Shown: one piece after another, positions 1-64,000 of the stretch
Numbering within the stretch: position 1 is the first letter of the stretch
Layout: every line of letters begins with the position of its first letter
Assembly: GCA_963851265.1 (NCBI GenBank)
Contig: CAWKNZ010000008.1
Coordinates: 249,007-313,006, forward strand
From: an uncultured Gemmatimonadales bacterium
Lineage (GTDB): Bacteria; Gemmatimonadota; Gemmatimonadetes; Gemmatimonadales; Gemmatimonadaceae
Reading direction: 5' to 3'
DNA: 64,000 nt
Notes under the pieces: model-generated
Databases searched by the model: none
The model's input: the letters and a program-made list of their open reading frames with translations, nothing else
What the model was told of the DNA's origin: nothing
Made by a program: the position numbers and the translations under genes

Positions 1-1070
1 CCGACACCGGCGGCACCATCGGCTGGCAGGCCTCCGGCATCGCCCCGGTGCGACACGGGTGGACGGGGCTCGTCCCCGTGCCGGGCGACGGCCGGTACGA
101 GTGGGCGGGATTCCTCCCCATCAACGAGCTCCCCCACGTGGTGAACCCGCCGGGCGGCGTGATTGCCACGGCCAACGAGAACAACGTGCCCGCCGGCTAC
201 GCGCACACCGACGCCGTGGGCCGCGGCGGCTGGGCCGACCCGTGGCGCGTCCGGCGCGTGCGCGAGGTGCTCGACACGACGCGCGGCGCGACCGCCGCCC
301 GCATGGCCGCGCTGCAGCAGGACGTGGTCTCGCTGCCCGCGCGCGCGCTCACGCCGCTGCTGCGCGCCGTCACGCCGGCGGACACCGCGGCACGTTGGGC
401 GCGCGACACGCTGCTCGCCTGGGACCACACCCTCGCGCCCACCAGCGTCCCCGCGGCGGTGTACGTCGCGTGGGAGCGCGCCCTGCTGCAGCGCGCGGCC
501 GCGCGCGTCGTCCCGCCCGCGGCCCGCGCCTACCTGCACGGCGTGAGCGTGGCGCGCCTCGTCGAGTGGCTCACGGCGCCCGCCACGGCCCCGCGCACCC
601 TCTTCGGCGGCGCCGGCGCGGCCGCGCGCGACTCACTCCTTGCCGCCGCACTCGACGACGCGGTCGGCGACCTCCGACGCCGGCTCGGCGCCGACCACGG
701 CACGTGGCGCTACGGTCAGCTCGCCTTCCACCACGTGCTGATCCACCACCCGCTCGACGCCGCGCTCGACTCGTCGGGGCGGGCCGCGTACGACGCGGGC
801 CCGCTGCCGCGCGGCGGGTACGCCAACACGGTGAACGCCACGGGCAACACCGACAACCAGACCCACGGCGCGAGCTTCCGGCTCGTCGCCGACCTCGCCG
901 ACTGGGACGCATCGCTCGGCACCAACACGCCCGGCCAGAGCGGGGACCCGCGCGACCCGCACTACCGCGACCTGTTTGCGCCGTGGGCCGCCGGGCGCAC
1001 GTTCCGCGTGCCGTACACGCGCGCGGCGGTGGACCGGGCGGGCGAGTCGCGGCAGGTGCTGGTGCCGTAA
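1..1070 (+). CDS. Penicillin acylase family (Ntn-hydrolase), C-terminal part; 5' end lies outside the window
   Basis: Frame is open from position 3. Motifs IATANEN, GASFRLVADLADWD and NTPGQSGDPRDPHYRDL are typical of acylase beta-subunits. Confidence 0.85.
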   Translation, partial: DTGGTIGWQASGIAPVRHGWTGLVPVPGDGRYEWAGFLPINELPHVVNPPGGVIATANENNVPAGYAHTDAVGRGGWADPWRVRRVREVLDTTRGATAARMAALQQDVVSLPARALTPLLRAVTPADTAARWARDTLLAWDHTLAPTSVPAAVYVAWERALLQRAAARVVPPAARAYLHGVSVARLVEWLTAPATAPRTLFGGAGAAARDSLLAAALDDAVGDLRRRLGADHGTWRYGQLAFHHVLIHHPLDAALDSSGRAAYDAGPLPRGGYANTVNATGNTDNQTHGASFRLVADLADWDASLGTNTPGQSGDPRDPHYRDLFAPWAAGRTFRVPYTRAAVDRAGESRQVLVP

Positions 1071-1105
1071 GTCGGCCGACGGCGCCAGCTCAGGGAAGAG
1101 CCGGG

Positions 1106-1711
1106 TCAGCCGCCGCCCCCACCCGAAGCGCCCCCGCCCCGGCGGAGGCGCGCGCCGGCGAGCCGGGTGGTCCGCCACGTCACGGCCGCCGAGGTGAGCG
1201 CGAGCACGGCGGCCGCCGAGTCGAGCACCGGGGCGATGCCGTGCACGGACGTCCCGTCGACCAGGACGGCGTAGAGCAGAAACGCCACGGCGAGCATGGC
1301 AGGCAGCAGGGCGACGGCGAGCCAGACGCCCGCCTGCCACTCGACGCGGCGCGCGGCCCCGGGCTCCGCGCGCGCCAACGCGACGCCGTCAGGCGCTAGC
1401 CCCGCGCCACCGTCGCCACCCGCGAACACCCCGACGTGGCGCTCCCGCAGCCACTCGTGGATCACGCTCCGCTGGGCGCGCGTCAGCGCGCTCTGGTGCT
1501 CGGCGTCGTAGTACGCGACGACCTCCACGGCCCCGGCGTACACCAGCCGCACCGGGCGTAGCGCGTAGTCGTGCGCCGCGAAGTCCCGCAGGTGCGACGC
1601 CGCCTCCACGTCGTCACCGAGATCCAGCACGCTGGCCCCGTGCGCCCACAGGTGACGGCGGACACGCCGCGGGCCGGCGCTGCGGCGGAGCCGGCGCGCA
1701 GCAGTCGTCAT
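1106..1711 (-). CDS. Hypothetical membrane protein (two C-terminal hydrophobic helices)
   Basis: ATG at 1711 overlaps the upstream stop (ATGA). Hydrophobic segments VWLAVALLPAMLAVAFLLYAVLV and AAAVLALTSAAVTW. Confidence 0.55.
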   Translation of the reverse strand: MTTAARRLRRSAGPRRVRRHLWAHGASVLDLGDDVEAASHLRDFAAHDYALRPVRLVYAGAVEVVAYYDAEHQSALTRAQRSVIHEWLRERHVGVFAGGDGGAGLAPDGVALARAEPGAARRVEWQAGVWLAVALLPAMLAVAFLLYAVLVDGTSVHGIAPVLDSAAAVLALTSAAVTWRTTRLAGARLRRGGGASGGGGG

Positions 1712-2361
1712 CGCCCGGCTTGCGCGCCGCGCGCCACGGCCCCGCGCAGCGTGCGCAGCACCGCAGCCGCCGGCCGGCCCGCCGCTAACCGGCCGCTGAC
1801 CAGCACGAAGTGCCCGCTCGCCGTCGCCCCCCACCGGCCCGCGCTCCGCAGGCGCCACGTGCCCACGACCGAGTCGGCGCGCCACGCGCCGCGCAACACC
1901 ACCTGCGCCCGCTCGCTCGCGGGTCCGAGTACGACCTCCACCGAATCGCCACCCGTGGCGGACGCGGATCCGAGCGGCTGGCGCGTCGTCGCGACCAGGT
2001 CGGGCACCCGGTCCGCGTCGCGCGGATCGAAGCCGAACGGCGAGAAGTCGACGTCGTACGTGCCGTACACGGCGGGCCGGGCCTGCGACACGTCGCCCGT
2101 CGCGGCCGACGCCGTGAGCCAGTGGTTGGCGACGAGGGCGAGCGTCCCCCGCACACGTCCGCCGCTGGACTCGTGCAGCGCCGCGCTGTCGAAGCCGAGC
2201 GGGGGGCTGTCGAGCGCGAACGTCACATCCCACACACCCACCAGTCGCGAGGTGGGCGCCGCCAGGGACTCGCGCTCGTGTGCCGAACGGCACGCGCCGA
2301 GGAGGGCAGCCAGCACAGCAGCCAGCACGGTCGCCGATGCGGCTCTCGATGCGGCGCGCAT
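1708..2361 (-). CDS. Hypothetical lipoprotein
   Basis: Purine-rich RBS (GGGAGGGA) before the ATG; signal peptide with lipobox LLGAC; beta-rich mature part (LVGVWDVTF, VVGTW). Confidence 0.65.
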   Translation of the reverse strand: MRAASRAASATVLAAVLAALLGACRSAHERESLAAPTSRLVGVWDVTFALDSPPLGFDSAALHESSGGRVRGTLALVANHWLTASAATGDVSQARPAVYGTYDVDFSPFGFDPRDADRVPDLVATTRQPLGSASATGGDSVEVVLGPASERAQVVLRGAWRADSVVGTWRLRSAGRWGATASGHFVLVSGRLAAGRPAAAVLRTLRGAVARGAQAGR

Positions 2362-2597
2362 CAGTAGTCCCTCCCACCGTCGCCCCATGTCCCGGCGCGC
2401 ATCGCCGTCGCGACGTCCGGCCACTCCGCGCGCCAGTCCCGCTCTCTCGACGCGGCCGCTGCCCGGACGCGCGTGCGGCGCGCCCCCGTGCCGTCGCCCG
2501 TCGACTGCCGGAGCAGGCGCGCGGCACACACCGTCGCCGCGATCACCACGACGAGGCCAGTCTGGCGATTCGACCACTGCACCACGTGCTGCGACAT
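2361..2597 (-). CDS. Small hypothetical protein with one hydrophobic segment
   Basis: Stop overlaps the next ATG (TGATG); segment GLVVVIAATVCAA. No recognisable family. Confidence 0.3.
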   Translation of the reverse strand: MSQHVVQWSNRQTGLVVVIAATVCAARLLRQSTGDGTGARRTRVRAAAASRERDWRAEWPDVATAMRAGTWGDGGRDY

Positions 2598-2818
2598 GCC
2601 CATGCGGCTACCCGCGCTCGGTGGGCGCACCGGCGCGTCGCCCGGTCGGGCCGGTCACGCGCGGTGCGCGGTCCCATGAGGCTACCGCGGCGAGCGCGCA
2701 GGCCGCACAAACATCCTCGGGACGCGCGTGAAGATCGCGTAAACGGCGTGCCCGCTACCTTCGCGGGTGCCGGTGTGCACCCGCGAACATCTCCGTCCCC
2801 TTCCACCTCCCCGCCCGC

Positions 2819-4837
2819 ATGGCTCCAGCTCGTCGCACCCGCCGCGCCCTCGCGGTGCTCGCCACGCTGGCCGCACCATCCGCCGCGCCGCGCCGCGCCG
2901 CCGCCCAGCAGGCGCCGCCGACCGCCCAACCGCCACTCGGCACCCGCGGCGGCCCGACGATCGAACAGGGCGGGCTCCGCTTCCGCGACCTCAACCGGAA
3001 CGGCACCCTCGAGCCGTACGAGGACTGGCGCCTCACGCCCGAAGCGCGCGCGCGCGACCTCGTCGCCCGCATGACCGTCGACGAGAAGGCCGGCGCGATG
3101 ATGCACGGCACCGCGCGCACGGTCGGGGCGATGGGCACCGCCGGCGTGGGCGCACACTACGACACCGCGGCCGACCGCGTCCTGATCGACAGCGCCAAGG
3201 TCACCAGCATGATCACGCGCCTCGGCGGCGACCCGGCGACGCTCGCGGCCGAGAACGATGCGCTGCAGGAGATCGCCGAGCACACCCGGCTCGGCATTCC
3301 GATCACCGTCAGCACCGACCCGCGGCACCACTTCCAGTACGTGATCGGCGCGAGCGTCGCGCCCGGCCGGTTCTCGCAGTGGCCCGAACCGCTCGGCCTC
3401 GCGGCGATTGGCGACCCCGCGCTCGTGCGTCAGTTCGGCGACGTCGCGCGGCAGGAGTACCGCGCCGTGGGCATCCACCTCGCCCTCTCGCCCCAGGCCG
3501 ACCTCGGGACCGAGCCGCGCTGGCCCCGGATCACCGGCACCTTCGGCGACGACGCGGCGCGCGCCGCCGCGCTCGTGCGCGCCTACGTCGAGGGGTTCCA
3601 GCACGGCGGCGCCGGAGTCGACCGCGAGGGCGTCGCCACCGTCGTCAAACACTGGGTGGGCTACGGCGCGGCCAAGAACGGCTTCGACAGTCACAACTAT
3701 TACGGACGGTTCGCGAATTTCTCCGCCGGCCCCGCCGGGGCGCGCCACCTCGCCGAGCACGTGCGGCCCTTCCTCGGCGCCTTCGCGGCCCACGTGGCGG
3801 GGGTGATGCCCACCTACTCCATCCTCGAAGGCGCCTCGTGGGCGGGCCGCCCCCTCGAACCGGTCGGGGCGGGGTTCAACCATCAGCTGCTCACCGACGT
3901 GCTCCGGGGACAGTACGGCTACCGCGGCATCGTGCTCACCGACTGGGCGATCACGAACGACTGCACACCGCGCTGCCGCGAGGGCGCGCCGGCGGGTGTG
4001 CGCCCCTCGTTCGCGGACGTCGGCATGCCCTGGGGCGTCGAGGATCTGCCCATGCGCGAGCGCTTCGTGAAGGCCGTGCGCGCGGGCGTCGACCAGTTCG
4101 GCGGAACGGAGCGCGCCGACGTCCTCGCGGCGGCAGTGCGCGCCGGCGAACTCCCCGAGGCGCGGCTCGACACGTCGGTCGTGCGCGTCCTCACGCAGAA
4201 GTTCGCGCTCGGCCTGTTCGAGAACCCGTACGTCGACCCAGCCGACGCCGCACGGCGCGTCGGCACCGACGCCTTCCGCGCCGCGGCCGACGCCGCGCAG
4301 CGCCGCGCGCTCGTGCTGCTCGAAAATCGGGGCGGCATCCTGCCGCTCCGCGGCACGCGCCGCGTCTACCTCCACGGCATCGCACCCGAGGCCGTCGCGC
4401 GCGAGGGGTGGACCGTCGTCACCGACCCGGCGCAGGCCGACGTCGCCCTCATGCGCCTCGCGGCCCCGTTCGAGACGCTACACCCCGGCTACGTCTTCGG
4501 CGCGATGCAGCACGAAGGCAGCCTCGCCTTCCGCGACGGCGACCCGGAGTACGAGACCTTCAAGCGCGTGAGCGCCGTCGTCCCGACGATCGTCACCGTC
4601 TACCTCGACCGCCCCGCGATCCTCACGCCGCTCAAGGCGCGCGCCCGCGCCGTGGTCGCCAACTTCGGCGTGAGCGACGCGGCGCTCCTCGACGTGCTCA
4701 CCGGGCGGGCACGGCCGGGCGGCACGCTGCCCTTCGAGCTACCCGCGTCGATGGCGGCCGTCGAGGCGCAGCACTCGGACGTGCCGCACGACAGTCCGCA
4801 CCCGCTCTATCCCACGGGGTTCGGCCTGCATTACTGA
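2819..4837 (+). CDS. Secreted glycoside hydrolase family 3 (beta-glucosidase-like)
   Basis: Signal peptide; FRDLNRNGTLEPYEDWRL, VKHW, IVLTDW (nucleophile), LVLLEN, GTLPFELP, GFGLHY. Confidence 0.92.
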   Translation: MAPARRTRRALAVLATLAAPSAAPRRAAAQQAPPTAQPPLGTRGGPTIEQGGLRFRDLNRNGTLEPYEDWRLTPEARARDLVARMTVDEKAGAMMHGTARTVGAMGTAGVGAHYDTAADRVLIDSAKVTSMITRLGGDPATLAAENDALQEIAEHTRLGIPITVSTDPRHHFQYVIGASVAPGRFSQWPEPLGLAAIGDPALVRQFGDVARQEYRAVGIHLALSPQADLGTEPRWPRITGTFGDDAARAAALVRAYVEGFQHGGAGVDREGVATVVKHWVGYGAAKNGFDSHNYYGRFANFSAGPAGARHLAEHVRPFLGAFAAHVAGVMPTYSILEGASWAGRPLEPVGAGFNHQLLTDVLRGQYGYRGIVLTDWAITNDCTPRCREGAPAGVRPSFADVGMPWGVEDLPMRERFVKAVRAGVDQFGGTERADVLAAAVRAGELPEARLDTSVVRVLTQKFALGLFENPYVDPADAARRVGTDAFRAAADAAQRRALVLLENRGGILPLRGTRRVYLHGIAPEAVAREGWTVVTDPAQADVALMRLAAPFETLHPGYVFGAMQHEGSLAFRDGDPEYETFKRVSAVVPTIVTVYLDRPAILTPLKARARAVVANFGVSDAALLDVLTGRARPGGTLPFELPASMAAVEAQHSDVPHDSPHPLYPTGFGLHY

Positions 4838-4880
4838 CACGCACCGCGGCGGCACGGGGCGCGCCCGACTCGAGCACTCT

Positions 4881-5315
4881 CTAGTCGAGCACCTTCACCC
4901 ACGCCTCCCCGTCCACCACCGTCTCGCCGCGCTGGTTGGTGCACACGGTCGAGAGCCGCACGCGGCGCTTCGCCTCGTGCAGCTCCAGCACCTCCAGCCG
5001 CACCGTGACCACGTCGCCGGGGCGCACCGGCAGCTTGAAGGCGAGCGTCTGCGACTTGTACGCGCTCCCCGGCCCGGGCAGCACGTTCGCGATCGCCGCG
5101 GAGATGAGGCCCGCGCTCAGCATGCCGTGCGCGACGCGCCCGCCGAAACGCGTGCGTGCCGCGTGCACCTCGTCGAAGTGCAGCGGGTTGAAGTCGCCGG
5201 TGGCCGCGGCGAAGTGCGCGATGTCGGCGTCGGTGATCGTGCGCGTGACCTCGGCCGTCCGGCCCACTTCGGGCAGGGGTGCCACCGGCTCCGGCGTCAC
5301 GGGATCAGCCGCCAA
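4881..5315 (-). CDS. MaoC/PhaJ-family (R)-specific enoyl-CoA hydratase
   Basis: Hydratase motif FAAATGDFNPLHFD...RVAHGML; TTG start. Confidence 0.9.
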   Translation of the reverse strand: MAADPVTPEPVAPLPEVGRTAEVTRTITDADIAHFAAATGDFNPLHFDEVHAARTRFGGRVAHGMLSAGLISAAIANVLPGPGSAYKSQTLAFKLPVRPGDVVTVRLEVLELHEAKRRVRLSTVCTNQRGETVVDGEAWVKVLD

Positions 5316-5375
5316 TCGCGCACCACGCCCCGGGGCGACACCCAGCGGCGGCCCGCCCGCAACCTGCGCGCCGCG

Positions 5376-6524
5376 CTACGTCGGCCCAATCGGCCCGAGC
5401 TGCAGGTACGGCCCCACGCGACACGACCACCGCCCGGCGGCGTCGCATTCGACGACGAGCGGCGTCCCCGCGGGCGCATAGATCGGCGTCCCGGCGAAGC
5501 TCCCGATGAGCGCCGGTGCGGCCCCACTCGCCCCCACGACGGGCCCCGAGATCGGTGCAGCCCCCGGCGCGTCCGGCGCTGCTGCGGCCTGAGCCCGCAC
5601 CGCGCCTCGGGGTGCCGCCGATCCCGCGGCGCCGGCCCCCGGCACCGGCGCCGGTGAGAGCCCCGTCGTCGCGCCCGATTGCACCGCTGGCGCGTCGTCC
5701 GGGGCGCCGAAGGCCGCAGCGCGGAGCACGAACCGGCCCGTGTGGCCGGCGCGCGTGTCGACGTCCAGCAGGCGCGCCCGCACGAGCGCGGCGACCGCGT
5801 CGCTCACCGTGCTGCGCCCGAACCCGGTCAACCCCTCGAGGTCGCGCACCGACAGTCGTACCGGTGCCCCTGGGCCATCCGCCGTCCGCGTGCCGTCGCC
5901 CGCCGCGTCGGCCTGCTCCGCCAGGGCGCGGAGCACGGCGCAGGGCGCGGCGATCGCGGCCCCGACTGCGCCGAGGCGCTCGCGCACGGCGGCCCATCCA
6001 ATCGACGCCACGGCGGGCGCTGGGACGATGGCGTCGGGCGCGAGGGCGAGCGGTCCGCGCGCGCCGTTGGGCTGCGCGACGACGCCGGCGCCGTACAACA
6101 CGTCCAGCGCGCGCTCCACGTCCCGCAGCCCCGCACCGGCGAGATCGCCCAGCCGCCGGAGATCGTACGGGACCGGCCGCATCAGCGCGAATCGCGACGC
6201 ATCCTCGGCCCGACCGCCTTCGAGCCGCGCCTGCAGAGACACCGCGTCCGGACTGTCCGGCATGCCCGCTGCCAGCTCGGCGATCGCGCAGGCGACGCCC
6301 ACCGCGGTGCGAATCGTTTCCGCGCTGGGGCGCTCCGGACCGGGGCGTACGCGCCCGGCCCGCGACGTGGCAGCCCACGCGCCGATTGCCTCGCGCACCG
6401 CGTCCGGCGACACCCACCAGGTCAGGCCGTCGTGCGCGGCCTCCGGAACGGCGCGCACCGACACCGCCGACGCTCCGGTGCGATTGCCCGCTCCGACTGC
6501 ACGCCGCCGCGGCGCGATGCTCAT
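5376..6524 (-). CDS. Hypothetical DNA-binding protein with two winged-HTH-like segments, downstream of rep
   Basis: DLRRLGDLAGAGLRDVERALDVLYGAGVV and LSVRDLEGLTGFGRSTVSDAVAALVRARLL. Start uncertain (ATG 6524 or 6629). Confidence 0.65.
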   Translation of the reverse strand: MSIAPRRRAVGAGNRTGASAVSVRAVPEAAHDGLTWWVSPDAVREAIGAWAATSRAGRVRPGPERPSAETIRTAVGVACAIAELAAGMPDSPDAVSLQARLEGGRAEDASRFALMRPVPYDLRRLGDLAGAGLRDVERALDVLYGAGVVAQPNGARGPLALAPDAIVPAPAVASIGWAAVRERLGAVGAAIAAPCAVLRALAEQADAAGDGTRTADGPGAPVRLSVRDLEGLTGFGRSTVSDAVAALVRARLLDVDTRAGHTGRFVLRAAAFGAPDDAPAVQSGATTGLSPAPVPGAGAAGSAAPRGAVRAQAAAAPDAPGAAPISGPVVGASGAAPALIGSFAGTPIYAPAGTPLVVECDAAGRWSCRVGPYLQLGPIGPT

Positions 6525-6599
6525 CCCGCGCCCTGCCCGACGGCCAGGTCGAGCCCCGGCGACCGTCCATGTCCCGCCACACCATCGGCCACCCAAGCA

Positions 6600-7190
6600 G
6601 CCGCGTCCGATCTGTCTATCCCCCGCCACACCGCACGTCGTCGGACACCAGCCGCGAACGCGCTGGACTGTCCGGCGGTACCCAGGGGTGAGGAAGGGGG
6701 CATAGGTGCGGTAGACACTACGGGTGCGTTCGCGATCCGTCCAGGGGTGTCCGGTGGACGGACACCGGTCACCTCGTCGGCCGTGCGGCGGACACCGGAC
6801 AGACGCACGCCAGCGCCGGGCCGCAAACGTCTACGCTGCGCCACACGACCCGCACTCCGTTCCTGCGGTACGACCGCGCCGTCCGCGCACGACGCCCGTC
6901 GGTTCGGTCGGCGGGGTGGTTCCCGGCTCTCTGGACAGTGTGGAGCACCATAGACAATCCCACACCAGGCGAACGATGCGGCGACGAGGTGGCCGCGTCC
7001 GTGGAGCGGCATAGACGATCCCGGCGGCGGGGGACGGTCGGTGATTCACCGACCATGTGTTCCTCAAGGCGTTGTACCAGAACACCTTACGTTTTCGGCG
7101 TCGCGGTGCGCGCACTCCCGTCGCGGGTCGTTGGTCAGTTGGTTGTTTCTCGATAGAGAAAACCACAACACGACCACACCGCGCGCCGCC
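6600..7190. other. Candidate replication origin of the secondary replicon
   Basis: Non-coding, less GC-rich interval directly downstream of rep, with clustered CGGACACC boxes, a 22-bp direct repeat and an AT-richer hairpin. Function is inferred. Confidence 0.45.
6940..7022 (+). repeat. 22-bp imperfect direct repeat (2 copies, 61-bp period), iteron-like
   Basis: GTGGAGCACCATAGACAATCCC (6940-6961) and GTGGAGCGGCATAGACGATCCC (7001-7022), 19/22 identical. Confidence 0.75.
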
Positions 7191-7193
7191 GGG

Positions 7194-9158
7194 CTACGCC
7201 GCGTCGCTGCCTGGCGCGAACAGGTCGGGCTGCGCCGCTTCGCCTTCGCGCAACCGTGCGCCGTGCGTGACACTCGCGTCCGCCCGGATCACGAGCCCGA
7301 CGGGCCGGCCCGCGACGGCCGACAGCAGCGAGGTGAGCGGATCGCGGTACTTCTGCGCGATCCAGTCGGCCGCAAACGCGTCCTCTGCCAACACGGTCAC
7401 CTGCTCGTCCGTCACGCTTCCCAGCGTGGTCCGCGCGAGCCAGGCGTCGTACGCACGGCCGTGTGCCGGGTCGGCGGCGACGAACTGTTCGAGCGTGCGC
7501 CCCCACAGGTCGTCGGCGAATCGCCATTCGCGCACCTGCGGCGCATGCGCGCCGTCACCGGACGCGGCGGCGTCACTCGCATCTGCGCCCGCCACATCCG
7601 CACCCGTGACCGCTCGGCCGGGCGGCCCTGGATCGGCGGTGCGCGGCGCGCCGTCCCGCACCGGGGCACGATCCGGCGCCGGCGTCGAGAGCAGGCGTCC
7701 GCGCCCGCTCGCGGCTGCATCGCGTCCGCCGAGCGCGACCGGCGACGGTGGCGGGTTGGGCGCCTCCCACTCGCCCCGCTGCCCGGCCGCGAGCTGACGG
7801 TCGAGCCAGCGCTGCCACTCCGGATCGCTGAACGCGTACTCACCTTCCACGGCGGCGCGCGTCCACGCCCCCCAGTCCTCGACGGGCCGCCCGTGCGACA
7901 GCCCGCCCATGTGGGCCTGGAGGTAGTACACCCGCCGGAGCACGGTCCGGACCTGGTCGGGCCGTGCGCGGACGAGCTCGCGCGCCTGTCCGGCTGCGAT
8001 GCCGAGCGCGCGCAGGTGCCACAGCAGCATGCGGTCGCTGAGGCTGTCCGTGCCGCCGGTGCCGCGCTGGTACCCGGCCGCCAGCAACCGCTCCCCCGCG
8101 ACGAGCCGCACCTCGTACGTGCCGCGTCCGACGCGCGCGATGGTGCCCTCGCCGAGCACCCCGTGTTCGACGAGCGATCGCACCGCGGCCTCCACTCCCG
8201 TCCGGGTCTGCGTCTTGGGCCGCAGCGCGGGCGGCACGTCGAGCAGGTTGTAGAGCTCCGGGAGGTCCAACACCCAGGGGTCGAGCACGCGCCAGCCGCG
8301 CGCCGCACGCACCGTGAAGATCTGCAACAGCCGCTTGGCGTAGGCCGAGCGCAGCGTGTTGTGCAGGGGTACGTCCATCCACGCCGCGATGCCGGCGGCC
8401 GCCTGGTCGAGCCAGATCGGGTTGATGCGCAGCCGCTCGATGGAGTTGTACGACTTCTGGCTCCGGTACTCGGCTTCGACGTCGTACTCGAGCACCCAGT
8501 GCTTCCCCTCGCGCTCGCGCACCGGCGCCGCGCCGTCGGGCACGAGCGGGTGACGCGTTCCGGCGCGGACGAGCGCCGACCGGCTGCTGTAGTCGACGTC
8601 GAGTCGCGTGTAGAGGATGAGTCCTCCGAACCGTGCGAAGGCCCGCTTCACGGCCTCGATCTGGTCGCCCCCGATCGTGCCCTCGTTGCGCCCCGCGGCC
8701 CGCAGCACCGCGCGATACCCGGGGTCGCGGAAGTAGCCCTGTGCGTCGACGCCGCCCTCGTCCGCGATGCGGCAGAGGGCCAGGAAGTAGTCATAATCGA
8801 ACGTCGTGGGCAGGCCGCGCACCTGATCGCCGTGCACCTCGACGCGCACTTGCAGCCCGCCCGGGTAGCGCACCGTGCGGCGGCGGATGCGGTCGGCCTC
8901 GTTCGCCACGATCCCGCTTTCGGTCCGCTCGTAGTCGCTCTTGACCGACCCGGGCACGAGTTCCAGCAGATACAGCGGCAGCGGCACCGTCCCGACGAGC
9001 AGGCGCTCGGGAACGAACAGCGCGAGCGGGTCCTCGATGCGCACGCCGGCCGGCGACGCGCGCGTGACCTCGATCGACGCAACGTCCCCTCCGCTGGTCG
9101 GTGGTGACGTCGACGACAGGGCCGCAGGTGCCGCCGTGCGCCCGCGCGTGCCGCTCAC
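7194..9158 (-). CDS. Plasmid/chromid replication initiator (Rep) with C-terminal DnaA N-terminal-like domain
   Basis: GTG at 9158 overlaps the parB stop (GTGA). GLPTTFDYDYFLAL and LRSAYAKRLLQ resemble winged-helix plasmid initiators. C-terminal LWGRTLEQ...AYDAWL...VTVLAEDAFAADWIAQKYRDPL matches the DnaA domain I pattern. Confidence 0.75.
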   Translation of the reverse strand: MSGTRGRTAAPAALSSTSPPTSGGDVASIEVTRASPAGVRIEDPLALFVPERLLVGTVPLPLYLLELVPGSVKSDYERTESGIVANEADRIRRRTVRYPGGLQVRVEVHGDQVRGLPTTFDYDYFLALCRIADEGGVDAQGYFRDPGYRAVLRAAGRNEGTIGGDQIEAVKRAFARFGGLILYTRLDVDYSSRSALVRAGTRHPLVPDGAAPVREREGKHWVLEYDVEAEYRSQKSYNSIERLRINPIWLDQAAAGIAAWMDVPLHNTLRSAYAKRLLQIFTVRAARGWRVLDPWVLDLPELYNLLDVPPALRPKTQTRTGVEAAVRSLVEHGVLGEGTIARVGRGTYEVRLVAGERLLAAGYQRGTGGTDSLSDRMLLWHLRALGIAAGQARELVRARPDQVRTVLRRVYYLQAHMGGLSHGRPVEDWGAWTRAAVEGEYAFSDPEWQRWLDRQLAAGQRGEWEAPNPPPSPVALGGRDAAASGRGRLLSTPAPDRAPVRDGAPRTADPGPPGRAVTGADVAGADASDAAASGDGAHAPQVREWRFADDLWGRTLEQFVAADPAHGRAYDAWLARTTLGSVTDEQVTVLAEDAFAADWIAQKYRDPLTSLLSAVAGRPVGLVIRADASVTHGARLREGEAAQPDLFAPGSDAA

Positions 9159-10585
9159 GACCGCCGGTCGCCCACGACCCCGCCGCCCGCGCCGGTACTC
9201 GCCGCGCCGGCACCCGCCGCCGTGCCCCCGGCTGCTGTGCCCGGGGCCGCGATGCCGCTGGCCGCGATGCGCGCGTCCACGCGGGCCGCGTCCTGCGCCG
9301 CGCTCGCGACGAGGCGCGCGATGTCGGGCGGAACCACGCCGCCCTGGGTCGCTGCCTGCCCCTGCAGCACCGCGGCCCGGTGCAGCAAGAGTTGGTACTC
9401 CTCGAGGAACCGCGCCCGAAACTCTTCGGCGATGCGGTCCGCGTCGCGCCGGAGGTCGTCGTCCGTCCACCGCACGCGGAACGCGCGTCCGTTCCGGATC
9501 ACGCGGGCCGAGAACACGCTCTCGTCCACGAGGCGCGGCCGGACCGGCCGGGTCGCCTCCGCATCGCGCTGCGCAGCAGTAGACGCGTCGGTTGGCACAG
9601 TGGGCGGCGCGCCGGGCGGCACGCTGGGCGACGCGGAGCGATCGTCGGCAGCGGCGTCGTTCGGCGGCACGTCCCGCGACCCCGCCGCCGTGCCGCTCGC
9701 AGACGCGGCCGACGGCGTCGGCTCGCCCGGGTCGAGCAATGCGAGCAGCGCGTCCTGCCGTGCGTCCACGGACTTGATCACCGCGAGGTTCTGGAACGCA
9801 CGCACCGTCACGCGCGGCGCGGCGTACAGGGGCGTGCGGTCGACGGCGCGCAGTCGTGCGATCGCCTCGCCCACGCGCACCATCTCGCTCACGTACCCCT
9901 TGTTCTTGTCGAAGACTTCGGCGATGCGCTTCTGCGACCAGTCGGGCTGCTGGGCCAGGAGGTAGAAGCCGAGCGCAGTGTCGACCGGGTGCGGGTCGGA
10001 GCGGATCTCGTTCTCGAGCATCTGCAGCTCGACCGCCTTCTCCTCGCTGATCACGCCGTAGTCGCGGACCGGCACCTTGTCGAGCCCGATCTGCAGCGCA
10101 GCCTTCCAGCGCCGCATGCCGTACACGAGCACGCGCCGCGGATCCGTGGGTGGTCCCGCGACGCGGCGGATACCGAGGTGCTGGCCGATGTCGCGCTCGA
10201 TGGCGACGGCGGCGCACAGTCGTTGGAAGTCGGCGTCCTCGACGAACTGCCGCACGTACGGTCCTTCGAGTACGACTCGCCGGGGGTCCATCCGGTACAC
10301 GTCCTCCACGCGCTCGAACGCGAGCCCGGAGCCGACGGGGTGACGGGGCGCGCTCCGGGCGTCGCCGGCCGGCGCGTCGCGCGACGGAGCAGGGCCTGCC
10401 GCCCTGGCCGTCGTCATGCCCGGTTCGTGTCGGGTGCCGCCGAGCGAGACGCCATCCATCAGACCGCCGATTCCCGCGCGGGGGCCGCCACGCGCGACCG
10501 GGCGCGACGCGTCCGCGCGAGCGCCGTCGCCGCGTGGCGCTCCGCGATGGGGCGGATCCTTCGTTTGACCGTGCTGCCCCTTCAT
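9155..10585 (-). CDS. parB: ParB/RepB/Spo0J family partition protein
   Basis: Arginine patch VYGMRRWKAA, LQMLENEIRSD, HTH WSQKRIAEVFDKNKGYVSEMV; ATGA overlap with the parA stop. Confidence 0.85.
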   Translation of the reverse strand: MKGQHGQTKDPPHRGAPRGDGARADASRPVARGGPRAGIGGLMDGVSLGGTRHEPGMTTARAAGPAPSRDAPAGDARSAPRHPVGSGLAFERVEDVYRMDPRRVVLEGPYVRQFVEDADFQRLCAAVAIERDIGQHLGIRRVAGPPTDPRRVLVYGMRRWKAALQIGLDKVPVRDYGVISEEKAVELQMLENEIRSDPHPVDTALGFYLLAQQPDWSQKRIAEVFDKNKGYVSEMVRVGEAIARLRAVDRTPLYAAPRVTVRAFQNLAVIKSVDARQDALLALLDPGEPTPSAASASGTAAGSRDVPPNDAAADDRSASPSVPPGAPPTVPTDASTAAQRDAEATRPVRPRLVDESVFSARVIRNGRAFRVRWTDDDLRRDADRIAEEFRARFLEEYQLLLHRAAVLQGQAATQGGVVPPDIARLVASAAQDAARVDARIAASGIAAPGTAAGGTAAGAGAASTGAGGGVVGDRRS

Positions 10586-11520
10586 CCCTGAGTGCCTCCG
10601 TGTATACCCGTCCGGTGCGCGCCGGTCGCGTGCGTGTCCTCGTCGTCCGCCGCGGCGCTGTCCCTATCCCCTGAGCGCGCGCCGTCGTCGCTGTCGTCGG
10701 TTTCGACCGTGCTCGTCGGCGTGCGCCCACTCGGCGCGATTCCCGTCCGCGCGACGAGCGCGGCCGCGATCTCGCGGAACCACCCGCGCGCCTCGGCCGC
10801 GCCGCGTCCGCCGTAGAACTCGAGCGGCGTCTTGAGACGTTGCGCTTCGGCGATCACGATCCGCTCGAGGATCGGCGGTTCGAGCACCGCGTCGCCGAAC
10901 TGCCGTCGGTACTCGTCGACCCACGCCGCGTGCTCGCCGGTGGTCGGGCGCACGCCGTTGATGATCAGGCCGTCGATGACCACGTCGGGGTTGATCTTGT
11001 CCTGGACTGCCTCGACCGTGCGCATGAGGTCGCGGATCCCGTCGGCGGCGTACTCGTGCGGCTGCACGACGAGCACGACGCCGTCGCTCGCCGAGATGGC
11101 GACCTGGAGCCAGAGCCCGAGGGATGGGGGCGTGTCGATCACGACCACGTCGATCCCGTCGGGGATGCGTTCGCGCAGAATTCGGCGTCCCTCGCGCACG
11201 AGGGCGTCCCACTGGTCCTCGGACAGCTTCTTCTCCCAGTACGCCAGCTCGGGCGAGCCCGGCACCAGGAACAGCCGCGGGTGCTGGGGCGCACGGAGCA
11301 TCACGCGCTCGATCGGTTCCCCCGCGTACAGGACGGACCACACGTCCCCGTGCCCCGCGTAGTGGCGGCCGAGCAGTGTCGTCGTCGCGTTCGTCTGCCC
11401 GTCGAAGTCGAGGAGCAGCGTGTTCAATCCGCGCCCTGCGAGCGCACCCGCGAGATTGATCGCGCAGGTCGTCTTACCGACGCCCCCTTTCTGGAGCGCG
11501 AGGGAGATGATCCGGCTCAT
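10582..11520 (-). CDS. parA: ParA family partition ATPase
   Basis: Deviant Walker A QKGGVGKTT, LLDFDGQTNAT, Walker B VVIDTPPSLG. Confidence 0.95.
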   Translation of the reverse strand: MSRIISLALQKGGVGKTTCAINLAGALAGRGLNTLLLDFDGQTNATTTLLGRHYAGHGDVWSVLYAGEPIERVMLRAPQHPRLFLVPGSPELAYWEKKLSEDQWDALVREGRRILRERIPDGIDVVVIDTPPSLGLWLQVAISASDGVVLVVQPHEYAADGIRDLMRTVEAVQDKINPDVVIDGLIINGVRPTTGEHAAWVDEYRRQFGDAVLEPPILERIVIAEAQRLKTPLEFYGGRGAAEARGWFREIAAALVARTGIAPSGRTPTSTVETDDSDDGARSGDRDSAAADDEDTHATGAHRTGIHGGTQG

Positions 11521-11541
11521 CGGCGGCGGACAGGGCGGGCG

Positions 11542-11687
11542 GTTCTGCGGCAGAACTCGGGACGTCGGCGGATCACCAACTTCCCCGTTGAGAGCTGCGG
11601 ACAATACCTGTCGCGGCGCGCGCGCGCCACAGCGCCGCGGGCGCGGCCGGCAGTGTCCGCGCGTCGCGCGGAGTTCTGCGGCAGAAC
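11542..11687. promoter_or_regulatory. Two identical 15-bp palindromes GTTCTGC-G-GCAGAAC upstream of parA (candidate parS or operator)
   Basis: Exact copies at 11542-11556 and 11673-11687; not seen elsewhere in the window. Confidence 0.65.
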
Positions 11688-11922
11688 GTGTCTCGACGCG
11701 TTGCCCACCGGAACCGCGGCACCGCGGCGCCACCACGCTTCGACATGCGGCGCGATGAACAGGTCGGGACGATGGCAGCGATGACGGCAATCGATGACGG
11801 CCGCGTCGTGGTTACAGCGTACCCGGTCCGAACGTCTTTCGGGTCGCGGCCGCACCAGCCGCCTCCCGCCTGCGCACACCACGCCCGCCGCACGCCCCAC
11901 CCCGCGTCCGCCGCATACCCAC

Positions 11923-14900
11923 GTGTCAATTCCCGGACGCCGCTTCGGCAGCCCGGTCGTGCTCGCGACCGCCCTCTACGTGGCCGCACACGCGACGTGG
12001 CTCGTGACAGGGTGGGGAGGAACGCAGCTGCGCTCCGCGATCGCGGACGGGTTCCTGCTCCCGACGTTCCTCGTGACGGCGGTCGCCGCCTACCGCGTCG
12101 CGCGAGCGCGCGGCCTCGACCCGCGCGTGCGCCGCGCCTGGAGCTGGCTCGGCGGGTCATACGTCCTACTCTGGGCGGCCAACATCGCGTGGACGTGGCG
12201 TGACTTGGTTCCGGGCGCGCCGGCCGCGGTCGCCACATGGGCGCGCGTCGCGGCGCTCGCCTCGTACGCACCCCTCCTAACCGGACTCCTCGCGCTCCCG
12301 AACGCGCCCCGCACGCGGGACCAGCGCCGCCGCTTCGCCCTCGACCTCGCGACGACCGTGCTCGGCGCCGGCCTGGTGCTCTGGTGCCTCGTCATCCGGC
12401 CGGCAGCCCTCGACCCTTCCGAAGGGGTGATACGCGGCCTTCTGGCGCACGCGCCGCCGGTGCTCGACTTCGCGGTCGTGGCCATCATCGTCGCGCTGCT
12501 GCTCGGACGCCTCGAGACCGGAAGCCGGGTGGCGCTCCGCGTGCTCGCCGCGGGGCAAACGCTGAGCGTGGGCGCCGGTGTCGTCACCGCCACCCTCGGC
12601 CATGTCACCCCGTTGCCGCCCGGGCACTGGGTCGACGGGCTCTGGATGCTCTCCGACGCGCTGCTGCTCGTCGCCGCCGACCTCCAGTACCGACACGGGC
12701 GCAGCGAGAACGCCCCCCTGCCGCGCGACGCGCGCGAGGCGAGAGATGCGCGCGACGAGGGTGAGGGTGGGTTCACCCTCCTCCCCTACGCCGGCATCGC
12801 ACTCGGCTGCGCGCTCCTGCTCTTCCTCACGCGGCCGTGGTGGGGAGAGGCGGTCGGCGTCGCCGTGTTCGGGAGCGTCGCGCTCACCGCGCTGGTGCTC
12901 GTGCGCCAGATCGCCGCGCTGCGCGACAACCAGCGCCTGCTCTCGGAACGCCACGCGCAGAGCGAGTACTTCCGCGGCCTCATCGAACACGCGTCCGACG
13001 TCGTCTACGTGGTCGACCCCGACGGACACTTCCGCTACGCGAGCCCGGCCTCGGAGCGCATCTTCGGATTCTCGCGCTCCGCCGTCGGCGACCGGTCGCT
13101 GCTCGACTTCCTGCACGCGGACGACGTCGAGCGTGCACGTGCGGCGATCACCGCCGCGGCGTCCGGCACGCGCTCGACGGTCGAACTCCGCGCGCGTCAT
13201 GCGAGCGGGACATGGCTCACCATCGAAGCCGTCGCCGCACAGCTGCCCGGCCGCACCGCCCAACTCGTGCTCAACGTGCGCGACGTGACCGAGCGGACCC
13301 GGGCGGAAGCCGAACGCGAGCGCCTCGTCGCCCAACGCGACGCCGAACGCGCCCTGCTCGACGCGGTACTCGAGCAGATGCCGGCCGCGGTGCTGATCGC
13401 CGACGCCGCGTCCGGACGGCTGCTCGTCGGCAACGACGTCGTCGACCGCATTTTCGACGGGGCCTGGTCCGCACAGGCGCGGGACGGCGCCGCCCTGAGC
13501 AGCCTCGCGTTCCACCCCGACGGCCGCCCGGTCACACCCGCGGAATGGCCGCTCGCACGCGCCGTGCGCGGCGAACAGGTGCTCGGCGAGGAGTTACGCG
13601 TGGCCGGCGCAGACGAGGGGACGGCATGGGTGCGGATCAGCGCCGGCCCCGTGCGCGACCGCGACGGGCGGATCGTCGCCGGCGTGGCCGTGGCCGAAGA
13701 CGTCACGGAGCGCAAGCGCCTCGAAGCCCGACTCGAGCACCAGGCCTTCCACGACCCGCTCACACAACTCGCCAACCGCGCGCTGTTCCGCGACCGCGTC
13801 GCGCAGGCGCTCGCCGCGGCGCAACGCGGCGGGACGCGACCGACGGTGCTCTTCCTCGATCTCGACGACTTCAAGGCGGTGAACGACGCGCTCGGCCACG
13901 CCGAGGGCGACCGGCTGCTGACGCAGGTGGCCGGACGCCTGCTGAACGCCACGCGCGGTTGCGACACCGTGGCGCGACTCGGCGGCGACGAGTTCGCGGT
14001 GCTGCTCGCGTCGACGAGTCATGGCGACGAGGCCGTCGTCGTGGCCAAACGCATCATCGAATCCCTCGGCCGCCCGTTCGCGCTCGGCGAGCGCGAGGTG
14101 TGCGTCGGCGCGAGCGTCGGAATCGCCGCGTCCGATCCGGCCGACGGAACCGACGAGGTGCTGCGGAACGCCGACCTCGCGATGTACCGCGCGAAGTCGC
14201 GCGGCAAAGGCACGCACGAGGTGTTCGCGTCGCAACTCTACGCCGAGGTCCACGACCGCGCGGCACTCGAAGCCGACCTCCGGCACGCGCTGCCGCGGGG
14301 CGAGTTCCGGCTCGAGTACCAGCCCATCGTCGACCTCGAATCGGAGTGCGTCGTCGGCGTCGAGGCGCTCGTCCGCTGGAACCACCCCGAGCGCGGCCCC
14401 GTGTCGCCGGCGCGCTTCATCGGGCTCGCCGAGGAGTCGGGCGCCATCATCCCGCTCGGCCGCTGGGTTCTCGACGCGGCGTGCCGGCAGGCCGCCGAGT
14501 GGCGCCGCGCCGGCGCGCGCGACCTGTACGTCGCCGTCAACATCTCCGGTCGGCAGCTGCAGCACCCGCCGTTCGCCGCCGAGGTGGCGGCCGCGCTCGA
14601 CGAATCGGGGCTCGCGCCCGACGCGCTCCTGCTCGAGATCACCGAAGGGGTGATGATGGAAGCGACGGACGCGAACCTCGCGCGCCTCGCGGAGCTGAAG
14701 CGGTTGGGCGTGCGCCTCGCCATCGACGACTTCGGGATCGGCTACTCGTCGCTCAGCTACCTCCAGCGGTTCCCGGTCGACGTGCTCAAGATCGACAAGA
14801 GCTTCGTCGACGGCGTGCACCTGCGCGACAGCGATCGCGCACTCGCGCGCACGATCGTCACCCTCGGCGAGGCGTTGTCGCTCCGCACGGTCGCTGAAGG

Positions 14901-15033
14901 CGTCGAGCACGCGGCGCAGCGCGACAGCCTCCGCGCGCTCGGGTGCGTGCTGGGGCAGGGGTACCTCTTCGCCCGGCCGCTCGCGCCGGCCACCGTGTCG
15001 GCCATGCTCGCGGCGGGCGCGCGAAACGGCTGA
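11923..15033 (+). CDS. Membrane-bound PAS-PAS-GGDEF-EAL diguanylate cyclase/phosphodiesterase
   Basis: Multi-TM N-terminus, two PAS/PAC domains, HDPLTQLANR, RLGGDEF, VEALVRW, IDDFGIGYSS. Start approximate. Confidence 0.92.
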   Translation: MSIPGRRFGSPVVLATALYVAAHATWLVTGWGGTQLRSAIADGFLLPTFLVTAVAAYRVARARGLDPRVRRAWSWLGGSYVLLWAANIAWTWRDLVPGAPAAVATWARVAALASYAPLLTGLLALPNAPRTRDQRRRFALDLATTVLGAGLVLWCLVIRPAALDPSEGVIRGLLAHAPPVLDFAVVAIIVALLLGRLETGSRVALRVLAAGQTLSVGAGVVTATLGHVTPLPPGHWVDGLWMLSDALLLVAADLQYRHGRSENAPLPRDAREARDARDEGEGGFTLLPYAGIALGCALLLFLTRPWWGEAVGVAVFGSVALTALVLVRQIAALRDNQRLLSERHAQSEYFRGLIEHASDVVYVVDPDGHFRYASPASERIFGFSRSAVGDRSLLDFLHADDVERARAAITAAASGTRSTVELRARHASGTWLTIEAVAAQLPGRTAQLVLNVRDVTERTRAEAERERLVAQRDAERALLDAVLEQMPAAVLIADAASGRLLVGNDVVDRIFDGAWSAQARDGAALSSLAFHPDGRPVTPAEWPLARAVRGEQVLGEELRVAGADEGTAWVRISAGPVRDRDGRIVAGVAVAEDVTERKRLEARLEHQAFHDPLTQLANRALFRDRVAQALAAAQRGGTRPTVLFLDLDDFKAVNDALGHAEGDRLLTQVAGRLLNATRGCDTVARLGGDEFAVLLASTSHGDEAVVVAKRIIESLGRPFALGEREVCVGASVGIAASDPADGTDEVLRNADLAMYRAKSRGKGTHEVFASQLYAEVHDRAALEADLRHALPRGEFRLEYQPIVDLESECVVGVEALVRWNHPERGPVSPARFIGLAEESGAIIPLGRWVLDAACRQAAEWRRAGARDLYVAVNISGRQLQHPPFAAEVAAALDESGLAPDALLLEITEGVMMEATDANLARLAELKRLGVRLAIDDFGIGYSSLSYLQRFPVDVLKIDKSFVDGVHLRDSDRALARTIVTLGEALSLRTVAEGVEHAAQRDSLRALGCVLGQGYLFARPLAPATVSAMLAAGARNG

Positions 15034-15128
15034 CGCCCGCCGACACGGCTTGCGCATGCGCGAGCCGGCCCCGACATTCGCGCCGAAACGCGGTACAGAA
15101 GCGAGCCATTCTCCCCGTTCCGGACGTC

Positions 15129-16100
15129 ATGAGTCGCGCCGCCCGCTGGACCCCCAGTCCCGAGCAGACAGCCCTCTGGCCGTCGATCTCGGGCAACACG
15201 ATCAACGGCGTGGGCGAGACAGCCGTACGTCGCCCCTCGCCCATCTACTGGCACGCGCCCGACGCCACGCCCCACGGACCGCTTCAACTCTGGTTCCTGC
15301 GGCGAACGACGCCGCTCGTCCAGGTGGCGCGGCAGGAGCGAACGGCCGCGATCGAGGCCCCCGTCGGACCGCTCGCACCGGTGCCGGTGGAACAGAGCGC
15401 GGACGATTGGTCGCGCGTTGTGAAGGTCGCCGCACTCGCCGCCGGCGCCGACGTGGTGGGCATCACGCGCGTGCAGCCACAGTGGGTGTTCGAGGGCCAC
15501 GCCGTGCCCCAACGCTGGGCGATCATGCTCGGCGTGGCGCATGGCTGGGCGTCATTGCGGACCGCCCCCGCGGAAGAAGCGGCGGCGGAGGTGATCCGCC
15601 AGTACGCGCGCGGCATCCGCGTCGCGAAAGAGGTGGCGTCCGCCATTCGCGCGCGGGGGCACGAGGCGGTGCCGCACGGCGGGCCGATGGCCTACCCGAT
15701 GCTCCTCGTCCCGGCCGCGATCGCGGCCGGGCTCGGCGAACTCGGCAAACACGGGTCGCTCATCAACCGCACGCTCGGCTCCAACCTGCGACTCGCGTGC
15801 GTGCTCACCGACGTGCCGCTCGTCGACGATGCGGTCGACGACTTCGGGGCCGCCGACTTCTGCACGCGGTGTCAGGCGTGCAGCAATGCCTGTCCGCCGC
15901 AGGCGATCGGGTCCGAGCCACAGCTGGTACGTGGCGAGCGACGCTGGTACGTGGACTTCGACCGCTGCCTGCCGTTCTTCAACGAACACCAGGGCTGTGG
16001 CATCTGTCTGTCGGTGTGCCCGTGGAATCACCCGGGGGTCGCGCCCAACCTCGTGCGCAAGCTGGCCCTGCGTCGCGAGCGCACGACCGTCGACGCGTGA
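15129..16100 (+). CDS. 4Fe-4S dicluster protein of the reductive dehalogenase/QueG (cobalamin-dependent) superfamily
   Basis: AGLGELGKHGSLI...GSNLRLACVLTDVPL, CTRCQACSNACP and C...CGICLSVCPWN. Confidence 0.8.
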   Translation: MSRAARWTPSPEQTALWPSISGNTINGVGETAVRRPSPIYWHAPDATPHGPLQLWFLRRTTPLVQVARQERTAAIEAPVGPLAPVPVEQSADDWSRVVKVAALAAGADVVGITRVQPQWVFEGHAVPQRWAIMLGVAHGWASLRTAPAEEAAAEVIRQYARGIRVAKEVASAIRARGHEAVPHGGPMAYPMLLVPAAIAAGLGELGKHGSLINRTLGSNLRLACVLTDVPLVDDAVDDFGAADFCTRCQACSNACPPQAIGSEPQLVRGERRWYVDFDRCLPFFNEHQGCGICLSVCPWNHPGVAPNLVRKLALRRERTTVDA

Positions 16101-16145
16101 TGGACCGGTAGAGCGGGCGACGGCCGACCGCGCGTGCGCCGCAGC

Positions 16146-17921
16146 TCACCACGCGGGGACGCCGCGTTGGCGGTCGCGCGACGCGCGCAGCCGCGGGGCG
16201 TGCGCGGCGAGCAGGTCGCCGCGGGTGAGAATCCCGACCGCGGTGTGTGGATCGTCACGCGCGACGACGAGCAGGCGTCCGACGTCGTGCTCGACCATCA
16301 GGTCGGCCGCGTCGCGCAGCGTGGCGTCGGACGCGACGGTGAGCGGGGCCCGGCCGACGAGGGTGCCGACCGCCGCGGCCGGCGTGCCGACCGGGCGTAG
16401 CAGGTCGCGCCGCGTCACGACCCCCAACAACCGCCCCGAGCCGTCGACCACGGGGTAGCCCTGGTGCGCAGCGTCGGCCCCGTCCGCATCGAGCCACCGA
16501 CGCACCGCGTCGACGGGCCGCTCGGCGGGCAACGTCACGGGGTTGGGCGTCATGGCCGCGCGCACGGGCACGCCGGCCAGGTAGTCGGCGGTGTACTCCG
16601 CCCGCACCTCGGCGCCTCGGCGTGCGAGGCGCTCGGTCATGATCGACCGCGGGTTGAGCAGCAGCGAGACCAGGTAAGCGGCCGCGCATCCGGCGAGCAG
16701 CGGCACGAGCCCGAGTGGCTGGCGCGTCGTCTCGAACGCGAAGATCACGGACGCCAGCACCGCGTGCGAGGCGCCGGCGAAGATGGCCGCCATCCCGACG
16801 AGTCCCGCGACGCGCGCGTCGACGCCCAGGGACGGCGCGATCCGCGCCACGACGCTCCCGATCCACGCGCCGATCCCACCGCCGATCGTGAACAGCGGCG
16901 CGAGCGTGCCGCCCGAGGTGCCGCTGCCCAGGTACACGACCCACGAGACGAACTTGAGCGCGACCAGAACGAGCAGCGCGCGCCCCGTGATCGTCCCGGT
17001 GAGCGCGCCGGCGATGTTGTCGTAGCCGACTCCGAGCGTCCGAGGCTCGACGAGGCCGACCAAACCCACCACTACTGCGCCACCTACGGGCCACCACATC
17101 CAGTGGATGCCGAATCGGTGGCCGAGCTTCTCGAACCCGTCCTCGACTGCGTAACAGGCGCTGGTGATGCCGGCCGCGAGCGCGCCGATCCCTGCGCCGA
17201 GTGCGACGTAGCAGGCCACGGCCGCGAGTGACGGGGCGGCCACGGCGGGCATCGCGAATACGGGTGCCACTCCGTCGAAGGCGATCCGTACCGCGCCGGC
17301 GGCTGCGGCCGCGAGGGCCACCGGCACGAGCGAACGGGCGCGGTACTCGAAGAGCAGGAGTTCGACGGCCAGGAGCACCGCGCTCACGGGCGAACCGAAG
17401 GTCGCGGCCATGCCGGCGGCGGCGCCGGCCGCGAGCAGGGTCTTGCGTTCGTCGGCCGTGACGTGGGCGAGTTGCCCGACGAGCGACCCGAACGAGCCAC
17501 CCGTGGCGATGATCGGGCCTTCCGCACCGAACGGCCCCCCGGTGCCGATCGCGATCGCGGCTGAAAGGGGCTTGAGGAGGAGCAGGCGTGGCGGGATGCG
17601 GCTCTCGCCGTAGAGCACCTTCTCCATCACCTCCGGGATGCCGTGTCCGCGGATCGCAGCCGAGCCGTAGCGCGCCATCACGCCGACGGCGAGCGCTCCC
17701 GCGACCGGCACGAGGGCCGCCCAAGCGCCCAGGTGGTGACCTGCTGGTGACACGAAGTGGGCATCAGCGCGCCCGTAATACGCCAGATTCGTGAACAGCC
17801 CGATGAGGCGTACGAGGAACTGGGCCAGGAGTGCGGCGATACCTCCGATCACCAGTGCGGCGGCCGCGACCGCCGCCGTGCGGGCATCGACCGGGCGCGA
17901 ACGGTCGTGGTCAGCGGGCAC
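16146..17921 (-). CDS. ClC chloride channel/antiporter with tandem CBS domains
   Basis: GHGIPE, GGPFGAEGP, GTSGGTLAP; C-terminal CBS pair (YPVVD..GRLLGVVTRRD, GILTRGD). Confidence 0.92.
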   Translation of the reverse strand: MPADHDRSRPVDARTAAVAAAALVIGGIAALLAQFLVRLIGLFTNLAYYGRADAHFVSPAGHHLGAWAALVPVAGALAVGVMARYGSAAIRGHGIPEVMEKVLYGESRIPPRLLLLKPLSAAIAIGTGGPFGAEGPIIATGGSFGSLVGQLAHVTADERKTLLAAGAAAGMAATFGSPVSAVLLAVELLLFEYRARSLVPVALAAAAAGAVRIAFDGVAPVFAMPAVAAPSLAAVACYVALGAGIGALAAGITSACYAVEDGFEKLGHRFGIHWMWWPVGGAVVVGLVGLVEPRTLGVGYDNIAGALTGTITGRALLVLVALKFVSWVVYLGSGTSGGTLAPLFTIGGGIGAWIGSVVARIAPSLGVDARVAGLVGMAAIFAGASHAVLASVIFAFETTRQPLGLVPLLAGCAAAYLVSLLLNPRSIMTERLARRGAEVRAEYTADYLAGVPVRAAMTPNPVTLPAERPVDAVRRWLDADGADAAHQGYPVVDGSGRLLGVVTRRDLLRPVGTPAAAVGTLVGRAPLTVASDATLRDAADLMVEHDVGRLLVVARDDPHTAVGILTRGDLLAAHAPRLRASRDRQRGVPAW

Positions 17922-18501
17922 GCGGTGCTCCGGCGTGCTCGGGGGCGGGGGTGCGGGGGCGGCGCGCAGTTGCCGTGCGTGCTTCGAAGAACATGGTCGG
18001 GGCGACCGTGTCGAGGCCGGCCGCGGCCACCCAGCGGGTCAGGCCACGCGCGAGCGCCGCGCGCTCGTCGGCGGGCAGCGTCGCGAGGGCGTCGACGAGG
18101 CGTTCGGGCACGCTCCGGCGGGCGCCGCGCACCGCAGCGCGACCCGCGGCGGTCAGATAGAGCGTGCGCTGGCGCCCGTCGGTGGCGTGGGCGCGCCGCT
18201 CGAGGAGACCGCGCGCGACGAGGCGGGCGACCACCTCGCTCGCGCTGCTCTGCTGGGTGTGCGTGCGTGCGGCGAGGGCGCCGAGGGCGAGGCCCGGCTC
18301 CGCGGCCGCGGCGCGGAGGGCGAAGAGTTGGGCCGCGCTCACGCCGTGCGCGCGCGCGGTGGCGCGCGTTGAGCCGCGGAGCGCGCGCACGAGACGGCGG
18401 AGCGCGTCCATCGCGACCTGCGCGTCGGCGTCCAACGGGTGGGCGCTCGACGGCGAGGCGTCGTCCGGCGACGTGTTGGGCGGGGAAGCGGGAATCGGCA
18501 T
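17911..18501 (-). CDS. MarR family transcriptional regulator
   Basis: GVSAAQLFAL...QSSASEVVARLVARGLL...DGRQRTLYLTAAG; TACATT -10-like box 6 nt before the ATG. Confidence 0.88.
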   Translation of the reverse strand: MPIPASPPNTSPDDASPSSAHPLDADAQVAMDALRRLVRALRGSTRATARAHGVSAAQLFALRAAAAEPGLALGALAARTHTQQSSASEVVARLVARGLLERRAHATDGRQRTLYLTAAGRAAVRGARRSVPERLVDALATLPADERAALARGLTRWVAAAGLDTVAPTMFFEARTATARRPRTPAPEHAGAPRAR

Positions 18502-18513
18502 GGCGGAAATGTA

Positions 18514-18541
18514 CATCGGTCCCGATGCATCGGTCCCGATG
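18514..18541. promoter_or_regulatory. Tandem 14-bp palindromes CATCGG-TC-CCGATG x2 (probable MarR operator)
   Basis: Exact copies at 18514-18527 and 18528-18541, directly upstream of the marR -10 box. Confidence 0.6.
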
Positions 18542-18693
18542 CACCGGTGCCGTGCACAGCTGCCACACCAGGCGCACCGCGTGCACGGCGTGCCGGACCG
18601 TGCGGTCCGGGAATCGACGGCGGCGCGCGGGCACGGCACGACGGCTGCCCAACCCGGGCCCGTTGCTCATTCCCGTGCCCAGGAGAACTCTGT

Positions 18694-19710
18694 ATGGAAC
18701 GCCCGGACTCACAGGCGCTCTCGCGCCGCCAGGTCGTCGGCGGAATCGCCGCCGGCGTTGCCGCCGCGATCGTCGCCCCGGCCGCCGCGCCCGCTGCCGC
18801 GAACGCCGCCGCGCCCACGGGCGAGGCACCGCCGGTGTCCAACCCGATCACGCAGTATCCCCAGCCGCCGTTCCCGGCGCAGTCGCAGCCGTGGCCCGGG
18901 CTCGCGGGGCAGATGAACCCGAAGCCCGACCACGGCGAGACGAGCTACAAGGGCTCGGGGCGCCTCGCCGGTCGCCGGGCGCTCGTCACGGGTGGCGACT
19001 CGGGGATCGGCCGCGCGGCCGCGATCGCCTTCGCCCGCGAGGGGGCGGACGTCGCGATCAACTACCTGCCCGCCGAGGAGCCCGACGCGCGTGAGGTCGT
19101 GCAGCTCATCCGCGCCGCGGGGCGCAAGGCGGTCGCGATCCCGGGCGACATCCGCACCGAAGCCTTCTGCACCCAGCTCGTCGCCGACGCCGTGCGCCAG
19201 CTCGGCGGCCTCGATCTGCTGGTCAACGTCGCCGGCCGTCAGCAGCAGCGGCAGAAGATCGCCGAGCTCACCACCGACGACTTCGACGCGACGCTCAAGA
19301 CCAACGCGTACGCGCTGTTCTGGATCACCAAGGCCGCGCTCCCGCACATGGGGCCGGGCTCGTCCATCATCAACACCACCTCCGAGCAGGCGTTCAACCC
19401 GTCGCCCAACCTGCTCGACTACGCGCCCACCAAGGCGTTCATCGCCACGTTCACCAAGGCGCTGGCGAAGCAGGTGGTGAAGCAGGGCGTGCGCGTGAAC
19501 GCCGTGGCGCCGGGGCCGTACTGGACGCCCCTACAGGTCTCGGGGGGGCAGTCGCCCGAGAAGCTGCCGGAGTTCGGGGCCGACACGCCATACGGGCGCC
19601 CGGGGCAGCCGGCCGAAATCGCCCCCCTCTACGTGCACCTGGCCGCGGGCGAGGCGAGCTACGCGACGGGGCAGGTGATGGGCGAGTCGGCGGGCCACGG
19701 GATGCCCTGA
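18694..19710 (+). CDS. SDR oxidoreductase (YghA-like) with a twin-arginine-like N-terminal leader
   Basis: AGGAG RBS; PDHGETSYKGSGRL, TGGDSGIG, YAPTK; N-terminal SRRQVVGGIAAG. Confidence 0.9.
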   Translation: MERPDSQALSRRQVVGGIAAGVAAAIVAPAAAPAAANAAAPTGEAPPVSNPITQYPQPPFPAQSQPWPGLAGQMNPKPDHGETSYKGSGRLAGRRALVTGGDSGIGRAAAIAFAREGADVAINYLPAEEPDAREVVQLIRAAGRKAVAIPGDIRTEAFCTQLVADAVRQLGGLDLLVNVAGRQQQRQKIAELTTDDFDATLKTNAYALFWITKAALPHMGPGSSIINTTSEQAFNPSPNLLDYAPTKAFIATFTKALAKQVVKQGVRVNAVAPGPYWTPLQVSGGQSPEKLPEFGADTPYGRPGQPAEIAPLYVHLAAGEASYATGQVMGESAGHGMP

Positions 19711-19800
19711 CCGGCGTGCGGGCCGGAGTTGTCGGCGCGCGCGCCGGCGCGCTGACGCGCGCGGCCGTGTGCCCATCCGACGCCTCGCGCGTCGGATGGA

Positions 19801-20463
19801 GTGCCCGCCGCCCGCCTCCCCTTCTGCCCGCGCGTCTGCCCGCGCGCGCGCGTCGCCGCGGGGCTGGCCGTGTTGTGGTTGGCCGGCGGATGTGCGTGGG
19901 GTCGCAGCCGCGGCGACGTCGCGGGGGGGGCGCCCACGACGACGCCACTGGCGCCGGTGTTCCGCGCCGACGGGCGCGCGGTGATGCACTGGCCGTCGCG
20001 CGTGCGTCGGCCGCTCACCGTGTGGGTGGCCGACCCGGCCTCCCACCCCGACGGGCGCGGCGACGACCGCACCGTCGTCATGGACGCGCTCGCGGCGTGG
20101 GGTGACGTTGGACTCCCGATCCGCTTCGCGCTCGTCGCCGACTCCGTACGGGCCGACGTCACGGTCGGGTGGACCGACCACCTCGCCCCGCCGCTCACCG
20201 GCAGCACCGCGTGGCGATGGGATTCCCGGGGCTGGGTGACGCACGCGCACGTCACCCTCGCCCGCCGCCACGCGGACCGCACGCGCGTGGAGGGTGCCGA
20301 GCTGCGCGCGATCGCCCTCCACGAACTCGGCCACGCCCTCGGCCTCGGTCACGCCGCCGACAGCGCCAGCGTCATGGCACCGTTCGTCGTCGCGCGCGAC
20401 CTCACGGACGCCGACGCGCGCGCGGCCCGGATGCTCTACACGCTCCCGCCCGGCCGGCGCTGA
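19801..20463 (+). CDS. Matrixin/metzincin zinc metalloprotease
   Basis: HELGHALGLGH plus Met-turn SVMAP; possible lipobox LAGGC. Confidence 0.8.
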   Translation: MPAARLPFCPRVCPRARVAAGLAVLWLAGGCAWGRSRGDVAGGAPTTTPLAPVFRADGRAVMHWPSRVRRPLTVWVADPASHPDGRGDDRTVVMDALAAWGDVGLPIRFALVADSVRADVTVGWTDHLAPPLTGSTAWRWDSRGWVTHAHVTLARRHADRTRVEGAELRAIALHELGHALGLGHAADSASVMAPFVVARDLTDADARAARMLYTLPPGRR

Positions 20464-20540
20464 GACGCCCGCGGCGTCGCGACGTCAGTCGACCGGGACG
20501 GCCGACCGGGACGGCGCGCGGCGACTGACGCGGCGAGCGC

Positions 20541-22661
20541 CTAACGGCCGACCCCGGCGCCCGCGAACGCGGACGCGGACGCGCCCACCAGCACGGCCTC
20601 GACCTCGTCGGGTGCGAGTGGGGCGGCGAAGTGGAAGCCCTGGCCGAGCGTGCACCCCATGTCCTCGAGCTGCGCGGCCTGTTCGGCGTTCTCGACCCCC
20701 TCGGCCACGGTGCGCAGCCCGAGGGCGGCGCCGAGCGCGACGATCGCGGCCGCGAGCGCGGCCGGCTGCCCGCCCTCCGCGACCCGCTCGACGAAGCTCT
20801 TGTCGACCTTGAGGACGTCGATCGGGAACTGCCGCAGATAGCTCAGCGCGGAGTAGCCCGTGCCGAAGTCGTCGATCGCCAGCCGGACGCCGAGTGTCTT
20901 CAGCGACTCGAGCCGGCGCCGCACGGCGTCGGGGTGGTGGATCACCGTCGTCTCGGTCAGTTCGAGGACGAGGTGCTCCGGCGCGAGACCGCTCGTCGCG
21001 AGCGCGGCCTCGACCTCGGCGACGAATTCGGTACGGGCGAGCTGCCGGCCCGAGACGTTGACCGCGACGGTGAACGGGGCGGCGGGTCGGCCCGCGGACG
21101 CGCGCGCGCGCTGCCACGCGACCGCCTGACGGCAGGCCTCGTCCAGCACCCAGCGGCCGATGGGCACGATGAGCCCGGTCTCCTCGGCCACGGGCACGAA
21201 CTCCGACGGCTGCACGAGCCCCCGCACCGGGTGGGCCCACCGCACCAGGGCTTCGACGCCCGTCACGTCACCGTCCACCATCGAGACGATTGGCTGATAC
21301 ATCAGGGTCAACTCACCCCGGTCGAGTGCGTCGCGGAGCTCGGCTTCGACCGCGAGGCGCCCGACGAACGTCTCGTGCATCTCGGGTGCGAACATCACCG
21401 CGCGCCCCTTGCCCGCGTCCTTCGCCGCGTAGAGCGCGAGGTCCGCGTCACGGAGCAACGCGTCGACGGGTCCGTCGCTCTTGAGCGCCGCGCCGTCGAA
21501 GTCTTCACCGTTACTACCGCCGCGGGCGATGCCGATGCTCGCGCCGACGCGTGCGTGGCTGCCGTCGACCTCGATCGGGCGCTGCACCGCGGCGATCACG
21601 CGGTCCGCCACGACCAGCGCGTCGGCGTCGCCGCGCACGTTGCTGAGCAGGACGCCGAACTCGTCGCCGCCGAGGCGCGCGACCAGGTCGCATCCGCGGG
21701 TGGCGCTGAGCAGTCGACGCGCGACCTCGACGAGCAGCGCGTCGCCCGCCGCGTGGCCGGCCGTGTCGTTCACGAGCTTGAAGCCGTCGAGGTCGATGAG
21801 CATCACGGCCACGCTCGCCGGGCCGTGTGCGGCGTCCGAATCGCCCGTCCCGCTCGACACGGCCGCGGCGAGGGCGACGTCGGTGCGCTCGCGGAAGCGG
21901 GCGCGGTTGGCGAGCCGGGTCAACGGGTCGTGGTAGGCCCGGAAGTGCAGCTCGTCCTGCAGCTCGCGGTGGTGCGTGACGTCCTGCACGAGTCCGACGA
22001 GGGCGCGACTCTGCGAGCCGGCGCCCTTCCCACGCGGCCCGCCGAGGCGCGAGACGGTCATCTCGCAGCGGCGGAGCGCGCCGTCGCGGCGCCGAAAGCG
22101 TTGCTCGACGGTGACTCGCTCGCCACCGCCGATGGCCTGGGCCAGTGCGGGCAGCTCGTCCACCGCGCGCGCGTCCTGCGGCGGCGCGAAATCGCTCGTC
22201 CGCATCGCCCGCAGCTCGTCGAGCGAATAGCGGACGATCTGCTGGAACGCGGGGTTGGCATCCTCGATCCGCCCGTCGTCACCCTGCACGACGATGCCCA
22301 CCGCGGCGTGCTCGAAGATCGTGCGCAGGCGCGCCTCGCTCACGGCGAGGCGGGCCCGCGCGCGGGCGAACAACAGCGTCAACGCGAGCACGACGGCCAA
22401 CAGAATTCCGGTACGTCCGCCGTCACGCTGCAACTCGGTGAGCACCGCGCCCGGCAGTGCGGTGGTCACGTGTGCGCTGCTTGCCTGCGCGGTGGTCGCC
22501 TGCGCGGCTGTGGCCGCGGTGTCGGCCCCGCGGCCCCCGTCCGACACTGCCCGTTCACTCGGCGCGTGGGTGGCGGTGCGCAGTCGGCCCGATCGGGCGT
22601 GGTGCGTTCGCGCGCGCGCCGGCGGTGCGTCGGGGTCGGTGTATGTACGCTCGTCGATCAC
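20541..22661 (-). CDS. PAS-GGDEF-EAL diguanylate cyclase/phosphodiesterase
   Basis: One [38 protein letters not shown]. Start uncertain. Confidence 0.88.
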
Positions 22662-22944
22662 GGCCGACACTTCGGAGGGCGGGGAGTCAGGTGGGGGCTC
22701 GTCGGCGTGATGCGAGACGCACCCACGCTCGCCCGAGTCTCGGTCGCTGGCGGGCGGGGCCGCAGGTCGGATCTGACCGGGAGGTCGGGCGGCCGGAGAC
22801 TCGCCGGGGCCGCGCGGCCGTGGTCCCTTGTTTGGCCGCACGTTCGGGCCTAGTGTGGGCTCGCTCCGACCGGCCGTCCCCCTGGCGGCCGCGCGGTCGT
22901 GGCACCGGCGGATCGCTGCCGCCTTCCCCTCCTCGAAAGGCACG

Positions 22945-24147
22945 ATGCGGGCGCACGCCGTCACCATGCTCGGCACCGGGCTGATCGGCCGTTTCTACAC
23001 GATGGCGCTGCACGCGCAGCGTGGCCGGGACCGCGTCGGCGTGGCCTACTCGCGCGACGCGGACCGCGCGCGCGCCTTCGCCGAGCGGTGGGACGTGCCC
23101 CGCCACACCACCGACCTCCGGGCGGCGGTCGAGGACCCGTCGACCGACGCGGTCGTGATCGGACTGCCTAACAACCTGCACGAGGAGGCGGTCGCGCTCG
23201 CCGCGCGCGCGGGCAAGGCGGTGCTCTGCACGAAGCCGCTCGGGCGGACGGCGGCGGAGGCGCGGCGGATGCTCGAGACGGTCGAGCGCGCGGGCGTCTT
23301 CCACGGCTACCTGGAGGACCTCGTTTACACGCCGAAGCTGCTCAAGGCGGTCGACGCCGTGCGGGGCGGGGCGGTGGGCGACGTGCTCTGGGTGCGCTCG
23401 CGCGAGGCGCACCCGGGGCCGCACAGCGCGTGGTTCTGGTCGCCGGAGGAGGCCGGGGGCGGGGCGCTGACCGACATCGGGTGCCACTGCGCCGAGATCA
23501 TCCGCACCTTCGTCGGGAAGGGAAACCGCCCCGTCGAGGTGATGTGCTGGACCGACACGCTCGTGCACCCGATCGACGCCGAAGACCACGCGATCGCGCT
23601 CATCCGGTTCGAGAGCGGGGCGATGGGGCAGATCGAGGCGAGTTGGGCGTTCCGCGGCGGGATGGACCTGCGCGACGAGGTGGCGGGGACGGCGGGGACC
23701 ATCTTCCTCAATCACTGGTTGCGCACCGGGTTCGAGATGTTCACGGCCGGCGGCGGCGGCGGGTACGTCGCCGAAAAGCTCGAGTCGGAAAGCGGGTGGC
23801 TCTTCCCGGTCGGCGACGAGGTCCACGAGCTCGGCTACATCCACATGTTCGCCGACATGTTCGGGGCGATGGACGCGGGGCGCGCCCCGGCGGAGGACTT
23901 CTACGACGGCTACGTCGTGAACGCGGTGATCGACGCGTGCTACGCCTCGGCGCGCTCCAGACGGTGGGAGCCCGTGCAACTCGATGTCTGGCGGGCGCCG
24001 GGTCCGGCGCCGCGGGTGCGGGCGGAGGCCCGGACGGTCGACGGCCAGGTGCTGATCAAGGCGGAGCGGATGCCGGACGGCACGCTGAAGCGGATCCTCC
24101 GCGACCCGTCGACGGGCGCGATCACGGAGTCGACCGCAGACGCCTGA
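22945..24147 (+). CDS. Gfo/Idh/MocA family oxidoreductase
   Basis: Rossmann [27 protein letters not shown]. Confidence 0.9.
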
Positions 24148-24185
24148 CGGTGAGCGTCTGACGGTGAGCGTCTGACCGTGAGTGC
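24144..24185 (+). repeat. 14-bp tandem repeat CTGACGGTGAGCGT (2 exact + 1 degenerate copy) starting at a stop codon
   Basis: Read directly from the sequence. Confidence 0.85.
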
Positions 24186-24225
24186 CTCGCGCGGGCCGGC
24201 CGGCGACCCGCCTTCCGTTCGCCGC

Positions 24226-27183
24226 ATGCCCCTCGCGTCGGTTCGCGGGCTGAGCCGGGCGGCCCGCGCGCTCGCCTTCGTGTTCGCCCACGTGTGCGCC
24301 GCCTGCGCCGTCCTTCCGGCCGCGGCGGCTGCGCAACCGGGCGAGGTGCGGCGTGTGCCGGGGGGCATCGTGCTCGGCCTCGCGCGGGGCGCGCTGCGGG
24401 TGACGTTCCACGCGCCCGACGTCGTGCACGTGACGCTCGCGCCGACGGGCAGCTTCTCCGCGCGCCCGAGCCTCGTCGTGCTACCCGCGACGGCGCCCGT
24501 CACGCCCGCGGTGGACGAGGGAACGGACGTCGTGGTCGTGCGCACCGGCGTCGCGCTCGTGCGCGTGTGGCGCGCGACGGGCGCGCTCGCGATCGAGGAC
24601 GGGGCCGGGCGCGTGCTCGTCCGGGCTGCGGCACCCGGATCCGACGCCTTCACCCCCGCGCGCGACACCGGCGCGACCGCGGACGGGCCGGCGTGGGCGG
24701 TCCGCCAGCGGTTCGTGCTCACGCGCGACGAAGGGCTCTACGGTCTGGGTCAGTACCAGGACGGGGTCATGAACTACCGCGGCGAGGAGGTGCTCGTCGC
24801 GCAGGCGAACACGAGCGCCGCGATCCCATTTCTGCTGTCGACCCGGGGCTACGGCGTGCTCTGGGACAACTACAGCCGGACCGTGTTCGACGACGCGCCC
24901 GCGGCCCCGCCATCGGCCGCGCCCGCCGCGGCCCCCGACACTGCCTCGCTGTCGTCGGACGTCGCCGACGGCATTGACTACTACGTGGTCGCGGCCCGGC
25001 ACCCCGACGACGCGGTCGCGGGCTTCCGCCGGCTCACGGGCGCGGCGCCGATGTACCCGCGCTGGGCGTACGGGTACTGGCAGAGCAAGGAGCACTACGA
25101 CAGCCAGCGGGAGCTGTTAGGCGTGGCCGCCGAGTACCGGCGGCGGCGCGTCCCGGTCGACGCCATCGTGCAGGACTGGAGTTACTGGCCGGGGCCCGAC
25201 CGGTTCAGCGGCATGGTCTGGGACCCGGCGCGCTACCCGGACCCGGCCGCGATGGCGCGCCAGCTCCACGCCGAGCACTTCCACTTCATGGCCGTCATCT
25301 GGCCAGCGCTCGGCGACAGCACCGCCGTCTATCGCGACATGGCCGCGCGCGGCTTCCTCTACCCGCGCCCGCACTGGGCGCCCGCGCGCGTGTACGACGC
25401 GTACGACCCGCGGGCGCGCGACCTGTACTGGACGTACGCGAAGCGCGGCGTGTGGGACGTCGGGATCGACGCGTGGTGGATGGACGCGACCGAGCCCGAG
25501 TTCCGCTCGACCGACGACCGATACGTCACGGCGCGCTCGACGCTGGCGAACGGGCGCAACGCGTTGGGCACGTTCGCGCGCTACCTGAACCCCTACTCGC
25601 TGCTCACCACGCGCGGGATCTACGAGCACCAGCGCGCGCTCACGGAGGCGAAGCGCGTCGTCATCCTCACGCGCTCGGCGTTCGCCGGGCAGCAGCGGTA
25701 CGCGACGACGCTCTGGTCGGGAGACATCTGGTCGAGTTGGGGGGTGTTCCGCAACCAGATCCCCGCGGGGCTGAACGCCGGGATGGCGGGGCTGCCGTAC
25801 TGGACGACGGACGTCGGCGGCTTCATCTCGAGCCACCGATTCCCGGGCGGCGTCGCCGACCCGGCCTTCCGCGAGTTGTACGTGCGCTGGTTCCAGTTCG
25901 GAGCGTTCTGTCCCATTTTCCGCGCGCACGGCTCGAACACGCCGCGCGAGGTGTGGCAGTTCGGCGGGCCCGGCGACTGGGCCTACGACGCGCTCGTCGC
26001 GGCCGACAGCCTGCGGTACCGGCTGCTGCCGTACGTGTACTCGCTCGCGCACGGAGTGCGCGAGGGCGGGACGATGATGCGCGCCCTGCCGCTCGCGTTT
26101 CCGGACGACCGGCGCGGCTACGGCGTGGGGGGAGCGTTCATGTTCGGCCCGGCGCTCCTCGTGAGTCCTGTGACGCGGCCGATGCGGTACCCGCCCGCGC
26201 GGGCGCAGGAGTGGATCCCCGCGCGCGACCTCTACGCGCCCGACGGCCGGACGCGCGGCATGCGCCTCGACTTCGTACGCGGCGCGGGGCGCGACCCGTT
26301 CGTCCGCGACTCGCTCGTCGCGACGCGACCGGCCGAGGTGTTCAACCTGACGTGGGCGGGGGCGCTGCCCGAGTCGCTCGCCGCGAGTCCGTACAGCGCG
26401 CGCTACACCGGCGTGTTGCGGGCGGAGGAGGGCGGGGGGTACGAGTTCGTGCTCACTACCGACGGCGGCGTGCGGCTCTGGCTCGGCGACTCGCTGGTGG
26501 TGGATCGGTGGGACAACCGCGACACGCTCGAGGTGCGCCACGCGGTCCGCCTGGGTGCGGGGAGCGCGCACGCGCTGCGGCTCGAGTACCGGGAGGCGCG
26601 GCCGGGCGCGGGCCGGCTCCTGCTGGAGTGGATCACGCCCTCGACCCGCGCGAGGCTGCGCCCCGACCCGAACTGGGCGACGTACCTGCCGGCGGGGGCA
26701 GACGAGGGTGTGGCCCGGCCGGGCGGGACGAGGGGCGGCTGGTACGACTTCTGGACGGGCGAGCGGCTGGCGGCCGGGCGCGTGGCAGTGCGCCCCGCGC
26801 CGATCGCGCGCGTGCCACTGTACGTGCGTGCCGGCTCGGTGGTGCCGATGGGTCCCGCGCTCCAGTACGCCGACGAGCGCGCGGCAGACCCGATCGAGTT
26901 GCGCGTGTATCCGGGCGCGGACGGCGCGTTCACGCTCTACGAGGACGAGGGCGACTCGTACCGCTACGAGCGCGGCGTGTCGGCGACGATCCCGATCGCG
27001 TGGAACGACGCGGCCGGAACGCTCACCATCGGCCCGCGCGCCGGGCGGTTTCCGGGCATGCTCGAGCGGCGGACGGTGCGGGTGGTGTTCGTGCGCCCGG
27101 GGCACGGCGTCGGGCTGCCGGAGGCGACGGTCGCGGACCGGGTCGTGACGTTCGACGGGCGCGCGGTGGTGGTACGGCGCTGA
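24226..27183 (+). CDS. Glycoside hydrolase family 31 (alpha-xylosidase-like) with PA14 insertion
   Basis: Signal peptide; GYWQSKEHY, WWMDATEP (nucleophile), WSGDI (acid/base), RWFQFGAFCPIFRAHG; PA14-like TDGGVRLWLGD; C-terminal YEDEGDSYRYERG. Confidence 0.92.
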   Translation: MPLASVRGLSRAARALAFVFAHVCAACAVLPAAAAAQPGEVRRVPGGIVLGLARGALRVTFHAPDVVHVTLAPTGSFSARPSLVVLPATAPVTPAVDEGTDVVVVRTGVALVRVWRATGALAIEDGAGRVLVRAAAPGSDAFTPARDTGATADGPAWAVRQRFVLTRDEGLYGLGQYQDGVMNYRGEEVLVAQANTSAAIPFLLSTRGYGVLWDNYSRTVFDDAPAAPPSAAPAAAPDTASLSSDVADGIDYYVVAARHPDDAVAGFRRLTGAAPMYPRWAYGYWQSKEHYDSQRELLGVAAEYRRRRVPVDAIVQDWSYWPGPDRFSGMVWDPARYPDPAAMARQLHAEHFHFMAVIWPALGDSTAVYRDMAARGFLYPRPHWAPARVYDAYDPRARDLYWTYAKRGVWDVGIDAWWMDATEPEFRSTDDRYVTARSTLANGRNALGTFARYLNPYSLLTTRGIYEHQRALTEAKRVVILTRSAFAGQQRYATTLWSGDIWSSWGVFRNQIPAGLNAGMAGLPYWTTDVGGFISSHRFPGGVADPAFRELYVRWFQFGAFCPIFRAHGSNTPREVWQFGGPGDWAYDALVAADSLRYRLLPYVYSLAHGVREGGTMMRALPLAFPDDRRGYGVGGAFMFGPALLVSPVTRPMRYPPARAQEWIPARDLYAPDGRTRGMRLDFVRGAGRDPFVRDSLVATRPAEVFNLTWAGALPESLAASPYSARYTGVLRAEEGGGYEFVLTTDGGVRLWLGDSLVVDRWDNRDTLEVRHAVRLGAGSAHALRLEYREARPGAGRLLLEWITPSTRARLRPDPNWATYLPAGADEGVARPGGTRGGWYDFWTGERLAAGRVAVRPAPIARVPLYVRAGSVVPMGPALQYADERAADPIELRVYPGADGAFTLYEDEGDSYRYERGVSATIPIAWNDAAGTLTIGPRAGRFPGMLERRTVRVVFVRPGHGVGLPEATVADRVVTFDGRAVVVRR

Positions 27184-27425
27184 CGCGGGGCGGGGACGTG
27201 CCGTGCGTCCGACGCGTCTGGGCCGTCGTGCCGAAGCCACCGACGGACGGGGTGCTGAACCGACGACGGCGTGGTACGTTGGCCCCGCTGCTCGTGCCAC
27301 CCGCCGCCGCGTGCTCGGGTCATCGATTCGCGGGCGTGTCGTGGAGGCGGACGACCGTGACGACCTCGCCGGCCCAATGTGCTGGCGTGCGGCTCCCCCC
27401 GGTTCACGTGAACGGGAGAGGTCGA

Positions 27426-27710
27426 ATGGCAGTCGACGTCGAGTCAGCGTGCCCGGCGGACCTGCCCGTGCTCGTGGGCCTCATGCAGGCGTTTTACGCG
27501 GAGGCGGGCTTCTCGCTGGCGCCCGCCCCGGCGGCCGCCGCGTTCGCGGCGCTGCAGGCCGACCCGCGACTCCGCGGGCGGACGCGGTGCGGCGTGGCGT
27601 GCGTGCGCTGCACGTCGAGGTCGGGCCGGACAACCGGACGGCGCGTCGCCTGTACGCGCGCGCCGGCTACGCCGACAGCGGACACCTGCTGTTGTCGCTC
27701 CCCTCGCCGC
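27426..27710 (+). pseudogene. GNAT acetyltransferase remnant with internal deletion and frame change
   Basis: N-terminus ADLPVLVGLMQAFYAE...DPRL in one frame; C-terminus RGVRALHVEVGPDNRTARRLYARAGY in another; central acetyl-CoA motif A absent. Confidence 0.7.
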
Positions 27711-27786
27711 CCCGGTGCACGACGCCTAACGCATGGTCGTGGCCGGCGCGGCAGCGGACCACCGCTCCGCGCTCGCCGCCCGCACG

Positions 27787-28509
27787 TCAGACGGGGTTCG
27801 TCGTGAGCAGGGCGACGTCGCGCACGAACACGCGAGGCGGCAGTTGCAGCACACCCATCACGAGGGCGGCGACGTCCTCCGCCTGCATCATGCGCTCGGC
27901 GGGGCCGATCTTGAGCCCGACGCCGGCGGCCAGCTCGGTGTTCACGGTGCTGGGCAGCAGGGCCGTGACGCGGACGTCGTGCTTGCGCACTTCGGCAGCG
28001 AGCGACTCGGTGAGGCGGAGCATGGCGGCTTTCGAGGCGGCGTAGGCCGCCGTCGTCGCCGCGCCTTTCTCGCCGGCCGTCGACGCGACGTTGACGATGT
28101 CGCCGCGCCGGCGCGCGATCATGCCCGGGAGCACGGCGCGGGTCGCGTGCAGCGTGCCGAGCACGTTCACCTGGTAGATGCGCTCCCAGACCTCGGGCTC
28201 CATGTCGAGCACGGTGCCGAACTCCGCGATGCCCGCGTTGTTGACGAGCACGTCGACGCCGCCGAGCTCCGCCTCGATCTGCGCGATGGCTCCCTCGACG
28301 GCCGCGCGGTCGGCGACGTCGGCCGTCACGGCGCGCACGCGCGCGTCCGGTATGAGGTCGCGCAGTTCGGCGACCACCTGCTCCAGTTGCGTCGTGGTGC
28401 GCGCCACGAGTCCGACGCTTGCGCCGGCGCGCGCCAGCGCGTGCGCCACCGCGCGCCCGATACCCTTGCCTGCGCCGGTGACCAGCGCGGTCGTCCCCTG
28501 CAGTGCCAT
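27787..28509 (-). CDS. SDR oxidoreductase (3-ketoacyl-ACP reductase-like)
   Basis: TGAGKGIG, NNAG, YAASK; GAGGAG RBS. Confidence 0.92.
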   Translation of the reverse strand: MALQGTTALVTGAGKGIGRAVAHALARAGASVGLVARTTTQLEQVVAELRDLIPDARVRAVTADVADRAAVEGAIAQIEAELGGVDVLVNNAGIAEFGTVLDMEPEVWERIYQVNVLGTLHATRAVLPGMIARRRGDIVNVASTAGEKGAATTAAYAASKAAMLRLTESLAAEVRKHDVRVTALLPSTVNTELAAGVGLKIGPAERMMQAEDVAALVMGVLQLPPRVFVRDVALLTTNPV

Positions 28510-28615
28510 GTCGTGCCGCTCCTCGCCAAGTCCGCTCGGTTCGCCAACTCGATCCTCGGAGCGGGAGACGCGCAACGGCGGTGCCGCCGCGTCGGTAGCT
28601 GGCCTGACGACGCGC

Positions 28616-28633
28616 CTACCTACGCGTAGATTG
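28616..28633. promoter_or_regulatory. Putative TetR operator 1, overlapping the tetR -10 box
   Basis: CTACCTACGCGTAGATTG, similar to the site at 29335. Confidence 0.55.
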
Positions 28634-28638
28634 TCTGT

Positions 28639-29298
28639 ATGGACTCGATTGATACGGTGACGGCGGTGCTCGATGCCGCCCAGGAGCTCGCGCAGACCCG
28701 GGGCTACAACGCGTTCAGCTATCGGGACCTCGCCGCGCGCGTCGGCATCACGACCGCCAGCATCCACTACCACTTTCCGACGAAGGCGGACCTCGGCGTC
28801 GCGCTCCTCGCGCGCTACTGCGCGTTCGTGCGCGACGCGGTGGACCGCCTCGATCGGGGTGGCGGCGATGCGCGCGTGCGACTTCGCGGCTACGCCGCGC
28901 TGCTCGAGTCCGTGCTCGCTCCAGCCGGCGTCACCGACGACACGCTGCGCGCCGGCGGCGGCCGGATCTGCCTCGGCGGGATGCTGGCGAGCGACTACGC
29001 CACGCTGCCGGCCGAGGTGCAGCGCGCCGTGCGCGGGTTCGTGGATGAGAACGTGCGGTGGCTCGCGCGGGTGCTCGCGGAGGGACGCGACGCGGGCACG
29101 CTCGCCGTCGTCGGCGCCCCGGACGCGGCGGCCACGGCGCTCTTCTCGGCGCTTGAGGGTGCGATGCTGGTGGCGCGCACGGCGGGCGACATCGGACCGT
29201 ATCGCGCGGCCAGCGCGTGGCTGCTCGCGACGCTCAGTGCGCCCGCGGCCTCGCCGGACCTGGGCCCGGCCCGACCGGCCACGACGGTCGGCGCGTGA
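28639..29298 (+). CDS. TetR/AcrR family regulator (NemR-like)
   Basis: GYNAFSYRDLAARVGITTASIHYHFPTKADL; RICLGGMLA. Confidence 0.92.
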   Translation: MDSIDTVTAVLDAAQELAQTRGYNAFSYRDLAARVGITTASIHYHFPTKADLGVALLARYCAFVRDAVDRLDRGGGDARVRLRGYAALLESVLAPAGVTDDTLRAGGGRICLGGMLASDYATLPAEVQRAVRGFVDENVRWLARVLAEGRDAGTLAVVGAPDAAATALFSALEGAMLVARTAGDIGPYRAASAWLLATLSAPAASPDLGPARPATTVGA

Positions 29299-29334
29299 AT
29301 CCACGTGAGCGGCCGAACGAATTTACGGATGAAA

Positions 29335-29352
29335 CTATCTACTGGAAGATAG
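29335..29352. promoter_or_regulatory. Putative TetR operator 2, upstream of the AhpD/CMD gene
   Basis: Palindrome CTATCT-ACTGGA-AGATAG in an AT-rich patch. Confidence 0.6.
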
Positions 29353-29434
29353 ATACCGGACGGGCGCTGGTCCCGCGCTCACGCGCGCACACCCTGCCGC
29401 GCAGATTCCCTCACCTCCTTTCGGAGATCCCACG

Positions 29435-29998
29435 ATGCCCCGCTTCACCGCCGTCGACCCGCAAGCCGCCGATGCGAAGGCCCGGCCCCTCCTCGCCGCC
29501 GTGCAGCAGATGCTCGGCGTCACCCCCAACATGATGCGCACCATGGCCGAGCGTCCGGCCGTGCTCGACGGCTATCTCGCGCTGTCCGGCGCGCTCGCCA
29601 AGGGCCGACTCGGACGCCGCCTCGGTGAGCAGGTCGCGCTCGCGGTGGCCGAGGACAATGGCTGCGGCTACTGCGCGGCCGCGCACACGGCGCTCGGCAA
29701 GGGCGCGGGCCTGAGCGACGCTGACGTTGCAGCCGCCCGCGACGGCACGGCGACCGACCCGCGCGCGGCGGCCGCCCTCGCGTTCGCGCGCGAGGTCGTC
29801 AGCGCCCGCGGCCACGTGGGCGACGTGGACGTGCAGGCGGCCCGCGCCGCGGGCCTCGACGACGGCGATCTCGGCGAAGTCGTGGCGCACGTCGCGCTCA
29901 ACGTGTTCACCAACTACTTCAACTCGGTGGCCGGCACCGAGGTCGACTTCCCGGCCGTGCGCGCGCCGCGGGGACCCGTGCCGGCTGCGAGCGCCTGA
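29435..29998 (+). CDS. Carboxymuconolactone decarboxylase/AhpD-like peroxidase
   Basis: EQVALAVAEDNGCGYCAAAH; GGAG RBS. Confidence 0.9.
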   Translation: MPRFTAVDPQAADAKARPLLAAVQQMLGVTPNMMRTMAERPAVLDGYLALSGALAKGRLGRRLGEQVALAVAEDNGCGYCAAAHTALGKGAGLSDADVAAARDGTATDPRAAAALAFAREVVSARGHVGDVDVQAARAAGLDDGDLGEVVAHVALNVFTNYFNSVAGTEVDFPAVRAPRGPVPAASA

Positions 29999-30000
29999 CG

Positions 30001-31191
30001 GTGCGCGCGCCGGTGCCACCTCCGACGACGTCGGACGCCGCGGCCGGGGAGGCCGCCCCCGGGCCGTTCCACGCCGGAGAGCTTGCCGTGCAGGCCCGGG
30101 CCGGCGTGCGATCGCAGGCGGCGCGCGTGGGCGGGATCATCGGCCCCACGATCCCGCCGGCGTTCGCCGGATTCCTCCGCGCGGCGCGCGTGGTGGCGGC
30201 CGGCGCGGCCGACGCGCGCGGGCACGTGTGGGCTACACTCCTCGTAGGCGCGCCGGGGTTCGTCGTCGCGTCTCAAGCGCGGGTGTGGGTCGGCGCGGTG
30301 CCGGCCCCGGGCGATGCGCTGCGCGCCCTCCTCACGCGAGCGGACGCGCCGAACGCCGCCGTCCCGGCCGCGATCGGCCTAACCGTGATTGATCTGGCCA
30401 CGCGTCGACGCGTGCGCGTCAACGGGACGCTTGCCGACGGGACGCTTGCCGACGGGACGCTCGGCGGCGGAACGGGAGGCTTCGCCGTCTCAGTGGAGGA
30501 GGCGTACGGGAACTGCCCCAAGTACATCCAGGCGCGCACCGCGGCCGGCGGCGCTGAGGCTCACGCCTTCGCGAACGTGGCGGGAGGCGCGACCCCGGAG
30601 CGCGACGGCCTCGGTGCCGCCGAGCGGGCGTGGATCGCCGGCGCCGACACCGCGTTCATCGCGAGCGTGGGACCGGGGAGCGTCGCGGGTTCCGAGCCGG
30701 GGGTGCGCGCCGGCGAGCGCGCCGACGCGTCGCATCGCGGCGGCGCGCCCGGTTTCATGGTCGCGGTCGACGCGCGTCGGGTGCTGCTCCCCGACTACTC
30801 CGGCAACACCATGTTCAACACCCTCGGCAATCTCGCGGTCGATCCGCGCGTGGGGCTCACGGTGCCGGACTTCGCCACCGGCCGTCTGCTGCAGCTCTCG
30901 GGCACTGCGTCGATCGACTGGCGCCCCGAGGCCGCCGCCCGCTTCCCGGGCGCCGAGCGCGTGGTGGTCATAGCCGTCGACCGCGTGCGCGAGGTCGCCG
31001 GCGCGCTGCCGACGGAGTGGTCGCCACCGAGCCCGTCGCCGTTCAACCCGCGCGTACGCACCGAACCCCGCGCGATCTCCGCGCGGACCTCCGCCGTCGC
31101 GAGGCGAGCATCAACGACGTCCCGATCGCCGAGGCCGAGCGGCGGTTCCGTTGGCCCAAGGGCCCGCGTCCCGTCGACCCCCCCGGCCTGA
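30001..31191 (+). CDS. Pyridoxamine 5'-phosphate oxidase-related FMN-binding protein (tandem domains); C-terminus probably extended by read-through
   Basis: PFHAGE, RRRVRVNG, YGNCPKYIQ, DASHRGG, PDYSGNTMFNTLGN; 15-bp in-frame duplication GTLAD-GTLAD. Confidence 0.88.
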   Translation: MRAPVPPPTTSDAAAGEAAPGPFHAGELAVQARAGVRSQAARVGGIIGPTIPPAFAGFLRAARVVAAGAADARGHVWATLLVGAPGFVVASQARVWVGAVPAPGDALRALLTRADAPNAAVPAAIGLTVIDLATRRRVRVNGTLADGTLADGTLGGGTGGFAVSVEEAYGNCPKYIQARTAAGGAEAHAFANVAGGATPERDGLGAAERAWIAGADTAFIASVGPGSVAGSEPGVRAGERADASHRGGAPGFMVAVDARRVLLPDYSGNTMFNTLGNLAVDPRVGLTVPDFATGRLLQLSGTASIDWRPEAAARFPGAERVVVIAVDRVREVAGALPTEWSPPSPSPFNPRVRTEPRAISARTSAVARRASTTSRSPRPSGGSVGPRARVPSTPPA

Positions 31192-31208
31192 CCGAGCCCG
31201 GGCTGTAG
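31080..31208 (+). pseudogene. 3' remnant of a DUF1348 (NTF2/SnoaL-like) gene
   Basis: RRREASINDVPIAEAERRFRWPKGPRPVDPPGLTEPGL-stop resembles the DUF1348 C-terminus as I recall it; no start or N-terminal part present. Confidence 0.65.
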
Positions 31209-31397
31209 CGGGGCGCGCTCCGCGCACGCGCCCCGGCGGGTGCGAACGGCGGCTTCGCGTACCCGCGCGTCGGCGCGGGAACTCCGCGGCACTCCGCGGC
31301 TACGTGGGCTGTCGCGAGCCGCTCCTGCACTCACCGTCGTCGCCGCACTGCGCGGACCGATCGGGGGTGTGCGCCGGCCGCCTTCTCCGAGGTCCCC

Positions 31398-32753
31398 GTG
31401 TCCTTCGCCCCACTCGCCGCCGCCGCCTTCCTCGGCGGGGTGCTCACGATTCTGAGCCCGTGCATCCTGCCGGTGCTGCCGTTCGTCTTCGCGTCGACCG
31501 GGCGCCCGTTCGCGCGCTGGACGGGGCCGATGCTCGCCGGGCTCGTGACCGCGTTCGTCGCGGTCGCCGCGGCCGGCACGGCCGGGGCGGCCTGGGCCGC
31601 GGAGGCGGCCGACGCCGGCCGCTGGCCCGCGCTCGCCCTCCTCGCGCTCGCCGGGCTGAGTCTGATGTCGGAGCGCGTCGCCACCGTCGTCACGCGCCCG
31701 TTCGTGCGGCTCGGGGCGGGCATCGAGCGGCGCGCGGCCGGCGCGCCGGGTACACCGGGTGCGGGTCCGGTCGCGGCGCTCGCGCTCGGCGTCGCGACCG
31801 GCCTGCTCTGGGCTCCGTGCGCCGGGCCCGTGCTCGGCCTCGTCGTCACGCTCGCCGCGTCGGGGGCGGCCCCCGGCCGTGCGGCGGCCCTCTTCGCGAT
31901 CTTCGGAGCCGGCGCGGCGACCGCGCTCGCCGGCGCGCTCGTGGCCGGCGGCCGGGCGTTAGGCGCGCTGCGCCGCTTCGGCGGCGCGGAGCGCTGGGCG
32001 CGGCGCGCCGTCGGCGGCTTCGCGCTCGCGGCGGTCGCCGTGATCGCGCTCGGGTGGGACGCCGATCTCCTCTCGCGGGGCGGCCTGGTGCAGACCGCGG
32101 GCGCGGAGGAGGCGATCCTCGCCCACGTCGCGCCGGGCGCCAAGGCCGAAGCGGCGCACGCGCTGGCATCGAGCCCCCGCGCCGCGGCCCCGGCCGCGCC
32201 GACCGCCGCGGCGCTGCCGCCGGTGCCGACGCCGGACCACGGTCCGCTCCCCGATTTCGCGGGCGGCACCGAGTGGATCAACGGCGCGTCGCTCGGCCTC
32301 GGGCCGAACGCCGGCACGCTGCGCGCGTCGGCGCTCCGCGGCAAGGTGGTCGTGGTGAACGTGTGGACGTTCGAGTGCTACAACTGCCTGAACGCGCTGC
32401 CGCACGTGAAGGCGCTCGCGGCGAAGTACCGCGGGCAGGACGTGGTCGTGATCGGCGTGCACACGCCCGAGCTGGCCCGCGAGCGGGTGCCGCGGAACGT
32501 CGAGGACGCGGTGCGCCGGCTCGGCGTGACCTACCCGGTGGTGTTCGACCCCAACTACAGCATCTGGCGCGCGTTCCACAACGAGTACTGGCCGAGCGTG
32601 TACATCGCGGACCGGAACGGCCGCATCCGCTTCCAGCGCTTCGGCGAGGGCGCGTACGACGAGGAGGACCGCACGGTGGCACAGCTCCTCGCCGAGCCGG
32701 CCCAGTCGGCGTCGACCCCGGCGGGAACTCCTCGCGCGGTCGCGGCTAGGTAG
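31398..32753 (+). CDS. DipZ-like CcdA/DsbD transmembrane plus thioredoxin fusion
   Basis: LSPCILPVLP, WAPCAGPVL, NVWTFECYNC, GVHTPE, NEYWPS. Confidence 0.88.
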   Translation: MSFAPLAAAAFLGGVLTILSPCILPVLPFVFASTGRPFARWTGPMLAGLVTAFVAVAAAGTAGAAWAAEAADAGRWPALALLALAGLSLMSERVATVVTRPFVRLGAGIERRAAGAPGTPGAGPVAALALGVATGLLWAPCAGPVLGLVVTLAASGAAPGRAAALFAIFGAGAATALAGALVAGGRALGALRRFGGAERWARRAVGGFALAAVAVIALGWDADLLSRGGLVQTAGAEEAILAHVAPGAKAEAAHALASSPRAAAPAAPTAAALPPVPTPDHGPLPDFAGGTEWINGASLGLGPNAGTLRASALRGKVVVVNVWTFECYNCLNALPHVKALAAKYRGQDVVVIGVHTPELARERVPRNVEDAVRRLGVTYPVVFDPNYSIWRAFHNEYWPSVYIADRNGRIRFQRFGEGAYDEEDRTVAQLLAEPAQSASTPAGTPRAVAAR

Positions 32754-32829
32754 CCCGACGACCCACGTCACGCGCCGCCCCGGACACGCGAGGCGGCGCG
32801 GTCTTTCCCGCCCGTTCGTCCCGCCCGCC

Positions 32830-33126
32830 ATGGCCGACGCTCGTCCCGACATCGTCGCCCCCGCCGTCCCAGCAGCGGCCGGGGCGGCCGCGCCCGACGC
32901 CGCGTCGCCTAACGTGCCGCCGGGCCTGGTCGAGGTGCGCGTCCGCGCGATCAGCTGCGAGGCGGCGATGCGCCGCCTTTGGGACTACGTCGATGCCCGC
33001 CTCGGCGAGCCGGCGCGCGCCGAGACGGACGCGCACCTCGCGGAGTGTGCGGGGTGCCCGCCGCACGTCGCCTTCGCGGTCAAGCTGAAGCGGGCGCTCG
33101 CGGCGTCGCGCGGGGCGACGTCGTGA
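32830..33126 (+). CDS. Zinc-finger (zf-HC2/ZAS) anti-sigma factor
   Basis: SCEAAMRRLWDYVD...HLAECAGC (Hx3Cx2C). Confidence 0.8.
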   Translation: MADARPDIVAPAVPAAAGAAAPDAASPNVPPGLVEVRVRAISCEAAMRRLWDYVDARLGEPARAETDAHLAECAGCPPHVAFAVKLKRALAASRGATS

Positions 33127-34325
33127 CCGCGTTCATGTTCGCGACCGGCATCGAGTGCTCCTACCCGACGATCCGGGGCGGCACGCACCGCGTGGACGCG
33201 CTCGCGACCACCGGCCACTACGAGCGCTGGCAGGAAGACCTCGCGCTCACGGTCGAGTTGGGGATCACCGTCCTGCGGTACGGGGCCGACTACCACCGGA
33301 TCAACACCGGCCCGGGGAGCTACGACTGGGCGTTCGCCGACGCCGTGTTCGCCGAGATGCGGCGGCTCGGCATCACCCCGATCGTCGACCTCTGCCACTT
33401 CGGGATGCCCGACTGGCTCGGCAACTCGTTCCAGAACCCCGAGTTCCCGCGTGCGTTCGCCGAGTTCGCGCGCGCGTTCGCCACGCGCTACCCGTGGGTG
33501 ACGCTCTACACGCCGGTCAACGAGATCTTCGTCTGCGCCAAGTTCTCGGCGCTGTTCGGCTGGTGGAACGAGCAGCTCGCCTCGGAGCGCGCGTACGTGA
33601 CCGCGACGCGGCACCTCGTGCAGGCCACGCTGCTCGCCCAGCGCGAGATCCTCGCGGTGCAGCCGCGCGCGCTGTTCATCCACAGCGAGTCGAGCGAGTA
33701 CACGCACTCCAACTGCAACTGCCCGCCGACCAGGGCCCGCGCCGACTGGGAGAACCAGACGCGCTTTCTCGCGCTCGACCTGCTGTACTCGCACGAGGTG
33801 CGGGCCGACGTGCACGCGTGGCTGCTCGCCAACGGGATGCCGGCGGACGAATACCGCACCTACATGACGCACGGGCTCGGCGGGCGCTGCGTGATGGGCA
33901 ACGACTACTACGTGACCAACGAGCGCGTGCTGCAGCACGACGGCTCGGTGTCGCACGTGGGCGAGGTGTTCGGCTGGTACCTCGTCACCAAGGACTACTA
34001 CGAGCGGTACCGCAAACCCGTGATGCACACCGAGACCAACCTGCACGAGCGCGACGACTCGGTGGCCTGGCTCTGGAAGCAGTGGCAGAACGTGCTGCGC
34101 ATGCGCGCGGAGGGCGTACCGGTGCTGGGGTTCACGTGGTACTCCCTCGTCGACCAGGTGGACTGGGACACCGCGCTGCGCGAGGCGAACGGCACGGTGA
34201 ACCCGTTAGGCCTTTACGGCATCGACCGCCGGCTCCGGCCGGTGGGTGCGGCCTACCAGGCGCTCATCCGGGAGTACGCCGGGCTGAGCGTGGTGCCCAA
34301 CGGCTCGTTCCTCTCGCTCAGCTGA
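33123..34325 (+). CDS. Glycoside hydrolase family 1-like protein
   Basis: GTGA overlap with the upstream stop; FATGIECSYP, DLCHFG, TPVNE (acid/base), HTETN (nucleophile), GFTWYSLVDQVDW. Confidence 0.88.
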   Translation: MTAFMFATGIECSYPTIRGGTHRVDALATTGHYERWQEDLALTVELGITVLRYGADYHRINTGPGSYDWAFADAVFAEMRRLGITPIVDLCHFGMPDWLGNSFQNPEFPRAFAEFARAFATRYPWVTLYTPVNEIFVCAKFSALFGWWNEQLASERAYVTATRHLVQATLLAQREILAVQPRALFIHSESSEYTHSNCNCPPTRARADWENQTRFLALDLLYSHEVRADVHAWLLANGMPADEYRTYMTHGLGGRCVMGNDYYVTNERVLQHDGSVSHVGEVFGWYLVTKDYYERYRKPVMHTETNLHERDDSVAWLWKQWQNVLRMRAEGVPVLGFTWYSLVDQVDWDTALREANGTVNPLGLYGIDRRLRPVGAAYQALIREYAGLSVVPNGSFLSLS

Positions 34326-35250
34326 GCGCGGCCGCGGGCGCGGCGCGCTCCGCCACCAGGCACCCCAGGAACGCGCGGGCCAGCGGGTCGTCGGGACCGC
34401 CCGCGTCGAGCCGCGTGAGCGCGTACACGTCGCGCGCGGATCCCGAGCCCCCGGCGAGGGTCCGGTAGACCACGCCCGGCGGCGGCGCCGCGTTCTCGAT
34501 CCACGGGATGGACTGCAGCCACGCCCCGCCCGCCGCGACGGCGCTCAGCATGGTGCCGACGTGCTCGACCTCGAGGTTGAGTCGCCCGCGCCACCCCGCC
34601 GCGGCGAGCCGGCCGTACTCGTCCTCGTGCTCCCGGGGGGCGCACCAGGGCGGGAAGTCGACGCACTCCAGTTGCACGAGGTCCGCGGGGTCGACCAGCG
34701 TCGCCGCCGCGAGCGGGTGCTCCGCGGGGAGGAGGACCCCGGCGAGCGCGTCGCGGTGCACGCGCTCGGCCGCCAGTTCGGGCGCGCCCGGCGCGAGGCC
34801 CACGTGGAACCCCACGTCGAGCCGCCCCACGCGCACCGCCTCCGCGTGATAGTAGAAGGGGCGCAGGTCCAGCTCGACGCGCGCGTGCGGGTAGGTCGTG
34901 CGGAACGCGGCGAGCGCGCGGCGGACCAGCGCCTCGCCCGCGCCGATCTCGCCGAAGCCGATCACGCCGACGCGCAACGTCGCCCCGGCCCCGCCGGCGC
35001 GCCGCACGTGCTCGACCGCGCGGGCGGCGTCGGCGAGGAGCACCCGGGCGTGGCGCAGGAGTTCGCCGCCGGCGCGCGTCGGGCGAACGCCCCGCGGGTG
35101 GCGGTCCAGCAGCCGGACGCCGAGTTCGCGCTCCAGGTCCGCCAGCTGCTTGGACAGCGCCGGCTGCGAGACGTGCAGCCGTGCGGCCGCGCGCCCGACG
35201 TGTCCGGCCTCGGCGGCCGCGACGAAGTACCGCAGGTGCCGGAGTTCCAT
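34318..35250 (-). CDS. LysR family transcriptional regulator
   Basis: MELRHLRYFVAAAE...AAARLHVSQPALSKQLADLERELG. Confidence 0.92.
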   Translation of the reverse strand: MELRHLRYFVAAAEAGHVGRAAARLHVSQPALSKQLADLERELGVRLLDRHPRGVRPTRAGGELLRHARVLLADAARAVEHVRRAGGAGATLRVGVIGFGEIGAGEALVRRALAAFRTTYPHARVELDLRPFYYHAEAVRVGRLDVGFHVGLAPGAPELAAERVHRDALAGVLLPAEHPLAAATLVDPADLVQLECVDFPPWCAPREHEDEYGRLAAAGWRGRLNLEVEHVGTMLSAVAAGGAWLQSIPWIENAAPPPGVVYRTLAGGSGSARDVYALTRLDAGGPDDPLARAFLGCLVAERAAPAAALS

Positions 35251-35493
35251 GGGCGGGCGCTCGACCCGGTGAGGCGCGACCGGACCCGGGGCAAGCGCGC
35301 GGGCGGGGTCCTGCACCGGCGCGCCCCCGAGCGCCGCGCGATAACTCGCGGCGATCGGGACCATGCCCACAATGTCTTGGACGGCGCGCGCCGGCGCCAG
35401 CTAAATGGTAGAAGCCGCCGCGGCGCGGGCCGATCGTGACAATCCCGCTGCTGCGCTCCGGGCGCTCCCGGCTCCGTCAGCTGCTCCTTCCGC

Positions 35494-36081
35494 ATGCCCC
35501 ACTTCGCCGACCCCGCCCCGCGCGAGTCGGACGCGTTCGAGCGGCTCACGACGCCGTTCCTGGCCGACGTCGCCCGGTTCGCCCGGTCGCTGACGCGCGA
35601 CCCCGAACGCGCCGACGACCTCGTGCAGGAGACCTACCTGCAGGCGCTCCGGGGGTGGCACACGTTCCGGCCCGATGCGGACCCGCGGCGCTGGCTGTTC
35701 ACGGTCTGCCACCACGCGTTCCTGCGCACCGCGCGGACGGACGCCCGGTACGCCGACGCGCCGGACGACGACCCGGAGCTCGACTCGCTCGCGACGGCCG
35801 TGGCGCACGCGCGAGCGCTGCAGTCGGGCGCCGCGGACGCGCTCGAGCGGATGGACCTGGGACCCGCGATCGACCTCGCGTTGGCCGCGATCCCGGCGCA
35901 CTACCGGGCGGCGCTGGTCCTCGTCGACGTCGAGGGGGAGAGCTACGAGGAGGCCGCGCGCGTGCTCGGCGTTCCGGTGGGGACCGTGCGCTCGCGGCTC
36001 TTCCGCGCGCGGCGGCTCATGCAGGACGCGCTGTTCGAGTACGCGCGCGACGCGGGGTTCACGGCCGCGCGGCGGCCGTAG
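35494..36081 (+). CDS. ECF sigma-70 factor
   Basis: ADDLVQETYLQA, RWLFTV, SYEEAARVLGVPVGTVRSRLFRAR. Confidence 0.92.
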   Translation: MPHFADPAPRESDAFERLTTPFLADVARFARSLTRDPERADDLVQETYLQALRGWHTFRPDADPRRWLFTVCHHAFLRTARTDARYADAPDDDPELDSLATAVAHARALQSGAADALERMDLGPAIDLALAAIPAHYRAALVLVDVEGESYEEAARVLGVPVGTVRSRLFRARRLMQDALFEYARDAGFTAARRP

Positions 36082-37467
36082 GCGGGTCGACGGTCGGTAG
36101 GCCGATGGTTGGCTCCGGGACCGCGGGTGCGGGCGGAGCCGGGCGGCTCGACACCGCGGGCGCGGGCTCGGTCGCGAACTGCACGAGGTCCTTTTCGAAC
36201 GCCAGCGCGAGCGACCAGTCCAGCGCGGCGCGCAGCTTCTTCTCGAAGCGCGGGAGCTTGCTCAGGTAGACCGCGCGCCAGAGCACCCACGCGGGGAGCC
36301 CCGAGAACATCAGACCGCGGACGTTCGCCACGCCGACCCGTCGCCCGATCGCGGCGAGCTGGCCGATGGTCTCGAAGGCGAACGGTTTCGGCGCCTCGCC
36401 CCGCATCGCGCGGGCGATGTTCGCGCCCAGCACCGCGCCCATGCGGAGCGCGTGCTGCGCGGTGGGCGGGTGCGACGCGTCGGGGTCCGCGCCGCCCACC
36501 GGCACGTGCGCGCAATCGCCTAACGCCCACACACCCGGCCGCCCCGGGACGCGGAGGCACGCGTCGACGGCCACCCGCCCGCGCGCCTTCGCCACCGGCA
36601 GCGCCTCGAGCACCGGGTGGGCCGCGTTCCCGGCCGTCCAGACGAGCGTGCGCGCCGTGAGCCGCCGCCCGTCGCGCAGCACCACCGCGTCGGGCTCCGC
36701 GGCGCCGACGCGCGCGCCGAGGATCACCTCGACCCCGCGCTCGGCGAGCTTCGCCCCGGCGTAGCGGCCGAGCCGCTCGCCGAGTTCGGGGAGCAGGTAG
36801 GGGCCGGGGTGGACGACCGAGACGCGCAGGTGCTCGGGGCGGACGCTGGGGTAGTAGCGGAGCGCCCCCAGGAGGAAGTCGTGCACGGCGGCCACGGTCT
36901 CGACGCCGGCGAACCCCCCGCCCGCCACGACCACGCCCAGCAGCGGGTCGCGCTGCTCGGCGTTGCACTCGAAGTCGGCCTCCTCGAGGTAGCGCAGCAG
37001 CCGGGTCCGGAGCTCGACCGCGTCGCCTAACGACCGCATCGTGATCGCGCGCTCCGCCGCCCCCGGGACGCCGAGGAAGTTGGTGATCGAGCCGAGCGCG
37101 AGCACGAGGTGGTCGTAGCGGAGCACGTGCTGGTGGCCGGCCGTGCCGCGGCCCGCGCCGCCGTGCGTGACCGTGACCAGGCGCGCGTCGAGGTCGATCG
37201 CGTCGACCGTGCCGGTGAAGAGCGTCGCGCGCCGGAGGAGTTTGCGGATCGGGTTCACCACCGTCGCGGCGTCGAGGTCGCTCGCCGCGACCTCGTGCAG
37301 CATCGGGGTGAAGAGGGTGAAGTTCTCCCGGTTGACGAGGGTGATCTGCACCGGCGCGCCGGCCGGTAGCGCGCGCTCGAGCGCCTGCACGGCGGCCACG
37401 CCGCCGAAGCCGCCGCCGACGACGACGACGCGCGTGGGCTCGGCGGCCGGGGCGGGGACGGGGGCCG

Positions 37468-37471
<4 letters not shown>
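36059..37471 (-). CDS. Type II NADH dehydrogenase-like FAD-dependent oxidoreductase
   Basis: GGGFGG, FTPMLHEVA, GGGFAGVE, WTAG, WALGDCA, PPTAQHA; GTGA overlap with the upstream gene. Confidence 0.9.
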
Positions 37472-40299
<2,828 letters not shown>

Positions 40300-40525
40300 G
40301 ATCGGTGTGGTCCGGGGTTGGAGTCCGCGCGGCGCAGTACGGGACGTAGCGCGCCCGGTCGTGCGGAGTTCCCGCGCGGCGGTCGGGAACTCGCGGGCGG
40401 ATGCCGGACTACGTCCGGCATCCTGGCGTCCGCGCCCGGTCGTCGGCACGTTAGCGCACGCGCCTGCACGCGTGCGCCCCTCGACGCCCCTCCCGTCCCG
40501 TTCCGCCCCGAGCAGCCCCCGCCAC

Positions 40526-41374
40526 ATGTCGACTGCACTCCGAGGTCCGTTCGCCGATGCCCCCGCGGCGGCCCGGCCCCACGTCCTGCCGCCGCGCGCG
40601 CGGGGCCACGCGCGCAACCACCCCGTCGTGCGCGTGACGCACTGGATCGCCGCCGTGGCGATCGTCGTCATGGTCGGCTCGGGGCTGCAGATCTTCAACG
40701 CCTACCCGAGTTTCCACCGCAAGGGCGAGCCGGCCTTCCCGCTCTGGCCGTTCGAGGGGCACCCGGCGCCGCACTGGGCGACGTTCGGTGGCTGGCTCGC
40801 GGGCGGGCGCTGGTGGCACTTCGCGATGATGTGGGTGCTCCTCGTGAACGGCTTCGTCTACATCGGCTTCGTCTACCTGCACGGCGAGTGGCGCGACCTG
40901 GTCCCGATGCGCGGCGACCTGCGCGACAGCTGGGAGATGGTCAAGTTCTACACGTTCACCCGCAAGGACCACCCGCTGCAGGGCAAGCACAACGCGCTGC
41001 AGAAGTCCGCGTACTTCGCGCTGCCCATCCTCACCGCGCTGATCGTGGCGACGGGGTTCGCGATCTGGAAGCCGGTATCGTTAGGCTGGCTCAGCGCGCT
41101 CTTCGGCGGCTACGTCTGGGCGCGCTGGTGGCACTTCTTCTTCATGCTGCTCGTCGTGGCGCTCGCGGCGATGCACGTGTTCATGGTGTTCGCGGTCGAC
41201 CCGTACGCGATCCGCTCAATGACCACGGGCGGCTACGACGAGTCGCTCTCCCCGGAGGAGCGCAACGCGCGGCCGTTCTACCACCTCCTGCCGCGCTACC
41301 GCGACTGGCGCGAACGGCACGCGCGCGAACTCGGCGTCGCGCCCGCGGCGGCGAGCGACGGAGACCTCCGGTGA
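40526..41374 (+). CDS. Cytochrome b/b6-like membrane subunit (Ni/Fe-hydrogenase cytochrome b family)
   Basis: VRVTHW, SGLQIFNAYP, RWWHF (twice), KHNALQK; four TM helices. Confidence 0.88.
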   Translation: MSTALRGPFADAPAAARPHVLPPRARGHARNHPVVRVTHWIAAVAIVVMVGSGLQIFNAYPSFHRKGEPAFPLWPFEGHPAPHWATFGGWLAGGRWWHFAMMWVLLVNGFVYIGFVYLHGEWRDLVPMRGDLRDSWEMVKFYTFTRKDHPLQGKHNALQKSAYFALPILTALIVATGFAIWKPVSLGWLSALFGGYVWARWWHFFFMLLVVALAAMHVFMVFAVDPYAIRSMTTGGYDESLSPEERNARPFYHLLPRYRDWRERHARELGVAPAAASDGDLR

Positions 41375-42463
41375 GCGGCCCCTTCTTCGCGCGCCCCACG
41401 CGGCTCGTGCTGCTCGACCTCGTCGACCGCGCCGTCGCGCGGGGTGCCGCGCGCGTCGCCGCCCCGGGCGCGTCGGACGTCGACCGCCGCGCGTTCCTCG
41501 CGACCCTCGCCCGCACCAGCGGCTCCGCGCTCGCCGCGGCGTACGGCGCGTCGCTGCTCGCCGCGTGCGGCTCGCACGGGCCCGACGCCGCACAGTCGCT
41601 GATCCGCTCGCAGGCCCGCCGCAACGAGACGGTCGAGCGCTGGCTGTTCCGCCACACGGCGATGGACCACGCGCGCGCGGCGGCGCGGAACGCCGGGGCG
41701 GGCTTCCCGACCTACCACGTAGCGCCGGCCGTGCCGATGTGGGACGCCGGCGAGCTCGGGGCGTGGGCGCTCCAGGTCACGGGGCGCGTCGCGCACCCGC
41801 TGCGCCTCTCGCTCGCGCAGCTCGTGGCGCTGCCGAGCGTGACGCAGCGCGTCGACCACTACTGCGTCGAGGGGTGGAACGCGGTGGCGACCTGGCGCGG
41901 GGTGCGCGTGGCCGACCTCGCGCGCCTGGCCGGCGCCGATCCCGGCGGCACGGTACGTCGACTTCCTCTCGTTCGACGTCGAGGAGAGCGACGCGCCGGC
42001 CGACGACGCGAAGCGCGACCCGGCCACGCAGACGGCCACCACCGGCGCGGTGTCGAAACAGGCCGGCGTCACGGGCGACACGAGCGCGGACCGCAACGCC
42101 GGCGTGAACGCGAAGGGGCCGAACGCGAACATCGCGGGCGTCCCCGGCGCGACCGCCGACTCCGCCGACGACGCCGAAGGCGACCCCCTGCCGCCCGGCG
42201 TCCCGACGGCCGACGACCTGCGCGCGGGGCGCGGCTACCACGAGTGCTGGGACGCGGAGAGCGCGATGCACCCCCAAACCCTCGTCGCGTACGCGATCGA
42301 CGGCCACCTGCTCGACCCCGCGCACGGCGCCCCCGCCCGCGTGCACTCGCCGGTCAAGCTCGGCTACAAGAACACCAAGTACCTGACGCAGGTGGTCTTT
42401 CGGAACGATCGCACGGGCGGCTACTGGACGGACCAGGGCTACGAGTGGTACGGGGGAACCTGA
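41371..42463 (+). pseudogene. Molybdopterin-dependent oxidoreductase (sulfite oxidase/MsrP family) with a +1 frameshift near 41941-41943
   Basis: Tat-like DRRAFL and DHYCVEGW in one frame; RYVDFLSFD, HPQTLVAY, HGAPARV, KLGYKNTKY, GGYWTDQGYEWY in the next. Removing one C from CCC restores DPAARYV. Confidence 0.8.
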
Positions 42464-42608
42464 CCCGCGGTCGTTAGGCACCGGGTCGCGGCCGGCGTGC
42501 TGGCGCCGCCGGTTCGCGCATCCGGTCCGGCGGCACTATACCGTTCCCCACGCGACGCACCGCGCTCAAGCAGGACCGGGCGCGGACGCGTTCGTCGACG
42601 GCGAGGCC

Positions 42609-42953
42609 GTGCGGTGGCGCGTGACGGAGCGGGACGCGCACTCGGATCCCGGCGCGCGCGCGACGCGCTGTCTCATCTTCGCGTCCGACGACGCGGTGCG
42701 GCGCGTGTGGGTCTACCCGGTGGCGTGGCGCGAACTGCCGCCGGCCGCCCTGCTCGCGCTCAGCTGGCAGCGGTCGCCGCTCGACCCGGCCACCCCCGTC
42801 GACGGCAGGTCCGCCGTCGGACGCGGGGACGTCGCGTGCACGCGCCGCGGCCACCGGTCGCCCGTCGCGGCTACGTCCGCGCGGCGCCGAGCCCCGGCGC
42901 CGCGAGCCAGCGCCCCAGCAAGCGCCCGACGAGCGGCATTACCACGTACGTGA
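42609..42953 (+). CDS. Small hypothetical protein
   Basis: Protein-like segment (FVDGEAV)RWRVTERD...CLIFASDDAVRRVWVYPVAWREL. True start uncertain; 3' end overlaps the convergent gene. Confidence 0.5.
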   Translation: MRWRVTERDAHSDPGARATRCLIFASDDAVRRVWVYPVAWRELPPAALLALSWQRSPLDPATPVDGRSAVGRGDVACTRRGHRSPVAATSARRRAPAPRASAPASARRAALPRT

Positions 42954-43497
42954 GCAGCGCGACGAGTAGGGCGACGTTCGCGAGCGCGGCGAGCCAGGTG
43001 GGGAGCGTCGCGAGGGCCGGACCGAGGAGGGGTGGGATGGTCTGCGTCAGCGCGAAGAGCACGACCGTGAGGACGACGACCTGCTTCCACCGCGGCGCGC
43101 CCGCGCCCGCCGCGTCGCTCCGCGGCGAGAACCACGCGACCCGCCCGACCGTCGGCGCGTCCGTGGCCGCCGTGCTGAACGCGTCGACCTCCCGCACGCG
43201 CGCCGCGCGGCTCGGGTCGTCGTGCCAGCGGGCGCGGGCGGTGCGGTCCGCGAACCGGAGCACGACGACGTTCTCGGGCTGCGACGGCGCCGGCCGGAGG
43301 ACGACCGCGCCGAGGTACCCCGGGGACGCGCTGGATTCGGCGTCGACCGCCGCGACCCACGCCTCGAAGCGCGCCTGCTGTCCGGCGGACACGCGCCGGC
43401 GGATGATCTCGGTCACCTCGCCGGGCGGTGTCGCGTCCGGCGCGGGCGACGGCGTGGTCGGACCGGTGGTCGTGGAGGTCAGGTCTCGTCGCGTCAT
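42871..43497 (-). CDS. Antibiotic-biosynthesis-monooxygenase-like domain plus two-TM membrane protein
   Basis: VTEIIRRRV...FEAW...PGYLG...VLRFAD; PRWKQ followed by TM helices and LLTYVVMP. Confidence 0.75.
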   Translation of the reverse strand: MTRRDLTSTTTGPTTPSPAPDATPPGEVTEIIRRRVSAGQQARFEAWVAAVDAESSASPGYLGAVVLRPAPSQPENVVVLRFADRTARARWHDDPSRAARVREVDAFSTAATDAPTVGRVAWFSPRSDAAGAGAPRWKQVVVLTVVLFALTQTIPPLLGPALATLPTWLAALANVALLVALLTYVVMPLVGRLLGRWLAAPGLGAART

Positions 43498-44972
43498 CAG
43501 ATCTTGTAGCTCACGCCGAGGTTGAAGAACGTGACGTGCTTGGCGGGCCCGGTCTCGCGGAGGAAGGCGCCCGGCAGCACGTACGCCGTGTTGAACGCCA
43601 GCTGCAGGTGCGCGTCGACCGTGTACTGCACGGCCGCGTTGGCCTGCTGGGCGATGAAGCGCGCTTGGGCGGGCGTGCCGGGTCGCACGAGCACGCTGCC
43701 CGGGGCGTAGAACCCGTCGGTCAGCTGCTGGCGCCAGAACCACACCCAGTCGACCTGCGCGTTCATCCGCCGGGACAGGTCGGCCTGCAGGATCGGGTGC
43801 AGGTCGTAGAAGTTGATCGGCGTGCCCAACACCGCCTTCGGCGCGAAATAGGCGCTCTTCGGAAATAACGGGTTGAAGCTGCCGAGCGGGCCGCGGGCGT
43901 CGCCGCGGTCCCCGCTCGAGCCGTCCACCCGGAGCGCGATGCGGGGCCCCGTCGGCCACGCCCAACGGTAGCCCGTCTCGGTGTCGAACGACCACGCGCG
44001 GATCGGGCGCGTTCCGAACGTGCCGCGTTGCAGGTTCGCCTCCCAGTCCGCGCCCCACCCGAGCGCCCAGGGCGTGTTGTCGACGTGGTTGGCGACCCGG
44101 AGGCCGACCGTGTGCCGCCGCTCGTGCGCCGCGCCCGCCTGGTAGCGCGCCCGGTCGTTGCGGTACCCGATGTAGTAGCTCGCGAGCGCGAACGGCCCGA
44201 GCGCGGCCACGCCGTCGCCGTGCAGCCCCCACACGGCGCGCGTCCGATCCGGGGTGTCGTCGATCGCGCCGGGCGTGAGCGACACCGGGTAGGCGACGAA
44301 GGCTTCGAATCGGCGCCTTCCGTCCACCGCGATCACGCGCGCCGCGTCGAAGCTCGACCGGACGTTGAGCCCTTCCTGGTCGGCGAAGAGCAGCCCGCTG
44401 TCGTACGTGATCTCCTGCCGGCCGGCGCGCAGCGTGAGTTGCCGCGCGTCGAACAGGCCCGTGCTCACGTCGACGAAGCCCTCGTGCAGGTCGAGCCGGT
44501 CCTCGTCGATCCCCGGCCGTGGGCCGCCGACACGCCCGATCGCCGTCGCGGACGCGCCCATCACGAACGCGCGAACGTGGGGCGTGACGTGCAGGTCGGC
44601 GTCGAGCATCAGCCGCGGCAGGACGTACCCGCGCGGTGAGTCGCGAGCCGCACCGAACGCGGTGTGCCCGTAGCGCTCGACCTCGACCCGGCTGTCGAGG
44701 CCGACGGTGAGGAACGACGCCCCGTCGTCGGCGAACGGGAGGTACTTGAGCCCGTCGAACGCGTCGGTGCGCTGCGCCGGGTCGCGCAGGAAGCGCCAGT
44801 CCGCCTCGGAAGGATGCGGCGTGAGTGGGGGCCGCGCCCCCGCGAGCCCCTCGGCGCGCGGGAACGGCAGCTGCGCACCCGCGCTCGACGCACGGGTGGC
44901 CGCGACGAGCGCGACCACGAGCAGGACGACGCCACGGGTGCGCGCGCCGCGCACGCGATCAGCGCGTGGCAT
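43497..44972 (-). CDS. Alginate export family outer-membrane beta-barrel
   Basis: Signal peptide; LKYLP, DLHEGFVD, RAGRQE, NVRSSFD, SFNPLFP; terminal VSYKI. Confidence 0.85.
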   Translation of the reverse strand: MPRADRVRGARTRGVVLLVVALVAATRASSAGAQLPFPRAEGLAGARPPLTPHPSEADWRFLRDPAQRTDAFDGLKYLPFADDGASFLTVGLDSRVEVERYGHTAFGAARDSPRGYVLPRLMLDADLHVTPHVRAFVMGASATAIGRVGGPRPGIDEDRLDLHEGFVDVSTGLFDARQLTLRAGRQEITYDSGLLFADQEGLNVRSSFDAARVIAVDGRRRFEAFVAYPVSLTPGAIDDTPDRTRAVWGLHGDGVAALGPFALASYYIGYRNDRARYQAGAAHERRHTVGLRVANHVDNTPWALGWGADWEANLQRGTFGTRPIRAWSFDTETGYRWAWPTGPRIALRVDGSSGDRGDARGPLGSFNPLFPKSAYFAPKAVLGTPINFYDLHPILQADLSRRMNAQVDWVWFWRQQLTDGFYAPGSVLVRPGTPAQARFIAQQANAAVQYTVDAHLQLAFNTAYVLPGAFLRETGPAKHVTFFNLGVSYKI

Positions 44973-45312
44973 CTCCAGGCTCCTCGCCGCGTGCGCCGAC
45001 GAACGCCACTCGATACGTGACCGGGTGCACGTGCTCGGCGAGCGCGGTCACCTCGGCCATGTGCGCCTGCGCCGCGGGCGTGGCCAGCATCGCCGCCAGC
45101 GCTGCGGCATCGTCCCACTGGACGTAATTGACGACCGAGGTGCCGTCGTGGCTGGCGTGGACCGACGCCGCGACGAACCCGGGCAGCGCGTGCGCGTGCT
45201 GCTCGGTGAACGCGCGCAGCGACGCGACCACCGCGGCCTGGCGTTCGGGGCGGACCGAGAAGGTGTTGATCAGGGTGTGCACGGCGGCCTGATCGTCGAT
45301 GATCGCGCGCAT
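44959..45312 (-). CDS. Antibiotic biosynthesis monooxygenase family protein
   Basis: TLINTFSVRPERQ...PGFVAASVHASHDGTSVVNYVQW. Confidence 0.85.
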   Translation of the reverse strand: MRAIIDDQAAVHTLINTFSVRPERQAAVVASLRAFTEQHAHALPGFVAASVHASHDGTSVVNYVQWDDAAALAAMLATPAAQAHMAEVTALAEHVHPVTYRVAFVGARGEEPGDATR

Positions 45313-45333
45313 GCGAAACGGGTTCCGTTTCGG

Positions 45334-45939
45334 TCAGGCGTTGAGCTTCGAGATGATCTCGTCGCCCATGATCTTCTGCGCCTTCTGCCCTTCGGGCGTG
45401 CCGAAGTCGTTGGCCAGCTCGGTGACCATCTGGTTCACCACGGTCACGGTCGCGCCCAGGTCGCGGAGCCGGTCGTAGGTGAGCTGGTCGCCGAGCGCCG
45501 ACATGGTGCCGCACGCGTCGGCGACGACGGTCACGTCGTAGCCCAGCTGGAGCGCCGCGCTGGCGGCCCAGAACAGGCAGATGTCGGTCGTGAGGCCGGC
45601 GAGGATGATGTTCTTCCGTCCGGTGTCACGGACCATCGCGGCGAGGCCGGGCTCGTCGAAGCAGGAGAGCGCGCCGCCGCGCTTGCTGCGCTTCGCGAAG
45701 GCGTCGGGCGCGACTTCCACGAGTTCCGGCATCGTCGGGCCGACGTACTCCTCCATCGTGGTCGTGAGGATGAGCGGCATCGTGTAGTCGACCGCCATGC
45801 GCGCGAGGACGCGGGTGCTGGCGATCACGGTGTTCTTGGGCAGGCTCTTGACCCAGTCGACGGTGCCCGTCTGGTGGTCGACGAGGAGGACGAGGCTGTT
45901 CTCGGTGGTGTAGCGCTGCGTGCGGGCGGTGGCGGGCAT
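45334..45939 (-). CDS. Isochorismatase/YcaC-like hydrolase
   Basis: LLVDHQTG, AGLTTDICL, VVADACG. Confidence 0.9.
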   Translation of the reverse strand: MPATARTQRYTTENSLVLLVDHQTGTVDWVKSLPKNTVIASTRVLARMAVDYTMPLILTTTMEEYVGPTMPELVEVAPDAFAKRSKRGGALSCFDEPGLAAMVRDTGRKNIILAGLTTDICLFWAASAALQLGYDVTVVADACGTMSALGDQLTYDRLRDLGATVTVVNQMVTELANDFGTPEGQKAQKIMGDEIISKLNA

Positions 45940-46041
45940 GCGGGTCCTGGCTCGGGGTGATGCGGAGACCGTTCGATACCGAACGATCTACGCTCGGGGC
46001 TTGGCCGTATTGCGTCGTTTCCGAAACGGTGATGCAGATAG

Positions 46042-46059
46042 TAGTACAAGCTTTGACTA
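46042..46059. promoter_or_regulatory. Near-palindromic operator TAGTACAAGCTTTGACTA between ycaC-like gene and divergent marR
   Basis: 18-bp imperfect palindrome in an AT-rich patch, abutting a minus-strand TACTAT -10-like box. Confidence 0.55.
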
Positions 46060-46129
46060 AATGCGAGAGTTCCGCGCGCGTACCGTCTGCGTCACGGAGC
46101 CGCCCGGATCGCGCGCGGCCGCCGCCGCA

Positions 46130-46157
46130 TTGACACGGTTCCCCGGCGTCCTAGCAT
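46130..46157 (+). promoter_or_regulatory. Sigma70-type promoter (probably leaderless) for marR
   Basis: TTGACA (46130) - 16 bp - TAGCAT (46152); ATG 6 nt downstream. Confidence 0.6.
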
Positions 46158-46163
46158 TCCGTG

Positions 46164-46661
46164 ATGCCGTCCCGCCGCCCGGCCCGTCCCGCCCCCGACG
46201 CGCCCGCTCGCGACGGTGCGGGCGTCTCGCAGCGCCGCCGCATGCTCGTCCTCACGGCGTGGATCCGGACGGTGCGCGCCTACCTGGTCGTGTCCAAGAC
46301 GATGGAGCGGACCTTCCGCGCCCACGGGCTCACGCCGCCGCAGTTCGACATCCTCGCCACGCTGCACCGGCTGCCGGGGATCTCGCAGCAGGATCTCGCC
46401 AACCGCATGCTCGTCACGAAGGCGAACGTCAGCTTCATCCTCCGCGGGATGGAGGCGGCCGGGTGGGTGGAGCGGCGCGCCGACGCGCACGACGCGCGGC
46501 TGAACCTGCTCCACGTGACCGCGACGGCGCGCGACACCTTCGCCGGGGTGCTCGCCGACCACGACCGCGTGCTCGCAGAGGCCCTCGCCGGCTTCAGCGA
46601 CGACGAGTTGCAAACCGTCGCCGCACTCATGTCCCGCCTCGGTCCCCCGGCACCCCCATAA
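46164..46661 (+). CDS. MarR family transcriptional regulator
   Basis: GLTPPQFDIL, ISQQDLA, TKANVSFILRGMEAAGWVER..DAR. Confidence 0.9.
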   Translation: MPSRRPARPAPDAPARDGAGVSQRRRMLVLTAWIRTVRAYLVVSKTMERTFRAHGLTPPQFDILATLHRLPGISQQDLANRMLVTKANVSFILRGMEAAGWVERRADAHDARLNLLHVTATARDTFAGVLADHDRVLAEALAGFSDDELQTVAALMSRLGPPAPP

Positions 46662-46913
46662 CGCTGGAGGCGAGATCGTGCGGATGGGTCCGGGGAGCTG
46701 TCCCGGGGCTGGTGCTGGCGCTCGCGGGGAGTATGCTCGCACCATGCTGACATTCCGCTGGCTCGGCGGCGTCGGGCTCGCGGGTGCCGCCGAGATCGAA
46801 GTCGATGCGTCACGCCGTCCGACTTCCGGGTCGCGGTGCCGGCCCGGGAGGTGCCAGGCCCCCGCCGAGCGCACGGCCGACGTATTGGCGTGGCCGACGC
46901 GATGCGGCGGGCG

Positions 46914-49169
46914 ATGACGGCCGAGCGGTGGCAGGAGGTCAAGCGCGTCCTCGAGGCGGCGCTCGACCGGGCGCCGCCGGAGCAGCCGGCGTTCCTCGAC
47001 CGGGCGTGCGCGGGCGACCCGGCGCTGCGCGCCGAGGTCGCGTCGCTGCTCGCGGCGGCCACGCCGCCGCCGGGCGCGCCGACGGAGCCGGACTTCTTCG
47101 AGCGGCCCGCGGCCGGCGCATTCCGCATCGCGCTGGGCAATGCGTCGGGCGATCGGTTCGCAGTCGGCGCGCCGCCCGGCGCCGACCTCGCCGCGGCGCT
47201 CGCCGCCGCGCTCGACGGGCGATACGCGCTGGAGCACGAGCTCGGTCGCGGCGGGATGGCCGTCGTGTACGGCGCGCGCGACCTCAAGCACGACCGCCCG
47301 GTCGCGCTGAAGGTGCTGCGCCCCGACGTCAGTGCCGGGCTCAGCGCCGCGCGCTTCCGGCGCGAGGTCCGGCTCGCCGCCGTGCTGCAGCACCCGCACA
47401 TCGTGCCGCTGCTCGATTCGGGCGAGGCGGCAGGGCACCTCTGGTTCACGATGCCCTTCGTCGCGGGCGAGAGCCTGCGCGCCCGACTCGCGCGCGAGGG
47501 GCGACTCCCGGTGGCCGACGCCGTGCGGATCGCGCGCGAGGCGGCGAGCGCGCTCGACTACGCGCACCGGCACGGCGTCGTGCACCGCGACGTCAAGCCC
47601 GAGAACATCCTGCTCAGTGACGGGCAGGCCCTGGTCGTGGATTTCGGCATCGCCAAGGCACTCGACGCCCACGCCGGCGCGTCCGGGAACTCCGCCCCGG
47701 AAGAGCCGTTGACGAGCACCGGTACGGGCGTCGTGTTAGGCACCCCCGCGTACATGGCGCCGGAGCAGCTGATCGGGGCCGGCGCGGTGGACGCGCGCGC
47801 CGACGTGTACGCGCTCGGGCTCGTGCTTTACGAGATGCTCGCCGGGCGACACCCGTTCGCGGGTAGGGCGGGGCACGAGGTGATCGCGGCCCACTGTCGC
47901 GAGGCGCCGCCGCCACTGATCCAGCTCGCCCCGACGGTACCGCCCGCTCTCGCCGCGCTCGTCATGCGCTGCCTCGAGAAGGACCCGGCCAGGCGTCCCG
48001 CCTCGGGCGCAGCCGTGCTCGAAGCACTCGAGACCGGACGAACGACGCCCCGCCCCGCGTGGGCACGCCGCCCGGCCCTGGGCGCGCTGGCTGGCGTGGG
48101 GGCTGCCGCGCTGCTGGCGGTGGCGGGCGCCGCGTGGTGGGCGCGTGACGTGACGCCGGTGGCCGCGGACCGTGTACCGGCGCGCGACGCCCCGGTCGCT
48201 GCGCTGGCCGACGCCGCGCGACCGAAGGGCGACGCGTCCGGGCTCTACCTCGAAGGGGAGCAGGACCTGCACCGCCGCACGCGCGCGAGCCTGCTCCAGG
48301 CGGTGGACGTGTTTCAGCGCGCGGTCACCCTCGACCCCGGGCTCGCCGTCGCGCACGCCGGTCTCGCCACCGCGTACGCGCTGCTCCCGTCCTACGCCGC
48401 GCTCGCCCCCGACCTCGCGTACGGCCGCGCGGTCGCCGCGGCTCGGCGAGCCCTCGCGTTGGACAGTACGCTCGCCGAGCCGCACGCGACGCTCGGCCTG
48501 GTGGCGATGCGGCGCTATCGGTGGGACGAGGCCGCCGCCGAGCTGCGCCGGGCCGTCGCGCGGAACCCCAACCTCGCGAGCGCGCACCAGTGGTACGGCA
48601 AGGTGCTCGCCCTCCAGGGGCGCACGGCAGACGCGGTGGCCGCCTTCGACCGCGCGCTCGCCCTCGACCCGCTCTCCGCGGTGATTCGCTACAATCACGC
48701 GCAGGCGCTGTTCTGGGCCCGGCGCCACGACGCCGCGGCGCAGCTCCTCGAGGACGCACTCCAGTTCGACACCGCGTTCGTCCAAGCGCATGTGACGCTC
48801 GGCTTCGTGCGCGTGGCGCAGGGGCGTCCGGACGCCGGCGTGGCCGAGTTCCGGTGGGCCGCGGCGCGCGAGCCGGACCTCGATCATCAGGCGCTGCTCG
48901 CCTACGGGCTGGCCGCGGCAGGGCGGCCCGACAGCGCGCGGCGCGTCCTCGCCGCCGTGCGCGCGCGCGCCGCGGGGGCGCACGTGTCGCCGGCCGACCT
49001 CGCGCTCGCCGCCTTCGCCGTCGGCGACCAGGCGGAGGGCTTTGGCGCGCTGCGCCGGGCGCTCGACGAGCACGACTCCGACCTTCAGGCCTTCGTCCGC
49101 GCGCCGATGCTCGACCCGGTGCGTCGCGACCCGCGCTTCATCGCCATCCTCCGCGCCATGAACCTGTGA
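46914..49169 (+). CDS. Hanks-type Ser/Thr protein kinase with TM helix and TPR repeats
   Basis: LGRGGMAVVY, VALK, HRDVKPEN, DFG, GTPAYMAPE; TPR-rich C-terminus. Confidence 0.95.
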   Translation: MTAERWQEVKRVLEAALDRAPPEQPAFLDRACAGDPALRAEVASLLAAATPPPGAPTEPDFFERPAAGAFRIALGNASGDRFAVGAPPGADLAAALAAALDGRYALEHELGRGGMAVVYGARDLKHDRPVALKVLRPDVSAGLSAARFRREVRLAAVLQHPHIVPLLDSGEAAGHLWFTMPFVAGESLRARLAREGRLPVADAVRIAREAASALDYAHRHGVVHRDVKPENILLSDGQALVVDFGIAKALDAHAGASGNSAPEEPLTSTGTGVVLGTPAYMAPEQLIGAGAVDARADVYALGLVLYEMLAGRHPFAGRAGHEVIAAHCREAPPPLIQLAPTVPPALAALVMRCLEKDPARRPASGAAVLEALETGRTTPRPAWARRPALGALAGVGAAALLAVAGAAWWARDVTPVAADRVPARDAPVAALADAARPKGDASGLYLEGEQDLHRRTRASLLQAVDVFQRAVTLDPGLAVAHAGLATAYALLPSYAALAPDLAYGRAVAAARRALALDSTLAEPHATLGLVAMRRYRWDEAAAELRRAVARNPNLASAHQWYGKVLALQGRTADAVAAFDRALALDPLSAVIRYNHAQALFWARRHDAAAQLLEDALQFDTAFVQAHVTLGFVRVAQGRPDAGVAEFRWAAAREPDLDHQALLAYGLAAAGRPDSARRVLAAVRARAAGAHVSPADLALAAFAVGDQAEGFGALRRALDEHDSDLQAFVRAPMLDPVRRDPRFIAILRAMNL

Positions 49170-50083
49170 GCGACGCGCTGCAATCCCCCGTCCGGCGGTT
49201 CCTCCGCTCCGCGGCGCGCCTCGCGTCGGGGCTCGCGCTCGCCGCCTGCGGCGGCGCGGCCGTGCGCTCGGGCGCCGGCCACATGCCCCCGACGTGGTAC
49301 GCCGGCGGGGCGGTCTGCGACGGCCGTCCCGCGTTCCGCATCGACGAGTACCACCCCGGCTTCTTCATCCTGCGGCAGCCCGCCTGCACGAACTACGAGA
49401 AGCCGTTCCTCTACCTGCTGATGGGGCGGTCGCGCGCGCTGCTCCTCGACACGGGCGCCCCGGGCATCGCCGTTGCCGCACCGATCGACAGCGTTCTCGA
49501 TGCCTGGCGCGCGACGCACGGCGGCGCCCCGCGCGAACTCGTGGTGGCGCACAGCCACGGCCACGGCGACCACACGGCCGGCGACGCCCAGTTCCGCGGT
49601 CGCGCGGGCGTGACGCTGGTGGAGCCGGACGCGGGGGCGGTCCGGGCGTTCTTCGGCTTCCGCGCCTGGCCGACGGACGTCGTGTCGTTCGACCTCGGCG
49701 GGCGCGTGCTCGACGTCCTCGCGATCCCGGGCCACCAACCGGCGAGCCTCGCCTTCTACGATCGCGCCACGGGCGTGCTGCTCACTGGCGACACCTTCTA
49801 CCCCGGACGGCTGTACGTGCGCGACACGGCAGCGTTCGCGGCGAGTACGGCGCGCCTGGCGGCGTTCGCCGCGTCGCGTCCGGTGTCGGCCATCCTGGGC
49901 ACGCACATCGAGCAGGCACGGACGCCGTACACCGACTACCCGGTGGAGACGCGGGACCAACCCGACGAGGACCGGCTCGAGCTGTCGCGCGCCGACCTCG
50001 TGACGCTCGACTCGGCGGTGCGCGCGATGCGGGGCCGCTTCGTGCGCACGCGACTGCCGCGGTTCACCATCTGGCCGCTATGA
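49166..50083 (+). CDS. MBL-fold metallo-hydrolase (probable lipoprotein)
   Basis: LLDTG, HSHGHGDH, PGH, LTGDT, GTH; lipobox LAAC; GTGA overlap with the kinase. Confidence 0.88.
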   Translation: MSDALQSPVRRFLRSAARLASGLALAACGGAAVRSGAGHMPPTWYAGGAVCDGRPAFRIDEYHPGFFILRQPACTNYEKPFLYLLMGRSRALLLDTGAPGIAVAAPIDSVLDAWRATHGGAPRELVVAHSHGHGDHTAGDAQFRGRAGVTLVEPDAGAVRAFFGFRAWPTDVVSFDLGGRVLDVLAIPGHQPASLAFYDRATGVLLTGDTFYPGRLYVRDTAAFAASTARLAAFAASRPVSAILGTHIEQARTPYTDYPVETRDQPDEDRLELSRADLVTLDSAVRAMRGRFVRTRLPRFTIWPL

Positions 50084-50275
50084 GGCCGTGGCGCGGTCCG
50101 GCACCGCGCCGCCGTGCGACGCGAGCGTCGTGCGCGCCCGAACGACCCGCCCGGAACGCTCGCGCCGCGGGCTCCGCCATGACGATACTGTTCAGTCCGA
50201 AGCGGCCGGAGCGGCGCCGACGACGGAGCGCCCGGCCGACACCGGCCGGCGCCGCGCGTTCGTATCGAGGAACAC

Positions 50276-51583
50276 ATGGGACGGGAGGCGGGGAGCGAAT
50301 CGCGCCGGTCGGCGCACGGGCGCCGGGCGACGGTCAGCGCCGGCGCGGCCGGCGCGGCGCACGGCGGGTACGCGACGCTCGGTGCAGCGCGGCAGCGTAC
50401 GCGCCGCGCGCTCGCGCTCGCGGTGCTGGGCGCGAGCAGTGCGGCGTATCTCGTGGCAGTCGTCGCCGGCGGATCGACGTGGCGAGGCGGCGTGCCCGCG
50501 GCCGCGATGGTGGCCGCTCGCGAGGCGCCCGCTGCGGAGGCGGCCGGCGCGACACCGACGCTCGATCCGGCCGACCGGGTGCTGCTGCGCGCCGTCTTCG
50601 GCATCGACGATCCGGATCGCCTCTTCATCGACGGATCCAGCGCGGACTCGGTGCTGCGCTACCACGCCCGGCCGGTGGCGTGTGCCCGTGCGCGCGCCGC
50701 GGCGTGCCGCGCCGTGACCGTGCGCGTGGGGCTCACCTCGCCGCGACGCGCGGGCGAGACGTGGGACGCGTTCGTCGGGCGCGTCGTCCGCGGCGGCACG
50801 GGAGCATGGGCGGCCGCGCGGAACGCGTACTACACCGGGCTCGTGTCTCTCGACCCCGAAGCGGCGCGCGCCTTTACGCGTCTCGTGGCGGACGCGCGGC
50901 ACGCGGGATTCTCCGTACGGGTCGGCGAGACGTATCGCAGCCCGGAGCGCCAGGCACTGCTCCTCGCACGCGGTGACGGCCGCACGCAGACGGCGACCTC
51001 TGTCCACGCCTACGGGCGCGCCGCGGACCTCGTGGTCGGCGACGGGCGCATCGACCGGCCGGAGACGGCGCGGCAGTGGATCGCGTTCCGGCGCTGGGTC
51101 GTGCGGTACCGGGCTGGCATCTTCCGCATCGTCGGCGCGCCGGATCGCACGTGGGACTGGCCGCATGTGGAGCTCGCGAGCTCGCCGCTCGGGTTCCGCA
51201 GCGTCGCCGCGCTCCTCGCCGCCGCGCGCGCCTGCCGTGCGGTGACACCGCAAGACCTCGTCGCGGCCGCCGCGCGGTGTACGGTCACGCCGACGCTGCC
51301 CGCTCACCTCGCCGCGTCGGCCCGGCCGGCGCCGGCCGCCAGCGCCCACGATCGGTCACGATCACCGCAGCCGGCCGGCGTTCCCAGGCGACCCTCGTCA
51401 CGCAAGACGGGCGGGCGAGCGACGGCTCGCGACGCTCGGGAACGCGCTCGACGCCATCCGGCAGCCGTGACCCGAGGCCACGGCCGGCACCCACTCCTCA
51501 CGAAACCGCCGCGTCGCCATTCCCCGCGGCATGCGGCCCGAGCGGATCGCGACCGACCAGCTCATCGGCACGCTGGGGAGTGA
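50276..51583 (+). CDS. Peptidase M15 family (L-Ala-D-Glu/D,D-peptidase-like) cell-wall hydrolase
   Basis: ETYRSPERQ, SVHAYGRAAD (SxHx6D), DWPHVE; N-terminal TM. Both ends are low-complexity and uncertain. Confidence 0.78.
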   Translation: MGREAGSESRRSAHGRRATVSAGAAGAAHGGYATLGAARQRTRRALALAVLGASSAAYLVAVVAGGSTWRGGVPAAAMVAAREAPAAEAAGATPTLDPADRVLLRAVFGIDDPDRLFIDGSSADSVLRYHARPVACARARAAACRAVTVRVGLTSPRRAGETWDAFVGRVVRGGTGAWAAARNAYYTGLVSLDPEAARAFTRLVADARHAGFSVRVGETYRSPERQALLLARGDGRTQTATSVHAYGRAADLVVGDGRIDRPETARQWIAFRRWVVRYRAGIFRIVGAPDRTWDWPHVELASSPLGFRSVAALLAAARACRAVTPQDLVAAAARCTVTPTLPAHLAASARPAPAASAHDRSRSPQPAGVPRRPSSRKTGGRATARDARERARRHPAAVTRGHGRHPLLTKPPRRHSPRHAARADRDRPAHRHAGE

Positions 51584-51599
51584 GGCCGCGGCCCGCGTC

Positions 51600-51653
51600 C
51601 CGGCCTTCAGCCGGCCTTCAGCCGGCCTTCAGCCGGCCTTCAGCGGGCTTCAG
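51600..51653 (+). repeat. 11-bp tandem repeat CCGGCCTTCAG (4 exact + 1 degenerate copy)
   Basis: Read directly; the degenerate copy contains the stop codon of the VOC gene. Confidence 0.9.
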
Positions 51654-52141
51654 CCCGCGGCCGCCGCGGGCGGGAGCGTCGCTGGGTCCATCCAGAACAC
51701 CCCCCAGCCGTGCCCGTCGGGGTCGAGGAAGCTCCAGTCGTACATGAAGCCGTGGTCCTCCGGCTCGGCCGCGTGGGCGCTGCCACCGGCGGCGAGCGCG
51801 GCGCGCACCATCGTGTCCACCGCCTCGCGGCTGTCCACGCTCACGGTGAAGAGCGCGCCGAGGCCGGCCGCGCGGTCGGGAACCGGCTGCTTGCTGAACC
51901 CCCGGAAGCGCTCCTCGGTGAGCAGCATGACGTAGGCGTCCTCGCCCACGAGCATGCACGTGGCGGTCGCGTCGGTGAACTGCGGGTTGAAGCGGAAGCC
52001 GAGGGCCTCGAAGAAGGTGACGCTGCGCTGCAGGTCACCGACCGGGATGTTGACGAACAGCTTGTGGCGCGTCGCGGGCGCCCAGCCGGCGTTGGTGATG
52101 GTCGGGGCGGCGGGGGCGGGGGCGGGGGCATCGGTCGACAT
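51650..52141 (-). CDS. VOC/glyoxalase family protein
   Basis: LFVNIPVGDL..S..FF.ALGF.FNPQFTD, DHGFMY, DPDGHGW. Confidence 0.9.
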   Translation of the reverse strand: MSTDAPAPAPAAPTITNAGWAPATRHKLFVNIPVGDLQRSVTFFEALGFRFNPQFTDATATCMLVGEDAYVMLLTEERFRGFSKQPVPDRAAGLGALFTVSVDSREAVDTMVRAALAAGGSAHAAEPEDHGFMYDWSFLDPDGHGWGVFWMDPATLPPAAAAG

Positions 52142-52197
52142 GGTGGGGTCCTCGGGTGGGGGTGGGGCGAAGCGTGCGGCGCGTGTGGGGCGGGGCG

Positions 52198-52650
52198 TCA
52201 GGCGCGGGGCGCGGGGCGGAGGGCCGCGCGCACCCGCTCGTCGCGGAGGTACAGCCCGCCCCAGAGGAGCGCCGCGATGTACAGCGGGAAGAGCGTGTGC
52301 GTGAGGAGCGGGTGGCCGAGGCGCACGTGGGTCGCGATCGCCCCGCCGAGCCACCCGGTCCACAGCACCGCGCCGAGCGGCGCCGTCCGCGGCACGACGT
52401 AGAGCACGAGGCAGGCGACCTGGACGATGCCGAACGGAAGGAGCAGGCCCGGGTCGAAGCCGAGTTGGCGCGTGCCCTCGACGGCCGCGGGCAACGCGAG
52501 CAGCCCGATCGCGGCGTTCATGCCCAGAAACGCGGCCGCGGCTCCGCTGAGGAGGCGACCGGCCCAGCGCCGCCGGTCGGCGGGGCCGCGGACGGCCGGG
52601 AGGGGGACGGGGATGCGGAGCGCGGAGGCGTCGGGCAGGGGGGCGGCCAT
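52198..52650 (-). CDS. DoxX-like membrane protein
   Basis: LYVVPRTAPLGAVLWTGWLGGAIATHVR, WGGLYLRD. Confidence 0.85.
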   Translation of the reverse strand: MAAPLPDASALRIPVPLPAVRGPADRRRWAGRLLSGAAAAFLGMNAAIGLLALPAAVEGTRQLGFDPGLLLPFGIVQVACLVLYVVPRTAPLGAVLWTGWLGGAIATHVRLGHPLLTHTLFPLYIAALLWGGLYLRDERVRAALRPAPRA

Positions 52651-52761
52651 GGCGGGGGCGGTGGATGGGGAAGCGGCCGGTGCATCCGAACCGGCGCACC
52701 CCTTAGACCGGCGACCGGGCGAAAACTCATCGGCGCCGTCCGACCCGCGCCCGACGCAGCC

Positions 52762-53730
52762 TCAGTCCCCGAGCCGCATCGGCAACCCGAAGCGCGGGAA
52801 GAGCGTCGCGACGTCGAGGTACGACGTCATGCTCGCGATGCGGCCGCCCGAGAGTTCGAGCACCACGAGCGCCCAGGGTTCGTCGCCCCCGCGCCGGTAC
52901 TGCGCGAAGGCGGGCGTCCCGCCGCACGCCGCGACCGGGACGAGGCGCGAGCCCTCGCACCCCGCGCCCGGGCCGCGCAGCCAGGCCGTGATCGCCGCGT
53001 GGCCGCGCAGCCAGAGGTCGTAGGGCGGCATGGAAAGCGTGGCCTCCTCGTGCAGCAGCGCGACCAGCGTGCCGACGTCGTACTGCTCGAAGGCCGCGAC
53101 GTAGCGCGCCACGAGCTCCCGCTGCTCGGCCGACAGCGCGCGCGGCGCGACGGCCGGGTTGCGCGCGGCGAGCGACGCCCGCGCACGCTGGAGCGCGCTG
53201 TTCACCGCGGGCACCGTCACACCCAACGCGTCCGCGACCTCCGCCGCCGGCCAGTCGAGCACCTGCGTCAGCAGCAACACCGCGCGCTGGCGGGGCGGCA
53301 GGTACTGCAGCGCGGCGACGAAGGCGAGCTGGATGCTCTCGCGCAGCACCGCGCGCTCCTCCGGGTCGCAGTCCGCGGCCGCGGGGAGCGCGAGCGCGTC
53401 CGGGATCGGCTCGACCCAGTGCTCGCGGGGGAGCGCGTGCAGCCGGATCTGGTCGGCGGGGAGGGCGCAGGTCGCGTCGTCGGCGTCCACCGGCCGGACG
53501 CGCCGGCGGCGCGTCACGGCGATCGTGTCGAGGCAGACGTGTGTGGCGATGCGGGTGAGCCACGTCTTGACCGACGCGCGCTCTTCGAAGCGCGTGCGCG
53601 CCTTCCACGCTCGGAGCATCGCCTCCTGCACCGCGTCCTCGGCGTCCATCACCGAGCCGAGCATCCGGTAGCAGTGGCCGGTGAGCGCGGGGCGGTGCTG
53701 CTCGAGGTCCTGCACGGCGAGCGCGGGCAT
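52762..53730 (-). CDS. ECF sigma factor with C-terminal SnoaL-like extension (SigG-like)
   Basis: HCYRMLGS..DAEDAVQE, LPPRQRAVL, AVNSALQRAR; C-terminal LSMPPY..WLRG. Confidence 0.92.
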   Translation of the reverse strand: MPALAVQDLEQHRPALTGHCYRMLGSVMDAEDAVQEAMLRAWKARTRFEERASVKTWLTRIATHVCLDTIAVTRRRRVRPVDADDATCALPADQIRLHALPREHWVEPIPDALALPAAADCDPEERAVLRESIQLAFVAALQYLPPRQRAVLLLTQVLDWPAAEVADALGVTVPAVNSALQRARASLAARNPAVAPRALSAEQRELVARYVAAFEQYDVGTLVALLHEEATLSMPPYDLWLRGHAAITAWLRGPGAGCEGSRLVPVAACGGTPAFAQYRRGGDEPWALVVLELSGGRIASMTSYLDVATLFPRFGLPMRLGD

Positions 53731-54121
53731 GGCCGTACGCTACCCCACAACACGCCCCGGCACCACCGCTCGGCCTCCGCGTGCGCCCGCGGGAACTCCC
53801 GGTCCACCGCGGTCGCTCGCGCGGGTGGTCTGCGCGTCGAACCTGATCGCAGCCACCCAGCACTCGAAGCTCCCGGTGACGCCGACGGCGCCGGGGCCCG
53901 CCTGCCTAACGTGTCGCCACCGACCGCCCTGAATACCCGGCGTGCCAACGCTTCGGCGGGGCCGGCGCGGCCCGCGCCCGCGTCGCCACGCGCCGGTCGT
54001 CCGGTTTCGACCACGTCACGACACGTCGTCCCGCCCACGCCGCGGGCGCCCCCGGGTGCCGTCAGCGCGCCGCCTCCGGGGAAGGCGACTGCCGCGCGCG
54101 GCCGCGGAGGCGGAACGTTCG

Positions 54122-54150
54122 TTGACTTCCCCCGTCTCGTTAGGCATGAT
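54122..54150 (+). promoter_or_regulatory. Sigma70-type promoter for the MFS gene
   Basis: TTGACT - 17 bp - CATGAT; a GTTAGGC heptamer sits at the end of the spacer. Confidence 0.45.
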
Positions 54151-54242
54151 ACCAACACCGTGGACGGGTCCTCGACGCGACACGCCGCACGTCCTGCTTC
54201 TTCGCGCTCTCCTTCGCGCTGGATTGACGAGGCTCCCCGCGT

Positions 54243-55895
54243 ATGTCGACCGCCGTGTCACGAGGGGCCGCGCCCGCCGCCGCCCCGCCCGCCGCCGCCC
54301 CGCCGCGCCACGCGTCTGCCGCCGCCGTCGCGGCCGACCTCCACCGGTACCGCTGGATCATCCTCGTCGGGCTGATCACGGCCGCCATCATGGAGGTGCT
54401 CGACAGCACGATCATCAACGTCGCCCTGCCGCAGATGGCCGGGAATCTCGGGGCGACGACGACGGAGATCGCGTGGGTGAGTACGTCCTACATCCTCGCC
54501 AACGTCGTGGTGCTGCCGATGACGGCCTACTTCACGACCACGTTCGGCCGCAAGCGGTACCTGACCTTCTCCGTCCTCCTCTTCATCGCCGCGTCGTTCT
54601 TCTGCGGCACCTCCGGGTCGCTGACCGAGATCGTCGTCTGGCGCCTGCTGCAGGGCGCGGGAGGCGCGGCCCTGCTCTCGACGGCCCAGGCCACCATCCG
54701 GCAGATCTTCCCCCGCGAGGAGCAGGCGATCGTCCAGACGCTGTTCCTGCTCGGCATCATCGTCGCGCCGACGTTAGGCCCGACGCTCGGCGGGTGGATC
54801 ACGGACAACTACACCTGGAGCTGGTGCTTCTTCATCAACGTGCCGATCGGCATCGTGAGCGCGTTCCTCGTCGTGACGTTCCTGCAGGACCCCCCGGACC
54901 AGCAGCGCCGCTCGGTGCCGGCGGACTGGCTCGGCATCGGGCTGCTGATCGCCGGCGTCGGGTCGCTGCAGTACGTGCTCGAAGAGGGCAACCAGAACGA
55001 CTGGTTCCAGGACGACCTGATCCGCGCGCTCGCCCTCGTCTCGGCCGCCGCGCTCGCGGTCCTGCTCTGGTGGCAGCTGTCCCGGCGCAACACCCACCCG
55101 GTGATCCAGCTGCGCGTCCTGAAGAACCGCGACCTCGCCGCGTCGATCGGCCTGTTCGTCGTGCTCGGATTCGGCCTGTTCGGCGGGGCGTTTCTCTTCC
55201 CGCTCTTCACGCAGACGCTCCTCGGCTTCAGCCCGACCCAGACGGGGCTGTCACTGCTGCCGGGCGGGCTGGCGACGGCGGTGCTCGCGATGACGTGCGG
55301 GTTCCTCCTCTCCGGCGCACGCCCCAAAGTGGACGCGCGGCTGCTCGTGTTGAGCGGGCTGGCACTGATGCTGTGGGCGATGTGGGACCTGGGGCACCTG
55401 ACGACCGCCGCCGGTGAGGGCGACGCGCGCCTCGCCCTCATCATCCGCGGGGCGGCGCTCGGCCTGCTGTTCGCGCCGATCAACAACGTCGCCTTCGGCA
55501 GCCTCGACCCCAAGGATGCCCAACAGGCGGCGGGGCTCATCAACCTGGCCCGCCAGCTCGGGGGTTCGTTCGGGATCGCGGTACTCGGCACCTACCTGAT
55601 GCGCCACGCGCAGAGCCACCGCGTCGACCTCGTCCAACACTTCTACGCCGGCAACCCGGCCTTCGAGCTGCGGTTCCGCGGCCTCGTCGTCGGGGCGCAG
55701 GCGGGGGGCGCGCCGCTCGCGGCGGCGCAGCAGCGCGCGTACGCGCTCCTCGACGGCACCGTGGCGCGTCAGGCGCTGATGCTCGCCTACAACGACGCGT
55801 GGCTCCTGATCCTGCTCACCTTTCTGGCCGTCGTCCCGGCCGTGTTCGTCCTGCGCCGGCCTCGCGGCAGCGCGGGTGCGGGCGCGGCGCACTGA
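54243..55895 (+). CDS. DHA2 (EmrB/QacA) family MFS efflux transporter
   Basis: LDSTIINVALP, WVSTSY, FGRKR, APTLGPTLGGWI, FFINVPIG, RQLGGSFG. Confidence 0.93.
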   Translation: MSTAVSRGAAPAAAPPAAAPPRHASAAAVAADLHRYRWIILVGLITAAIMEVLDSTIINVALPQMAGNLGATTTEIAWVSTSYILANVVVLPMTAYFTTTFGRKRYLTFSVLLFIAASFFCGTSGSLTEIVVWRLLQGAGGAALLSTAQATIRQIFPREEQAIVQTLFLLGIIVAPTLGPTLGGWITDNYTWSWCFFINVPIGIVSAFLVVTFLQDPPDQQRRSVPADWLGIGLLIAGVGSLQYVLEEGNQNDWFQDDLIRALALVSAAALAVLLWWQLSRRNTHPVIQLRVLKNRDLAASIGLFVVLGFGLFGGAFLFPLFTQTLLGFSPTQTGLSLLPGGLATAVLAMTCGFLLSGARPKVDARLLVLSGLALMLWAMWDLGHLTTAAGEGDARLALIIRGAALGLLFAPINNVAFGSLDPKDAQQAAGLINLARQLGGSFGIAVLGTYLMRHAQSHRVDLVQHFYAGNPAFELRFRGLVVGAQAGGAPLAAAQQRAYALLDGTVARQALMLAYNDAWLLILLTFLAVVPAVFVLRRPRGSAGAGAAH

Positions 55896-56204
55896 GCACC
55901 GCGCACCGAGGGCACGCAGGGCTCCGCCTCCTGCAGGTCCCGCCCGTGACCCTGGGCCGTTCACGGAGGCGACGGCGCCGATCGGCCTGGCGCCGCTCCG
56001 CGCGTTCGACACCGCAGGGCAGGAGGGCGCGGCCGAGCGGGCGCGGAGCGCGTCGGCCGACCTCACGGCGCGAGACGGCCCAGCGATCCGGGTCGGCGCA
56101 CCGCGACGGGCGTCGGCGCGCTCGTGGTGAACCTCACCCAGTTGACGCATCCGCCCGGGAAGCCGGGACCGCGGGACGACGGCAGGCGACGGATCACCGC
56201 GTCG

Positions 56205-56238
56205 ATGTGTTGACACTATGTGTTGCGACACGTAACGT
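56205..56238 (+). promoter_or_regulatory. Sigma70 promoter with overlapping ATGTGTTG direct repeats (probable MarR operator), probably leaderless
   Basis: TTGACA (56210) - 17 bp - TAACGT (56233); ATG at 56246; ATGTGTTG at 56205 and 56218. Confidence 0.65.
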
Positions 56239-56245
56239 CCGGTTC

Positions 56246-56713
56246 ATGACCGCTGCCCTCCGCGACGAAATCCAGCAACGACGGCCGTTCACGAGCCGCG
56301 AGCAGGAGGCGCATCTCAACATCGTGCGTACCGCGGGGGTGTTGGGCGACGGGTTCGAGCAGCTCCTCAAGCCCTCCGGCCTCACGGGGGCGCAATACAA
56401 CGTCCTGCGCATTCTGCGCGGCGCGGGGCCGGACGGCCTCTGCCGCAACGAACTGCGCGACCGGCTGCTGAGTCGCATGCCCGACGTCACGCGCCTGCTG
56501 GACCGGATGGAGGCCGCGGGACTCGTCGACCGCGTCCGCGAGACCGAGGACCGGCGCATGGTCCGGACGCACCTCACCGTCGAGGGGCGCCGGCTCGTCG
56601 ACGCGCTGGACGCGGCCGTGTCGGCCGAGCACGAACGCCGACTCGGACACCTGAGCGGCGCCGAACTGCGGACGCTCACCGACCTGCTGACCAAAGTGCG
56701 ACACGCCCCGTGA
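56246..56713 (+). CDS. MarR family transcriptional regulator
   Basis: GLTGAQYNVLRILRG, PDVTRLLDRME..GLV.R...EDRR. Confidence 0.92.
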   Translation: MTAALRDEIQQRRPFTSREQEAHLNIVRTAGVLGDGFEQLLKPSGLTGAQYNVLRILRGAGPDGLCRNELRDRLLSRMPDVTRLLDRMEAAGLVDRVRETEDRRMVRTHLTVEGRRLVDALDAAVSAEHERRLGHLSGAELRTLTDLLTKVRHAP

Positions 56714-56811
56714 CGTCGTCCGTTAGGCTATTCGTTAGGCACGCCAGACCACGCCCGCCCGCGCGCCGCCCCCGCTCCGACGCGCGTTCCCTCCCTGCCC
56801 CGACTCCTCCC

Positions 56812-57492
56812 ATGCGACGCCCCGACCGCTCGACTGCCGCGCTCGTTTCCGTGCTCGGATCCTTGTTCGTCGCAACGCCCGCGCTCGCGCAGCGGGCGCT
56901 CGCCGACGCGCGGGGCACCACCGGCACGGTGGTACCTGCCAAGCCGACCACGGCCAAGCCGGCCGCCGCGGCAAGCGTCACCGAGTACCAGATCGACCCG
57001 ACGCACTCGGAGCTCACGTTCCGCATCCGCCACATGCTCGGCCGCGTGAACGGCGGCTTCGGCGCGTGGGGCGGCACGATCACCGTCGACTCGGCGACCC
57101 CGGCCAACTCCCGCGTCGAAGTGACGATCAAGACGGCCTCGATCGACACCAAGAACTCGACGCGCGACAACCACCTGCGCTCCGCGGAGTTCTTCGGCGC
57201 CGACAGCTTCCCGGTCATCACCTTCCGGAGCACGCGGGTGGTCACGCAGGGCAAGGCGCTCACCGTCTCCGGCGACCTCACCATGCACGGCCGGACCCGG
57301 CCGGTGGTGCTCACGGGCACGTACGCCGGCGCGTTCAAGGACCCGATGGGCAAGCCGCGCACGGCGTTCACGGCGTCGACCACGGTCAACCGCCTCGACT
57401 ACGGGATCACCTGGAACAAGGCCGTCGAGACCGGGGCGATGCTGGGCGACGAGGTCACGATCGACATCGCCGTCGAGGCGGTCAAACCGTAA
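56812..57492 (+). CDS. YceI family lipid/polyisoprenoid-binding protein
   Basis: Signal peptide; IDPTHSELTFRIRH, SIDT...RDNHLRSAEFF, GDLTMHG. Confidence 0.92.
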   Translation: MRRPDRSTAALVSVLGSLFVATPALAQRALADARGTTGTVVPAKPTTAKPAAAASVTEYQIDPTHSELTFRIRHMLGRVNGGFGAWGGTITVDSATPANSRVEVTIKTASIDTKNSTRDNHLRSAEFFGADSFPVITFRSTRVVTQGKALTVSGDLTMHGRTRPVVLTGTYAGAFKDPMGKPRTAFTASTTVNRLDYGITWNKAVETGAMLGDEVTIDIAVEAVKP

Positions 57493-57562
57493 GGCAGGCC
57501 GTCACGCCGCGCGGCTGACCGCGCCACCACAGCGCGCGGCCCCAACTCCAGCAGCCACCCCC

Positions 57563-58213
57563 ATGCAGATCGTTCTCTTCGGCGCGACCGGACACATCGG
57601 GCAGCGCATCGCCACCGAAGCGCTCGACCGCGGGCACGACGTGGTCGGCGTTGTGCGTGACCCGACGGCGGTTACGCCGCCCGACCCGCGCGTGCGGCTG
57701 GTGCAGGGCGACGCGACCGACGCGGCGAGCGTCGCGCACGTGGTGCGCGGGGCTGACGCCGTGGTGAGTGCGATCTCGCCCCGGCCGAACGCGCGCGGCC
57801 TGGGCGCCCCGTCGCTCGCCGCCGCGTCGCGCGCCCTGCTGGCCGGCGTGCGCGCCGCGGGCGGGCGGCGCCTGCTGGTGGTCGGCGGTGCGGGCACGCT
57901 CGAGGTCGCGCCCGGCGTGCGCCTCATGGACGCGCCCGGCTTCCCCGCGGCGTACCGCGGCGAGGCGGAGGAGGGCGCCGAGAGTCTGGCCGTGCTGCGC
58001 GCCGAGGGCGCGGGGGTCGACTGGACGTTTCTGAGCCCGGCGGCCGAGATCGGGCCCGGCGAGCGGACGGGCACCTACCGCACCACCGGCGACCAGTTCC
58101 TCGCCGACGCGGCGGGGCGGAGCGTGATCTCGTACGCCGACTACGCCGTGGCGCTCGTCGACGAGTTGGAGCGGCCGCAGCACCTCGCCCAACGCTTCGG
58201 CGTCGCGTACTGA
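57563..58213 (+). CDS. NAD(P)-dependent oxidoreductase (atypical SDR, flavin reductase-like)
   Basis: FGATGHIG, VVGGAGTL, DWTFLSP, ISYADYAVALVDE. Confidence 0.9.
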   Translation: MQIVLFGATGHIGQRIATEALDRGHDVVGVVRDPTAVTPPDPRVRLVQGDATDAASVAHVVRGADAVVSAISPRPNARGLGAPSLAAASRALLAGVRAAGGRRLLVVGGAGTLEVAPGVRLMDAPGFPAAYRGEAEEGAESLAVLRAEGAGVDWTFLSPAAEIGPGERTGTYRTTGDQFLADAAGRSVISYADYAVALVDELERPQHLAQRFGVAY

Positions 58214-58240
58214 CGCCGGGCGACGACGCGTGTGGTCGAG

Positions 58241-59089
58241 TCAGCGTCGCGGGCGGGCGGGAACTGGGGCACCACTGTCCGCTGGGGCGCCGAGTTCCTG
58301 TAGGCGCTGTCGAATGCGCGGGTCGTTGGGCCGTTTCACGAGGGCCATTCGCAGGCGGGCGACCGCCTGGTCGCGGTCGCCCGCTTTCAGGTATGTCTCG
58401 CCCATCGCGAGGTCGATCGCGGCGGAACTCGGGTAGAATTCCTGGTCCATCTGTAACAGCTTGAGCGCCTCGCCCATCCGTCCTGCGCCGACCAGCGTTT
58501 GCGCGAGGTCGATGATCGGCCCCTCACGAAAGTCGTAGCGTCCCGCGGCCATGTCGCCGCGCAACTCCCGGTAGCGTGCGACGGCGGAGTCCACGCCGGC
58601 GCGCTCGACCGTCTCGGCAAGGGCGGCGTCGATGGTCTGCGGAAGCGGGGAGCCGCGGTGGCAGGTGATGCATGTGATCGCGACGGCCGGCCGGTGTCGC
58701 CGCGGCAACGCCGCGAGGGTGACGCGGTTGAGGCTGTCCGTCATGCGGAGCATGAACCGCGCGGTCTCCTTCGTCGGCTTGGTATCGAGCGCGGGGCGCA
58801 GGCGCTCGCGCGGCGGACCGCCGGCGGGCGCTCCCCCTGCGAGGGACGGGCCAGCCACAGGCTCGGCCACGTGACAGTACTGGCAGTTGACTCCGAGCGC
58901 GGTCGTGAACCGGCGCATCGCGGCGAGCAGCGAATCGTGCGGGATGTCCTTCGGAAAGACCTTCAGGTTCTCGAACGGGGGCGGCGCGACCGCTGGTTGC
59001 TGGGCCGCGAGGGGCTGACGCGCGGCGAGGGCGGTAGTCGTGCCGAATGCCGCGATGACGAGCGGGCGACGGGGCCGGGAAGCGAACAC
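58241..59089 (-). CDS. Periplasmic di-haem c-type cytochrome with C-terminal TPR
   Basis: Signal peptide; NLKVFP, LGVNCQYCH and ITCITCHRG; TPR-like C-terminus. Confidence 0.85.
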   Translation of the reverse strand: MFASRPRRPLVIAAFGTTTALAARQPLAAQQPAVAPPPFENLKVFPKDIPHDSLLAAMRRFTTALGVNCQYCHVAEPVAGPSLAGGAPAGGPPRERLRPALDTKPTKETARFMLRMTDSLNRVTLAALPRRHRPAVAITCITCHRGSPLPQTIDAALAETVERAGVDSAVARYRELRGDMAAGRYDFREGPIIDLAQTLVGAGRMGEALKLLQMDQEFYPSSAAIDLAMGETYLKAGDRDQAVARLRMALVKRPNDPRIRQRLQELGAPADSGAPVPARPRR

Positions 59090-59297
59090 GGAGACACTCC
59101 GGGAAGGGAAGCACGACGGGAAGTCGCGGCCAAAGTGCGGGGCCCCCCTGCATTCGGCAAGCTGCTGAGTCGGCTATGGCGCTGGCGCGGTGCGATCGCC
59201 TGCGGTCGAGCGCGGCGTTGCGTGGTCAACCCCCGCCCCGGACGAGCGGGGGCGGCATCGTCGCCGGCCGACGCTCAGTCCGTCGCGGCTGCTCGCA

Positions 59298-61880
59298 TCA
59301 CGAGCCGTGGCGCACGAGGATGCGGTGCGCCAGCGGGAGGTCCCAAGATTTGGGGTCTTCGTCCGACGCCGGCATGAGCAACACCGCGGCGTCAGCGGCC
59401 GCGAGCGGGCGCGCGAAGTGGTACCCCTGCCCGTACCCGCACCCGGCCGCCCGCAGCGCGGCCGCTTGCGACGCGTGCTCGATTCCTTCGGCCACGCAGC
59501 GGACGTCGAGCGTGGCGGCGAGCCCGACGATTGCAACGGTCAGCTTCGCATCCGGCCCACCCTCTGCGACCCCGTCCACGAACGCCTTGTCCACTTTGAG
59601 CACGTCGACCGGGAAGCGCCGCAGGTAGGCGAGCGACGAGTAGCCGGTGCCGAAGTCGTCGATCGCGATCCGGACGCCTAACGCCTTGAGCGCGTGGAGG
59701 GTACGGAGCGCCGCGTCGGCGCGGTGCATCACCACGCTCTCGGTGATTTCCAGGAGCAGCCGTCCGGGCGCGATGCCCGCGTCTGTGAGCGCGTCGGCGA
59801 CGTCGGTGACGATCCCGGCGTCTTCGAGCTGCCGGCCGGACAGGTTCACCGACACGTACGGCCCGTCCTCCGGGCCGGACGCGGGCTCCCACGTCCGGGC
59901 CTGACGACACGCCGTACGGAGCACCCAACGGCCGAGCGGGACGACGAGGCCGGTCGCCTCGGCCAGCGGGATGAACTGCGCCGGGCTGACGAGTCCGCGG
60001 GTCGGGTGGTGCCAGCGCACGAGCGCCTCGGCGCCGACCGGACGTTCGGTGTCGAGCGCGACGATGGGCTGGTAGACGACGCGCAACTCGGCGTCCGGCG
60101 TGGCGAGCGCACGCCGCAGGTCGGCTTCGAGCGCGAGCCGGTCGAGGAGCGCGGCGTGCATCGCGGGGGCGAACACCGCGTGGCCGTCGCGCCCCTGCTG
60201 CTTCGCGCGATACATCGCGACGTCGGCGTTCCGCAATAATTCGTCGGGGCCGTCGCGCTCGGTCGCGCGTGCCACGCCCACGCTCGCGACGGCGAGCAGC
60301 TCGGCGCCGTCGAGCGTGACGGGCCGGCGGAGTGCGGCCAGTACGCGCTCGACCACGTCCGTGACGTCCGAGTTGTCGGTCCCGCCCTCGACCAGAACGG
60401 CGAACTCGTCCCCGCCGAGTCGCGCGACCGTGTGCCCGTCGCAGGTCGCGCGCAACCGCCGCGCGACGTCGCAGAGCAGACGGTCGCCGGTCGCGTGGCC
60501 GAGCGCATCGTTCACGGACTTGAAGTGGTCGAGGTCGAGCACGAGCACAGTAACGCCGGTCCGCGCGAGGTCGCGGGCGAGGGCGTCGGCGGTCCGGTCG
60601 CGGAACGCGGCCCGGTTGGCGAGGCCGGTGAGCGGGTCGCGGTACGCCTGATAGGCGAGCTGCGACTGCTTGCGCGCGACGGCACGCATCAGCCGGGCGA
60701 AGGAGACGTGCAGGGACCGGATCTCGACCGCGCCGCCCGAGCGCGCGGGGTCGACGAGACCACCGGCGGTCGCGCCATCGCTCGTGCGCAGGAGCCGGAC
60801 GAACGCCTCCAGCGGGCCCAGGACGGTGCGGGCGAGCAACGCCGCGCCGAGTCCCGCGAGCGCCACGGCGACGAGCCCGCAGCCCGCGAAATCGACGAGG
60901 AGCGCGCGCATCGTCTGCCGGAGCGCCGGCGTCACGCCCTCGATGAGAGTTAGGCGTACCGGGATCCCGTCCTGCGTCGCGCCAACCGCGACCGATGCGA
61001 CCATGTACTCTGCACCGCCCCACCAGGCGGGGTGCGGCGCGTCGTCCTCGCCCGGATGCCGGTCGCTGGCGACGGCAGCCGACGCTCCCGGCGCGTCGCG
61101 CAGCGTCGACTGCAGGGTGCGCGCGCCTGCCGTCACCACGAGGTCGCCGCCGAACGTGCGCTGGAGCGCGGCCAGATGCGGCGCGTCGAGCCGATCGCCG
61201 AGGATCACGGTTCCGATCGTGAGGCCGTCGAGCACGATCGGCGCGACCCCGACGCGGTAGTACGTGCGCCCGACGCGAAGGACCGAGAGGTACCGACGAC
61301 TGTCGCTCCCGTCCAACGCGGGGTCGAGCGCGGCGTGGACGGCAGGTAAGCCCGAGACGTCGGCGCCCGCGCGCGGCGTCTCATCGGACGTGCGAGCGTC
61401 GGCGGCCCCGGGCGCGTACGCCACGAAGATCCGCCCGACGTCGTCGGTCGTGGCGACGAGATCGCGGTCGAGGTCGGGCGCGAGCCGCTCGAGCTCGCGC
61501 CCGACGGTGCGCGCGAGTTCCGCATGTGCGACGTCGCCGGGCCCCACGCCACCCGCGCCCGGGCCGCCGATGCCTAACGTTCCCTCGACGCGCGAAGTGC
61601 CCAGCGCCGAGCGGAGGTTCGGGTTCGCGGCGGTGAGCGCGGCGGCGGCCACGAGCTGCTGATCGCCGCGCCGCTGGAGCTGCACCAGCGTGCGTTGCGC
61701 GTGCGCGACCTGTCCGGCGACGAGCGCACGGGTGGTCGCGCGCACTCGCATGCCTAACAATGCGAACGCGGACGTCACGACGCCCGCGGTCAGGACGACG
61801 CTCAGGCAGGCGAGCCGGACGCCGAGCCGGGTCCGGCGCCAGACACCCCCGCGTCGGCGGCTAATGTTCGCGCGCCGCAT
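59298..61880 (-). CDS. Membrane sensor (periplasmic domain, HAMP-like linker) GGDEF-EAL protein
   Basis: Two TMs flanking a sensor domain; [34 protein letters not shown]. Start approximate. Confidence 0.9.
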   Translation of the reverse strand: MRRANISRRRGGVWRRTRLGVRLACLSVVLTAGVVTSAFALLGMRVRATTRALVAGQVAHAQRTLVQLQRRGDQQLVAAAALTAANPNLRSALGTSRVEGTLGIGGPGAGGVGPGDVAHAELARTVGRELERLAPDLDRDLVATTDDVGRIFVAYAPGAADARTSDETPRAGADVSGLPAVHAALDPALDGSDSRRYLSVLRVGRTYYRVGVAPIVLDGLTIGTVILGDRLDAPHLAALQRTFGGDLVVTAGARTLQSTLRDAPGASAAVASDRHPGEDDAPHPAWWGGAEYMVASVAVGATQDGIPVRLTLIEGVTPALRQTMRALLVDFAGCGLVAVALAGLGAALLARTVLGPLEAFVRLLRTSDGATAGGLVDPARSGGAVEIRSLHVSFARLMRAVARKQSQLAYQAYRDPLTGLANRAAFRDRTADALARDLARTGVTVLVLDLDHFKSVNDALGHATGDRLLCDVARRLRATCDGHTVARLGGDEFAVLVEGGTDNSDVTDVVERVLAALRRPVTLDGAELLAVASVGVARATERDGPDELLRNADVAMYRAKQQGRDGHAVFAPAMHAALLDRLALEADLRRALATPDAELRVVYQPIVALDTERPVGAEALVRWHHPTRGLVSPAQFIPLAEATGLVVPLGRWVLRTACRQARTWEPASGPEDGPYVSVNLSGRQLEDAGIVTDVADALTDAGIAPGRLLLEITESVVMHRADAALRTLHALKALGVRIAIDDFGTGYSSLAYLRRFPVDVLKVDKAFVDGVAEGGPDAKLTVAIVGLAATLDVRCVAEGIEHASQAAALRAAGCGYGQGYHFARPLAAADAAVLLMPASDEDPKSWDLPLAHRILVRHGS

Positions 61881-62670
61881 CGGCCGCGGGCAGCGGGATG
61901 GTGAAGTCCAACTGAACGGCCTGCCCGGGTTCGAGGTGCATCCGGTGCGGGATCGGACGGATCCGCTCGTGCCACGCGACGACCGTGTAATCGCCCGCCG
62001 GGAGGTTGGGGATCACGTAGCGCCCGGCAGCGTCCGGCGCGGCGAAGTACGGGTTGTCGAGCACGAGGACGAGCGCGCTCATGTCCGAATGAATGTGGCA
62101 GAACACCTGGACCACACCCGGGCGATCGAACACGGCGGACTTCGAGCTACCGCGCGGGTAGCGGCCGAGGTCGAACTCCTTCGTACGCGAGAGCGAGAAC
62201 ACGTTGTGGAACAGATCGTCGTCGTTCACGAAATCGACCGTCGTTCCGCGCATGACCGGGAGCACGTGCGGCGTGAAGCGTTCGCCGTGCTGGCGTAATA
62301 CCGCGTGTTGGGCGGCACCGCTCGCGCCGTCGTCCGTGGCCGCGGGCACCGACGACGTCCCCGCACGTTCGACGTAGAGGATGACGTTCTGCAGTTCGTC
62401 GCGATCGCTCTGCCGGGATTCTGGTGGAAGCGCGCCGGGGCCGGCTTCGGCGTAGATCCGAAACCGGGGGCGATGCGAGCCGAGCGCGCGCGAAATCTCC
62501 ACGTGGCCCTCGACGCTCGCGGTGCGCACCGGGCTGGGTCGGCGGTCTCCGGGTCCGAGGCGGCCTCGGGTCGGGCCGGTGCCCGCGCTCGCGCGTGGAG
62601 CTACCCCTGCGGTCGCGACTTCAACGGCGAGCAGCAGGCACAGGGAGCGGAGCGGTCGGGCGGTGCACAT
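61861..62670 (-). CDS. Secreted cupredoxin-like/carboxypeptidase-regulatory-like domain protein
   Basis: Signal peptide; F.PHVLPV..G..V.F.N.D...HNVFS, VFCHIHSDM (C-x2-H-x2-M), GDYTVVAWHE. Confidence 0.8.
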   Translation of the reverse strand: MCTARPLRSLCLLLAVEVATAGVAPRASAGTGPTRGRLGPGDRRPSPVRTASVEGHVEISRALGSHRPRFRIYAEAGPGALPPESRQSDRDELQNVILYVERAGTSSVPAATDDGASGAAQHAVLRQHGERFTPHVLPVMRGTTVDFVNDDDLFHNVFSLSRTKEFDLGRYPRGSSKSAVFDRPGVVQVFCHIHSDMSALVLVLDNPYFAAPDAAGRYVIPNLPAGDYTVVAWHERIRPIPHRMHLEPGQAVQLDFTIPLPAADAAREH

Positions 62671-62856
62671 GAGAGCGGGGGACGGCAGGGCGCGGGACGG
62701 GAGCGTCTCCCGGGAGGACGAGGGCCGCCGGCTCGGGTCACCGCGCGCTCGCGTCGCCCGCCCACGACGGTGACCCGTCTCGGGACAGGTCGTCTGTGGA
62801 GGCGCCGGGGGCACGCTCGGTCCGCGGCCTCTCGCCTGTCGTCTGAATCGGTTCTC

Positions 62857-64000
62857 ATGCACGCGTTCCCCAATCCGCCCCGCCCGCGCCGCGCGTGGCG
62901 GGCCGTGTCCGTAGTGTTAGGCATCGCCTTCGCCGTCGGCGCACCGGATCGCGCGGCCGCGCAGCACGCCATCCTGGTGCAGGGCGTCGCCGACGCCGAG
63001 TGGTGGAAAACGGACTCGGGTTCGGTCCTGTTGACCCGGAATCATGGGCATCCTGGCATGCTGGAGCGGGTGCAAGTGTGGGGTGCTGCAGAGGTCCGGC
63101 ACGACGTGCTCGTGTACGCGGCGGCGACCGGCGAGACCGGGCGCGCGCGTACCGAGCCGGGCACCGAGTGGTACGCCGATCAGGTGGGAATGCGCTACAC
63201 ACGCTCCGACGCGCTCGTGCTGGACGCGGGCAAGATGCCGCACCCCGTTGGCGCGTTCGCAAGCCGGCGCTACTCGATGCGCAACCCGCTCATCGGCCGG
63301 CCGGACGGGTACCCCGTGCAGTACCCGTTGGGCGTCCAACTCACAGGCACGCGTGGGCGCATCGACTACCGGGCCGCTGTCGTGTCGCTCCCCGTCTACC
63401 ACGAGGATTACACGCCGGATCCGACGCCGGCGGCGCGCCCTGCCTTCGGCGCCGGGTTCACGCCGATGACAGGCGTGCACGTCGGCGCGTCGGCCACGTG
63501 GGGGCCGTATCTCAGCCGCGAACTGCCGGCGGCGTTGTACGCCGGCCGCTCGTGGCGGTCGTACACGCAGCGCGTCGGCGCGCTCGATACGCGGGTCGAC
63601 CGCGGCTACTTCGAGTTCCGGGGCGAACTGGGTGCCGTTCGGGCGCTCGTTCCCGGAAACGCCGGGGCCGGCGCCGTGGCGGTCGACGGGCTGACGTACT
63701 ACGGGGAGGCGAAATACACGCTCACCCCGCGCGTGTTCGTCGCCGGTCGCGTCGAACGCAACGACTATCCATACATCCAGCCGGCCGAAACGTCGGGATG
63801 GGTCGCGACGTCGACTGACGTTTATAACGGCGAATTCGGCGTCGGCTACCGGGCGGGCGCGCGGACGCTGCTCAAGGCGTCACTCCGCACGGACCGGTGG
63901 GAGGTGCCCCCCGCGATGCGCGCCGCTCTCCCGAACGGCGCGGCGTTCGCGTTCCAGTGTTCGCGCACCTTCGACCTTCTCGACACCTCGATCGGGCGCC
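62857..64000 (+). CDS. Probable outer-membrane beta-barrel protein; runs off the window end (absent from the ORF track)
   Basis: Open frame from ATG 62857 to the end: MHAFPNPP...AAAQ signal peptide, LDAGKMPHPVGAF, NPLIG, YYGEAKYTLTPRVFVAGRVE, EFGVGYR. Confidence 0.75.
   Translation, partial: MHAFPNPPRPRRAWRAVSVVLGIAFAVGAPDRAAAQHAILVQGVADAEWWKTDSGSVLLTRNHGHPGMLERVQVWGAAEVRHDVLVYAAATGETGRARTEPGTEWYADQVGMRYTRSDALVLDAGKMPHPVGAFASRRYSMRNPLIGRPDGYPVQYPLGVQLTGTRGRIDYRAAVVSLPVYHEDYTPDPTPAARPAFGAGFTPMTGVHVGASATWGPYLSRELPAALYAGRSWRSYTQRVGALDTRVDRGYFEFRGELGAVRALVPGNAGAGAVAVDGLTYYGEAKYTLTPRVFVAGRVERNDYPYIQPAETSGWVATSTDVYNGEFGVGYRAGARTLLKASLRTDRWEVPPAMRAALPNGAAFAFQCSRTFDLLDTSIGR

Follow-up and report, generated by a model that had tools for sequence, protein, structure and literature searches.

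GTTAGGC, a hyper-abundant DNA word in Gemmatimonadales, as a possible uptake-like self signal

The heptamer GTTAGGC is the top 7-mer in the 4.6 Mb genome of an uncultured Gemmatimonadales soil bacterium (G000), with 1762 copies where an order-2 Markov model expects 96, and it ranks first among 7-mers genome-wide both by z and by O/E. The force behind this excess acts at the DNA level, whatever the reading frame, strand or direction of replication, and this conclusion holds under every control applied; the word shows no intrinsic polarity relative to replication or transcription. The word is sharply specific, sits where it costs coding least, turns over between genera and occurs in a patchy set of lineages that also encode DNA import genes. 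We tentatively read it as a lineage-specific self signal of the uptake-sequence kind. Our literature search found no uptake sequence for the phylum Gemmatimonadota, and an uptake tag here would be a “self” tag in a phylum where none is known.

Abundance and specificity

The 64-kb stretch analysed here (the window) contains 25 exact copies, 12 on the forward and 13 on the reverse strand, at the very positions given in a first-pass annotation of the same DNA, while 100 dinucleotide-preserving shuffles yield a mean of 2.21 (sd 1.38, largest 6). The annotation had noted that C or T mostly precedes the word, and this is true of 23 of the 25. TTAG and CTAA together occur 32 times in the window, 25 of them within the motif, leaving the seven others that had been estimated, and the earlier mononucleotide expectation of about 5 copies agrees with the genome-wide order-0 value of 396.5, which scales to about 5.5 per window. 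Placement rests on gene calls made in this analysis, by which 14 copies read xxG-TTA-GGC, two G-CCT-AAC and two GC-CTA-AC, one contains a TAG stop and six are intergenic. These frames are as first reported; the earlier list of intergenic copies was right for 42473, 53904, 54139, 56722 and 56734 and lacked 27724. The copies are as follows:

20539..20545, reverse: read GT-TAG-GC, with TAG terminating CDS 20541-22547 (reverse)
23166..23172, reverse: antisense in CDS 22855-24147 (forward), G-CCT-AAC
25116..25122, forward: in CDS 24226-27183 (forward), G-TTA-GGC
27724..27730, reverse: intergenic
30377..30383, reverse: antisense in CDS 30001-31191 (forward), GC-CTA-AC; preceded by G, non-Y
31958..31964, forward: in CDS 31398-32753 (forward), G-TTA-GGC
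32907..32913, reverse: antisense in CDS 32830-33126 (forward), G-CCT-AAC
34205..34211, forward: in CDS 33123-34325 (forward), G-TTA-GGC
36518..36524, reverse: in CDS 36059-37471 (reverse), G-TTA-GGC
37025..37031, reverse: in CDS 36059-37471 (reverse), G-TTA-GGC
38341..38347, reverse: in CDS 37468-40299 (reverse), G-TTA-GGC
39184..39190, reverse: in CDS 37468-40299 (reverse), G-TTA-GGC
41080..41086, forward: in CDS 40628-41374 (forward), G-TTA-GGC
42473..42479, forward: intergenic, 10 bases past CDS 42050-42463 (forward)
47735..47741, forward: in CDS 46890-49169 (forward), G-TTA-GGC
53904..53910, reverse: intergenic
54139..54145, forward: intergenic
54773..54779, forward: in CDS 54243-55895 (forward), G-TTA-GGC
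56721..56740, forward: direct pair of CGTTAGGC with GTTAGGC at 56722 and 56734 (offset 12 bases), intergenic, beginning 8 bases 3′ of the stop of a MarR gene (56246-56713)
59676..59682, reverse: in CDS 59298-61880 (reverse), G-TTA-GGC
60949..60955, forward: antisense in CDS 59298-61880 (reverse), GC-CTA-AC; preceded by A
61572..61578, reverse: in CDS 59298-61880 (reverse), G-TTA-GGC
61752..61758, reverse: in CDS 59298-61880 (reverse), G-TTA-GGC
62916..62922, forward: in CDS 62857-64000 (forward), G-TTA-GGC

Genome-wide, the expectation for GTTAGGC spans 96-397 across Markov nulls. The full word is Y-GTTAGGC-(not T), where Y is C or T; its forms CGTTAGGC and TGTTAGGC reach an O/E of 27.8 and 26.1, respectively, and the 24 single-mismatch variants have a median of 0.86. 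Some neighbours are depleted (CGCTAGGC, 0.14; CCTTAGGC, 0.21), and CGTTGGGC stands at 2.2. The flank preferences are unchanged in 227 strictly intergenic copies. Copies divide into 885 forward and 877 reverse, at a density of one per 2.6 kb. GTTAGGC is also non-palindromic and moderately G-rich.

Placement, turnover and distribution

The annotation had argued for a frame- and strand-independent force on DNA, and had named a codon-shuffled null and the genome-wide context of TTA codons as results that could overturn it. The claim survives both. Shuffling synonymous codons within each gene gives 72.8 ± 8.7 copies (30 shuffles, maximum 94) against 1295 observed in coding sequence, and 994 of 1302 TTA codons lie within G-TTA-GGC. 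The word occupies all six frames, including stop codons (128 of 452 TAA and 83 of 763 TAG), and permissive contexts are filled alike in sense (YG-TTA-GGC, 12.6%) and antisense (xG-CCT-AAC, 13.6%). Occupancy is lower for GC-CTA-ACn (3.9%) and for GTT-AGG-C (0.7%), which requires two rare codons. Cost is likewise visible in density, which is about threefold higher in intergenic DNA (0.92 vs. 0.32 per kb coding), with 1.24, 0.55 and 0.33 per kb in convergent, tandem and divergent spacers, respectively. Orientation relative to flanking genes is balanced (142:141 and 129:128), and the proteome is shifted slightly (ALG 1.12, SLG 1.18, PN 1.17). Close sites are avoided: for distances of 50-300 bp the pair ratio in G000 is 0.21-0.47, its relatives G001 and G012 show the same pattern, and adjacent pairs at 40-200 bp number 30 where 104 are expected. 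Density climbs from 0.18 to 0.40 per kb over codon-score quintiles; within 400 kb of G001 it is 0.60 per kb in 131 genes of >85% identity to G000 and 0.22 per kb in 30 genes lacking a good G000 homolog.

Comparison with relatives shows turnover of the sites. G001 retains 39 of 84 G000 sites, against a 7-mer baseline of 30.6%. In conserved Y-L-G contexts, 17% occupied in G000 and 35% in G012, the two share 7 sites where 5.7 are expected (Fisher p 0.57), and word positions are statistically independent between genera. Fresh copies are synonymous point changes within conserved genes, with no inserted DNA, and the one-step precursor TTG (GTTGGGC) makes up 8.3% in the exact context compared to 1-4% in control contexts. 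The survey across Gemmatimonadota that the annotation had suggested covered 301 genomes and places enrichment in scattered genera of one order only. The word is identical, in every letter, in genera from three families. It persists at a markedly different base composition in G012 (62% GC), there with a small dialect, CGTTAGG[C/T]. In 50 kb sampled from Gemmatirosa kalamazoonensis KBS708 it is again the top 7-mer (42 copies vs. 1.2 expected).

Motif-free gaps around par and ori loci

The first 20,538 bases of the window contain no copy of GTTAGGC, a point that the annotation had not raised. They belong to a gap centred on a replicon-maintenance module:

1..20538, no strand: motif-free stretch, part of a 21.4 kb gap, G000:C8:248137-269544
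7194..11520, reverse: replicon-maintenance module, at the middle of the gap
10582-11520, reverse: ParA, module member
9155-10309, reverse: ParB/RepB-like protein, 384 aa, module member
7194-9044, reverse: protein with a DnaA_N domain, 616 aa, module member

This gap is the third largest of the genome, and its GC (0.743) and GC3 (0.911) are normal. Gaps of at least 14.5 kb make up 6% of G000 (sum of listed gaps), and all four ParB_N matches and the sole dnaA lie within them. That every ParB-family locus and dnaA of G000 falls in a motif-free gap is new here; the chance that four further loci of four would do so, leaving out the first locus already seen, is ~1e-5. The largest gap (45.1 kb, C1:182876-227962) holds gidA, parA, parB and mnmE; a parS-like palindrome has just two perfect copies in G000, both within this gap. 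The gaps are of normal composition, with centromere-like repeats in each, and have the ParB genes near their midpoints (C8 -10.9/+10.3 kb, C9 -7.7/+6.6 kb).

Comparable gaps occur in relatives, in G305 (C2, 10.9 kb, p 0.004; C3, 9.2 kb, p 0.012) and G004 (C3, 17.8 kb, p 3e-4) and at dnaA of G001 (18.9 kb, p 1.5e-4) and G012 (5.1 kb, p 0.012), and the 35.5 kb parB region of G001 has 3 sites vs. ~21 expected. Exclusion is not general, however: the gaps at G004 C4, G001 C4, G004 dnaA and G305 dnaA are not significant, G012 carries copies within parB itself and others at a distance of 0.7-0.9 kb from parS, and G241 has one 0.56 kb from parS. The large chromosomal gap is limited to the genus with an unusual parS, so that shared history is an alternative.

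Possible readers of the word

In the explanation that we favour, though as a tentative one, a continuing sequence-specific process on double-stranded DNA would maintain Y-GTTAGGC-(not T) regardless of coding content. We infer that uptake is the reading step: a component of type IV pilus/ComEC import would favour word-bearing fragments, and biased uptake followed by homologous replacement would keep seeding the word at least-cost places, to which selection for taking up own-kind DNA may or may not add. Cost would be lowest at stop codons and in intergenic DNA 3′ of genes, and next lowest where Leu-Gly (G-TTA-GGC) or Pro-Asn (G-CCT-AAC) is encoded. Since a single copy every few hundred bases would be enough, close copies would not be favoured. 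G000 has ComEC, nine pilin-like genes and two secretins, one of which (C5:34324) lies near a pilin (C5:26256). As ComEC is present in 40 of 41 relatives and a secretin in 40 of 41, equally in those without the word, the machinery leaves the patchy distribution unexplained. ComP_DUS has no match in G000 and, across the 41 genomes, one above cut-off, in a non-enriched genome; no uptake specificity factor or ComP-type receptor was found among them. One pilin cluster seemed discriminating and was rejected once the comparison was extended to the 41 genomes.

Judged from sequence alone, the closest known systems are the DUS of Neisseriaceae and the USS of Pasteurellaceae, which are likewise short non-palindromic words of ~10^3 copies, strand-equal and in all frames, at permissive positions, more frequent in core than in accessory genes, denser in intergenic DNA and lineage-specific (PMC2397512; PMC2817400). 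Treangen et al. describe DUS as core-rich, absent from recent genes and at permissive positions (PMC2397512), in agreement with the density gradients found here. Type IV pilus and ComEC genes co-occur in both cases. The GTTAGGC core is shorter (7-8 bases), however, and lacks inverted-pair terminators. The proteome is almost unshifted, unlike the doubling that Findlay and Redfield report (PMC2817400), and single-mismatch forms are at background, unlike the graded over-representation that Bakkali reports for DUS/USS (PMC1939737). These three points count against uptake. So does the identical word across genera of three families, and known uptake sequences drift into dialects. The motif-free zones at ParB genes and dnaA, which have no counterpart in DUS/USS, are unpredicted by an extracellular reader and more natural for an intracellular one.

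The main rival is accordingly an abundant intracellular sequence-specific protein, acting in nucleoid organisation, segregation or self-marking of bulk DNA, with thousands of sites selected on all replicons; we consider it unlikely, if clearly ahead of the explanations below. A bound reader would interfere in the assembly zones of ParB/parS and DnaA/oriC complexes, and its sites would therefore be excluded from them; the par and dnaA gaps of G000 and its relatives, the very sharp specificity and the repulsion of sites below ~300 bp in three genomes, like a footprint or a one-per-unit rule, fit this proposal. The uneven exclusion and possible shared history described above tell against it, as does the lowest density, not the highest, in divergent spacers bearing promoters, and no candidate protein was found. 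Noc NBS and SlmA SBS, tens of palindromic 12-16-mers across the chromosome, are missing from the terminus. Both they and YGTTAGGC are chromosome-wide and missing from one functional domain, but YGTTAGGC comprises thousands of asymmetric 8-mers and is missing around par and ori loci. We know of no nucleoid protein that forces 1,700-7,800 exact 8-mers against codon usage.

Three further readers appear less probable still. Integron-type tyrosine recombination is quite unlikely; on this view, cassette capture would use the genomic copies for docking or as secondary sites, or a domesticated relative of such a recombinase would read them. The R-box core of attC/attI read by integrases has the consensus GTTRRRY, which GTTAGGC fits; the chance that the top 7-mer falls within this 16-member set is ~0.2%. 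Copies in non-enriched relatives lie mostly in arrays in which a -/+ pair spaced by ~83 bp recurs every 0.4-0.6 kb (G027 C43, C67 and C80), and the C80 array adjoins an integrase fragment (6419-7148), so that local integrons use exactly GCCTAAC...GTTAGGC. Of 41 relatives, 25 encode integron integrases that pass the curated cut-off, but the presence of these enzymes does not follow enrichment: they are intact in non-enriched G005, G006, G007, G009, G014, G025, G026 and others, fragmentary in G000 (C6:5244-6044 and 3005-3166), G001 and G012, and not above cut-off in G002, G008 and G018, and within one genus are found alike in non-enriched G294 and enriched G241 and G298. Over 98% of genomic copies are solitary, in ordinary genes and from point changes, and attC-like -/+ pairs at 40-200 bp account for 8 of 1762. 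We regard as very unlikely a drive by mutation or repair that is linked to DNA modification, as in HIP1 or very-short-patch systems: a methyltransferase would mark the word and sequence-specific mismatch repair would turn near-matches into it. HIP1 (GCGATCGC) of cyanobacteria is a hyper-abundant exact word that overrides codon choice in patchy lineages, without an established function, and is a palindrome linked to methyltransferases. Our word shares the abundance, codon override and patchiness, and a frame-blind force, the sharp boundary between word and neighbours and the depletion of CGCTAGGC and CCTTAGGC suit such a drive, but it is asymmetric and its precursor GTTGGGC is enriched, not drained, as is CGTTGGGC. 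Vsr occurs in 4 of 41 relatives (G005, G010, G022, G034), all non-enriched, and in none of G000-G004 and G012. The modification signal raised in the first-pass annotation is further weakened by KBS708, which carries the word abundantly while its SMRT methylome comprises RGATCY, ATGCAC and CCAGN7TCA only, although 5-methylcytosine largely escapes this method (PMC3974934). A polar Chi/KOPS-type motif, recognised by a motor that translocates along DNA in repair or segregation, is close to refuted and the least probable of all, in line with the annotation. Known Chi sites cover the length and density of the word, and it is moderately G-rich, but the two strands are used equally, a RecC search gave one positive among 41 relatives and none in G000, and strand is unrelated to GC skew (r 0.11, p 0.31), with intergenic copies divided 130:130 and 93:99 by local skew. 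On contig C2 the word strand tracks gene orientation and nothing else, and the sense excess in genes arises from the numbers of permissive contexts.

Abundance and form of the word

The window holds 25 exact copies of GTTAGGC, 12 on the plus and 13 on the minus strand, the same 25 listed in the first-pass annotation, a number that none of 100 dinucleotide-preserving shuffles reached (2.21 ± 1.38). As had been claimed, the word makes up the bulk of the TTAG/CTAA tetramers (25 of 32 in the window), and its preceding base is mostly C or T (23 of 25 copies). Our own gene calls place six of the 25 copies between genes, and bear out both the 14 copies read as xxG-TTA-GGC and the other frames reported, with two G-CCT-AAC, two GC-CTA-AC and one TAG stop. 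None of the 25 falls within window positions 1-20538.

The window corresponds to G000:C8:249007-313006, where G000 is the source genome (4.60 Mb, 12 contigs, 73% GC). GTTAGGC occurs there 1762 times (885 forward, 877 reverse), on all contigs at 0.33-0.55 per kb, and is expected 397, 160, 96 or 127 times under models of order 0, 1, 2 and 3. The genome-wide Markov check proposed earlier ranks it first among 7-mers by both z (170) and observed/expected ratio (O/E; 18). A maximal-order Markov test is blind to the word because its parts, TTAGGC (1794 copies) and GTTAGG (1848 copies), lie nearly all within the word itself. Its full form is Y-GTTAGGC-(not T), with C (79%) or T (14%) at position -1 and G (54%), A (22%), C (19%) or T (5%) at position +7, and these preferences are unchanged in the 227 copies that stand 10 or more bases away from the nearest called gene. 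Beyond -1 and +7 the flanks carry no information, in all 1762 copies or in the 227 intergenic ones, which rules out a larger dispersed repeat or mobile element (REP, MITE). Specificity is sharp: in G000, O/E is equal for CGTTAGGC (27.8) and TGTTAGGC (26.1), drops to 6.4 for AGTTAGGC and 2.4 for GGTTAGGC, and has a median of 0.86 across the 24 single-mismatch variants of CGTTAGGC, the highest of which, position -1 variants aside, are CGTTAGAC (2.25), CGTTGGGC (2.21) and CGTTAGTC (2.14).

A simple finder based on codon log-odds called 3809 genes in G000 (89.4% coding), with crude starts and exact stops. Fully within a single called gene lie 1295 copies, read as G-TTA-GGC (994), GTT-AGG-C (25), antisense G-CCT-AAC (202) and antisense GC-CTA-AC (74); the word thus contains 994 of the 1302 TTA codons of the genome, the enrichment in G-TTA-GGC that had been anticipated. 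The codon-preserving null against which the first-pass annotation had set its claim left the word standing: synonymous shuffling within each gene, with protein and codon counts preserved, TTA codons included, yielded 72.8 ± 8.7 coding copies in 30 runs (maximum 94). The use made of permissive contexts differs by frame as follows.

Occupancy in G000, the share of amino-acid contexts able to carry the word by synonymous choice
Sense YG-TTA-GGC: 12.6% (942/7470)
Antisense xG-CCT-AAC: 13.6% (198/1452)
GC-CTA-ACn: 3.9% (74/1914)
GTT-AGG-C, two rare codons needed: 0.7% (25/3464)

The sense excess within genes reflects opportunity, because permissive sense contexts are more numerous. In YG_GGC contexts TTA makes up 21.3% of leucine codons, compared with 0.2-0.7% in control contexts, and the share drops to 3.6% when a purine replaces Y at -1. 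The two stop-containing frames are used as stop codons, with 128 of 452 TAA stops in the word as GCC-TAA-C and 83 of 763 TAG stops as GT-TAG-GC. A search for a proteome shift in G000 found hardly any (ALG 1.12, SLG 1.18, TLG 1.03, PLG 0.97, PN 1.17). The synonymous shuffle, the intergenic logo and the equal sense and antisense occupancy rule out a codon or amino-acid artefact; the word acts at the level of DNA, not of protein or codon choice.

Placement, spacing and turnover

Copies in G000 are denser outside called genes (0.92/kb) than inside (0.32/kb), and among spacers they are densest in convergent (1.24/kb), then tandem (0.55) and divergent (0.33) ones. Of 283 copies 3′ of a gene end, 83 sit within 20 bases past the stop, a count not normalized for spacer length. 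The two orientations with respect to neighboring genes are equally common (142:141 beyond 3′ ends and 129:128 ahead of 5′ ends), and the distribution of positions within genes is flat. The strand of the word showed no relation to GC skew over 92 bins of G000 (r = 0.11, p = 0.31), intergenic copies divide 130:130 and 93:99 by local skew, and on contig C2 (1.83 Mb) the strand of the word, summed cumulatively, tracks that of the genes (binwise r = 0.61). Together these tests rule out replication polarity of the word. The domain of high strand bias on C2 carries slightly fewer copies per kb (0.303 vs 0.366, p = 0.004). Between about 1.0 and 1.6 Mb of this contig, nearly all genes on each side of a point near 1.3 Mb share a strand (as much as 94% of them within 100 kb), a region that matches the high-strand-bias terminus domain with little recombination that a portion of PMC11237797 describes for Gemmatimonadota.

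The median spacing between copies (1806 bases) is close to the Poisson value (1797), while at short range copies avoid one another. All-pair ratios in G000 are 0.56 (0-50 bases), 0.21 (50-100), 0.31 (100-200) and 0.47 (200-300), reaching 0.86 at 300-500 bases and about 1 beyond. The same avoidance is seen in samples of the congener G001 (0.29, 0.15, 0.37, 0.73) and of G012, from another genus and four times denser (0.23, 0.34, 0.56, 0.76). Inverted pairs are not favored in G000, with just three '+-' and three '-+' within 60 bp, and adjacent pairs 40-200 bp apart number 30 where 104 are expected.

Searched at the DNA level, the window shows poor synteny with five relatives, and orthologs were therefore drawn from samples of G001 (400 kb) and G012 (282 kb). 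In codon alignments of 282 G000-G001 pairs (81% nucleotide identity), 39 of 84 G000 sites are kept in G001, compared with 30.6% identity for all 7-base windows, and 39 of 158 G001 sites are kept in G000; the states replacing the word are mainly synonymous (GTTGGGC, GCTCGGC, GCTGGGC). Restricted to contexts with a pyrimidine before Leu-Gly (Y-Leu-Gly) in both genomes, the sharing test finds 34 common sites where independence predicts 11.8. Between G000 and G012 (117 pairs, 65% identity) there are 7 common sites vs 5.7 expected (p = 0.57), with occupancy of the common contexts at 17% in G000 and 35% in G012; in the small Pro-Asn class 4 are shared vs 1.7 expected (p = 0.03). The one-step precursor TTG stands at 8.3% in the exact context vs 1-4% in control contexts. 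Sites have thus largely turned over between genera while high occupancy is kept in each lineage, and the process is therefore active now. Among 344 genes of the G001 sample, the 30 that lack a good homolog in G000 have 0.22 copies per kb, and density climbs with growing conservation to 0.39, 0.51 and 0.60/kb. Density also increases from the lowest to the highest quintile of native codon usage (0.18 to 0.40/kb).

Word-free zones at partition and origin loci

The largest gap without a copy in G000 spans 45.1 kb (C1:182876-227962, 37 genes, GC 0.738) and contains gidA/mnmG, parA, parB and mnmE. Canonical parS (TGTTTCACGTGAAACA) has no match within 2 mismatches in G000. The genome carries instead a palindrome, TGTGGCACGTGCCACA, that on sequence grounds appears to be a parS-like element peculiar to the genus: its only perfect copies (C1:192709-192724 and C1:195715-195730) both lie in this gap, just upstream of parA, as does a 2-mismatch copy at C1:186276, and the same two copies are present in the congeners G001 and G004. 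After this gap was seen, all ParB_N and DnaA loci of G000 were searched, and each of the other three ParB-family genes and the sole dnaA was found inside a gap of at least 14.5 kb.

Further partition and origin loci of G000 and their word-free gaps
C8:259016, ParB-family gene: gap C8:248137-269544 (21.4 kb, including window 1-20538)
C6:81336, ParB-family gene: gap C6:76505-91676
C9:124281, ParB-family gene: gap C9:116596-131158
C1:12048, dnaA: gap C1:2107-17073

Gaps of at least 14.5 kb make up 6% of the genome (sum of the listed gaps), and with the first locus set aside the chance of 4/4 further loci falling in them is about 1e-5. At the center of the 21.4 kb gap, three adjacent genes (window 7194-11520) look like a maintenance module of a secondary replicon or integrated plasmid.

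Genes at the center of the window's gap
10582-11520, minus: ParA
9155-10309, minus: weak ParB/RepB relative, 28-31% identity to plasmid ParB over the first third
7194-9044, minus: DnaA_N-domain protein, 616 aa

Near the ParB-family genes in two other gaps, four copies of a palindrome around TTCGGTAACCGAA (C9:122817-123010) and three 15-base tandem repeats (C6:87338-87390) look centromere-like or iteron-like.

The pattern recurs in relatives but is not general. The parB region of G001 holds 3 sites in 35.5 kb (about 21 expected) and the par region of G004 has 2 in 20 kb (about 12 expected). G305, G241 and G012, enriched genomes with the canonical form of parS, have small gaps there (6.4 kb, 3.2 kb and <1 kb), and in the latter two some copies come within 0.5-0.9 kb of parS. 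At ParB-like loci of other replicons, gaps were found on G305 C2 (10.9 kb, p = 0.004), G305 C3 (9.2 kb, p = 0.012) and G004 C3 (17.8 kb, p = 3e-4), and at the second such locus of G305 C1 (19.9 kb or more, p = 1e-5), while those on G004 C4 and G001 C4 were not significant. Gaps at dnaA are 18.9 kb in G001 (p = 1.5e-4) and 5.1 kb in G012 (p = 0.012), and were not significant in G004, G305 and G241. Foreign origin alone is insufficient to account for such zones in G000: their composition and GC3 are ordinary, the second-largest gap is housekeeping (infC-rpmI-rplT-pheST, rny, xseAB, dxs, recN), and outside the zones the extra replicons carry the word at normal density. The zones may be either protected from the word-making process or purged by selection.

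Distribution among relatives and candidate readers

Counts of GTTAGGC in 41 relatives, with the reversed word as control, show that all five genomes of the genus of G000 are enriched (1762, 2703, 977 in 1.7 Mb, 2124 and 3304 copies) and that G012 is more strongly so (7758 copies in 5.1 Mb). A few others are mildly enriched, and most have 5-100 copies where the control has 200-1000. In k-mer samples the word is the top 7-mer of G001 (400 kb; 228 vs 10.3 expected), G018 (22 vs 3.1) and G040, from another family (29 vs 1.8), and CGTTAGG is the top 7-mer of G012 (282 kb; 475 vs 18.5); the samples of G005, G009, G016 and G036 showed no such word. At 62% GC, the G012 sample has 397 GTTAGGC and 103 GTTAGGT, a small dialect. 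Other words are mildly over-represented in G008 (L091-L095; GTTTGGC/CGTTTGG, one letter off GTTAGGC, 40 vs 10) and G005 (L060-L064; CGTCTAT, 21 vs 3.6), and may be dialects or unrelated. The survey across the phylum that had been called for, made with CGTTAGGC in 301 genomes (the tallies take in unpublished G011, G086, G125 and G204, and no statement rests on those alone), limits strong enrichment to the window's order. In family f1 several genera are enriched (word/control, for example, 4469/133 in G305, 1100/173 in G166, 709/201 in G122, 815/226 in G194), in f2 one genus is (g76), and in f4-f12 none of 104 genomes exceeds 70 copies. Within genus g48, G241 and G298 have 3896 and 4141 copies and G294 has 66, a contrast sharper than any other at hand for tracking down the gene responsible for the word.

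We propose, as a possibility somewhat short of an even chance, that the word is an uptake-sequence-like signal, as in Neisseria and Haemophilus, because its abundance, sharp specificity, strand symmetry, cost-based placement, core richness, short-range repulsion and continuing turnover match the features given for those signals in sections of PMC2397512 and PMC2817400. Like the uptake sequences of Neisseriaceae (DUS) and Pasteurellaceae (USS), it is a short exact word far above expectation (1762 vs 96-397 in G000), has equal orientations irrespective of frame, transcription and replication direction, and is rich in core DNA, poor in accessory or recent DNA and set at permissive positions, although the core domain of high strand bias is slightly poorer. 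A type IV pilus, secretin and ComEC are likewise encoded, and G000 has ComEC, 9 pilin-like genes and 2 secretins; the import machinery is there, but it is everywhere. ComEC and secretin are each present in 40/41 relatives whatever their word status, and neither tracks the word. The known type of receptor, the minor pilin ComP (ComP_DUS, PF16732), has no match in G000, and its single match above cut-off in 41 genomes is in the non-enriched G014. A three-gene minor-pilin cluster (G000 C3:173442-175722) has orthologs in G241 and G298 and none in G294, but was rejected, as full-length homologs of its 411-aa member occur in 15 relatives that are not enriched, and the mildly enriched G023, G036 and G038 have none. 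A second PilA-like pilin gene (C1:169104-169481) lies directly 3′ of DNA polymerase I (C1:165885-168959), distant from the main pilus cluster on C5. DUS and USS also differ in their frequent inverted-pair terminators, rare here, and in roughly doubling their encoded tripeptides (0.97-1.18 here). The negative receptor search, the absence of inverted pairs and of a proteome shift, and a word unchanged across three families thus count against uptake, and above all the par/ori gaps do.

Those gaps chiefly favor an intracellular reader, which we regard as unlikely though worth serious attention; slightly more doubtful is the specific form in which the word is not an uptake tag but that reader's address, marking the bulk of the DNA in every resident replicon and kept off the ParB/parS and DnaA/oriC zones. 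The core of such a reader may be a protein resembling a recombinase or ParB, because the word equals the integron R-box and the gaps center on ParB genes. A link to integron-type recombination, for which the fit of GTTAGGC to the integron core GTTRRRY speaks, is weaker and improbable. In non-enriched relatives, cassette arrays do account for most copies, which form -/+ pairs spaced about 83 bases, and one array adjoins an integrase (G027:C80). The integrase, however, is above cut-off in 25/41 relatives regardless of enrichment, is in pieces in G000, G001 and G012, and is present in G294 as in G241 and G298, so that across 41+5 genomes it is uncorrelated with the word; and where integron attC sites are folded core pairs 50-150 bp apart with cassettes and integrase, the 1762 copies in G000 form just 8 -/+ pairs. 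A drive by repair or modification, the latter raised in the first-pass annotation, is weaker too and a shade less probable again. The palindromic HIP1 of cyanobacteria is a methyltransferase target with a repair bias, whereas GTTAGGC is asymmetric, and Vsr occurs in only 4/41 relatives, all non-enriched. In the cultured carrier Gemmatirosa kalamazoonensis KBS708 (NZ_CP007129.1, plasmid 1, bases 100001-150000) the word is the top 7-mer (42 copies vs 1.2 expected), and it falls outside the SMRT methylome of that strain (RGATCY, ATGCAC and CCAGN7TCA only; PMC3974934), a list that does not extend to 5-methylcytosine. Weakest of these, and very improbable, is a polar motif such as Chi or KOPS: the lack of strand bias first cited against it is upheld (885/877 copies, no link to GC skew), no switch of strand bias at origin or terminus was found in the GC-skew and C2 strand tests, and RecC is in 1/41 relatives and was not found in G000.

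To our knowledge, sequence-specific DNA uptake has been established for just two proteobacterial families, and the manner and causes of uptake-tag evolution are still debated. If the uptake reading is true, this would be a third independent case, in an abundant and barely studied soil phylum, and the receptor, the question of drive versus selection, and transformation in soil would become directly testable through a cultured carrier and through close relatives in which the word is clearly on or off (about 4,000 vs 66 copies in one genus). If the reader is intracellular, zones at every partition and origin locus would point to an unknown rule of replicon organization, and an address with thousands of exact sites would be a new kind of system for organizing chromosomes or marking self. 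The literature search turned up nothing on the word itself, nor on any uptake sequence of Gemmatimonadota, subscription-only papers being outside its scope; new here are null models that respect codon usage, a survey of the phylum, the turnover and spacing results, tests of candidate readers by phyletic pattern, the methylome link and the par/ori gaps. The word accounts for most rare TTA codons and many TAA/TAG stops of carrier genomes, and either way is a practical marker separating resident from recently acquired DNA.

Chromosomal integrons seem common in the order, with an integrase in 25/41 genomes. The pairs GCCTAAC/GTTAGGC about 83 bases apart, repeated every 0.4-0.6 kb on G027 C43, C67 and C80 and on G029 C49 and C113, are chromosomal-integron cassette arrays. 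In G000 the integrase gene is split into two pieces about 2 kb apart (G000:C6:3005-6044); one attC-like -/+ pair of the word lies beside it (C6:1591/1701), and four more on C10 (C10:188935-203785) are possibly a cassette cluster without an integrase. In the window, a GH63-like glycoside hydrolase gene (37468-40299) is widely exchanged, with relatives at 52-69% identity in MAGs of many phyla, labeled Myxococcota, Planctomycetota, Acidobacteriota, Verrucomicrobiota, Cyanobacteria and others.
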